From Auanema rhodensis (lineage: Eukaryota; Animalia; Nematoda), in contig OZ059898.1 of NCBI GenBank assembly GCA_964057225.1, positions 8,804,001 to 8,868,000 of the forward strand: a stretch of 64,000 nucleotides of DNA, written 5' to 3'. Shown here in pieces: positions 1 through 64,000 of this stretch. Both the position numbers and the translations under genes were made by a program. How positions within the stretch are numbered: the stretch's first letter is position 1; every line of letters begins with the position of its first letter. A model generated the notes under the pieces. The model had not been told where the DNA came from and did not search any database. It saw nothing but the letters and a program-made list of their open reading frames with translations.

Positions 1-1617
1 AGCTACACTGATAAACGCAAAAAGTCTTTTTTCAGTTGAATTTCAAGCGCTTCTTCAACATAATTTATAGGTATTTAGGTATATGTATACGTTATGTCTT
101 GGAGATATTAGGTCAAAAAAGAAATTCCTGTGAGCATTCAGAAGCATCTGTACAGCGGAAGCTTTTATCTACATGGTTAAAAAGACTTAAAGGACAGAAT
201 ACTTCATGTTGTAGCTAGAGCAATGAGCTGGAAGATCGTTGAAGAACAAAAAAAAAGAAAAGAAATTCCAGTTGAGCTTCTATAAAAAATGAAAACAGAG
301 AACAGAATGCTTTAAAAGGGTATTAAACTTTGTAAAGAACAATAAATGACCAATTAATATGATATTCATATGTATATGCATGTATTGAAAATATTGTTTT
401 AAACTTTGTTTCTATTTCAAAAAATAAAAGAAATTTTGAAATAAAAAGAAAAGAGTTTCATATTTAGTAAATTTAACATATATAAATAATAATAATAAAA
501 GATATAATTTAAATATATAATATATATGAATATAATATTAAAAATTGAAAAATAAAAAATATATACTATATACTATATAGAAGAATATATGCCATTTGTA
601 TTTTTTTGTTGAAAAATCAGCTTTCTGAACAATTTTTATACGACATTATTAAATTGAGTTACGTTGCTAAAGTGAAGAACTTCTATACTTTGTTGCCGTT
701 CCATGATAATATAGAATATATAATTCTAAATAAAACAAAATTTTATGAAAAAAAAAATAAGACAATAACAGAATTTTACAATCAAATTCAGTACTTTGAG
801 AATAAAGTTTGAAGACAATATAGTTTTAAAAAAATGAACATATGAACGAAATTCTTATGATGATTTATTGAAATTTGTTCCAAATTACTAATAAATATAA
901 TAAATTGTTATTTTATAATATATAATTTATATAATATTGATTCTATTAATAGTTCTGAAATTCTAAGTTTGAGTCTCATCCATTAGTTGTCAATGTTTAT
1001 AATTCAAAACTTTATTTCTATATGTTCATAAAACTTTGTTTTAAAAAGAAATTCATGTTTATTAAACCATTTACATAATTGAATTTGTATACTTTAAAAT
1101 AAGTAAAATATGGTTTTTTCTAAATTATTTACTTATAACATATAGTTAACTTGTTAATGCTCGTTTCAGTTTCAATTATAATACAACTAACACAAGTAAA
1201 AACTTTTTTTTTGGAGTTTGATGGGGTTTTCTTGGACCTCAAAGATGCAAATGTCCGATTTTCATTACACAGGACTGTATATTTCAATTAAATATATTAT
1301 AATAATATTATTATATAGTTAATTTATAAATTAATAAATAATAATCTATACAATATAATATTGTATATGTATATATATAACTATACAGATAGATATGTAC
1401 ATCTTTTAAATTTCATTGTTTACATGTTGAAAAGTTGAATGAACTTAAACTAAGTTTAAACTTTTATCATTATTATTTTATATAATAATAGAAAGATAAC
1501 AACAAAAAATAAGTTTTTATACAAACTTTTTCTTTTATTTTTTTTTTGAAAAAAAAAGAAAAAAACGGAATGTTTCACACATAAAGCATTTTAAATTAAT
1601 AAATTTGATGAATTATC

Positions 1618-2182
1618 TCAAAAAGATTCATGATCTGAGTTATAATATCGGCGATGTAGTATAATATCATCATCATCAAGCATTAACTGTAGTGATTCCC
1701 TGAGAACAAGTATAACATCTCCAACAATGTCAAGAAACATGATCATCTTTAACTAAATGAATAAAATAATATAATATAGTTAATATATAGTTAATAGTTT
1801 ATAATATAGTAAAAGATATTAAGATATAAACCTTACCGTTTGTATTCGAATAAATCTTCTGACGATTGAATCAATAGTCCGTCGCACACAGGATATTCTG
1901 TGGTCAGTGTTCGACCAGATGAAAGAAAGTTGGAAAAGAATCCGATGAATTCATGACATTGGGTGAATTAAGGAATACGATGTGACGTATAACCACGAAA
2001 AATAGTATGGAATTTGAAGAGAAATAAGAGAAACAGCGAAAGGTAGAGAATGGTAGAGAATGGTATGCAATATGTCTTCTGTGTAAGAAACTTTCATATA
2101 TAGGGAATGCTGTTGACTGTTCCATCATTCTCGTATAACATTTTAATAAGCTATGATCAAGTTGAAACACTTTTCGTGACAT
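1618..2182 (-). CDS. possible small spliced gene of unknown function (structure uncertain)
   Basis: Strong donor ACG|GTAAG at 1837/1836, an AT-rich intron, and a TTTAG acceptor at 1753. The phase-0 join gives ...RFIRIQT|LKMIMFLDIVGDVILVLRESLQLMLDDDDIILHRRYYNSDHESF*. The 5' exon and start codon are ambiguous and no family is recognised. Confidence 0.25.
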
Positions 2183-5100
2183 CTTTAAATGTTGCTTAAA
2201 ACTTTATAAAACTTGAAATGTTTCGCTGAATACAACATAATGACTACAGAAACAGATCAGATGACTAATGTTCAAAGAATACTAAAACAGTTCTTATAAT
2301 AACAAAAAATAAAATTCAAATTACTTGATTCATATATATAATTGTATATTTTAACTTTTATTTTTATATCAAAATATATTTTTCAGGTAGAATAGAGATG
2401 AAATGGTTAATTACCTTTTATTGTTAATGGCTCATTTAATCGTTTAACCATTATATTATATATATTGAGATATAAATATAACAATAAAGATATTTGAGAG
2501 AATAAGTTAGATATACATATATAAAGAGAAAAGAGAGGTAGGAAAAGATGGTATACAATTGGGTTAAACATGCAAAAGTGAGATAGAATAGACTAATCCG
2601 TAATGTGCATTGAATTGACTTTAAATCTATTTCAAACCATCTAAGCCTTCCTTCCTTCCTTTGGCTTATTCTTTTCTTTTCATCATATGCTAATGTTTAA
2701 AGATGAAAGGATATAAGTAGAAAGATTTCAAAAGTATTAAGATCTTTTCATCTTTCTCTTTCTCTATCTCTCTATCTATCTATCTCTATCTCTCTCTCCA
2801 TTCTTTATCTTTTTCTACCGACATACATACATAAGTCTCTCAGAAATTCTTTCTTAATATAATTGAAAATAAACATAAATTGAGAATATATAGATGAATA
2901 CATCTTCATACATATAGTTTGAAGATTTTATCATTTTCTTTTCAAATACTAAATTATAAATAGTATATTCATCTAATTTGTTTTCAACACTAATGTATCC
3001 ATAATGGTTCTTAAGACCCAATTCTTAAGCTTTGAGTAATTTATGCCTTCAGGGTACTTTACCAGCTGAGAATGTCCTTATGAGACTGAAATCCTAATTA
3101 TCTTCTCAGAATCGTCAATTTCTCTTACTTCATCACTCAGTTCATCGGTTCAGATAGAGGGCCGTATGCTTGAGTGCTTTCTGGAAAATAAAGCTTGAAG
3201 TACACAAAGAATATTTTCTTTTTATACATATATACATATATAGATAACCTATGTTTTATATATTTATTTATAATGAAAATATATTTATTTAACAATATGT
3301 AAATTATTTTTGAAATAATTTTGTATTTTATATTTTACTAATTATTTTATTCCTCTTACTTTATGTATATTTATCAATTTTTCTAAATTGCGCATGCTAT
3401 ATGATAAAAGAAATTTCAATTTCAAAAGTAATTTGGAAAACGTTCAACCTTTTCTCCTTTTTTTGTAGCAATTCAAAGTTCTAAACAGATACAATCGTAT
3501 AATTAAGCTCAATTTTCATTGATTAAAACGCAATATTCTCTAAAGTAATCCCATTTTTAGCCCTAAGATATACATGAATGTACATACAATAAATATATAT
3601 TTAAATATACATTTATATATATTCTACTATATACATATATTATACTTTTATTATATGATATGGTTAATAAAATTCTTTGGCAGCTCAAGCATTAGCAATA
3701 CCATCTGCTACCCATAGAGTATGCGTATGTACTTATTTCTCCTTTTACATACAGCTCAACCTCTCACTCACCACTTCCCTCATTCTCTTATTATTTCCCT
3801 CTCTTTCTCTCTTCTCTCTCTTTTTCTCCCTCTATCTCTCTCTACTTATATCAATCCGTCAAATACAATTCATATTATCAACAAGCTTCATAAAGCTTAA
3901 TGAAAACGAATTTTGACACGATTAGTCAAACGACATCAACTAGGCTATGCTTAAAAGTTTATGACACAATGATGAGCCATTGGATAAATTCACTGCTGGA
4001 GGTCCTGCTGTCATTCTTCTTCATCTAGATGTCAACTGTTTAGGATCAGCCCACCCATCTAGTCAGCTAGCCACCGATTCATCAAGCTATTTTCATTTAT
4101 ATTTTGAATAATTTAATGAATGATGTATCGAATTGAGCCTTATGCATCACTTTCGATCATGGTTATCCTAACGTATATGGCTATCTTCAATTAAATTATT
4201 TAACCATTTGAAAATTCAATAACCGTTCATTCAAATTATATATATATATATTCTTTCATTTTAAATATAATTTCAAATAATTTATTATTGTTTTATTCTT
4301 TTCTCAGAAAATATTATTAAAATTATTTATATTATATAGAATATAATATAATTATTCATTTCAATATAAACATAAATACATATGTATGTACATATTTATG
4401 TATCTTCTTCTATTTCATTGTCATATAACTATCAAGCAACAATGCTAATTTTCTAATATTTGAATCCCAAGTTGGCTCTTTTGAAGATTGTACATCATTT
4501 GTGTCAAGTGTTTATAACTTCTAATGCCCTCAAACCATTTGTAATTCTTTATCCTCATGGGAATCATTAAAATCAACTCTGTTAGTCCTGAAAGCTCATC
4601 AAGACTAAACATGTTCTCACTATTTATTTTATTTGAAAATAAAATAAATAATTTCTTTTTTTTTTGTTTTAAAAATATTCTTGATTTGTACTTGCCACGT
4701 TACTTTATAACAACTGAATACATTTTGAGAGAAAAAAAAGAAATATCTATATATAGAAGTTATATTCTCTTCGAAATTGTCTGTAGCTTTTCGTATCAGT
4801 TTGTAATGTAATTCAATCGCCCCCGTCTTGCCTTGTAAGGCAATTGAGCAGCTGTTGTTTCCAGCTTAACCAACTGACCTATTAAAACGTTTAATCGCCA
4901 AGCTCAATATTTTTTTCTATTGTTTATAATTTTTTCATTATTATTTATAAGAAAAGAACTAAATTAGCTCTCAAATTGATATAATTATAATATTCTTTTT
5001 CAATATACAATACAAGAGAGATTATAATTTGAATTACTAGATTGAAGAAACAGACAACAACTTGATAGCAACTAAAGTGGTGTTTTCCGTCTTGCTTACT

Positions 5101-6523
5101 AAATATGTAATTATTCTTTTTGAATCTCGCTTACTATAGAAAAGATTTTCCAACTATTTTTTAAATCTTGAAAGTTTGTGTCAAACATCTGTAACCAATT
5201 CATTTTTTTTCAATATTTTAGCTGTTATCTGATCATTTTATTATATGTATGCATATGTTGTATTATATTTTATAGTATAAGGTTTGAAAGATTGAATGGT
5301 TACTCAAATTTAACAGATAAAATCCATTAAAATGAAAAAAAAGTTTTGAATAGACCATAAGCTTTGCCCATAATGTGCATCAGATATCGTTCTTTGTTCA
5401 TATATTCATTCTACGGTTACAAAGAATATTACGAATCTGTTGTCGGTCTGTTCGACAAACCAAGCAGGGATGGAAAGCTTCAAGCTTCTTCTCCTCTCCC
5501 TCTATCTCTGCTCATCTTCTTTCCACATCTCTTCCTTCTATCTTTACCCCTTCTCTGTTCTTCCTTCTTCTCTCCTATCCCGTCCTCTCTCGAGATGCCT
5601 CTATCTCTAAATTTCACTTTTTCTTCCCAAAGTCAGCTCTTCCAATTCAATTTGGTGCCGGAATTTTTTGACGACGGCGACTAAGGCGAAGACGAACTTC
5701 AATGAGCACGACAACCACTCTGACACATTTGGCTTCTCATCAGAAGGCGCATAGCTTTTCCTCTTCTGATGTTACACCCTAGAGAGGCAACTAAGCACTT
5801 GTTTTCTTTATATGCTTGTTTATGTACTCAAAATGAGAAATGTTATTTTTTTTGGTTGATACGCTTACTATTTTCTCACTTTTTCATAATTTTAATAAAT
5901 TCTATGAAATATTTAATCGATTAAACTCAATAACTTGAAGATTTACTTGTTCTTTCACTTTTTTGTTTACTACATAAATAAGCTTTTTGTTGTTCACACT
6001 AACTAGCAAAATGCTTTTGAACTATTTGGCTTTTTCTAAACAAGAAAAGCTTTATTCACATCCTTCAAAGGAATTTTTCAATTTTTATACAATAAAAGTC
6101 TTTATACTATGTGAATGAAACATACATAACTTGTCATTCTAGTTGATAGTTTTAAATTTTTCTTTTGAAGTTTACGTAAGAAAGTCTCGAAACATGATTC
6201 CTTCTTCCTTTACATCATATATACGGTTCCAATGACAAGGTTGTCTCTGTTCTAAGAAATCAGTACATTTTTTCTCATGTTTACAACATGTTTCTTAACT
6301 TTTACCAAAATATAGCATTTTGAATAATTATTTCAAAAATATTTAAATTTGAAAATAAATTATAAATTTTAATTAATCTAATATCCTGAAGTTTTATAAG
6401 AGATGCTATCATTATAACATTTGAAATATGTATATCGTATTACATTCAGTTCATTCAATTTCAACTTCGTTCAAACTTATTTCCAACTCATTTCCTTCTT
6501 CTTAAATTTTTTTTAAGGGAACA

Positions 6524-6973
6524 ATGCGTCTGCTCTTCTTAACATTTATTTTACTCTCAGCTTTATGCTATTTCATAGAAGCAGATGATAGTTATGAGAA
6601 TGAAACTGAAAGTAAATAATATATTTTTATAATTAAATTTATAAAATTTATTATTATTTAGATGTTCCACCTAAAGTTGCTTGGGTACCTATTATACAAC
6701 GAAATATGACAGCTACAGTTGGTAAAGCTTTGGAAGGAGATGATGAAAGATTAGCTAGAATAGGCAAAATGCTCGAGGTTAATATTTATATTCATAATTT
6801 TAAATATTTATATATTATAGAAATCGTATGATAAAATTAATCATGATGTTGCTGAGGGTCAAACACTTATACAGGAATTAGAATTAAAATCATTAGTGAA
6901 TATATCGCCATTTCAGCTTACAACAACATCAACAACAACAATTATTTCTATAATATTGATAAAATTTTTGTGA
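6524..6973 (+). CDS. small (~118 aa) secreted, probably GPI-anchored protein of unknown function
   Basis: Three exons (6524-6611, 6662-6777, 6821-6973) with GT-AG introns in consistent phase. Signal peptide MRLLFLTFILLSALCYFIEA, N-glycosylation sequons (NET, NMT, NIS), Thr-rich spacer and hydrophobic C-terminus TTTSTTTIISIILIKFL*. TTTTAAG trans-splice-like acceptor just before the ATG. Confidence 0.8.
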
Positions 6974-8395
6974 GAAAAACATTTATTTTTCTTTCTTTTT
7001 TTTTTTTTGAATAATCATTTAATTTTCAAAAGAAATCAAATACCTAAAAAAGCTATAACTAACTATAAATAGAGCTTTGAATATATTTGTGATTTGTATA
7101 TACATATATATCTATTTTTCAATAATTTAATCGTATATCTTCAATCGTACACATTTTTTTCTTCTCACCTGATCTCAGGAATTAAAATATTTTTTTGTTG
7201 TTTTTCTTATTCTCAAATAATATAGAAATATAATATAAATTAAGAAAACTATTTAATGATATTATAATTATATAAATACAAAAAAGAGATCAATTACAAC
7301 AAGAAATATACCCGTTAAACAAAAAAAAACATTATTATTATACATACATATAATTACAATTTGTAATTTCGATGACAATATGTCCAGATTAGTTAATTGC
7401 AATTTGATTTTATCAAATTATTAATAATTTTGATTGTTGATTGTTAATCAACAACAAAATCTTTAATTTCCTCTTAAATATTTTAATAAAAATATTATAG
7501 TTTAGCCGTAAAACTTTGAACTTAGAGATTCACAGGTTGTTGTTTCCTTCTACAAAGGACATTCGGCTGTTTGATCGTCAGGAGGGAAAGACGGGATTTG
7601 TGGCTTGGCTAAAATATGATGATCAGCCTGATAGCTTAACTATATACATATGATTTAAATCTTTTGTATAATAAGCAAACCATGCGTTTTACATGCCGAT
7701 CAATCAAACCTATTTGCAACATATACAAAACAAAACAAAAAAAAATCCAATAAATCTGCTTAGCGAACAAAAATTAAAATTCTCTCAATTATATAAACTA
7801 GGAACGTCAATCTTCTCAGTCATTGCGTTTGTCAAATCATGTATATTCTACTCAAGACCGTAGACAGCTAGCTTTGAATGTTTTTCTTTTGAAACAAAAA
7901 TCGAAAAAGAGCCAAATCAAGCAATAAATTAAAATCTACGGAATATGATAGAACAAAAAAAGTTGGAATCATCAAGTTGTAAGCTAATATAGCTCAAAGA
8001 AGTTCTATTTTCAAAACTCACGCTGTAACTGAAACATCGGCGTCCACTAAACATATACATAGTTAAAGCATACATAGATAATATGATACGATTATTGTTT
8101 CAATAATAATAATAAATAACAAATATTTCCTGTTTCAAAAACCGTAATTATGTTTTTCGTTTAAAAATTAAAATTATTGAGATTTCAATTTGATTTTTAA
8201 AATTAATTATTGACGGTTTAAGAAGATTTCGTTTTGACGATGACTAAATTCAAATGGACAGATAGCATACAGACTAATTATAGAAGAAACTAATGCACTT
8301 GACTTCTGACTGTACCCACAATGCTTATTAGTTCCTGACTAACAAGAACTAACTATCTTAATAAATACACAAAAAGAATAATTTGGAACTAAATT

Positions 8396-11300
8396 CTAAA
8401 CAAAGATTTCAATATCCACCTGATCGTGTACCATAGCCTCAAATGTCATACGAGTTTCATGTATTTGAAGAGATGCTGAGCTGTTAGACATACCAGAACT
8501 TCTTAAATTAAAATTATTATAGTTAAATAAATAATTATATATTATATGAAACAACCGTCTTTTATCAGTACTGCTTTGTGATGGTAATGTAATTCCTCCA
8601 ATAATTTCAGATGAGGAACGTCGTATGCAATCATCAGATGATCGTCTAACATATTAATATAATTATTTTAATTTAACTATTATAATCAATATTATACCTA
8701 AATGTAGTATTTCCTCCAGCTGATATTGATATTCTGTTTGGAGATATCTCATCAATAATGATTTCTGGCTTCGGAACTGATTGTTTTCGATTAGCTAATG
8801 GCCTAAAAAATATTTGAATCAATACAAGCTTTTATAAAATTTATTAAATAGGAAATATCTATTCTATTGTATTATTATAAGATTTCAAGCATATAACTGA
8901 ACTAACTATTAATATATAAATTAAGAATTAAGAATACAAATATCATTCTACTTATCATACCTTTGATTATAATTTTCATCATCTGAACTATCCCAGCTAC
9001 AAGTTTTATTTTATTTTAATAATAATAATAACAATAATATTATATATATTTGAGAAAATTTTAATATTTCAATATGCAAAGGTTTAAAAACTTACAAAGC
9101 GGAAGATGCTCGTCGTAGGGGTCCTTTAACTATTTTATTCAAACCACAGCCACATTTTACGGGACCACTGCAAATATTTTGATTTACATTCAAGGAGCAA
9201 CGGTCACTAAACAGCTTAGAAGGTTAAACTTACCGACTGCTTTCTTTAGGAGGATTCATCCACGATTTTTCTTTCTTTCGTCTAGATTTTCTGAATCCAA
9301 GTAATCGTCGGAAGGAATGACGAAATTTCTAAGAAAGGTCACTTCAATTCAAGACAAAATATAAAAAATTTAAATTCTTACAGGATTTATAGTAGAATAA
9401 ATGAAGAAATTAAGTGAAGAATTAAGATAACCAAGTGCGGTAAACCAATGAAATAACTTTTCAAAATCGGATGACCATCCATTATAAATTAATTTATATA
9501 TTTTAAACATATTTAATGAAAAGAATGGCAACCAACAAACTAGAAATACAACTGAAAAAAAAAAATAAAATTTAAGAAAGAAAATAATTGTTTTGACGAA
9601 CCCATTACAGTTGCTACAAGCTTAGTAGCTCTAGTCTCCCTTCTGATAGCCATACCTTGTTTTGATTTCAATTTTGCCAATAAATCCAATGCCCAATCCT
9701 TTAAAAATATTATATTTATTATAATTTATTTAATTTATAAATTACTTTGAGACCAGCTAACTTTTTTCGAGCAATATAAACACTTTCTCTTCGAGCATAT
9801 GAATACATGTTTGATAATGATGTTCGTGATGGTCTTTCCCAATCAGATATCATTTCTGATAATCTACGCATTTTCCTCCGTTCAGCCTGAAAATTAAATC
9901 TTATAGTTTTAATAAGTATATAAGTAATGTAACTAAAATTTATAATTATTCGAAAAAGAAAATTTTTGTATCCAAAAGTTGAAATTTTAAAAAAATAAAA
10001 TTTATTCTTTTGAAATATCTTATTCGAATAATTTTGTTGCTACTCTTCCAAATATGTTGCCTGGATTTTTTTGATTTTTTCAATTTACTGAGATCTTAAT
10101 AATCCAAAAAAGATGTAACATCACGTACATTTAGTATTCCTACGTGAAATTTTGTAAAAGGCAACATATTTTGAAATTTAAATATATCGTGCTTTATCAT
10201 TGAATCGTAATAATTGAAAATATATAAGGTAAACATCAGACAACTTTCTTATTTGGTATGCTTACATGCATTTTCCATAAGGTAAAAATAATAATTTTTT
10301 AATAAAATTTGTATAATTTATAAAGTTATTTTGATTATAATTTTATAAATATACAATATATAATGTATATATGTATACTATATGTAATAATCATGCTATA
10401 TTTCTAATTACAATACATATAAATACAAAAAATGATTTAGTACAAACCGAAAAGCAGTCGTACGATTCTCCGTTCTTAAAATATTATTTTAATATTCTGT
10501 TTATTTTATGTATTTATAACAAATATATGTATATATAAGTTATAATTTCATTATTATTAAATCAAACATTGAAAAAATCAGATTTAACGATTATTTTCTC
10601 AGATTCGAACCAAAATTATTCCATGAACAAATGGAATATGAAGTATCAAGCTTACCCAGAGACAAGGGAAAAAGGGGTAGGGGAGAAGGAATGGGGTAAG
10701 ATATTGATGTTAGTAATTCATACAAACTAAATCAAATACTTATCATGCTTTTGTACTATATACATACGTATACATGTTCATGCAAATCGTTAAATCTTTC
10801 CGTATTTAAAAGATTTAATGGGTTTTGACCTTCTCAGTTACATGTCCTGAGCACCCATTATGCTCATCATGTACACATTTTCCCATTATAACTGCTGGAC
10901 TTGAAGGCAAAGATCGCGTACTTTTCTAAAATTTTATATTAATTTTTCTTTCACAACTAATGATCTGATTGAGAAGAAAAGGAAAAACAATAATTATAAA
11001 TGGATCTAAATTCATATTTTTCTTTTATCTCAATATTGAAAGTTTAAAAGAAGTTCTAATTTCATGAAGTATGCTTACTAAACCTATATACATACATTCT
11101 GAAATATCATATAGCATATCGTACATTACTACATATTCTAGTTCAAGTCTTATATTATGTTTCTAATTATAATCATTGAGATTACGCAATTGACTACCAT
11201 TCCCTAAGCCTAGTTTGGCCAATCTATCATGCGCCATCCACAATCGAAGAATTCTTTTCTTTTACTCTTGATGAAGCTTATATTCTCATTTTCTATTTAA

Positions 11301-14143
11301 ATCGTTGAAGAATAATATTTGTTGTCTGATTTGTTGTGTTTCATATTAACTATTATTAAAATAACTATTATAATAATATGAATTTTCAATCTATTATATA
11401 AACTTACCAATGGTGGTCGAAGACTATTTTGTGTTTTTTGTTCTTCTTCAGCCATACTAATTGGACTATGTGAATGACGTCTCTTTGATGGTCCAACAAA
11501 TGAAACTGTCTTACTCCGATTACATGATGATAATGATTGAACTGCATCCGAAAATCTTCGAGACATACTGAAATTCATCTATATAAGTGAAAAAGTTCTA
11601 AATCATTATAAACTTCTTGGAATAAGTTGGCTTCGGAATTTCAAGCTGAGGGCCACTGGTATCAATTTCACATCGAAGTGTTACTGCTTCCAAAAGTACA
11701 GAAGGCGGTCGACAACTTCATATTCAATATTAGATGAGGAAATTTTCTTTCGTATTACCTATCCATATCTTCTTCAATATTCATTGTACTGTTCTCCTGG
11801 CTTCCTGATGATGATGGATGAACTGCTTCCAGAATTGTTTGCAACTGAAGGTTCAAATTTGAAATTATTTTTATTTTTTCTATATTTCATGCTTATTCAC
11901 CTGTTCTCTTTCACTATCATTCAAAGAACTAGCATGTTCAGCTGCTGTTTCTTCAATTTTCTTCAACAAAGGTTTTTCCCAGGAAATCATATTTCTGTTC
12001 TTTGGAGCAATGCCTAAAGGAAATTTGAAACAATTTGAGATCAAACATTTCTCACCAATGACAGATTGAATAGCTGAGGTAGTGATATTACCAACATCAG
12101 CGCCAAACCCAAGAAACTGTCCACCAGCCATCTCCTTAAAGCAAAAAATATAATTTTAAATGAAAAATTAGATTTTCTAAAAACCTGTAGTTGAATTGCT
12201 CTAAGTCTTTTTCGTAAAGTATAGAATATATAGCCATAAGTGAATAACATAGTAACACAAGGTAAATAGAAAGCAAATATACTGCTTGATAACATATATA
12301 TTGGACTATAAATTCCACAATGATGCTCAGTATAAAGAAAATGTTTTGTTCTTGTATTCAAACCAGTTCCTAAAACTATATGAAAGGTTAAGTAAGCTCA
12401 GAATGAATTTTGTAAATGTATTTCTAATTTTCAAAAAATTCGATCAGGATGAGATTCGAACTCACGCGGGGAAACCCCAATGGATTAGCAGTCCATCGCC
12501 TTAACCACTCGGCCACCTGATCACGTTTATGGTAGTAATCGAAACTTTTTAAATGGTTTATAAACGATTTGCAATTTTTGTTCTCTGTGCTCGAATTGAT
12601 AATTCAGTTTTCTTAGGAAGTTTATCAAGAAAAGGGAATTTGGTCCTACCTAGTGGTAAAGAAAGACCAACACTGAAAACCCATGTAATTGCTATCGCTA
12701 CATATACACGCTTCTTGTGTTTCATGGTCTTGTATTCAGCAGGTTTGGTGGCAGCTACTAATCTGAAATTATAAGTTCCCTTTTCATCTATATATGTATA
12801 TATGTATGTATATAAATTCCCTTAATATGATGAATTCGTAACATAAGATAAAAAGGAAATGATTGAAATACATCGATGAAAGTTGTGAGAGAAACACTCG
12901 GTAAGATTATTTGTAATATTTTCCAACAATCTGAGTGAATGTTCACATGAAAATGCAGAAATTCTTCAGTTTCAGTTTCTTTATAGTTCAACTGAAAGAT
13001 TACATTTGAACATATTACTTCAGATATAAATATATATATATATATATATATTTCTAGATTATTTCAGTTTCACGTTTGTTCTTCTTTTCTATAATGGATC
13101 ATGTCCCCTTGAATTGCTCCTTTTTGAATTTCTAAGCTTTATGCTCTTTATGCTGAATGAAGAAAGTTTATAAAAGTTGGAGAATGAAGAAGGAGAGATA
13201 ACATGAGTGAAATATTGAAGGAGTTTCAAGAGAAACGAGAGAAAGAAAGAATTAGGAATAGAAGAAACAACTTTGAAAGGGGGGTGAGACCTAGAGGATA
13301 TATTTGAGTATAAGAAGATATGGGAATGGTCGGAGATTCATATCTTATTAGGTTCATAAGAGATTCGGCACTTGGCACTCTGAGCTTTCCCGTTTTCTCT
13401 CCCACCCCCTCTCACCCTTTGGCACTCCCTCAGCAATAAGGTTTAGCCTTACTAATGAGGTAAATCTCTGCATTTTCTCATTCAATCTTTGATATTTCAC
13501 TAACATATGTATGTTTTAAATGAAATTCATATACTCAAATAAGGAATTTCAAAACAATAAAAATGAATACCATACCTGTCAATACTGATTAAAACCAAAT
13601 GAATGATAGATGATGTACTAGCTGCTACATCAAGAACACAATAAAAATAACAAACAGAGAGAGGTAAGTGCCAATGTAACCTGTTGATCTACGAAAATAT
13701 TATTAGTATATTGAAATAGTTGAGAAAATATTACAGAAAGATATATACTGAATGGCATTACAAAAGCTCCAACAATAAGATCAGCCATAGCTAATGAAAC
13801 CTAAAAACATAACAATAATTGAAAATATAATATATATAATGATAAAAAATATTATTAAATGAAAGATCTTACTAATAAGTGATTGGTTGGGGTTTGTAAA
13901 CTTCGAGTCGTGAATACTGCTCCGACAACCATGCAGTTTCCTGCTATACATACAAGAGGAACTATTGAAAGTGTTAAATACCTGTAATAAAAATATAAGA
14001 ATTATTAAATATCAAATAGAATATTTTAATTTATTCTAGAAGACTGACCACCATTCTGGCTGGAGGATACGATCTTCTGCTTCTACAGCAGCTACTTGAT
14101 TTGCGATATTCGAATTCAGTTCATAATCAGAAGTGTTCCACAT
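8396..14143 (-). CDS. class A biogenic-amine GPCR, D2-like dopamine receptor family (dop-5/dop-6-like)
   Basis: About 20 exons joined in frame. TM1 SIVPLVCIAGNCMVVGAV; ICL1 RSLQTPTNHLL; TM2 VSLAMADLIVGAFVMPF; TM3 CYFYCVLDVAASTSSIIHLVLISIDRL (amine-binding Asp); TM4 W..SVGLSLP; TM5 YMLSSSIFAFYLP; long ICL3; RRETRATKLV; TM6 FLVCWLPFF; TM7 WFTALGYLNSSLNFFIY; C-terminus ...DIEIFV*. Some ICL3 exon boundaries are uncertain. A possible extra upstream coding exon lies at 14717-14845. Confidence 0.9.
12441..12522 (-). tRNA. tRNA-Ser(GCT): tRNA-Ser (anticodon GCT)
   Basis: GATCAGGTGGCCGAGTGGTTAAGGCGATGGACTGCTAATCCATTGGGGTTTCCCCGCGTGAGTTCGAATCTCATCCTGATCG: 82 nt cloverleaf with a long variable arm, A and B boxes, G discriminator, and a T6 Pol III terminator immediately downstream. 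Lies in an intron of the amine GPCR. Confidence 0.97.
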
Positions 14144-17100
14144 CTGTATGAGATGTAACTGGAACTAAGACAAGCATTATACAGCTATTTTAAAACAAAA
14201 AAAAAACAGATTTTCAAAAAAAATATTGAAAAGAACAATCAAAATTCCAATAAAAGTTTTTTTTTCGTTTTTTCATTTCTTGAATTGAATAAATAGAAGT
14301 TGACTTGAATGATTCGGCTTTGGATGCACTTTGCAATAAGATTTGCTTCGAAAATCCTAGCTTTGATACTTAGGAGAAAGAAAAGAATGAAATAAGCAAA
14401 ATCTAACATAATAATAGAAAATCAAGATGAACACATTTAAATAAAATAAAAATATGAAAGATATATCAATAAATTTAAAAAATAAATATAAATATATAAT
14501 AAATATTATTTATATATACATATATGTATATATACGTAGATATATAGAGATGTATAAAGATAGACATGTGAAGATAAAAATAAGTTTTGAGATAGAAGCA
14601 AAAAAATGTTGATAAAAGATAAATGACTTTCTGACCGTATAAGATGACAGAATATCCATCTATTGGGAAAAATAAATATAAATATGACCAATATAAGTTT
14701 TTTTTTGAACAGATACTTCTTCAGAAGTTGATCGTCCCTCGGGGTAGTATCTTGTGGTCGAAGCTTCTGTTCTTTCTTCAGGCTGACTAGAAATAAATTT
14801 CCGAATGGGCAGCTTCAAACAAATAGTTCTAGTGTTGAGATACATTGTCGGTGAAATATTACTTGGAAGAAAATAAATGGAAAATGACTTCAAATAGATG
14901 TAACATTTAGAAGATTCTTTAAAGATTATTTAGTAACAATAACAAACAATTTTATATTTTATAATTTATAAATTTAAATAAAAAAAGATATTAGAATCTT
15001 AATTCTAAAATTAATTTTTATCTTTTTTTGGAATTTAAAAAAAAACTTTTTAGCATAAGATAAGGTGAAGAAGCGATTCAGGGGGTACGGACGTTGACGA
15101 ATTTATAATTGAATTTTCCCCGAAGACTGCAACATTCTAAAGCCGCTGTACGAGAAAAATGGAAAAAAATCTGTGAATTCAGTACCTTTTCTTGTCATTC
15201 CCGTCAAATAAAAGGGAATTTTGAATGACTAAACATGCTTAGTATCAATAGAGAATAAAGCGCAGTTTTTGGCTTTGCTGCTCATTAGCTTTTGTAGGGA
15301 GAGTGCATTGTTAATTTGAATTAATTCCGGAAGATGTCTGTTTTCTCTTTCAATTTTTCTAAATTTATTTGACAGAAGCAATATTTGAAACGGAAAAAAG
15401 CTAAAGAGAAACAAAGAATATAGTAGAATTTTTGAAATAATACCGAATTGTAAATGAAAACAAATGCAAAACTACATTTTTCTTGCTAAAAATTTAGTAA
15501 ACACTCTGTAATTAACAGTTATGGAATTTAAAAAAAAAGTTTCTCAGTCATTTAAATATCGTAAGTTTTACGATTATCTTGCACAATCCTTGTTATTATA
15601 ACTGAGAATATGATCAATTCAATTAATTTTTGGAATTGTTGGGATCAGTAATGTATTGAGCAAATTTGTATTCACTTGAGATATTTTAAAACTGAAAGAG
15701 AAAAAGAGAGAAAGTAAGAAGGAAATAGAGATAGACAGAGAGTGGGAGAGAGAGAAAGACAGAAACAGAAAAGTAGAAGGGAAAAGAGAGAAAAAGACAT
15801 AGGAAGAGAGAGAGAGATGAAGGAAAATAAGGGGTAAATCATCGAAACTAGGAAGAAGAAATGAATAAGATTGGATTATGTGAATCTGGAAAATGATGTA
15901 AACTCTAATTTGCTTAATCAAGAATCAATTAAAAGTAAAGTAAGTATGAAAATAAGTTGAAGCATTGTAACTTATTTATAATATCTATCTCAACATTGAA
16001 GATATGAAGAAATTAAACGAAAAATGTTTTATAGATAAAAAAATAATTTTTTCGTAAAAAAATGGAATATATATCTCGAAATCGCATTTGAAACTCATTG
16101 AATACAGAGTAGAAGCTTTGGGTCTACCGCGTTCTCATATTGCATCAGCAATCAAGGTGGGGGAGCTTGAAGGAATAGATTTCACAAGAGCAGAGTTTGA
16201 ATATGAAACTGATTAGAGTGGTGAGAGGAAGAAGATTTACATCTTTTTTCAATCCAATCCAAGTTTTCAAATATTTTGAAAGAATCAACTAACGTATGCA
16301 TACAAAGAAGTAACAACATTTCCTTTTAAAATTTAGCTAAATTGTGAATAGATATTAGCATAATTAATATATTTTTATAAAATATATAATAATAGTTAAT
16401 GATAAATAAACAATTTTTACATTTTTGTTTTCAATTCTTAAACACAACGTTTAGAAACTAAAATTGTTATATATCCTTATATCCTTATATCTATCTATCT
16501 ATCTATCTATCTATCTAAGTTCTAAAATTTCAATTTTCTACTTTTCAAAGTCAGAAAAGTATTCATTATTGTCTTGAGCTTTTGACAACGTTTTCTCATA
16601 ATCAAGTGACGCTGCTTTTGTGAAAAATCAACGTTTTCATCACTACTAACTGAGCACTTTAATGCACTGAATTGGAATTTCCTCGCCGATACTCCGCTTT
16701 GAGACTCCCTATTTTTTCTCCTCAAAATTGCACTCAAAAACGTAAAGAAGATAGATTTTTCGAAGATTTAAAGATTCCACGACAAGTAGAATTTCCAACT
16801 TCATTCAGAAATTCAGATAAGTGTATATGTAGAAAAGGAAAAAGAGCATGGAATTGGTTAGAATATGAAGTGCTTATGTTACATACATACTTTTTTCTTA
16901 TTTACAAGACTTTAAGAGGTATAAAGTAAAGAAATATTTGAGATTATATGAAATATCTTTGAAAGAAAGATGATTGATCACAAATAATTTGCTTTAAGTT
17001 CTCAGTTGGTTCAAACATATAGTTTGTAAGATGATTGAACATCATTGACGAGGGCAACAAGCACCCCTGTTAGAATTAGTTGGCTTTCATTCACAAATCG

Positions 17101-18110
17101 AAAGGTCTTAAACATTGAAGAGTGATTGAAGATGAAGAGAAAAGAGACCAAAAAAAGACGAAAAAGGTGATCAAAAACCTTACAAAATAAAGACAGAAAT
17201 CTGAATAATAGTCGATATGCTTTTCAGTAAATCAGGAAGAAAACTGCAATTAAGGAGGAGAGTAAGGCGGAAAAAAGTATTTCTGGAAATTATTCAAACT
17301 ACGTCATCTACTACACACAATAAGTTGAATACTATGAATTAGTAGTTAATTAGTAGCTAAATAACTTTAATAGTAACAGTATCAGCAGTAGAAGCATCAA
17401 GATGAAAAATGAAGACAAACTTCATCATTCGTTATGTATTTGCAGAATATGCTCATTTTACAAAGTTGAATGATTTAAAGAAAGAAAAAAATTGACGAAA
17501 ATTGCTGAATATGATCATGAAATGTTCAAAAATTGAAAAATCATCGGAAGAAATGGCAAAAAAGACTATGAAGAAGACGATGAAAAGTATTGAAAAAGCT
17601 TTCAGACGATTGTTCAAGAAGCTCTCACATATCTCGATTTCGTTAAACTCGTTGTCCAGATATGTATGTAATAGAAAATCATTAGCTTTGCTCCTCTTGA
17701 AATCTGAACCTATTACTGGATTATAACATAACTTGTTTTTTTAATAAAAAAGAAAAAAAGAAATTCTTTATTAAAATTAATAATTTGATAAAGAATTTAT
17801 GTTAATATAAGTTAATATAATATATATATATATATATTTTATATATTATATGTATGTTGTATGATAATATATATAAAATTTGAAGAAAATATTATAAAAA
17901 TTTGTAAAAGAAAGTTGTAAACATTTGCAAAATTTTTTCTATGGATAGCATACTTAATGGTTTAACAGTCAAGCTATATGTATACAAATTCCTTTTTTTT
18001 CAGAGATTTCAAAGAAGAACATCATTTTTCAAATAGAAAAATGCATATGTATATATTATGTATATATATATATGTATATCTATCTAACTATATATATATA
18101 ATATATATAT

Positions 18111-18152
<42 letters not shown>

Positions 18153-18750
18153 TAATAATAAATATATTATAACAAAACAAAAATAAGTTAACAGTTTATT
18201 TATATAAAAGATTGAGAAAACCTGGAGAAAAGAAATTTTAGTGATATATTGCCTTGGGCATCTTGTCGTGTACGATGTAAACAAAGCTCATTTGTTAGTA
18301 GAATTTTTAGTACAATTCTAACTAAGAGAAGTTTAAAAAAAAAAAAGAAAATTTCAAAAATAAACTTAACCTAATCTATTAAAAAATATAATAAAAATAC
18401 GTTGCTTTACTATTTAAAAAAAGAAAGAAAAAGGAGCTACAACTGATGTATATTATAGAAATAATAATTAAATTATATTACTACATAATACATATTCAAA
18501 TTTTATATTTTTTTTTCAAAAAATATATGATGAATTTAAAAACAAAATATGTTATATAGGTAACTATATGAAATAAGTCATACTATTAAAAATGTCAATA
18601 AAAGTTCTCACGAAATCTAGTAATGTTTGAAATGAAAATTTAATAATTCTTGTAAGTACCACTATATTTAAAAATAAATTAAAAGTTTAAAATAACATAT
18701 TGTTAAAACAGATTTATATTTATTAGTAAAATATTTAATTAAAATAGTTC

Positions 18751-18779
18751 TGATGATGATGATGATGATGATGATGATG
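18751..18779. repeat. (GAT)n microsatellite
   Basis: About 9 tandem TGA/GAT units. Confidence 0.85.
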
Positions 18780-19613
18780 CTGAATATGATATGAAGATGT
18801 TTGAGTAAAACTCTTTCAATCCTACAAGTGATAAGGAAATCATTGCATGAAGACGAAAGAGCTACGATGATGAAATTTATTTTCTTTGCCTCTTCACTAA
18901 TTCATCTCTAAATCTCCATTCCTCTCTTCTTTACCCTTTGCCCTTTTTCAATTTTTCATTTTCTTTTTCTGTTTCTCTCTCTTCTAACCTCTATATCTAT
19001 TACTCTCTCATACACTCTTTTCTCTCTCTCTTTCTCTCTCCCTTTCTTCCTCTCTCTTCATTTCCTCTGTCTTTTCTGTATCAACTTTCTTACTTAAGTA
19101 AGTTAGAATACAAAGAATATACGAAAAGATAGATAGATAGACAGTATTAAATTATGAGAGAGATATATAGAGACTCATACATAGATTCAGAAGATATTCC
19201 ACTTTTAATTCATGATGTATGCCGTATATTCTGATCGCTTCGTGCTATATACGAACTTATGAGCTTTTTTGATTGATTTTGCGATGAATTTTAGCTTACT
19301 CGGGACCATTATGAATCAACCTTTTTTTCAAGCATTCAGAAGGCGGTAAACTATTACATATGTATAAATGCGTATGTATTTAGTTTGAAAATTTTAGAAA
19401 TTGCAAAAATGCAAAAATAATTTTAAAAAAAGCTTAGAAAATACAACAATTTATTACAATTATCTGATATGACAATTGACAAAAATTGCTTATTTTTGTA
19501 GAGATTTTGATTCAAATTTTTTAAAAATTCGATGTAAAAAGTAGATTGTAGTTGGAATTAAATATAAATTTTTATAAAATATATAAATAGCTAACGTATT
19601 ACTTTCTATATAA

Positions 19614-19653
<40 letters not shown>

Positions 19654-21276
19654 CATATAACAATTCCCACGATATCTCGACTGATGAATGAGCTAAAGCT
19701 TCTGATTATATTATTGAGAAAAGATTGCAACTGGATCCTGATTGCAATTTTAAAACTCAAAAATAAAATTTTAACAATAATTCAAACCAATTAAAACTTA
19801 TTTTTCTACTTTTTTGTTATTTTTTGTTTATTAACTGAACAAAAAAAATTTTTAATGAATAGAAACTGATCTTCATTCAACAAATGAAAATTAAAATTCC
19901 TGTACATACTTACATGTTGGATGATCAAACACAATAATAGAAACGGACTTTTCTGGCGACAATTCATGATTTCAAAAAAATATTTGAAATCTTCATTTCA
20001 AAATTAATAAATTATGTAAATATATTCAATATATTCAATATAATTAAATATTAGTAGCATAGCAGCTTGTTCTTTCCATAATTCTTGAATTATGATTATT
20101 CAGTGACCAATACTCAAATCTTCTTAAATGCAATTGACAAAGTTTAATAATAAAAGAATGTTTGATATATGTATGTATATATTGGATATTCTTTTTCAAA
20201 TAAAAAGGTGATTAGAATGAAAATTGAAAGAATAAATGAATCAAAAATCATTCAAAGTTACTTAGAAGCTTCTGCTTGAGGTCAAACTGGAATAAATGTA
20301 GTTGTGTCATAACAATATTTATTTTTATATAAAGTCTTTAACTTATTTTTTATTTAAACTATAACTTAATAGAATTTATTAAAAAAAAGAATTAGAATAA
20401 TAGTTTTAAAAAATAAAAATATATCGACTTTCATGTACTTTTTAAAAACATTTTTAGAAGATCAGGTCAACAGTGGACAAAGAAACAATATATGAATTTA
20501 TTTAGAAAGAACATGGAAAAAAAGAAAAAAATCTAAAGGAATAAAGAATAGAAAAGCAAAGACATCTCATTTGATGTCTTCATTCAAAATCTATTTAAGA
20601 ATGATCCTTTTCTCGTCAATCAGATCATCAAAATTACCAACATCAATGTATATAAGAAAGAAACAAGAAATGAATTTCTGCATGAGTAATTGGAATGATT
20701 TCATTTAATCAAACAAACTTATATTTAGTGTTTCTAACTTCAATACAAAAATCTTTTTTAAATAAAAAAAATGATATTGGTGTAAATGAAATTTAAAATT
20801 TGATGAATTGAATGACATTTGTATTTTAGAAAATCAAAATTCTTTATTTTTGACATATAAACATACATCATTTGTTAATCCTTTTTTAAACTTATTTTAC
20901 TTTTGATTCATGATCATTTAAAATTTTTTAAAATATTAAAAGGAAAAATTTTCTTGAATAAAATTTCAAAGTTTGAAGATTGGCACATGAGAAGACTTCT
21001 TTTTAGCTTAGCTTAAAGGTATCTCTCTCTCTCACCTGGTTTTTCTTTTTTCCTTCATCTTCTATTAAATCTTCTTCCTATTGAAATACATTTTATATTT
21101 ATAATGTTTCTTAAACATTATGATAAGAAGATAATTAAAATTATTTTGACAATTCAGTATATGCCGATTGTCCAGCACAAAAATCGTAAAAGTTACATAA
21201 GCCATGATAGCATTGGCTATATAAAGTATGAGGAATATAGATAAGAATCTTGTGTCTGTTTGATTTACTCTTCAAA

Positions 21277-22865
21277 ATGATATTCTCAATACTAGTTTTT
21301 CTAATTTTAGGATATATAAGTAAGTTTAATTGTTGTTTTTCATATCAAAGAATTACTTTTTTAGTTTGGAAATTGGTATTATCTTTGCAATTATCGGAAA
21401 TTTCCAAAAGAACTGTTGCAATTTCTGGATGTGATACTGGCTTTGGTCAACTTCTGGCTTTGAGACTTGTGAAGAAAGGAGTTCCAGTAATTGCTGGATG
21501 TTACTCTGTTAAGGTAAAATATATTTTATTAAAAATTTCTAAATAATTTTTATTTCATTAAAGGGTGAAGAAGAATTAAAGAAGAAAAGTAATAATAACA
21601 ATATTCTTCATACATTACCTTTGGATGTTAGCAGCGATGAGAGTACCAGCAAATTTGCTGAAAACGTCAAAAACATTGTTGGAAAGAATGGTTTGATTTA
21701 CTATATTCTATAAACTATGTCTTATATGGGAACAATTGCTAGTATAATCTTTTCTCAGGTCTTTGGGGTGTTGTGTGTAATGCTGGAATTCTTGGAAATT
21801 CAGGTCCTGATGATTGGTTGAATACAAATGATTATATTCAGGTATTATTATAAAATAATAAAAATAAATGTTTGAAATCATTTAAATATAATAAACATGA
21901 AGAAAACATTAATTTTGAATCAATTAATTGAAACTTGCTTCATCTATACATCTGCATATGGTCAAAGTATATTATTTCTATGAATTATAAATTCCACCTG
22001 TGTTTTATATAATAATTATATTCTTTATTAATATTTTTACCTTAACAAACTATATTTTTATATTTTAGACAATGTCAGTTAATACATTTGGTGTTATGCG
22101 ATTTGCTCAAAATTTAAAAAAACTTGTTAAAATTCAAAAAGGACGTGTTGTTATCATTTCTTCTATATCAGGACGTACTCCACGTCCAACTGTTGGACCA
22201 TATTGTGTTTCAAAACATGCTGTTGAAGCGTATGCTGACGTCATCAGGTTTTTAAAAAAAGGAATTCATTGTAAACTTTATTTATTTTAAGACACGAACT
22301 ATCTGATTTTGGTGTTTCTGTACATCTTTTGGAGCCAGGTTTCTTTACAACCAACATTACTCAAAGTGCTACAAATGATTTAGATAATGTTTGTAAAACT
22401 TTAATTAATTACAATTAATATATAATAATAATAATAATATATGTATATTTAGGTATGGAAACGATTAGATAATGAAACAAAAATAGAATATGGAGAGAAA
22501 TATTTCAAAGATTGTATGTATTTAAATTTTTATTTTATTCTTATTTTTATCTGTTTTTATATAATTTTTAAATATTTATTAAAAAACTTTGCAGATAAAG
22601 AATCACGATTCTCAAGATTATCTCATTGTGCTGATGATTTGAATCCTGTTTTAGAAGCTTATGAACATGCTTTATTAGCTAAATTTCCTAAAACTAGGTA
22701 ATATCAAAGAATATTTGTGTTTTTATAATAATTCATCATAGATATTGGGTTGGATATGATACTATTCTATTTTACATTCCATTAGCTACTCTTCCTACAT
22801 TCCTTCAAGATGCTTTCATATCATTTCAAAGACGTAACCGCCCACTTCCAGCATCAACTTTATAA
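21277..22865 (+). CDS. short-chain dehydrogenase/reductase, RDH/17beta-HSD6 (SDR9C) type, dhs-2/dhs-16/dhs-20-like
   Basis: N-terminal hydrophobic anchor, ISGCDTGFG cofactor motif, LDVSSDES, GLWGVVCNAG, VNTFG, catalytic S...YCVSK, EPGFF, HALLAKFPKTRYWVGYD. About nine exons with canonical splice sites; stop TAA at 22863-22865. Confidence 0.93.
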
Positions 22866-22884
22866 TTTTCTCAATAACTTTCTA

Positions 22885-23944
<1,060 letters not shown>

Positions 23945-26153
23945 TCTGCAAACAAAGTAATAATATATGTAAAGAAAAAAAGAAAAAATTGATAATATTG
24001 AGAGAAAAAGGAAAAAAAGGAATAGTTATATCAATAGATAGGATATAGTTCAAAATTTAAGTTGATCAGATGTTCTTTGATTGTTTTCTTGAACAAATTT
24101 ACTGCAAACTCTTTGCAGTATTAACTGTGAAACAAAAAAAAGTACAGAAGTAATCATTAATCATTGTTGAAATATTTGGAAACTGGAATTCTTGGCAACG
24201 GATGTCACAAAAAAAGGAGCCAAGACAGCTTCTGAGACTTTCAAAAAAATGAATTCATTATCAGAGATAATCATTGATACATTGAAAAGTTGAAAAAAGG
24301 TGTTGAAAGGATATGATCGTTGGATATTTCACATAAAACAGGAACCATATCTTGAAGAAAGAATATTTTGGAAAATCATGAATACAAACATTTTTTAGAA
24401 GAATATTCGTAATGTAACTCCATTGAAGATGAAGAAACAAATCTAAATGAGTGACTACTGATGGTATCAGAGGGAGATGTTCTGAATACGACAGAAGATA
24501 TGGAACGTCCTTCAGATGACCTACTGACACTATCCGCCCATTAACAAGAGATATAATTCAAAAACAAGAGGTTCTTGATACAAAATGATATCTACTTGGC
24601 CTAATTTTCAATTAACGTCGACCCAAATTTTCCGTTTTCTTGAAATTCAAAGCCTATTTTTTGGCTAACAAGATGAATATGCTGGCTTATTATCATCAGA
24701 TTATTCATTTCTAGATGATTTTTATGAAAAAAGAAATAAATGAAATATAAATAAAAATAAATATATTTGTCTTTTTTTCTTTAAAATTTATAAAAGATTT
24801 ATATAAGTATATATTTATATATTTTTTAAAAGATTATTTTTATAAGTAAAATAGTTGTTAAAATTTAAAAAAAAATGAAAAGATGTGCCAAAGACAATCA
24901 GGAACTGTCAATTTTCTGTAAAAATAGTTATAAAACAAAATATTCACTGAATTCAACGTTTTTATTCATCGAAGGTTTTCACAAAAAAATTCTTCACTAT
25001 ACGAGTAATTAATCGACAATAAAAACTCTGCGTACATATGTGGAAAAGGTTCCAGAGAGGTAAATAGTATGAAAAGTATCTTTAGAGAAGATGGAGAAAA
25101 AGCTAAAAAGAAAGAGGGAGAGAGAGAGAGAATATGAAGAGACCGGTTAATACTTAATGTACTTCATTTAGACACATTTCATACTTTTTTTGAAGTTGTT
25201 TTAGAAAGAGAGAACAGTGCAATAGATGTATTTCATCGTCAAATTGGAAGGGACGTCATCAGTTGCTACAAAGGAAATGGAAACTATTCTTCTCTTTACT
25301 TATCTGATGACAGTGTCGTTGTCACCTTCTTCATCGTCAGGAATTTGAGAATGGTCATGCTTATACTAAGTCTGGGATACAAATCGTTTTTGTTTGAAAA
25401 AATTGTTAAATGAAGAGGAGAAAGCTCTAAGCAAACTTTGCGAAAAAAAAACATTTAGGGTGTAACGTCTAGACGCACATTTTGCATTCTTTTAGATTAT
25501 TGCAGTTTGCACTGAAAAAAAAAAGTATTATTGAATAATGGAGTTAAGAGTTAAGAAGAAGGAGATAAGAATCAAAGAAAATTAAGAATTTGTATAATTC
25601 TAAGTTGATTATTCAAGTTTTAAAAGTTCAAATCATATAATAAGATGAGTAAGAATTTAATGAATTTAGTAATCAAAAAGAATAATAAGAACGAAATTCT
25701 TTTTTTCTGATTAATTTGACTTGATGATTGTTAATTATATTCTCAAATTGTGTTGTTCTTACTTGATTCTTGATTCATTCATGGTTTTTCTCCGATTTTG
25801 TTATAAACTTGGTGGGTTAAACTGTCAATTTGTAGTGGTTCAGGTATCTCTCTTAGCTGATCGTTTACAACATGTTAATCATTTTTCGGATGGCGCTCAA
25901 CCTTTTTTTAGAACAAAATACTTCTGGTATGGGGACCGCCCCAGTTCGTATGGTACACTGGTGGCTGAATAAATAGCTGGAACCAGTGGCACAATGTCTC
26001 GAACAGGCATGACCATCATGGCAGCATCTACTAAGCCATGTATAAACTTCGAAAATTATTATTTTCCATATATTTCTCTATATTTATTTTTCTATTGATA
26101 TATAACTATACATATATTCATTTTTATTTTATAATAGTTTTCAAAATTAAGGG

Positions 26154-27276
26154 ATGTCTCCTGATATTAAGGATATGAAGCTCTACGAAGCTGCTCAGGT
26201 GAAGAAATTCGCCTTCTTCGGAGTTGCTGTATCCACCATTGCTTCATTGGTAGCTGTTATTGCTATTCCAATGCTTTGCATGCATACTCAGGTTAGATTT
26301 TCATAGTTTAATTATGAATATATTCATTTGTTTTATTGCTTTTCAGGGTGTTCACAGTACCATGCAACAGGAGTTGAACTACTGCCGTTCAAGAACCTCA
26401 AGCATGCGTGAGGAGATCCACAAAGTTTGTGTTTATCATTTATTTTTAATCATCAATTAAGCCTTTAAATCAACTGACTTATATCAATGTTCTTTTCAGC
26501 TTGTCGCTTCACGTACTCCACGTGAGAAGAGATCTACTGCTGAGCTTTGCTGTTCTTGCGGAGTTGGAGCTCCAGGATCAGCTGGACTTCCAGGAGATCA
26601 AGGAGAGCCAGGACGTGACGGTAGAAACGGAAACCCAGGATCCCCAGGACCTGATGCCACTGATGACAACGCCAAGCCAAAACCAGAAGACTTCTGCTTC
26701 GAATGCCCAGTCGCTCCAGCTGGACCACCAGGCAATTAACTTTCCAAATACAATCATTATTTTGCAAATTTTAGGACCACCAGGACCACACGGACCACCA
26801 GGACCACGCGGAGAATCTGGACCACTTGGAGGAGCTGGAAAGCCAGGAATGAACGGACCACAAGGACCACAAGGACCTCAAGGACCAGCTGGAGGAGATG
26901 GAGATGCCGGAGCTCCAGGAACCCCAGGATTCGTAAGAATACACAACTCTGTTAATAGCATTAATTTTTGTTTTCAGAAGCACTTTGCTCCATCTCCAGC
27001 TGGAGAACCAGGACAACCAGGAGAGCCAGGACCACTCGGACACCCAGGATTCGATGGAAGACCAGGAACCCCAGGAAGACCAGGACACATGGGACCACAA
27101 GGAGAACCAGGACAGCCAGGAGAGCCAGGAAAGGACGGAGAGGTCAGCTGATCGTAGTTAAAGTTAAATTCTCATACAAAACCATATAGGTTGGAGAACC
27201 AGGAAAGAAGGGAGAGAACGGAAGAAAGGGATCTTGCGATCACTGCCCAGTTCCAAGAACTGCTCCAGGATATTAA
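26154..27276 (+). CDS. nematode cuticle collagen
   Basis: MSPDIKDMKLYEAAQVKKFAFFGVAVSTIASLVAVIAIPML..., REKR furin site, CCSCG, Gly-X-Y repeats, FCFEC interruption, C-terminus GSCDHCPVPRTAPGY*. Six exons, including a GC-AG intron at 26732-26774. Confidence 0.96.
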
Positions 27277-27417
27277 GTGGCTTCTACTGTTCAAAGGGAC
27301 AGCTCTCAGTTCAAAAGTTTTTATTACCAAAAATCAGAAATACACCAAAATCTAATAAATATTTTTGTTCATTCATTGAAATCTTTTAAACAAATGAATT
27401 TACAAATATGAAGAAAA

Positions 27418-28499
27418 TTAAGGATATTTATCTTCATCGTCCACTTTTCGACACCACCAACGTAAATAGAATATAATTAATATTACAACAACAGTCACTG
27501 AAAATAATAAAATAAGTAAAGATAGTTATCAGAAAAAATGAAACTTACAGTTTAATGATGATAATACAACAAGACTACTATCTATTCCAATGAACGTATC
27601 TCTCCATGGTAATATTTTGATATTTTCAATATAAACATCGTTGTTCGTATCAGAAGAAGTCAGCAAATTATTTACTAAAGAAGTTTCTGTTTGAAAATCC
27701 ATTCCTGAAGGAGCAGTCACTATTGGCTGGTTTTCCCATCTGAAGTAGAAGAAGTTTAACAATCGTTTGTTTCTTAAACAATTTTTTAGTTTCTTTCTCC
27801 ATCTCTCTAATTCTAAATCCTTTTCAAGTTTTTTATTGACATGAAAGAATAAAATTGAAATTAATTTATCAATTTGTTTTGAAATTAAATTATAAAATAA
27901 CTAAAAAAAAAACCTTTCAACATCAATAGATGAACTTATAACTGATGCTAATACAAATGGTAAAGCTGTTATTAGTAAAGTTATATGAATAAATGCTGGC
28001 CATCGCATATTTAATGTTCGTAATGTGACCATTCCAAATACAGATGAAACCTTTAAGAACAAAAAAAATATTAATTTTCTTCATTTAAACTTACAAGATT
28101 TAAAACTGGAGGCCATACATTCAATCCATTACTACAATTTACTGTTGTATAATATATAGAATATTCAACTCCCAATGTAAAACATATAACACCAGAAATC
28201 TATTTATATTAATATTTAAAATATTATTTTAATTATTTTACTTACTAATAATACAATTGAAAAGAGAAAATGAAGATATGTACAACATTTGAACCAACGC
28301 CAATATTTCAATGGAATATCTAGTAATGTTCGATCACATACTTGCTGAAATGAAATTATTTTAATTATAAATAATAGTTTTTAACTATTAAGTTGAAATA
28401 TTTAAATTTTAATATATTAACCTCATCAATATATAAGCTGAAATCAATAAAACGATTATCAATATATTGATAGCAACGTCGAAAACTTGAATAGCACAT
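27418..28499 (-). CDS. four-transmembrane protein of unknown function (~230 aa)
   Basis: Six exons in phase: MCYSSFRRCYQYIDNRFIDFSLYIDE|QVCDRTLLDIPLKYWRWFKCCTYLHFLFSIVLL|ISGVICFTLG..CSNGLNVWPPVLNL|VSSVFGMVTLR..WPAFIHITLLITALPFVLASVISS..|WENQPIV..IDSSLVVLSSLN|LTVVVILIIFYLRWWCRKVDDEDKYP*. Four hydrophobic segments. Confidence 0.8.
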
Positions 28500-29570
28500 T
28501 ACCTTGTGTTATGAAACGATCATATTTCTATAAATTATATAATTATAGTTAAAATAATGAAATTAAAGAATTTCAGATTATAATTCAATAAAATAATTTT
28601 TTTTATAAATTAAAAAAGAATTATTGAATAAAAATTATGTGAATAGTGTTCATAATATAGAATGATTATGAAAAGCTTGAAATGTCGTTTCATATTGACT
28701 TGTCTCTTAAACTTTCTTATCAGCAATCATGTGAAAGAAATCATTTACTTATATGTTATATAAGTTAATATAAATATATTCATAATTAAACGAAAAAGAT
28801 TTTCTCATAAAATAAAAATAATTTTGAGATATATTTGAAAAGAAAATTTTTGAAATTCTAGATATTCTGTTATTAGAATAGTTTCTGAAGCTTTTTGAAA
28901 GAAAATTCAAATATTTGACAACCATGAACATGTATTGTTATAAAACTTATATTGAATATAAATAATATATATATATATAGATTATCAATATTTTATGTTA
29001 TTCATTTGGATAAAAATGAATAAAAAAAAAGGTTAAATATGAATATATACATATGTTTATATAAAATATTAATTATTATATACATAATCAATAAACTTTT
29101 TTAACAAAAATAAATTTAAATATACGAAAGGACGTGGAAAATTGTTGAAAAGCCATGATTACAAAATATTTCTGGAGCCTATCATGTTTCACAAACCTAT
29201 ATCAAGTTTATCATATGATTTACGTTATACACATATATTTAACCTTTTTTTTATAAATATAATAGTTTTTAAAGTTTTTAAAAATTTAATTTTTATCACA
29301 AAATTCTATTTCAAAATTTAATTTTAAAATGTTTTATCAAACTTATGTAAATCTTTGTAAAATTTCAAGAATATCTTATAAACTTGCTTATACTTTTTCT
29401 GATTTTTTCTTCACTAACGAGAATCATTGCTAATGGTCGCTTAAGAATCGAAAATGAAGCTTATAGAAAGTTTTTTTGTTCTTCAAATTGCTAAAAATCT
29501 CAAATATATGTATCTGATGCTTCATACATCGTATCAATATTTGAATTTCGAAAATAAATTAAACGTAACT

Positions 29571-30370
29571 ATGCCAACGAATATTCATTATATTTCTATA
29601 TACTTCATATTTTTCAATATATTGGTATACTTTTTTTTTTAAATTTTAGCTAAAATATTTATTTAAGTTTATTGTTTCTTCACAATCTACATGTACTGAT
29701 TTAGCTGTTTGTGCATTAGATAAATGTATAAATAATACAAATTATCTTGTATTACAACCACCTAAGGTAAATTATTTTATTTATTTATTTATTTATTATT
29801 TATAATTTTAATATATAATTATAATTATATTTAATATTAGATTATTCCTGATTTATTGAATAGAACGGATTTCTCATGTGTTCTTGGTAATGATTGTTTT
29901 AGATTCTGTGAGAATTGTGATTCGTGTTATAAATCACTTATAGAAGATAAATCAAAAGGTTAATATTCTTTTCAAATTTTAAATAAAATTATTTGAAGGA
30001 ATATATTGTCGTGATTTCAAAGAATGTGCTCAAAGTTGTATGAAAGAAAATGTTTGTTTAATTAATTATTATATTTGAATATATGTTATTCAATTTAGAG
30101 ATTAGATCCATTTCCCTGTATATTCCGTAAACGATGTATCAAATATTGTCTTGATGATATTAATTGCCCAAGTGGATATGATATGGTAAATACGTTTATT
30201 TTCTTTTTTTTTTACAAAAAACTTTGATATTACAATATAATTTTTTTTTATTTAAGATTCGTCGAATTTTTACTGGTTTTTGTTATCGTCGACAACTTCG
30301 CGAAGTCTTTCTTCAACCATGTAGAACGCTGTTTGATACTCTGGCATTGGATTACAGATTACGGCATTAA
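29571..30370 (+). CDS. secreted cysteine-rich nematode protein of unknown function
   Basis: Six short exons. Signal peptide followed by 17 Cys: CTDLAVCALDKC...CVLGNDCFRFCENCDSC...CRDFKECAQSC...PFPCIFRKRCIKYCLDDINCPSGYDMIRRIFTGFCYRRQLREVFLQPCRTLFD...RH*. Confidence 0.82.
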
Positions 30371-33300
30371 ACTAATTTTTTTGAAAAAAACTAAAATAAT
30401 ATTAAAATAAAATAAATAAATATATCAATAATTAATTAAATAAATATCATATTAAATTTGTTATATTTTTTCTAAAAATATATATAATATACTATATATA
30501 ATCCTATGTATAGGTCTCTAGAGATGATCCGATTGATCCGACCAGATTTATCTTCAGATAGTTCATTTACATTCTGAATTGAGAACAAAAAATATTAAAT
30601 TTATTGTTTTAAATTTCAAAAAATTATCTAATTTATTGGCATCTGTATTCAATTTTTATGTTTCTTTCTTTATAAACTTGAGACTTTATTTGCGTAATAA
30701 ACTGTTATTAGTTCATGTGCTCATGACTCAGCAATTCGAAAATAGTTTATTTTCAATTCAAAATAAACATAAGATATAAAATTTCTGTAAAAAAAGCTTT
30801 TTGTTTAAAATCTCAACACGGTAGTTTGTGAAATCTGGTTGAATTTCATTTAGTTTCTTTTCAACTTGTTGCAAATCAAACTTTTTTTTTCTTCAAATTT
30901 TAGCTATGTGGCTATATAAATCTCAAATATTCAATATATGTATTATCTTTTCAACTTTGAATACAAAAAATGAACAATTTCTCGGTAGAATACTCATGTA
31001 TTCTTGTTTGAGATGCATATGAGGTTAAATGACTTTGAGATTCAACAAACTCAGGTCAATTGCCATTTTCTCATTTTTTCGCAACAACTTTTTAAGTTTT
31101 TCGGTAGAATGATTCATTTTTTTCAAGAACCAGAGGTCATTTGACTTGTCACGACCTCAAGAATATCAAAGGACAAACTTTTCCTTTCGCCAATGGCAAA
31201 AATAACCAGCTGACGATGTTTCAGCTCGTTCAACATTGTGTCAGATCGGCTTCTCATATTCCTTTCTTTACATCCAAATGTATCTTGTAACATCATCTGA
31301 TTTTCCATTTTCTATTTCATCAAACTATTTTAAAATTTCCTTAAATGAAAAAAAAAATACTTTCCTTATTTCTTTTAAGCAAACGAAATTTTTCACACAG
31401 CTAAGAGCTTCCTCAACGGCTGTTCAAATGTTCAATGAACCTAGTTTACGTGAACATTCTCACGTCAAATCAAAATGATTTATTTTTTGATTTTAAGATG
31501 CCTTAAACGGTTGCTTCTTTTCTCTTCATATTTTATTTACTAAATAATTTATTGTTATACAATTGCTATTTATTATTTTTCTTTAAAAATAATTTTAATA
31601 ATTATATAAAATTAATAAAAATTAAATTAAATTTGAAATATATTTGAAATAATATAGAAGTATTTCATTAAGTTTCGTGTTAGGTAAACGTAACTGTATA
31701 CATGAGGATACCAGACAACAGTGGTTTACAAGAAATCTGCACCAGTTTGTGCAGATGTTGATAGGTCTTCAATTCGGGAGGACTGCCTTTCAATCTAATC
31801 TTTCTTTGTCATCTTTCACTGTCAAACTGTTGGGGCTTGTCGACATTAAATGACAACGTTCCTTTTCATAACGTTTTCTTATTCAATATTTTCATTTTTT
31901 AAATTTTATTTTTACATATATTAAATAATTAAATACATATAGTATATATAGTATATATTATATTAATTATCATAAAACTTTTTACTTTTTTTGATTAACT
32001 CAACTAATATTCAAATTGATTATCTTTTCATTTTCTTGGTTGAAAAATTGTTTTTTTTCTTCCAAAGCTAAACAACAATATGAATTATCTGATCATAGAA
32101 GTTTATTTTCTTAGAAATAGAATATTATCATTTCGTTTTTTTTTCAATTCCAACCTCGTTTCAAACTCAAGAAACTTTGCACTTCACATTGTTTTTAATT
32201 AATCAATTGAACAAACTAAATAAATTCACGGAAGCAATTTTCTTAGTGAGTTGTCGTCCAAAATTTAAATTCTTTTTACAATATTTATACAAAATAAATA
32301 ATTATATAATTATATGTTTATACATACATATATGTTATAAATAGATATATTGTATTATATTTATAGCTTTAGATTAAATATTAAGAATATATCTATAAAT
32401 AATTTGCTTTTTCGGTAGTCTTTTTCTTATAAAAAGAAAAAAAAATAGATGTGTGATTCATCGGTTTCGGACTTAGCTTTTCCCTTTTTTTAATGTAAAT
32501 AGAGAAATGTTAGAGCAAAAGGGGGCTCTACATTGTCGAGATTAGTTGAACAAGAAAGAAGCGATGACGATAAGTTCAGATAGTTACGAATCCTCTGGTA
32601 CATTATGGCCGATTTTCCGCAATGCCTTGTTGATTGAAAAGAAGCAGTCATCAACCTCAGTGAAACTAAAAGAATAGTAACAGTATTGGTTTTGTTTTTT
32701 ATTTTTTTTTCCAAAAAATGTTTTTTTCCATTAAACTGGCTTCTAATCAAGTTAATCTTATCTGATATACACTACTCCCATTGTAATAAACTTGTATTTA
32801 AAAGCTTTAACCTCTATTCTGAACTTTTTTCCATTTCATACTTAATTTTCCGGAAAAATTATGTTAATTCTATGAATCATATGATGTTTCTTAATCATTC
32901 TTCTTTTATTCCTTCCAAATTTTGGAAATATAGGAAACTTTAGAAAACTTTTCCTTCTTATTCTTAGACTATTTGATCTACTTGTATAAAAAATGATATG
33001 CAATTTTACTCCAATCGTATTAAGTTACAAAGTCCTGAAAACTAAGATGATCAATTCAAAAGTCTGCTAGCTATTCTTCAAACATTTCCAATTTTTCAAA
33101 AAAGAAATGTTATTTCAAACTTGAAATAATTTTCAAAAAAAAATGAAAAAGTTTCATGATTATCTAATTTATTTTACAATTTATCTTTATTTATTTATTT
33201 TAATTTCTTTTTATTAATATTATATTAAATATTATTACTATTTTTTTGTTTTGATATATTTAAATGAATATATTCTATCATTTTTTATTCTAATCTTGGA

Positions 33301-33648
33301 CATTTATCTTAAAGCATTAAAGTATATTTGAACTAACAATGCAACTGCGAATTGACACAACAGGTGTTCGTCGATAGGTGCACACATCTCTTCCCAAGGA
33401 TCAAACAGACACAACTCGGCCTTAAGATTTTTTTAAACCTGAACCTTTGTGAACGGAGGTATCTTCGATATCCAAAACGATTTCTCTTTTATATTTGGTG
33501 CATAATCTCGTTTTCATTGTTTTACGTTCAATTCAATACATCAAAATAATTTTTTTCGCCCAATTTGTTTCAGATCATATTGAATCATTTGTGTACAAGT
33601 GTGATATGTACAAATAGAAATCTGAAGATATTATAAGTAAAGTTAACT

Positions 33649-36600
33649 ATGCAATTTTCTGCGGGTTTACTATTATTTTCCTTCCTATTTTTCTCCAGTT
33701 CTCTTGCCAAATCACCGTAAGTTCTTTTTTTTTCTATCAAAAGTATCCGTTTGAAATATATTCTTTAATCCAGTAATGCTATATCCAATTTCAGGGTTCC
33801 TTTTGTTGTACTTCCATCATTTTTCCGTTTAAATGCAACAAATTCCTTAACGATAACACCCGTTAAGGTTTTTTTTAAAAATATTAATGAAATGAAAAAA
33901 ATTGAAATTTAAGGAATCATCTTCTATTCAATTAGTTGATATTGATGTTCGAGTATATGAAAATATAAGAAATTCACGACAAAATGAAATATTTTCAGTA
34001 AAATTAAGAGCAAAAAAAGCAGGTAAAATCTATTTCATTTATATAATTAATAATAATTAATTATTATTTAGGAGCAGCACATACAGTTAAAATTGATATC
34101 AAACCATCAGTATCAGATACAGTTGATATATTAATATCTGTTGAAAGACATTCAAAGTTTGAAACAAAATTAATGGTGAAACCGGATTTATCAGCTATTC
34201 ATATTCATACTGATAAAGGAATATATAGAGCTGGAGAGAAAGGTTTAATCATATATTCCTTATCTCAAATATCTATTCCGTACTTCATGTTTTAGTTAAT
34301 CTTCGTGTGTTACCACTCACTTACTCTGGAACAATTTATCAAAATGCTATTGAAGTTGCACTTGTTAATCCAGATCGCTTTGAGTTAATTCGAAAAACAG
34401 TTGTAGCTACTGATAACTATGCTTCTTCTGATTTTGAATTACCTGATCATCTCTTTTACGGTGAATGGAGAGTTATAGCTCGTCCTATAGGAAGTAGGGA
34501 AAATGATTTATCATACGATACAACATTTACAGTTGGAGATTACGGTAAATTTCTTCTTCTTTACTATATGTTAATTCTGTGTATGTAAACAATAATATTT
34601 TTTATAGAATTACCACCATTTAAAATTTCTGTTGCAATAGAAGAAGGTGATCCACTTACCGCTTCACGCTTTACTATTGATGTCAAGTTCGTTTACTATT
34701 TCGAGTTTTTTTCCCAATTTCTTTACTATATATTAGAATTTTATAAATTTTTTAAGATATTTCCATGGGTCTCCAGTTAATGGTACTTTAGCCATATATT
34801 GTTCTCAATCAAACAAGAATAATCAAACTAATCCTGCGCCACAAACTACACCAATTAAACAATCACAAGTACGTTAATTTAATTATATTTCTATCAAAAA
34901 TATCAAATTTGAACAATTTTAATTTAAAAAAATTTATATATATATATATACATATCTATGAACAAATTTTAAATATTATTAATAAAAAGAAAACATTGAG
35001 ATCTACATTTATACTTATCTTCTTGACTTTCGACGTTCAAATCCATATAGAATCGGGTTTAAAACAGAATTAACCACTATCAGATCTTCTAAAAAGTTCC
35101 CACCATAGTCTGATAACGAGTTAAAAGCTGTTTCATCAATAAATCTAAAAAAAATAAAAATCAATATTAATTTAATATAAATAAATAATAATAATAAATA
35201 AATCAAATCCCTCTAATAGATCAGGTTTGAATTATTTCTTTTGATTTAACACTGATGACTAAATACAGAATGTAGTTTGAAATATTTTTCTAATCCACAA
35301 AGCCCATTAAGCCGATAGCTTCGTACGGGGCTTTACCTTAAGATTGGTATCAAACTAATAATTTTAATTTGGACTGTTCTGTTAAAACTAAAGACTTTCA
35401 TGTATTCTAAACCACTTGATGTAAAGTTTTCATATAATCTATTATATAATGAACTCTCTACTTTGAGCTCTGATTCATTCATTGCTCAAAACATTTTTTC
35501 TTTAGATTTTCGCACAAATCTTATAATTAGAAAAAAAAAAACTTCATACATGTATGTATATGTAAATAATTAAAAATATACATAACTAGACTATTTATTA
35601 TATTAGATAGAAGGGTTGTGTATATGAAATGTTGTTTTCATTTGAATATTGGTTTGACGTGATTTTCACGTAAATTTCATATTCCTATTTCTCATTTTCA
35701 CATATGGGTGTAGTCATTGAACGGTTGCGATTTATTATCTCATACATATATATATATATGAAATTCATATACATATATATATGTATATATTATTTTCTTA
35801 GAAATATGGTTTTTTTATTTTATAAAAATGAATATAGAATAGTATTCATTAACTATATATATATTTTTTTTTATTATGGTTAAATAGTGAGAAACAACAA
35901 CTAACCTTAATGTAGCTAACGCATTATATGGTAACCAAAGTGCTATATGAGCTGCAATAACAGCCATTGCACTTCGAAATACTCGTGATCGTAATTGGCG
36001 ACGCCATGTAGGTAAACTACGACATCGATGAAGTCCTATAAAGAAGCCATTATCACTGTTACGTCATTTAAGAAAAAAAAAAGTTCGTATGTAGGATAAA
36101 CTAGGTTTAGAGATTAAAACATTTAATCCATCTATAGATAAATTAAAATATTTGAAGTATTTTCAGCTTTTTTTTTCGCAAATTAAGATTATACGTAATT
36201 ATTGAATGTATGTAGTTTAATATATTAGAGTTTAGTTTCATATTAGAATTATCTATATGAATATTTAATCATTTTGAGTACAGTATACCAGTTGAATATT
36301 TTTTTTTTTGTCTTCTATACTCAAATATTTTATTTAAATGCATTTACACATAGATTTTCATATCTATATAATATATAAAAAAAGAAATTCTTTATATTTT
36401 ATTTCTTTTATGTTATCAGAAAAAAAAGAATATCCAATGTCTTTGTAGGATATTTTGTTCTAAATCTTATGAGATCATTTAACTATGTGATTTGATGAAA
36501 GTCAGCATAGTTTATTTTAACTTTATTGTTACTATTCTAAATATAATTAGGAAACCTAACAATGTTTGGTAACAAAAAAAAATTTCTTTTTTTTTTTGTG

Positions 36601-39044
36601 GGCGTTGAATATCAACAAAGCGTAACATCATGCATACATATACTATGTATATATCTCTTTATATATATAACTATATGCATATAGTTAGTTATATATATAT
36701 ATGTATAAGTTAACTAATATATATACATAGTTAACAGAATGTCATTAACTTTTATATAATCATATTCGGAATGATATTTTATATTTCAAAAATGAAAAAA
36801 AGCAATCAGGTAATAAGAATAAGAAGTGAAATTAAAGTCAATTTTATTATATTTTACTATAAGTTGCTTTTGAATTATCCATATGTATACATGTGTATGC
36901 GTGATAATTTTAAAGAAAAAAATTACTTTACATACCTTGTCCATGAGTTGGATTAGATTTCTTATAATCCGAATATTCTGCTGATGATGCAACAATAGAC
37001 TGAAATGCTGACCATTTATTCTTTTTTTTTAATTTTCCTGAAGGTGATAACATCACGTCCTGTGATGATGAATTTTCGGTTCTATAAAATAAGAAAATGA
37101 ATGATATTTCGAAAAATTTAAAGAAGCAACTTACCGATGTTCATAATCATTACTTCGAATAACACGAACAGCTTCTTTTGTTCGAATTGTATAATGAATA
37201 AGTTTAAATATAATTAACATATAACATATAGCTATAATGAAGACCGGTAACCAGAAGACATTGGCTTGATGAAATGCTTCATATGTCATTGCTAATGTTT
37301 CATGATCAACACCAAAATATACAGATTCATTGCTGTTATCATACTGCAAATTTGTATTTTATTAAGTTATAGTAATATTTTGAATTTTATATTTTACGAT
37401 GTTTCACAAAAACTCTTTTGTATTTGATTGAATCATCAAGCACAAGCATGCATCTCGTTGAAATTCAATTTTGATAATATTCTAATAATTCTTGGAAGGG
37501 AACACACGGAAGAAAATTTCGTTTTCAAATTCACAACCTAATTTGCTTTTAAAAGAGAAAAGGAAAAATTTTCAAAACTTCCATTTTAAATTTTGTAAAA
37601 CGAACTTTAACGGACATCAAGATACTAAATGTTCTTATTATTTGCAAATGTTTCTTCTTTAAAAAGTCAACATGCAAACATTTTCAAGAATTAAAGATCG
37701 TTCATATAAATTTCAACTGACCGACAGAATGTTAACACATTGATGCCAGTCATCTCTTATTTCTACGCTTCTCCATAATATTGCTTGAGGAATGCTACAC
37801 AACGCAGCTAATGTCCATGCTGTACAAAGCATCAGACGTACTCTTCGCACGGAAGTAGCTCCTGCAAAACCAAACTTTCTCATTAGTTTCTATTCTATTT
37901 CACATGAGAAGATGCTCCAAGATCAAACTACGTTTGCTTTTTTTCATTTCAACTCTCATCATATATTCTTCATTGAAATTCAAAGGAAGTAAATTGTTCA
38001 AAATAAGCTTTACCTTGCAAATGTCTTGTATAGACAACTTTAAGACGATCTAATGCTATGGCAACTATGATATTAGAATGAGCGTAAAAACCAAATACAG
38101 AGAAGAATTGATACAAACGACATCCTATATCCCCGAGTCTCCATCTATAGGTGATTAACCATACAATCTATATACTATATAATTATTCATTAATATATAA
38201 TAAAAATACCTTTCCTAAAGAATAAAAACATAAAATAAAGAAATCACTTATACATAAATTCAATTTGAATAATGTAAAAGAATTTAACTGATATGGTCCA
38301 GTAGAAAAACTTGTACGAACTGTTGGTTGTCTGAAAATAAGGTGATTTCATTTCTTATTCTTTTCTTTTTCTACTTTCGACTTATGTCTATAAAAATAGT
38401 ATTTGAGTGGAATATTTATAAACCAAAAAAGGAAAACGTTTTAGACATTTTTGGATCAATCCATCAGCGTTGAAGCATACTCGGAAAAATAAAAAATTGT
38501 TTACAGCAGTAAAAAACTATTGACCTCACAACTGATTTTTTAAAGTTTTCATTCAAGCTTTAATTAATATAAATATATTTCTCTTTGAAATTTTTCTATT
38601 TTTTTATGTTTTTAATGTAAAACATTTAATATTATGGAAACTTCTACTATAAGTTTATATAAAAATAAACAAAAACCAAACAAACCTTGAACTTGTAAGA
38701 ATTTGAGTTAATAATATAACATTCAAAACAACAGCAACTGCTGTCATAATAGATAGAAATACAACTTCAAAATCATCTACATTTCGACGTGTAGGTATGA
38801 ACTCTGAATTCATCGACGAAATATCCAGCTCGTCCGATTGTGTCAGAACTTTCGTCTGTCGAATGTTCTGTGTGAGAAATTGTTTTCAAATGTCACAATT
38901 ATTTTTCCTGAAAACGCAAATCAGCAAACTCAGAGATTGTAATTCTGATCGAAACGAAAAAATAACTTAAAATTGAATAAGATAATACATAATGAAAGAA
39001 ATATAAAAAGAAGTCGGAAAGTAATGCTTTTGCTGATCATAAGT

Positions 39045-39105
<61 letters not shown>

Positions 39106-40892
39106 AAGAGAGAGAAGGGGGGGGGGTTGGAAGAATACCATAAAGAGAGAAGAAGACAAGAGTAGAAGATAGATGAAGCCAGAAGCGAATATGGAGTGAA
39201 TAAATTAGTTAGTACATCATATAAAGAACCTATCAAGACAAATAACGAAATAGAAAAGAACGTTATTGTCTAAGCATTAAAATAAAAAATCATAAAATAA
39301 TGAGAGAAATATAAGTATTTAAAAGAAAAAAAAGAAAGAAAAGTATTATATTTCATGGTTTAAATTAATTTTAAACATTTTACATTTATTTAATGAACTG
39401 ATCAAATTAGATTATTTCTCACACAATTTTACTCTGAATTAACTCTATTTCCTCACCTCCTCACTCTTAACCAACCTCTCTTGTTCACTTCTCTCACTCT
39501 CCATTCATACATTCGTTCACCATTTTATCCCTCATCTGCTTTTTCAAACAAAAATGAGTTATTTTCTGTTACCCTCCTAAATACCAAACAGAGAGTCAAT
39601 TTCATCTATTACTTATAAGATTACAAAGACTTTTTTAAATGAATTTTCATAGTGGGTAGTAGTTTAATGAATACAAATAAAAGATTAATATAAATAAATA
39701 TATATATTCATTGAATATTGAATGAAAACTTTAGAAAAAACTTGTATATACATGTATATACAGTTATTTTAGATGTTAAATGGAGATTAAAATTAAATAA
39801 AATGAAATAAAAACATCAAGTTGTAGACTATAATAAGTAGAGTAAGTTCAGCATTTTTTTCTCCTACTGCTATGTCTTCAAAAACAAATATTTTAATCAA
39901 AAAAACATGGATATTCAACCGAATTGATAAGTCAATGCAACTTGAAATAACAAATCGCTCACGCTATTCACGTGAATTACTTCAAGCTTGAATCGCTAGG
40001 ATGAAAAAAAAACTAAAATTCCTGCGTAAGTGAAAGTGCGTGGAATTTGAAACTGAAGAATAAAATCAATTTGAATTCTTCTTTTTTTTTCTGTCAATGA
40101 TGCTTCTAATAGAAGTATTTGAAAGTTTAATGTTGAGCTAGAAATCAGTTAACTATATGCATAAGGGGCTAGAGGAAGTAACAGGCTTTTACTTTAAGAA
40201 TTTGAAAGGCTAAGTATATGAAAATCATAGATATATTTGAATGAGATGGGCGGAGACTAACGCATAAGCTTCCGGAAAAGCTTAAAGATTACCTTCTAGA
40301 CTACAGCAACATGTACATTTAACTTTGAAAACTAAATTTTCTTACAAAAGTTTAATTCCAAATATTGAAAGTAATTTGGTCTTTACAATGAATATAAGCA
40401 CGTGGTGCTAGGGTTCAACTAGGACTAAGCCAACAATTTGTTTTGAATATCAAATAATAAAAGTGAATATAAAAGTATAATTTATATAATTGGTTTAAAG
40501 TTTATAATGAAATAATTATATACATGAATACGTATATATATATTGACTATTTTTTTATTATAAACAATTAATTGATGCTTATTATTAGAGAATTCTATTG
40601 AACATCCTCACAAACTATTTCTTTTTTCTTTTTTTTTTAATATTTAAACTTTCACTAAACATATATTTATATTCATATAATTAACTATATATGAATATAA
40701 ATATATTGATATTAATTATTATTAATAAATTTACAAATATTTTTGTTGGCTTATCAAAATATTTCTGATCGTAATTCCCCCTATGTAATTTCATTTTGTT
40801 TTTTTAAACAAAATCTGAAAACTACAACCCTGTTTAACAGATATTCATGATCCTACTGATATTCTTAGCCTATGACTCTTTATTGCCAGAAT

Positions 40893-40974
<82 letters not shown>

Positions 40975-43900
40975 TTATATATATATATATTTATCTCTCC
41001 TACCCTTTCTATCTTTTTCTTTCTTTCTCTATATTTTAATCCAATACACCACGATCTCATACGAATTAAACGAAAACTAACTGAAAAGACAATATAGTGA
41101 CGAATGGACTTACGTATAAGCTATACATATATGTATATGTATGCTTTCAGTGCATGTACATATTAGCATTTGAAATGAATAAAACAATTCAAAAACAATT
41201 AGTTAACGATTAAATTATATAATAAATATAAATTAATATATTTCTTTAATTATTTTGAAAAAAATATAAATATAAGTTTTTTTATATATATATATATATA
41301 TATTATATATTAATTATACATACATATAGATATATATATTTTATAGAATTTAAACTATGAACTTTTCATAAAGTTTGATGTTTTCTTCATGTTTCAATGA
41401 CCTAATGTTTATTTCAAATATATTATAATAATATATAATATATGAGAAAAAAGTCAGAAACATAAATATCAAAACTGACAGAAAGACAATGTTCTTTGCA
41501 TTATCAAGACATCTACATGATAATTTGCTTTCCGATAAAATGGCTTAACTAACATTCACCTCTTTGTCAAAACATTAACAATCAATTAATTTAGTGAGGA
41601 ATATACTTAATTTGTCCTTTTTTTTGCAACTTTTTAAACAAAAAATCTGCAAGAAAACAAAATTTGGAATATGAAGTTTATGAAGCATGTAGTTCCAATA
41701 TTGTATTTTTTTAATAGATTGGTGATGCTTTGCACGAAACTTTTTGAACTTTCAACAATGAATAGAAAAAAGAATAATTTTTCTTTGCAATGATTCAGTT
41801 TTGTTTCCTTTTCGTTTTCTTTTTTTCCTGTTTCTTTTGAAAAAATTAAGAGTTGTGGTGTGAATCTTCATTTACATCTGGCATCATTTAATTGGTTCGC
41901 AGAAATTCTTCCTGATCTCATGTCAAAAAAGAAGATTTCCCTCAATTTTAAATATATTTAATTTGAATTTGAATAAAATATAAAAAATAATTTCAATGAC
42001 TAAAAATTATTTTAAAAAAAGTAAAAAGAAAGAGGAGAAAATTGAACTACATATTGAACTAAACTATATAGAAATTAGATGTTCTTATAGAACTTCAAAC
42101 AGTGTATTTCATTATATTATATTAAATATTGATAATGCGTCAGCTAGTAAAAGATGAAAAGAGACGAAAAGAAAAAGAAAACTAAAAGCCATTTACCAGA
42201 AAAAAAAATATGAAAATGAAACATCAGAATGGTGAGAAAGAAAGATGAAAATATAGACAAAAGGCTTCAAAGTTGGGAAGTTTCAATGACGTCTTATATT
42301 CAGAAGATTTTTTTAATTCTGATCTGGATGATTTAATAAAATTAAATTTGATGGAATAAAACCGTTTGTCCGAAAAATCAAAGCAGGAATTAGAAAGAGG
42401 ATTTGGAGATATCATTTGAAAACGTAGGATTATACTAGAAAAACACATCGTTTGTTGCTTGAAAAACGGATTTAATATGACCAACTCATATTACAATATA
42501 CATATATTTGTGCTTTTTTTCCAACTTTAGATAAGAATTGTAACATTTTTCGGAAGGGGAAAACGTTGAAATGATGAAGTTTCATTGTAATATTTCGCTA
42601 ATTTCAATGTTTTTTGGATTGGATATTATGATTTAACAGTACAACAATCTGTTTAAACGTATATAAACTTTTGTCATTTTGCCAACTAAAACGAAATATA
42701 AGTTCAACTAATAACTCTTTTATAAAATATTTGAATAAAAATTAAAAATTAAGCTTTATTTCATGTTTAAACTTTGATAATAGTTTTAGCATTTGAAATA
42801 GAAAATGAGATAGAAAAAGAGAAAAATATATAAATTATATGAATATAAGAATAATATAACTTATTTCATACTTCTTACTACTAATATTATACATATAATA
42901 TACATACATATGAGAATATAGAAGAAGAAGTTTCCAAACATTCACTCAAAGATATTTTTCCGTTTTTTGACGAATATTTAGAAATTTTATTACTTGAATA
43001 ATAGAAAAAATACGAACGAATTTGCTTAGTTTATCAAAATTTGTCTTTGTGAATAAGGAAAAAAGTTTTTTAATCTTCAGAAAAGAGAATTGTGTTGTAA
43101 GTGTAGTTCTAGGTTTTTCATAATAACTATTATAATTTAATAAAAAAACTAAAAAAAAAAATATATATATATAGAATAATATATTATATATAAAATAAAT
43201 ACATATGTATACATATACTATATGATATAATTAAATAAAGGAAGATTTTTGGAAAATCTTGTTTCCCAGTATATAGATGTATTTTCTATATATTTTGAAT
43301 ATATCTATTGTATTAGAATATATATAAAATATTTTAGAAATATTTAATAATATATAAGAATTCTTAGAAGTTTTTTTATTGTTAAAATCATTCATTTATC
43401 CGATTTATAACTATAATCTTATCCGAATTAATATTTTAACAAATTCATGTGATATTTAAAGTGATTCATGATCCATAATTTGACTTGGGGGGGGGGAATT
43501 AGATTTTGAGCTACTTTTGCTTTAATTTCATCACTATCATCTGACTTTTTCTTTGTCGTCATCATCAGCATATGTATGTATATCCGTGTTATAATACTTT
43601 ATCTTTTTTTTTTTACTTTATTTTGTTATATACATATGAGGTTTAGGTTTATATAAGGTTTATAAACATTGAAGAATACGAGAAAGGTTGGAACATTTTC
43701 CCAAAACCACGAAAAACATGTTAAACTTTGAAACGAAACTCATATCATACGGATAATTCACTTTTGAATGTTTTTTTGAATTGCTTACTCATTCATTTTT
43801 CTGAGCTTTTAGCCCATCTCCTTCTTAATCTTAGTAAAAAAATATTCTCTCAATAAACAATAGGATAAATAGAAAAATATTTTTTTGTTGTAGTAAGATT

Positions 43901-46900
43901 AATAATAACTTTTATTTTTTAAAACTATGATAATGAAAATATGATCATTACTTTTAATTTGTATAAATTAGTATAAATAACTGTTTCTTATTTACTAATT
44001 TAAACATAATTTTTAAGTTATCAAATTATTTTCAATAGTTTATAATTCATTCTAAAGTTAAGTAAAAGCAAATTAATTATTTTTTTAACAAATTAAATAT
44101 TATTTTGTTTTTCTTGAAAAAAAAATTTTTATAATGTGACGAAGATGAAAATAAAAGATTTAACATCAAAGAACTTGATAGTCGTCTTTTAAGAATCTGA
44201 AATTGTTCATCTGTTTATGCTTCTATGCCAAATTATAACTTTTTTTTTTCATAAACCATTCTTTGAAAATATAATTAAATTTGATTCAAAAAGACCCACA
44301 GTTTGCAATAATTATATTAAAGATCCATGTAGTTGATACCTTATTCAGTTTTTTTTAAATTTTTATTATATATGAACACACATGATTTTATAAATTCATA
44401 TATATATATATAGTATATAGTATATATCAAATCTATAGATGTGAATGAATAAAAGAATCTAATTGATGTTGGTTTCACAATAATTTTAAATTTAACTATG
44501 TGTTTAAGATATTTTCATCAATGTAATTGGCTAAATCATAATTTTTTCGTCATTTGAACGATGACGAAAAGGAAAAAATTATAATTGATAGTATATTAGT
44601 ATCTAATAATATATTATGACATATATATTTTGTAAATATATATATATACATATATATAATATTATATTTATGTATATACATATATGTATATATCATACTT
44701 TAATAATGAAAATCAAATAAGATAACTTAGAATTAAAGTTATTTTGTTTTAATTTTCAAAATAATATTGAAATGCTGAATATTTCTTGTATGGAAGTTTT
44801 CAATTTCAAAATATTCACCTTTAAAATAGAAATATTCCAACAAATATTTTTGGCTATTTATATATATTTGTATGTATATTTATGAATTATATAATATTTT
44901 GATAATTATTTATTAAAGAAAAATAAAAAAAAAAGAAACAATTACATAGCAATCACATAACAATTTGTTGATTTATTAAGGACTGAAATTTGTATTTCTA
45001 AGACTTGGTCAAGCCGCCTGGTGCAATGACAAAGTTTTAAAAATATAAAAATAAATTTTTGATTTTTTTGATTTTTATGCCAATTCGTCTACAAACCCTG
45101 ATCAAAAATGTTCAATTTTACAAAAAAAAAAACAGAAAAATTGATAGAAAAACAGGATAAAGCCAGATGAAATAAGACGAAAATATGTATTTTACCCGTA
45201 TATATATATGTTGGTAGTAAAACAAACATTTTAGATTAATAATACAAAAAGAAAAAAAATCAGATCTATATTGAATATATTTTGCATATTTATGATAAAT
45301 TTTACTTAACAAATCCGTATAAGAATGGATTAATTAATGTAATTAAAAACTGCATATCTTTGAAGACGTTCGCATGAACACTCAGATCTCTGAAAATAAA
45401 AAGTTTTTCTTTGTTTCTTGGTTAAGAATATGCTTTCAAGAAAATTGTTTATACGTACCTATATAATTGCTCGTTGATATAATTCATTAAACCTAAAGCA
45501 TTATATGGGAACCAAAACAGCAAATGTGTTACGACAACTAGCAATGTTGTTCGAAATATTTTGTTTCTCATCTGTTTTCTCCAGCCAGGTCTAATTGGTG
45601 TATAAGCTGTTGCTGAAAACAAAATATTAATTATAATTATAGATGTTGAAAACTATATGAGAACTATATTTTATTTTATTGTTTTACCTGAAGTGCTTTG
45701 AAATTGTACGATGGGAACTCTTGGTGAAGAGCATGACGTCGTATTAGCTGGTCTACGTACTTTTTCGAGAGCAAACTAAAAAGAAAATATTTTATCATGT
45801 ATATCTGGACAATCTTTCTATTTTTTGCAGAATTATATTTAGATATTTCTTTCAAATATTATAAAAATAAAAATAAAAAAATATATATATACGAATTCAA
45901 AATAAATAAAAGAAAAATATAAAACTAAAAATTAATTTTTTTCTTATATCAATATTTTTCTTTTTTTTCTTTTTTTCCTCAAAACTTCAACGTTGAAGAA
46001 AAATTACTTCTTTTCAAGTAAAAAAACAATAGAAATTACTTTTTTGATAGACATTCGAATAGAAGTCCTTGTAGTAACTGTATCTCCATCTTCTGAAAAT
46101 TATTTTATTTATCTTTTATTATAAATATTAAAATATTTTATTGGTATTATGAGATTATGCGCATATACATGTATGTACATACCTGTGATCTGTTCGGAGT
46201 TGATACATGGTTCTCGTGCAGTTTCCTGAAAGAATAAGTTTGATTCAATTAAAGTATTTCGTCAACATTTAAATTTGTTCAAAGTAAAAACGTAAAAAGT
46301 TGATGAAAATATAAGAAATTCATATACAATACCTGGCCATTCACTCTTCCAACAGCATAAAGTCCCAATTTCATTGCAATTATAACATAACATATAAGAA
46401 GAACAATCATTGGACCCCAAAATACTGTAAGCTAAAAAACCAAAATATGATGTCATAATAAGAATATTTGTTAATTAAATTAATAATATAAATTATTATT
46501 ATTATATTTATATATTATTTCGTTAACAAACTAACCAAGTGTGAAATGTTATAGAAATCTTTTGATCCATCTAATGACAGCAATGCTGATTCTAACTGAG
46601 TACCTGTTACTCTAAACAAAATTTTTTTTATTATTTATAATAAAAATATAAAAATCATTTGCTTACTCATGTATTTGCCATACATCTGTGCATTGATACC
46701 ATCCCTCTGGATTTTCAGGAGCCAAGTTGAATGTATCAAAAACAAAAAATTGTGGTAATGCACAGAGAGCTCCCATAACCCAAGCTATTGAAGTCATTAG
46801 AGTAACAGGATTAATCTGAAAAAATGGAGCAAAATCAAGAAAAAAACAAAGTATTTAATGTATTAAAACATTCTAATTATAACATTATTATAAAAATTAA

Positions 46901-49900
46901 AATATACCCGTTTATATGATCTATATGGCTTATGTGCTGTCATAACATTCTTTAGTCGATCAACAGCAATACAAACGACTATATTCGATGATACATATAA
47001 GGAGCAGATTGAAAGATATTGATATAACCTTAAATAGAAATTCTATTTTATCAAAGAAACTTTTTTTTTGAACGAACGAACCGACACGCAATAGATCCAA
47101 ATGCCCAACGATATGTATAAAGCCATACTAGTTTACCACCAGCTAATGTTAAAAGAAAAATATCAGAAATATTCAGATTTATTTTCAAAATTAAGAATCC
47201 TCCCTAAAATTAAAATAATTAAAATTTGAATGTTTTATAACAATTTCTAAAATATTAAAATCTTGTTAAGGGGATGAAGGTAATTATTTCTTTTTACATC
47301 GACTTCGCCCTTAGCTATTGAAAAAGAAGGTGAAATATGCATTTAAACTTACTTTAACAGAATCTTTTTGAGTTCTTGGCAATTCTTTTAACAGTTTAAC
47401 TAGAATATATATATTTGATGGTAATCCAATTAGTATAATAAAGAATAATGCTGCCATTTCAATATAGTCTCCAAGTAAAACAGTAGGAACCATCACTGTT
47501 GTGAGAGTTGTAGAATTTGGTTCCATATCCATCTCCTCTCTCTCTTTTTCCTTTTCCTCTTTGAAATATTCCAAAAAATATTGGAATGTTAGAGAAAAGA
47601 AAAAGAGATAAGAGTGAGGAAAGAGACTAGCTCTATATCAGAGCTGTTGAGAAATCTGAAAAACTAACGTATGGCGTCATGTTCTTTTATAAAAAAAAAA
47701 GAAATCAAAAGACAAGACACTTCAACACAATAATTATTATTTTGAAATAAAAAAATTAACAAAAAAAGGAAGTGCAGAATTATTTGTAACGTAAAGTTGT
47801 TGTGGAGATGAAAATCATTGTTAGGAAATCTTTCGTTTACAAAACGTTGTTTATGAAAAAAACTCAATTTTTTCATCCCCAAATACTAGAATCTCAACAT
47901 TATATGTTTCTAAATAGAGTAATTACTCATATATTTAAATATTTTTTATAAAAAATTTTAAAAAACGAATTAAACAAAACTTTTAATGTTGTTCAACATT
48001 GTATATAACTAAGACCTGTTTATAAAACAAAAGAAAAGAAAAATTGATAAATTAAACTTATTTTCAATCTGCTTTTTGAATAAAAAAGGAAAAACGTAGT
48101 GAGATGAATTAGCCCAACCCCTGTCTACTTTTCTCCTCCCCCTCTCTATTTCCCTCTCTCTATCTCCCTCTCTCTCGCTCTCTCTTTCTCTTTCTCTCTC
48201 TCTCTCTATCTCCCTCTTTCTCTCTCTCTCCTCATTTTTTCTAGCTTTGAACTTCTCCCTAGAGGCAGACTAAGTAAGCTTTTCCTCATATACTATGTCC
48301 TCTAAATTCATTCTCATTATAAGTGCTGATTGTTGATCTTATTATCATTCAATGATTATTTTAATTTACAAAAAAAAATGTAATATGACATTTAGAAGAA
48401 ACTAGTTGCACCTAATTTCTAATAAGAAATTAAAGTTTTATTCATCTATATAGTTAGATATATAGATATCATTACGTCATTATTGAAAAGGAAACATTAT
48501 ATTTATTATATATTATACGTATATATATATATATATCTATCTATGTATATGAATTGAATGATCAAGTTATGGACTCAAGATGAAACGTTTTGTAACCAAT
48601 CTCTTGAGCTTTCTCAAGAAAATTCTGACTGCAAATCATTAGATTATGAAGTAGAACTATTCTATTTAAGTTCAAATAGATCATTCTTCTTAGTATATAT
48701 TTCTCTGATTCAATAATAAATTTAACAACTATTTTCAAAGTTAAACACACGAGACCAAAAGATAGAAAAGATAAATGAATGATTTGTGTTCATAACATTG
48801 AAGAAATCATATAAAACTACAATATTAATGAAACACAACAAGTGCTATTAATACTTTTTATTAATAACTTTATATAAAATAGAAATAACACACGTATAAC
48901 CTAACTTATTCTCGAAACAAAATCTTTTTTTTTTGTTCAATGATTTAATAAATCAAAAAGCAAACATTTTTTATTTAAATTTGAAAAAAAACATTTTTCA
49001 AAATTAATTATTAACTCATTTATAATATTCAATGTATTCTCATGTTTGGTTAGCTAACTATGATATTGCTTGATTAAATCGAAGAAAATGATTTTTGTTT
49101 TGTTTTGATTTGATTATGATCTTCATTATCAAATACTATACTATAAACTGTACATTTATATAATATAATATATATAGATAAATACATAAATATATCTTTA
49201 GATGTATATTCGTTGACTCGAAACGAAAAAGTCTATTATATTCAATGAGACAACAAATTAAATTCATTATTTATAAAACAAAAGAATCATTTTACATCTG
49301 TTTAATGTTAATGATATATGTTTATTTTTAGCTATATCGATTATAATATAATAAGATTTTAAAGGTTTCAATTATTTTTGAGTTTAAGTAGTCAATTAAT
49401 ATCATCATGGTTCAAGCTTATGACTAAAATAAAAATAAAAAAAGATATTTTGATCAGAAATGAATTTCAAAAATTGGTAATATTCACATGAAAAAGGCAA
49501 TGAATGAAGAAGTATCTCTGTTTATAATCAGTCTGGAAGACAGAGAGTAATATTGAGAAGATCATCATTTGTACTATATGGCTTATTTTGTTTTTGAAGC
49601 CTCAATTAATGAAAATTCGAAAAAAAAAAATAAAAAATAAACAAAATATATATTTGTTTGTTAAAATTAAAAAAATAAATATCTGTATATATATATACAG
49701 ATATTTATTACTATACATATATTTATTTATTTAATAAATAGATGATATTGAGTAAGGTGATAGGGATATATTAGAGCAATAAGTTAGCATGAGCTTATGA
49801 TTTATGAACTTTTAACGGAGTGGATTTTTAGACTTTTATAGGAAGGATGCTGAGAGAGATATACATATAAAGAATAATGTAAGTAGAATTAGAGAAGAAA

Positions 49901-52607
49901 AAAAACGATGAGATTTCATGATCAGAATGGATTTGGAATGAAATGTAGAAGTTTTCTGAGCGAATGAAACAGATGAAAGATTGCTCATGACATGTGAGAC
50001 AAGAGTATTAGAGATTGGATATCAACTAGATAGAAAAGTAATAAAAATAGTAAAAACGAGATTATGACGGCCATGCTGTTGAACAACATGATGAAAATTT
50101 TGAAAAAAAATGGTAAAAAGGTTTCTCAAGTAGATAGACGACATAGAAGTCTTATATACGAAGCTTGCAAAATCGCCCGCCTTTTTTTTTGCCAACGCAC
50201 TCCTCCTCTTCTGTAGTTTTAAGTACAGCGATTAGAACAATGGAATTCTTAATTTGTCATCTTTTTTTGTTCAAAAATTACATTTAAGGGAAAAAAAGTT
50301 CAACAACTATCGTGCAAAAGGTTGAAAGGTTATTAGAGTACAGAAGGTAAAACATAGCACTCAAGTTGAAGATGCTTTTATGTAAATGAACTTTTAGATA
50401 TTAAATCCAGTTGAATTAATTGATATTTATTTATGAATTAAATAATCATTTTCATTATTTCATATAAAAATCTTTCAAAATAGTTTGTTTAGAGTTGAAT
50501 TTCCGTTTTTTCAACCCCAACATTCACATGCCTAACGTGTGAATTATAACAAAACAAGTGATAGTATGTCTATTCTATAAAGTGCTCATGGTTTGTTCAT
50601 TTTGAAATGTCTGAAAAGAGGAAGCAGAGAAGGGGGGTGGAGTGGTGGTAGTAGGAAGAGGAAGAAGAAATGCAACTGAAATTCAAGACTTTAAGTAATT
50701 TACGAGTTATCTACGAGACAAGCATGAGCTGCAAAATTTCATGATGCCTTCCTTCATCAACTTCTTGTCTATATTATTTATTTTGGAAGAATTATCAAAT
50801 TGTATTTCGTCATGAATGCTCATTCTATTTTTTTCATCTTGAAATCGTAATATCAAGGACATGACATAGATGAATATCAAGACATATTCATAAAAGTTCT
50901 AATTTCTATTGAAAATGATGATGATCTATCATTTAAATTATAAAATTTGAGAACATTTATTTGATAAAAAGCACATGAATTTCTATATTTTTTGAAATTA
51001 AAAATAGATATGAACATCATTTTGGAAAGAAATTATTATATCAGACATGTGTATATTGGTGGCATTCGTGCTACTTATAAGCTTAAGGATGAGCGAATTT
51101 CGAAATTTTGCAAATTTTAATTTTAAATGAGAAAGATTCTTACAAAATTTGTGTTCCGTTCATTAATTTAATCTTGGTGATTAGTATGAGTCTTGATGAA
51201 CACGGAGAATAGAAGATCTGATTCATTAAGCTTATATTGATTTGAGAAAATATAGTATAATATTTTAATTATAATAACATAAATAATAATAATAATAATA
51301 AGTTTTAGAAAAAAAAATATTAATATGCAATAGTACAACATTAATGAAATATCATCATTTGCCATCATCAAAAGAATGCGACATCTTTAGCGGAATGCCT
51401 AACACAACAAAACATTTTTGTTTTGTGTGGAATAAACAGCATTTAATGAATAACATAAAGGATAAAAAAGGAATAATTTAAGGCAAATTTTATTTATTTA
51501 TTTATTTTGGGTTTTTTTAGCGTAATTAAGAAAACTTTTTTTTATGTATCGAAAAATTGTTGATCAAGAGCACAATTCTTTTTTCTTTGCTAGATTGCAT
51601 CCAATGCAACTACGATCTCTGGTCATTTTAAAATAGTAAAACAAAAACCTTAATATTAGCTAAAACGTTGGAAGAAATCAAGAAAATTGAGAAGAAAATA
51701 GGACAATTCAGCTTCAAAACATGAATTGACAAGAAGATAGTAAGTAGTAGCGTATTCTTCAGATAAAACTGACTTATACGACTATTCTTGAGCAATTTAT
51801 AGTTTATTTGTTATTTGATACTGATGAGCATTGTAGGAAATTAAATTTTAAATAACATTTCTGATAAGTTTTCCAAGATAAAATGAAGGAACTAAGAATA
51901 TAGGGGGATTTGTGAAGAAAACAAAAACAAAAAAAGCAATATGAGATTTTGCGATGCGAATTCATAGTTTTCCTTTATATGCTCATTAGACTTCAGATTA
52001 TTCCGGATAAAGAGAAGTAAATCAACATCTGAATAAGCATATTGTGACTTGTTGTCTGATTTTAATGTTATTACTTTTATTTTTAGTTAAGGACTTCAAA
52101 TGATAAATGTATACATTTTAAAAACAAAAAACAAAAAAATATAATATATATAACATATAATATGTATAATATATTTTTATTATAGTAGCTTCATCAATGG
52201 CTTCATAATAGAATACAGAAGATTCATAGCCATGCCCTTTGAAGTCGGGTCTTCCACGATAATTTGCGGAACCGATAAATATTTTGTTCCGATGGCATTT
52301 CTGAGGAAGAAAACGACAAAGATTATGAAGGCATAATAATGTAAAAGCATAAAGGTTGAAACCTGCATGACGAATTGGTCAAAAGGGTCAAGAGAGGGAA
52401 AGGGCGAGAGAGAAAAAGAGAGAGAGTGAGTGAGTGAGAAAGAGAAAGAACCAAAAGAAAAAGAGAAGTGTAGAGAAATATTGGCTTATGACTCCGGTGA
52501 AAGCTCTCACTCAACTTTTGGTTACAATATCAGCGCTATTCATACCCTTCAAATTCAGCTCGTGTGCTCTGCTCTCCCTTGCTCTTTTATTCTCTTTCTC
52601 TCTTATA

Positions 52608-52652
<45 letters not shown>

Positions 52653-53991
52653 TTCTCTCCATCCCTCTCCCTCTCCCTCTCTTCCTCTATCTTGTTCTTT
52701 TAGTTTTAGCTTTCTTCTGTCTTTTATAACCTCTTTCTCTCTTTAAACTTTTCTTCTCTTCTCTTTGATCATCCTTGCCCTCTTCTTTTGCCTCCGTGAA
52801 CAAATTGTTTTCAATTCTGATCACGCGTTGTCGACATGAAGATGAAGTAATTTTGATGGCATAAGTATGGTGATAATAGAAATACATAAGACAATAATAG
52901 AATGAAAAGAAATAAGAGACTTAGTTATACTGTAAACTTATTTGCAAATTTAATTCTAATTAAACTTGCCTGTACTTGTATACCAAATAATTTTATGGAG
53001 AGATGATAGATTAAATGTAGTAACTGAAAATTACAAACAACTTTAACAAAAAAAGAAACAGTAGTAGAACTTTTATGTTTTCATTTTAAATTATCAAGAA
53101 ATTCTGTCTGATATCATGAAGTACTAGAATTTCGAGAATAGTTTTTGTTTTCTCTTAAAATTGATGATTTGCATGAGACTATGAGAGAAATAGAAAAATC
53201 TTTTTTTTTCTAGAAACAAACCATGTTTACACATATTCCCATATCATTGTACACACATGCATTCATGTATAATTTGAAAACAAAACAGATCTTTTATTCT
53301 GATCAATACTAACTATTTGGTAATCAGGATAATTCATATATAACCTACGAGAAATATATATGTAATTCTTGATGAAATAATATTACTTTAGTATTTTTAA
53401 GAAGAAAAACAAGAAAAAAAAGAAATTTCTTTCTTTTTGAACTAATTCCTGGATTTGTCAATGAAATACAACGGAAAGCTATGTGAGAAGGATGATATTG
53501 ATACTTTCTTCAAATTGAGGAAGATAAAACTAGTTTTGAGTTAAGCGATAATAAGTCTTCTCGAAGTAGTTCTGTGATATTTCACGTCTCTCATGTCTAA
53601 ACGTCATTCACGTCATTCACGTCTTTCACGTCTTACATGTCAAATACAATTATCATTGTTAACTATGCAAACGCTTGAAGCTATTCTTTTCATCTGCTTA
53701 AAATATTTTTAAAAATTTGTCTCCAAACTTTAAGAAGATGAGTTATACATAGACATGTAAGAGAATTTACAAAAATTTACAGGTAAACAAGGCCATATAT
53801 ATGAAATTTGAAAATGAAATGAAAAGAAATAATATTAAAGTTAAAAAGAACAGTAGTTCTTTATAGAAAATATTCTTTCAATAAAAAGAAAAAAAATTTT
53901 TCTTTCAAATAACTGATCATATATATATACATATATGTATGTATATATAGATGTATGTATATATTATATGATATAATATATATGAATAAGA

Positions 53992-54046
<55 letters not shown>

Positions 54047-57000
54047 CATATCATATAATATATACATACATATATACAAAGATGTTGATATGATTTATAA
54101 GTTAACATAAGTTGTTTCAGATAAACTTTTTTCAATATTATCACAAGATAGTTGTTTATAAATACTAGAATTATATATAAGTTGTTATAAATAGTTAATT
54201 CTTTTAAAATTAAAACAAAATAAAAAACGAATACTCTTCAACGATTTCGAAAGAAAAATGATAGTAAGAACAACAACATTCGCATCAAACATCTTTTTCA
54301 AATTGATTTAATGGTCAATAATCCTTTTAAATTGATCCAACTTTTCTAAATTGTCAAATTTTCCTTGAAATCTCTTCATGTTCTTATTGAACTTTTCAAT
54401 TTTCATGATAATCACACACATATACATACATACACACACCCTCACTTTAGACTTTGATGCTGAACTAAGCAAATTACAGCCTTCGTTTTGACGAAAGCTT
54501 TCATACTCTCTCAGACGTTCTTTGTCTTGATTTTCATTTGAAATCCAATTTCAACCTTCAGCTTAAATCGTTATCTATAGTATTTTCAAACAAACTTTTC
54601 GTTTTCTTTTCAAATATACAAAATAACAAAAGATTTTGGTAATTGAATATTCAAAAAGCAGATAATTCAGATGAAGGGAACCCTTTTTGGAACAATAACT
54701 AGAAGTCAAAGGGAATGTCAAGTACTTTCTGAAACTATTTTCCATACATGTCCTCAACTATCTAATGATTTTAGAATAACGAAAAGCTTTTTTCTTTATT
54801 TTTCCCGTTTCATTTTCATTCTTTTTTCTTTTAAGACATTTTAGAGAGAACACATTGAAGCAGTTATTTTTACTTTTGCTTATACATAATTGAAAAAAAC
54901 TTGAACTATTGATTAATTTGAATCAAAAGCTTAGAAAATGTAATAATAGAAGAAAAAAGGATAAAAGTATACTTAAAAGCAGTAATTGGAAGAGGACATA
55001 CAATATTTTGTTTTCTTTAAGGGCATATAATTGGGTCTAATCTTATAAGAAATTAAATTTTTTAGAAACAAAATTTGAATAAGTAAAATGAATAACTAAA
55101 TATAATTATATGTATGTATATATGTTGAGGAAGTGGGTTCAAATATATGAATTATTCTTCATAACATTTCACTATTTATACATATATTTTACTTATTTTT
55201 CAAATATACTATATTTTTTTCCCTTTTCAATGAAATAAATGCATAAATGTATAATGCAGTTGATAAAATCGTGGACTATAACTCAATTTATAGAACCTCT
55301 CTCAAGCATTATTATTTATCAATTTTATTGTATTATGAAAGAATATAGTATATGAAGAACTTTCAATCAGACTTGTCTGCAATTTTATATTCTTCTAATT
55401 GAGTTTAATGAAATTAATATAGATTCTGCAGATGACACTTAATCAGTTTGAGCCCATATTTCCTATTTTTTAATATTATAATTGGATTCTAAAATGTCTA
55501 AATAATATTGTAATAATATAAACGATTGTGCTAAGGGAGTACTAATTTCAATAAAATTTATATATATTGTCTTATAGGCTTCAATTTTTTTTGGCATCTA
55601 AGGCTTACTCGAACAATATTTTCGTTAGCATTCAAATTTTTAAATGTGAATTGTGAAGTATGTATTAGAGGATAAGTAAAAAAAGAAAAAAAGACAAAGA
55701 GAAATACATATGTTTGAAAGAGGAAGAGAAATCTTTGAAGAATTGTTAGAGAACAAGCTGACAATCCAGGCATATATTCAACAGTTCTTTGAGATTGTAA
55801 AACCTTTTATAAAGACGAAAAGTACAAATGACAAGCAGAGATAAAGATAAATAAATTCAAGAAGTATTCATGAACATGCATACATGAAATCCCACACATG
55901 TGTGCGCAAAATTGGCAACATCTGAATTATTTAAAGAGTTATTTAAGAAATAGAATGAATAGACTGCAAAAGATATGGAAGAAATCATGAAAGGTATGAG
56001 AGAATAATGAGCACAATAGAATAGATATATACTTGTGTAGATTTGTAAGAAAAAAAGATCAAAGGGTGGGAAGAAAAGGGCGAACCATTCGAATTCTAAA
56101 AAAAACAATTTTTCATCAGTATCTTAGCCCTCTAAAAAGGCCAATAACGTCACAAGAGGTGATGATTGATGACAGCTCGAGGGGGCATACCAAAAATTAC
56201 ATGCTTGAAGGTTTTTTCGCTGCAAACTATGCAAGTAAATCTCTAATACTTATAGTTTGAAGGGCACAAGTGCGTATTCGACGAATTTGAGAGATCCGGT
56301 GTCATGTACAACGAAATCTATTTGCATTATATTTTGCGATAGCACTAATAAACATCTTTGAAAAAAGATATTCCTATATGTAGATTTTACTTTTCCTCAT
56401 CGTCATTTAATTATTTGCAAAAGAAATTCTTTCATCTTTTCGCAGCTTTGAAGAAATGAAAGATCTTTCTTTCAAAATAAAACAAGGTCGAAATATTTTC
56501 AAATATTCAAAAGTACAAAAAAGGTCAATAAGATGGAGGATTTATAGCATATTATTGTGTAGAAAAAATAATATACAGTTGTTATAGTATTAAATACTAA
56601 AGATTGCTTAAGTTATTTGTTGTCATAACACCTTACCCCCAAACTGTGCTATCAGATTTCGCATATATACATACGAATTCCAATGAAAACAATGAAAATA
56701 TTTTTCAATATCGAAATTTTAAACCAGTTAAAACCTTGTAGAAAATAGGTATTTTTCAGATAAAATGGCATTAATCAAGGAGAGCTAGTTAGTCAACATG
56801 AACCAAAAATAATCAAAAAATGTGAAATTTTGGTTTAAATAACATTTAATAAATGAAAAGAAATGAATAAGTATATATGTATATACAAGTAGAAAATGTA
56901 TTCAATACTATTACTAGATATTTATAAATGAGAAACAGGAAAATAAAAAGATAATTTAATCAAAAAATATTTTAAAAACTGTACTCTGTATATACATATA

Positions 57001-60000
57001 ATGAAATTTATTGTTATATCAATTGGTAAAGTGAAGCTTAAAAGAAAGAAAAACAAGTTCAACTTATTCAATTGTCTATTACTATATTAACAGGAAAAGA
57101 AGGAGGAGAGAGAAGATGATAACGATATAAATTGAGTTATAACATGTTTGATGAAATCTTTATCTCAACACAAAGCTGAAAATCGAATTGCTTGTTCTTA
57201 TTATTGAAGATGTAAGCATTTGAGTAAAAAAAAGATTTATGAAATTAGTATGGATCCAAATAGTTTGTATCATATTTCTACTTCATCTATATATGACGTC
57301 ATACCAAATGCCCAATTAGAAATCATCTCTCGTTTGCCCATATTCTCCCTTGTTAACTTTTACATTCTCTCATTTTCTCTCTCATCCTTCATCTCTCTTG
57401 TTCTTCTTCTCTCTCATTCTTCTTCTCACGCTCTCTCTCTCTCTTTTCCCCTTACTTACTCACAACATTTTGGCTGCAAGCACATGAATGATGATTAATG
57501 ATCTCTCATATCCTCCCTTTTTTTTCTTTATATCAAAGTACTTTACTAATTTATATCATAATTAAATATTATAAAGGACTGCATATACATATTAAATTGT
57601 TTTTTTAAAAGAGAACATCGAAACGATAACTTCGTTTAACATTTAACATGATAACCCTCTTTTTGGAGAAAATAATACGTCACAAGAAAAATCGTTTTGT
57701 AAGGTAATATTCCAAAAAAAAAAGTTTAATTCAATTTAACAAAATGTGATTTTGCTATTATTGCAATAAAAAATATATATCTATATATCTATATAATATA
57801 TATATAAACATATAGTATATAGTATATTTAAATGATTTTTGGATGTTTATAGTCCTTAATTTAAGTTTTTAACAATATTCAAATTAATATTATTTCAATA
57901 TATGAAATTTTTTAAAAATTAAATGAAATATATAAATTCTTCTGGTAGATATAATAGAAAAAAGTTGAATAGGGATTTGAAAATATTTGATCAGCTGTAG
58001 AGCATTATACTCTTATATGATCTATGCATATATAGCAATTTGTTCTTTAAAAAAAAAGAACAAGTCAAATTTTCATTAAAAAAAGGATAATAAGAACTAG
58101 AAGTTAAGAGTAAGTTCATGATTTCAATGCAATAAAAATGAAAATTAAAGAATAAAAGCATTTTGAGAAAAGGCGGAAAAACCATTAGCTGAGCAGTCTA
58201 CGTATTAATGTTTATTCCGTAAATGCTTTTCATTGGTCCGGAAATCATATCATATGATCTAAAATTCTATAAATGATCTTTATCCGCTTATTCAAAATTA
58301 TAAAAATGTATACCTAGTGAAATTTGGCATAGCTAAGTATAGTATTGGCCCTCAAATCCTTTTCCTGAGTTTTTTTAAGGTGAAGACAAAATAGAAAACT
58401 AGCAAGAAAAGAAAAAGAATGAACGTTTTGTATAGAACTACTAGAATTATATAGAACCATATATTCATTTGTAAAGAACTGAACTTGACTCCATTCCTAA
58501 TAAGCAGTATTTAAGAATAATGTTGTTTTTTAAATTAGAAATGAGATTGACTACGTCTTGTACGACCGCCAATTTTATGATATTGAATTGAAATAACTAT
58601 TCAAATTTCCTGCAGTTCACGCATATTTATTCCCAATTTACCTACAAATCTGCATGGTCGGTCAATCTTCGAAAGAAAAAGGTGAATTTTGTTTGAAAAT
58701 ATGAAATAATAGGAGAAGGATTAGAAACTTTAAAGATTTTTTTAACGAAAATCTCATAATAAATTACCAATATATTTAGTTGATCCTGATACAGTATCTA
58801 ATCTCATTGTTGTAAAAGTCCCAATTCATAAATCAACTATAACAACATCTATTGTTGAACAAGAATTGTCCAAGTAGATATTTAACTTTAATTTATATAA
58901 TTTTAAAAAAAAACTATTGATTTAGAATAATTTCGGTTAAACATTGTCGAATATTGCACCAGAGGAAAAACAATACATTATTTTTAGTTCAAGCATTGGA
59001 TGAATCACATATTCATAAAATATTTTTAAAGACAACAAATGGTTCAAAGTTAATGATTAATAAAAGACAATGGGTTATTTCAAGATTTAAAACCAAAAAT
59101 GTTCGTTATGTTCTTTAAACTTTTCAATAGGCTTTTTTCTCTAGATAACTGAAGGTCCTAGCCCGTTAAGGTTAGATAAACGCCAACCTGCCGTGTCAGC
59201 GTCTGAACTTCAATCTATTTACGAGAATTATAAGAAAACGGTTGGTATACTAAACAAAATTTGCTTCCATATAATTGTTATGCATATATATAGGTTGAAA
59301 GTCAACCTACTTCATCAAAAAAGCTAAAAAATTCACGAGCTACTAAGGGAAGACATAAAAAATCAAAAGAACAACGAAAAGCCAACGTACATATTCTTCC
59401 AAAAAATGTTCTGGAAGAAGAGATAGCTGAAAAAGAAGAGATTGTAAACACAAATGCAGAAAATGAGAATTTGGCGGTGGAGAGCATTCAGGAAACGACT
59501 ACTATAGGGTCTCAGTTTCTTGAATTAGCTCCACCATATCACAATCTGCCAAATACTGCATACTTTCGGAATGCACATATAGTTCCGCCTCCAATTTGTT
59601 GTAATGATGGATTACCTACATTACAAAGAATTATAAATCGTTATTTATCCGGTATGAAGGTTGAAATTTAATTTCTTATATCAATTCAAATATAAAATAT
59701 TTTTATCTTCAAGGAACATGATGATAATCAAGAACGAAATTTACAAAAATGGCTTTGGGAAAAGAAAAATGAAATGTTTAATCAGCAAGTAGAAGAAAAT
59801 AGAATACTCTTCGACAACTTGAACCGATTTCAACAAAACTATGTAAATATGTCACCACATAAATCATTCAGTTGTTATCCAGGTAGTAACATAAAAAAAA
59901 TTTTTTTCTCTTGACGATATTCCATGAGATAATTATTCTTTTATAGAGTTTTGGACCCCCTGGAAATAATACAAGATTACTAATGAAAAAGAAAAATTTA

Positions 60001-63000
60001 ATTAAATATTATTGATTCATAAACTGTTTCATTTCATTTCAATTATCTTTTTTACTATTAAATAAAATTAATAAAAAAAAGGTCAAATACAAATAATATG
60101 AACAATTTTGAGATACTCGAATGAATAAACATTCTAATTTGTTGTTTTCAGATTGTTGATGGATATTGGAAACAAGCTGTTTCTCTTTCATCTTGCTTTA
60201 CAGATGACCAACGATTAGCAACCAAAGTTTTGGTGGAAATTCGTGATCAAGGCACAGGAGACCGTGGAGAAACTGAGTTTGAGTTTGATCCTCTGGCAAG
60301 CTCATTTGATTTAATTCCACTTCGTCCTTTCTATAATACAATGACTTCAGCACTTTCATTCATAGTATATCATAGAAAAATGAGGAAATTAAGCTTAAAA
60401 CTGGAAATTACAGACAATCCCATTAGGAGCTGTAAGACAACCTTCATTGGAAGTCACTGCCACATGTATAGGAGGCTTATACAGTGGAAATGTTACAATT
60501 ACCACTCAGATTGGGGAATTTTTCAAAATAGATAAGCCAAAAAGTTTTTCTTCGTGTTATGTTATCATGGTTCAGGTAAGAATTGATAGCAATTATAAAA
60601 TAATTTCCTATGATTCAGGCTGTGCGCTTGTTGGGAAATGATATTAAATCTCGATCAAAAACCGTGATGCTGCCGAAGATGGAACAGACTCCATCCATTA
60701 ATCCATCATGGATAGAAATTCAAAATCCGGAGGCTTCTTACAAAGTTGGAAGTAAATTAATGGTTCGAGTACCACAGAAATTAGCTGTACAAATGAATTA
60801 TTTGGTAAAATTTCTCAAATATGTATTATTAAGAAAAATTTTCAGATTCTATGTAATCATGTGGAAGTTGTAGCTGCTGGTAAGATACGTGATGATGCTG
60901 TTCTCACCGTTACTTTAACTTCAAATATGATCGGAAAATGTATATTATTCGTTTATATGACACAAACTAAAAACGTTGTTGATATGATACAATTTTACGT
61001 CTCTGAGGACTGTCAAGTAATAGAAATGTTTTTGAATTTCAGTAAATAATATATTTTTATTCAGGCAACTACATTTGCTTCAAAAGCTGAAATCAAACCA
61101 GGAAATAATGTTACTTTTACTTTAAACGGTGATCCATATGGTTTAGCAGTTATACGAAGCACAGATGATAGACTAAATGCTCTTTCATTAGTATGAGTTC
61201 TTATACTTCTACATCGATTTAAATTTCTTTTTTTAGAAAAGTGAATCAGTTAAAACGAAAAATTGGGATTTATCCATGTTCCAAGAATCAAGTTTGAAGA
61301 ATCATCAAGCTCGTCTTATGAACTTTGTCGATGTTAAAGAAATTCACAACTCTATAGGTTGGTCAAGAATATTTTCATATTATAATTTTTATTTAGAACG
61401 AAGCTGTGCTTCTGCTGGAACAGAGTATAGCGTTATGTTCGGGAAATGTCCGGAAGCGAAAGTTACTCCATCTATTGTCTCAAACTACTGTTTGAAAAAA
61501 ATGATTGACGCCTGTCTTAATCCAAAAAAACCAACCAGTCAGTCTATATTTTATTTTGATATCATACCGGATCAAATATAGCTTCAGCTTCTTGTCGCAA
61601 AAAAGGGGGTTGCAACACAAGGATAGCCAGTTCCAAAGAAGTTGTTGTGTTAGAAGCAAATGTTTTTGCTCCAAGAGTCAAACCGAAATTCCTTCTGTCT
61701 CGACCATCCGCTGCCGAGGAACTCTTTAGGTTTTATAACTGTTGTCTCTGCTATATGAAAATAGAATGCTTCAGTGATCCAACATTACCAATATTTGATG
61801 AACCTGACGATGACGGGCCACCAATTCGCCAACATTTCCATGAAGTCTGGCTGTTCAATGCCGTAAAATTAGGGTGTAGTATCAATGAAAGGCTGTATTA
61901 ATGATTTCTGTTCAGTGCCTCAGGTACAGTATCCACTTCTGTGGCAGCTCCTGACTCCATTGGAAGATGGTCAGTTGCGACAGCATTTTGGTCCCCTGGT
62001 CAGCTTGACCTGTGCCGTCCGAGTAACATTGAAATCGTAGCGAAAAAGAATTATTTTATGGAAGTTGATATGCCACGACACGTTTACATAAACGAAACTG
62101 TTTCTGTGAAAATTTCAGTTTCAGCTTTAAAGCCACAACGCGAAACTAAGGTAATATTAGATTGTTCAATAAGTTAATTCCAGCTCAGTACGCATACAAA
62201 TATACACATATAAAGATATCATAAACAAGTAACAAAAAATGTTTTGAAAACGTACATATGTTACTAAATGTTGAGACATATTTCGCTTAAAACTTACTAG
62301 ACCATTTAATATTCTAAAGAATTGCTGAAAAATAATTTGTTTTCATTAGCTTTCCGTATGTATGGCTGATTTGTCAAGAAAAGTATGTGCTGATTTGGGA
62401 GCATTTGGTAGATATGGGGAACCTGTATACTCTAGGTATATACTCAATTAAATAAAATTCATCTTAAATAAATGTTTAGAGTGATTGTATCTCCTAGCAA
62501 AATGACTGATAGTAAAACTTTCACAATGAGATTCTTAGTTACTGGTCCTACAACAGTTCTTTTCCATTTGAGAGAGTATGTTTTCCTGGTTTGAGAGTTA
62601 TTTTCATGAAGAACCTTTAAGAGAAACATCATTTCCTGGAAAGCATCATTGTGATATTGGTCAAATTTATGATTCAGTGAAACTCGATATAAATATCGCT
62701 GTAAGTATAATAATAATATGTGAATAATATAAATAATATTATTTATAGAAAAGAGCGGAAACAGAGGAACATTATAAGAGATTAATATTGAATGCTGACA
62801 AACCTTTGAGTAATGTCGTGCTACTCAATGATGACCCAGATGATGTCAAACGATTTAAAGACTTATTCCGAACTATGCCTCATGCATATCCAGGATTTTC
62901 AACAAATAAAGAAATAATAGGTATATTAGTTAAATATTAATTATAAAAATAATAAATTTATAACTTCAAGAAGTATTTGAACATCGTTCATCAGATGACG

Positions 63001-64000
63001 CTAATGCTGTTGTTACCGAGATTCATACAAATATTTTGGATACTGATGCTGTTTATAGTTTCACAGTCGATATATCCAGTATAATTAATTACAGGAATAA
63101 CTCTCAGAAAAATTATATTTCATTTTAGAATTTCTACCAAACACTATCATCTCTGACTCACTCAATCGAGTTAAAAGAGGAGTTCTAGACTATGGTAACG
63201 CATTCTTAACGGATATTATCAGAAAATTGTCAACTGAGTTATATCAATTTAAAAGACTTCGGACTCAAGGAAGTATTGATATAAGACAAATACAGACATC
63301 AGAAAACAAAATTGGATCATGTATGATTACCCTAAACATTATAATATATATTTCCATATATTATAGTGATATCTGATATGCTTCGATTTTCTGATTGTGG
63401 TCTCAATCAAACTTCTTGTGGTTTCTCAGAATTTGGACGTCCAAAAGATGAATCAAGCCGTTCTCCAATGTATATATTACAGTTTTCTGATTTGATGAGC
63501 AATAATTATTTTACAGATTATCATCATTAGCTGCTTCTCTATTTTGTGAAGCTTCTGCTGATGAAAAATTGGCTTGTGGAACTATTAAATACATTCAGAA
63601 TTTTATCATAAATGGTCTAAAAACTAGCGATGTAGATATATCGGATATGATTGATATTGTAAATCATTAAGTTCAAATTAATTAAACAAATTTAAAATTA
63701 TTACAGGATAGTCCAGTAGATCGTCAATGGCTTTTAAATGCTTTGTTCTTACAAGTTTCCAAAGATTGTGCTGCTTTACAATGCATTGTATGTCCATAAT
63801 ATTCTTAAAGTTTGAATTATTTTTATTTTCAGAAAAACGATTTAGCATGGTCTAAGCTCTATTTCAATTTTTATGATCTGGATGAAACTTGGAGGTGTTG
63901 ATTCGACATATTTGTACTGAACTAATTATATGATACTTAGATTTGATGATCGAACATTGGCCGCCTTAGCCTTTATGGGAACAAATTCGACAGCTGAAAT
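33649..64000 (+). CDS. thioester-protein (alpha-2-macroglobulin/complement) family member, complement C3/C5-like, lacking the thioester; 3' end beyond the window
   Basis: 5' exon block 33649-34868: signal peptide, MG1 SPVPFVVLPSFFRL, MG2 IHIHTDKGIYRAGEKV...FELPDHLFYGEWRV...FTVGDYELPPFKISV, MG3 KYFHGSPVNG. A phase-0 intron (34869-60151) follows. 3' block 60152->64000: MG3-MG6, IRQHFHEVWLF, APDSIGRW...YFMEVDMPRHVYINETV, and a TED-like region GFSEFG..SPILSSLA..LACGTIKYI. Confidence 0.88.
35015..38813 (-). CDS. GnRH/AKH-receptor-like neuropeptide GPCR (gnrr family), nested antisense in the TEP intron
   Basis: Eight exons: MNSEFIPTRRNVDDFEVVFLSIMTAVAVVLN; TM2 FKLNLCISDF; VWLITYRWRLGDIGCRLYQF; SNIIVAIALDRL; AWTLAALCSIPQ; WHQC; VFWLP; WRRQLRSRVFR; ALWLPYN; NSVLNPILYGFERRKSRR*. 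Confidence 0.9.
39049..39116. repeat. (GA)n microsatellite
   Basis: Long, nearly perfect GA dinucleotide tract upstream of the GPCR that starts at 38813. Confidence 0.9.
40896..40972. repeat. (CT)n microsatellite
   Basis: About 38 perfect CT units. Confidence 0.92.
45302..47532 (-). CDS. second GnRH/AKH-receptor-like neuropeptide GPCR (gnrr family), tandem paralogue nested antisense in the TEP intron
   Basis: Eleven exons: MDMEPNSTT..YIEMAALFFIILIGLPSN; LKINLNISD; LVWLYTYRWAFGSIACRLYQY; SSNIVVCIAVDRL; AWVMGALCALPQ; WYQCTDVW; VFWGP; WRKQMRNKIFR; LFWFPYN; LINPFLYGFVK*. Confidence 0.92.
52180..52368 (-). CDS. candidate 62-aa microprotein with an N-terminal hydrophobic segment and a composite LxVP/PxIxIT-like calcineurin-docking motif
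   Basis: ATG-initiated ORF MQVSTFMLLHYYAFIIFVVFFLRNAIGTKYLSVPQIIVEDPTSKGMAMNLLYSIMKPLMKLL* in a locally GC-richer island, with AATAAA overlapping the stop. Other frames are also open, so coding status is unproven. Confidence 0.35.
   Translation of the reverse strand: MQVSTFMLLHYYAFIIFVVFFLRNAIGTKYLSVPQIIVEDPTSKGMAMNLLYSIMKPLMKLL
52613..52648. repeat. (CT)n microsatellite in a polypyrimidine tract
   Basis: Perfect CT run flanked by CT-rich sequence. Confidence 0.85.
53581..53643. repeat. seven imperfect 9-bp tandem units (consensus TCACGTCWT) containing CRE/UPRE-like cores
   Basis: ttcacgtct ctcatgtct aaacgtcat tcacgtcat tcacgtctt tcacgtctt acatgtcaa. Confidence 0.7.
53993..54039. repeat. 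(TA)n microsatellite
   Basis: About 23 perfect TA units. Confidence 0.9.
58541..59969 (+). CDS. orphan gene nested on the same strand in the TEP intron; degenerate RRM-like N-terminal fold, basic (NLS-like) and acidic low-complexity regions
   Basis: Seven to eight exons join in frame: ...VDPDTVSNLIVVKVPIHKSTITTSIVEQELSK|IISVKHCRILHQRKNNTLFLVQALDESHIHKIFLKTTNGSKLMINKRQWVISRFKTKN|ITEGPSPLRL..|VESQPTSSKKLKNSRATKGRHKKSKEQRK..|EHDDNQERNLQKWLWEKK..|EFWTPWK*. AATAAA at 60061. The start is either 58541 or 58654. Confidence 0.75.

Follow-up and report, generated by a model that had tools for sequence, protein, structure and literature searches.

The window, a 64,000-nt stretch of Auanema rhodensis DNA, carries on its forward strand a complement C3-like gene with one very large intron (Table 1). 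A model built from the sequence comprises 28 exons with GT-AG boundaries throughout, runs from the ATG at 33649 to the window end, and translates into 1214 residues without a stop. The gene leaves the window at position 64000, in the middle of the TED; an earlier, sequence-only reading of this DNA had described a complete MG1-MG7/CUB/TED architecture, and the domains through MG7 are indeed present, followed by CUB and by a TED-like domain that has no thioester, but the second half of CUB (CUB2) and the rest of TED, as well as MG8 and the C-terminal tail, fall beyond the window end. The encoded protein is predicted to be secreted and to comprise about 1,690 residues.

Table 1. Features of the C3-like gene and of the genes nested within it (window positions)
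Feature	Position	Strand	Remarks
Exons 1-7	33649..34868	+	Start codon, signal peptide, MG1, MG2, first part of MG3; residues 1-287
Ends of exons 1-7	33716, 33867, 34022, 34242, 34544, 34686, 34868	+	Stop-free GT-AG model
Intron 7	34869..60151	+	25,283 nt; contains three other genes
Rhodopsin-type GPCR gene	35018..38885	-	Pfam 7tm_1 on four pieces, E 1e-6 to 0.02
Second rhodopsin-type GPCR gene	45452..47637	-	Pfam 7tm_1 on two pieces
Small nested transcript	58926..59668	+	Own contigs, pieces 58926-59100 and 59293-59656; not joined to the C3-like mRNA
Exons 8-28	60152..64000	+	Rest of MG3, MG4-MG6, linker, MG7, first half of CUB, approximately first 60% of TED-like domain; residues 288-1214
VSEDC	60999..61016	+	MG6 cysteine, equivalent of C3 Cys559, by alignment
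Linker between MG6 halves	61397..61873	+	Position of LNK and anaphylatoxin in C3, of bait in A2M
A2M domain exon (MG6 second half)	61916..62150	+	Pfam PF00207; contains DLC cysteine, equivalent of C3 Cys816
MG7 exon with KVCAD	62350..62435	+	Cysteine equivalent to C3 Cys873, anchor-bonded in C3
DYGNAFLTD	63188..63214	+	Start of TED-like domain; place of thioester loop, without Cys-Gly-Glu-Gln

The C3-like gene is intact, spliced, and transcribed. In transcript contigs of 5.2 to 5.3 kb, obtained from four runs of one study, at least 15 of the 20 introns within exons 8 to 28 were seen as GT..AG skips, the intron at 60365-60413 is bracketed by contig pieces 60152-60364 and 60414-60573, and the transcript extends about 1.5 kb beyond the window end. 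Each contig also has about 943 nt located 5' of 60152, and the loose end before 60152 is formed, in each of the four runs, by the final 30 nt of exon 7; the introns other than intron 7 measure 39 to 199 nt each. Five of the six peptides cited in the sequence-only reading lie on the forward strand where it had placed them, and the sixth, IKQSQIVDG, arises only after the splice from 34868 to 60152, which the transcript contigs contain. In tblastn searches, residues 87-266 of an orthologue (P0012) mapped to exons 1 to 7, where Pfam MG2 was weakly matched on exons 4 and 5, and exons 8 to 28 were likewise matched by orthologues. The protein is 51% identical to an Auanema orthologue; a full-length A. 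rhodensis protein for this gene was not found in protein searches. The small nested transcript had no Pfam match and corresponds to the N terminus of a fused Auanema gene model (P0001) that joins an upstream small gene to the C3-like exons; this fusion was rejected for A. rhodensis because the contigs hold the small transcript and the C3-like transcript apart.

The C. elegans orthologue of the gene is F13D2.1 (UniProt K8ESF0 / K8F7Z5); the counterpart in that species suggested in the sequence-only reading is real, and both gnrr-6 and gnrr-7 lie within it. F13D2.1 belongs to the same family, has the same anchor motif, and in its corresponding intron houses the same two gnrr GPCR genes, yet the two proteins are only about 30 to 45% identical in the alignable pieces. 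The family is present in at least three major nematode lineages (rhabditids/strongylids; tylenchids and panagrolaimids; spirurids/ascarids) and is annotated only as "A2M domain-containing." Full-length orthologues carry Pfam MG2, MG3, A2M_BRD, A2M, and TED; in the elegans group, the divergence is so great that the precomputed Pfam assignment of the proteins is empty or nearly so; we found no mention of F13D2.1 in the texts of papers, supplements aside. When the window exons were searched singly against Pfam, A2M (PF00207) was matched at 61905-62174 (E 3e-9; 8.8e-9 in a second search), along with weak MG2 and A2M_BRD matches, the remainder being too divergent. With its MG domains, A2M domain, CUB, and alpha-helical TED, the protein is a member of the TEP superfamily. 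Profile searches of the PDB matched C5, CD109, A2ML1, A2M, and C3 with E values of 1e-18 to 1e-21, and the scores for the core (C5, 78 bits; CD109, 76; A2ML1, 72; C3, 69) do not discriminate between the branches; in a structure search with a 1157-residue model, C5 and C3 came first (E 5e-33).

GCGEQ is absent from the window protein, where the corresponding position reads DYGNAFLT as the earlier reading had said, and GC[GA]EQ is absent from all of about 40 family sequences. In an alignment of 41 sequences (14 from the family, 9 C3/C4/C5, 8 CD109/iTEP, 9 A2M, and a bacterial A2M), the approximately 24 columns that hold GCGEQNM are a gap throughout the family. The missing thioester does not exclude membership in the C3/C4/C5 group, since C5 is also without one. 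The linker between the MG6 halves, which some family members have in a very short form, shows four conserved cysteines in the family alignment and then a stretch of variable length and sequence; in an orthologue model it forms two helices and then about 60 residues with pLDDT below 50. Neither the window protein nor its relatives had, in the alignment, an RxxR or any other basic site within the linker, so that a beta-alpha site is missing. The four-cysteine pattern differs from the six-cysteine CC..C..C..CC of anaphylatoxin, and ANATO (PF01821) had no match in six family proteins. A remnant of the anaphylatoxin was considered, as one family cysteine lines up with the first CC of the anaphylatoxin in C3; this is too thin to claim.

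Cysteines outside the linker follow the C3 pattern. The VSEDC column is a cysteine in 14/14 family members and 9/9 C3/C4/C5 proteins and never in the 8 CD109/iTEP, the 9 A2M, or the bacterial A2M sequences; the DLC cysteine column of MG6 is common only to the family and C3/C4/C5, and the KVCAD column of MG7 holds cysteine in all 14 family and all 9 C3/C4/C5 sequences and in no other group. Taken together, the three columns are occupied in 13 to 14 of 14 family members, 9/9 C3/C4/C5, and 0/18 other TEPs, the equivalence being one of alignment only (the label Cys559 for the C3 MG6 cysteine follows UniProt numbering). The matches to C3 drawn in the sequence-only reading were right for the MG6 pair and the MG7 cysteine, shared among the 41 sequences with C3/C4/C5 only; KCP/QCP, VSEDC/VKDSC, DLC/GIC, KVCAD/AFCSL, and the TED cysteine align, but SCASAG..VMF does not align with C3 GCTPGSG..AGVF.

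As the window ends within TED, the tail is known from the orthologues and from the transcript overrun of approximately 1.5 kb. Past TED, the orthologues have MG8, then an anchor motif of the C3 type, and a netrin-like C345C domain. Pfam found no NTR or A2M_recep domain in the family proteins searched, and no ANATO; the tail was therefore assessed by structure and custom profiles. The anchor motif, C-x4-5-C-x-CAE-xx-C, was present in 24 of 52 proteins scanned, a fish C3 (P0040) among them, and occurs in those orthologues, C. elegans F13D2.1 included, with gene models that extend far enough, as well as in further orthologues; it lies between MG8 and C345C and aligns column for column, with the same spacing, with C3/C4/C5. 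An AF2 model of an orthologue from MG8 to the C terminus had a pLDDT of 79.7, and its best 50 Foldseek matches were all CVF, C3, C4, or C5 (approximately 330 columns, E 1e-12 to 1e-9). Tail residues 188-327 superimposed on mouse C3 C345C (6xzu_B) with a Z score of 11.5 and an rmsd of 3.1 over 127 aligned residues. Among the best 50 matches of a wide structure search, the tail was paired with just one isolated NTR-type domain, C3 C345C, the other rows spanning the tail being C3c, C3, C5, and C4 chains. Reciprocal HMMs built from the family tail and the C3-group tail each matched nothing but the tail of the opposite group; an hhalign comparison between the tail and one fish C3 gave a weak match (probability 13%, E 0.002). 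With about 160 residues of NTR fold beyond MG8, the orthologues do not have an A2M/CD109/iTEP-type ending. Basic sites occur in the family at the CUB/MG8 boundary, as also in mammalian CD109, and just before the anchor.

A core tree of 41 sequences and 1345 columns, with the tail left out and C3/C4/C5 represented by vertebrates only (no invertebrate C3 and no nematode TEP-1), grouped the nematode family with C3/C4/C5 under LG+C20 PMSF (UFBoot 98, SH-aLRT 94), on a very long stem branch of about 2.8 changes per site. In AU tests on 24 taxa, run as fast constrained searches under LG+F+G4 and LG+C20+F+G4 with tail columns excluded, the best tree again placed the family with C3/C4/C5. The C-terminal domain, the phylogeny, and the cysteines were the grounds named with the sequence-only reading for refuting it, and each came out on the side of C3: an anchor and a C345C-fold tail in the orthologues, a place beside C3/C4/C5 without tail columns, and an MG6 pair and MG7 cysteine in common with C3/C4/C5 alone among the 41 sequences. 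The reading of the gene as a divergent, thioester-less C3 relative is thus supported.

We consider it probable that the gene, as the orthologue of F13D2.1, encodes a highly derived, predicted secreted member of the C3/C4/C5 branch that acts without covalent attachment. Furin-type enzymes might cut the protein where CUB meets MG8 and immediately ahead of the anchor, basic sites being conserved in both places, and C3-type MG6 and MG7-anchor disulfides might hold it together; it would work as a noncovalent scaffold, like C5 or cobra venom factor, in which cleavage within the disordered, fast-evolving linker could trigger the shape change usual in the family and the C345C domain could dock a partner. 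Immune, barrier, and signaling roles, as put forward in the sequence-only reading, are candidates, as is a neural/glial one. A bolder version, which we regard as unlikely, holds that nematodes, C. elegans included, never lost C3, and that F13D2.1 is a true C3/C5-clade gene encoding a thioester-independent, complement-like scaffold with partners, for example the factor-H homologue CFH-1, that are engaged by its C345C domain and its cleaved form. Nematodes are not known to have convertase, C6/C7, or factor B partners.

The placement itself has two competitors. The family could be an ancient, separate eukaryotic TEP branch older than the split of C3, A2M, and CD109, or its position could be an artifact of rooting or long-branch attraction, with the anchor, C345C, and cysteines being ancestral and lost in A2M and CD109. 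Joining the family to the bacterial outgroup was not rejected in the AU tests (p 0.061 under LG+F+G4 and 0.074 under LG+C20+F+G4), and the length of the stem and the nearly equal similarity of the core to C5, CD109, A2ML1, and C3 are in keeping with such an origin; however, it would need both gain and loss of the tail and two disulfides where a sister relationship to C3 needs one gain, a gene older than the cnidarian-bilaterian split would survive only in nematodes, and the C3 grouping at UFBoot 98 comes from the best tree under a site-heterogeneous model, so that we judge this explanation to be quite improbable. Lower still is the probability of a CD109/iTEP/A2M-type protein, like TEP-1 or Mcr, that lost its thioester and gained an NTR module by exon shuffling, making the likeness to C3 convergent. 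NTR modules are mobile, being present in netrins, sFRPs, PCOLCE, and TIMPs, and TEPs without a thioester are known, Mcr among them; the CD109 proteins of insects and myriapods finish with a Cys-rich signature, C-x-x-C..C-x3-C, in partial alignment with the anchor, and a CD109-like cluster at 0.97 was among the protein-language-model neighbors. Against these points, the AU tests on tail-free columns rejected grouping with CD109/iTEP (p 0.0003 and 0.0004) and with A2M (p 0.0008 and 0.0017), the CAE anchor motif is spaced as in C3/C4/C5, the MG7 cysteine and the MG6 pair are those of C3/C4/C5, and C345C of C3 was the tail's only isolated NTR-type match among the best 50.

A further alternative concerns function alone and is compatible with C3-clade identity: the protein could be a noncovalent protease trap, like the thioester-less ovostatin, in which the linker serves as bait and its cleavage closes a cage, C3 ancestry being irrelevant to its action. 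The linker does lie at the bait position of A2M, varies in length and sequence, and is predicted to be disordered, and Pfam A2M_BRD and A2M domains are present. Noncovalent trapping by A2M and ovostatin needs oligomerization, of which we saw no sign, and the conserved anchor and C345C tail would have no role in a trap; we hold this to be the least probable of the explanations considered.

The closest known counterparts of a derived C3/C4/C5-branch protein are C5 and cobra venom factor, in which MG1-MG8, CUB, TED, anchor, and C345C follow in the same order. C5, also thioester-less, was the best match in PDB sequence (E 2e-21) as well as in structure and has the MG6 cysteine pair and MG7 cysteine in common with the family; the nematode proteins differ from it in having no anaphylatoxin domain and no beta-alpha RxxR, in missing the thioester-loop columns, and in having additional cysteines in TED as well as the basic sites at CUB/MG8 and ahead of the anchor. 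The C3-like proteins of invertebrates (cnidarians, chelicerates, and molluscs), for which a basic site of alpha-gamma type has been described where CUB meets MG8 (PMC8960428), resemble the nematode family, which also has a basic site at that boundary, and have the same 13-domain plan, which the nematodes retain minus ANA, but they keep GCGEQ, ANATO, and the alpha-beta site, which the nematode proteins do not have. TEP-1, CD109, insect TEPs, and Mcr are secreted ecdysozoan proteins of MG/CUB/TED build, as the nematode family is predicted to be; their C terminus follows MG8 or consists of a GPI signal, without a netrin-type domain, whereas the nematode family has C345C. Drosophila Mcr has no thioester and works noncovalently. 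In C. elegans, TEP-1, which is without a netrin-type domain, has been treated as the worm's C3 relative (bioRxiv 10.1101/2025.10.23.684198).

According to Peng et al. (2022, PMC8960428), Nematoda is one of the phyla from which C3-like genes have been lost. If a C3/C4/C5-branch origin is correct, this loss would be extreme divergence instead of deletion: the proteins would have shed thioester, anaphylatoxin domain, and beta-alpha site, and the anchor, C345C, and C3-type disulfides would have persisted over hundreds of millions of years in nematodes both free-living and parasitic. The family would then amount to a natural experiment on the C3 scaffold without covalent tagging, with F13D2.1 as a genetically tractable orthologue in an animal that has a factor-H homologue, and it would comprise a conserved, predicted secreted, unstudied protein in hookworms, filariae, and plant parasites. 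Should nematodes never have lost C3, they would possess a cryptic, noncovalent complement-type module open to genetic dissection.

A large intron with nested genes is also found in the C. elegans orthologue, where the nested 7TM genes have been named gnrr-6 and gnrr-7 (PMC3527849), and in both species two antisense 7TM genes occupy the same intron of the C3-like gene. The first GPCR gene of A. rhodensis is the counterpart of the first 7TM gene inside F13D2.1 (gnrr-6 or gnrr-7): three of its five pieces (35018-35212, 37134-37358, and 37973-38167) match best at 8094-9753 of the C. elegans locus (L001), one (35818-36063) scores better on the other 7TM gene at 14800-14931 (E 2.4e-13 versus 7.8e-9), and one has no match on that locus. 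The second GPCR gene had its best tblastn matches at 14416-16759 of the same locus (up to 70% identity) and is the counterpart of the second nested 7TM gene. The nesting of gnrr-6/gnrr-7, preserved between distant rhabditids, is a striking case of conserved gene nesting.

Nematoda have been counted among the phyla that lost C3-like genes (Peng et al. 2022, PMC8960428), and a 2025 preprint (bioRxiv 10.1101/2025.10.23.684198) regards TEP-1, noted there to be without a netrin domain, as C3's relative in C. elegans. We propose that the C3-like gene of the window belongs to a nematode family that is probably a stripped-down variant of the C3 kind; since its genes are already in databases, this is a reinterpretation. 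The C. elegans orthologue in this family, F13D2.1 on chromosome X, was not named in any paper text searched.

As query of a full HMMER search, the A2M-domain exon retrieved only 38 proteins, none of them with a thioester (0/38). The family spans Auanema, Necator, Ancylostoma, Angiostrongylus, Trichostrongylus, Dictyocaulus, Diploscapter, Mesorhabditis, and Pristionchus; Steinernema (two paralogues), Panagrellus, Bursaphelenchus, and Globodera; Setaria and Anisakis; and many Caenorhabditis species. All members are named in databases as hypothetical or 'A2M domain-containing'. Their Pfam domains are MG2, MG3, A2M_BRD, A2M, and TED, with no match to NTR, ANATO, or A2M_recep in the proteins scanned. 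A direct scan of F13D2.1 gave only sub-threshold or borderline matches to MG2, MG3, A2M, and TED, and the precomputed Pfam column is empty for three orthologues from elegans-group Caenorhabditis (P0097, P0096, and P0098), owing to strong divergence; the gene may have been overlooked because elegans-group proteins largely escape Pfam. The two paralogues of Steinernema hermaphroditum (P0007/P0045 and P0027) have diverged, and in some isoforms of the former, use of alternative 3' exons leaves out the CAE anchor motif.

The gene model, assembled from stop-free segments and tblastn matches of relatives, comprises 28 exons with GT-AG introns throughout and encodes 1214 residues without a stop, beginning with a hydrophobic, signal-like N-terminus and cut by the window end in the middle of a TED-like domain; all peptides cited in the sequence-only reading lie on its strand. 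The intron between exons 7 and 8 measures 25,283 nt, and all others 39 to 199 nt. In four runs of one study, 56% of sampled words of 60100-64000 were present, which equals the expectation for exons alone. Twenty introns are predicted in 58001-64000, and at least 15 of them appear, among the skips listed, as GT..AG skips in contigs of 5.2 to 5.3 kb. Directly ahead of 60152, the loose end of the contigs matches the final 30 nt of exon 7 (four runs), so the 25-kb intron is truly spliced out. Each contig has ~943 nt upstream of 60152 and ~1.5 kb past the window end, extents that fit a protein of ~1,690 residues. As assembled contigs of one study, these data are evidence for presence and structure but not for the level of expression.

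Features of the window
Feature	Positions	Strand	Remark
7TM receptor-like gene	9373-12397	-	predicted from open frames
Short-chain dehydrogenase-like gene	21241-22698	+	open-frame pieces
Collagen-like open frame	22885-23754	-	GC-rich peak
Collagen-like open frame	26450-27148	+	GC-rich peak
C3-like gene, exons 1-7	33649-34868	+	gene model; starts with ATG
First nested rhodopsin-type GPCR gene	35018-38885	-	Pfam 7tm_1; inside 25-kb intron
Second nested rhodopsin-type GPCR gene	45452-47637	-	Pfam 7tm_1; inside 25-kb intron
(GA)n/(CT)n microsatellites	about 39040-39140, 40900-41000, 48100-48270, 52560-52700		25-kb intron
Small spliced transcript of its own	58926-59100, 59293-59656 (58926-59668)	+	just 5' of exon 8
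C3-like gene, exon 8	start 60152	+	gene model

In a tree of the core (1345 columns, everything after MG8 excluded, LG+C20 PMSF), the family and C3/C4/C5 were split from bacterial A2M, CD109/iTEP, and A2M with UFBoot 98 and SH-aLRT 94. AU tests on 24 taxa (P values under LG+F+G4 and LG+C20+F+G4, respectively) gave the grouping with C3/C4/C5 proposed in the sequence-only reading as the best tree (0.957 and 0.951) and rejected groupings with CD109/iTEP (0.0003 and 0.0004) and A2M (0.0008 and 0.0017); values were 0.02 and 0.026 for CD109 and A2M jointly, and 0.061 and 0.074 for the bacterial outgroup. By these results, the family is of neither A2M nor CD109/iTEP type. A sister relationship to C3/C4/C5 is favored, not proven, as it depends on the root; the family stem branch is very long, and the sample was without invertebrate C3 and nematode TEP-1. 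Plain profile similarity of the core did not tell the branches apart. With a predicted model of 1157 residues (pLDDT 73), C5 and C3 were the top structural matches (E 5e-33), the first match outside complement being A2ML1 at rank 44.

In a 41-sequence alignment, both MG6 positions (VSEDC and DLC) and the MG7 position (KVCAD) are Cys in 13 to 14 of 14 family members and in 9/9 C3/C4/C5, and in 0/8 CD109/iTEP and 0/9 A2M-type sequences, nor in the bacterial A2M. In C3, the two MG6 Cys bond to each other between the chains, and the MG7 Cys is bonded to the anchor. An anchor motif, C-x4-5-C-x-CAE-xx-C, follows MG8 in orthologues whose gene models extend there and also occurs in a fish C3; the nematode CAE motif aligns with the C3, C4, and C5 anchor, at which point A2M, CD109, and iTEP sequences stop.

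For an AF2 model from MG8 to the C-terminus (pLDDT 79.7, 14-sequence alignment), the best 50 Foldseek matches were all CVF, C3c, C3b, C5, or C4-gamma chains (E 1e-12 to 1e-9 over ~330 columns). When the model was searched independently of Foldseek, its MG8 part matched A2M RBD, TEP1r, and CD109 at Z 13-14, and model residues 188-327 matched the isolated mouse C3 C345C domain (6xzu_B) at Z 11.5 and rmsd 3.1, with 127/148 aligned; the best 50 structural matches included no other isolated NTR-type domain, the remaining tail-spanning matches being C3c, C3, C5, and C4 chains. Among about 120 TEPs, an HMM made from the anchor-plus-C345C tails of six vertebrate proteins found the nematode tails at the correct place (E 5e-7 to 1e-3), and a nematode tail HMM matched 9/9 C3/C4/C5 tails; neither matched A2M, CD109, or iTEP in that set. 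Scores in these comparisons were low (10-23 bits). Comparison of the tail with one fish C3 by hhalign was weak. The predicted structural match is the main support for the identity of the tail, and the anchor and C345C of the studied gene itself are predicted from its orthologues.

As the sequence-only reading had noted for the window protein, the thioester is missing: GCGEQ occurs nowhere in the family, and ~24 columns of the thioester-loop region are a gap throughout. Neither an anaphylatoxin domain nor a beta-alpha basic site was found in the family. Four Cys are conserved in the linker between the MG6 halves, which is predicted to form two helices followed by a disordered stretch of variable length. 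Basic sites (K-R-Q-R-x-R-R type) are conserved at the CUB/MG8 boundary, near the position of the C4 alpha-gamma site and in the same columns as the furin site of CD109, and further basic sites directly precede the anchor. We propose that the protein would be secreted and cut into chains by furin-type enzymes, with C3-type disulfides keeping the chains together, and that it might act without covalent attachment, by analogy with C5 or cobra venom factor; a cut in the exposed variable linker might trigger the conformational change, and C345C could serve as a docking site. Alternatively, the protein may be an ovostatin-like trap or, like Mcr or TEP-1, serve a structural, barrier, or glial function.

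Within the 25.5-kb F13D2.1 locus lie two antisense 7tm_1 genes, F13D2.2 (GNRR-6) and F13D2.3 (GNRR-7) (PMC3527849). The GPCR pieces in the window had their top matches mostly in the first and second nested C. elegans genes, respectively, the exception being piece 35818-36063 of the first gene, which scores better on the second C. elegans gene; gene order and host intron (after the MG3 exon) are identical. The two genes are thus gnrr-6/gnrr-7 counterparts, nested in the same way in distant rhabditids, and this arrangement bears out the suggestion of the sequence-only reading that a C. elegans counterpart may exist next to gnrr-6/gnrr-7. The small transcript had no Pfam match and nothing matching in the C. 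elegans locus; gene model CAI4233102.1 (P0001) of Auanema sp. JU1783 joins its counterpart to the C3-like gene, a fusion that is probably an error of annotation.

Microsatellites in the large intron translate as SLSLSL or RERERE. Elsewhere in the window, two Gly-Pro-rich open frames with G-x-y repeats, coinciding with two GC-rich peaks (37% GC versus about 25%), resemble genes for cuticle collagen. Other open-frame pieces, which combine a Rossmann-type start (G-x-x-x-G-x-G) with a Y-x-x-x-K stretch, look like a short-chain dehydrogenase gene, and a further 7TM receptor-like gene is suggested by W-L-P-F (TM6) and N-x-x-I-Y (TM7) in open frames.
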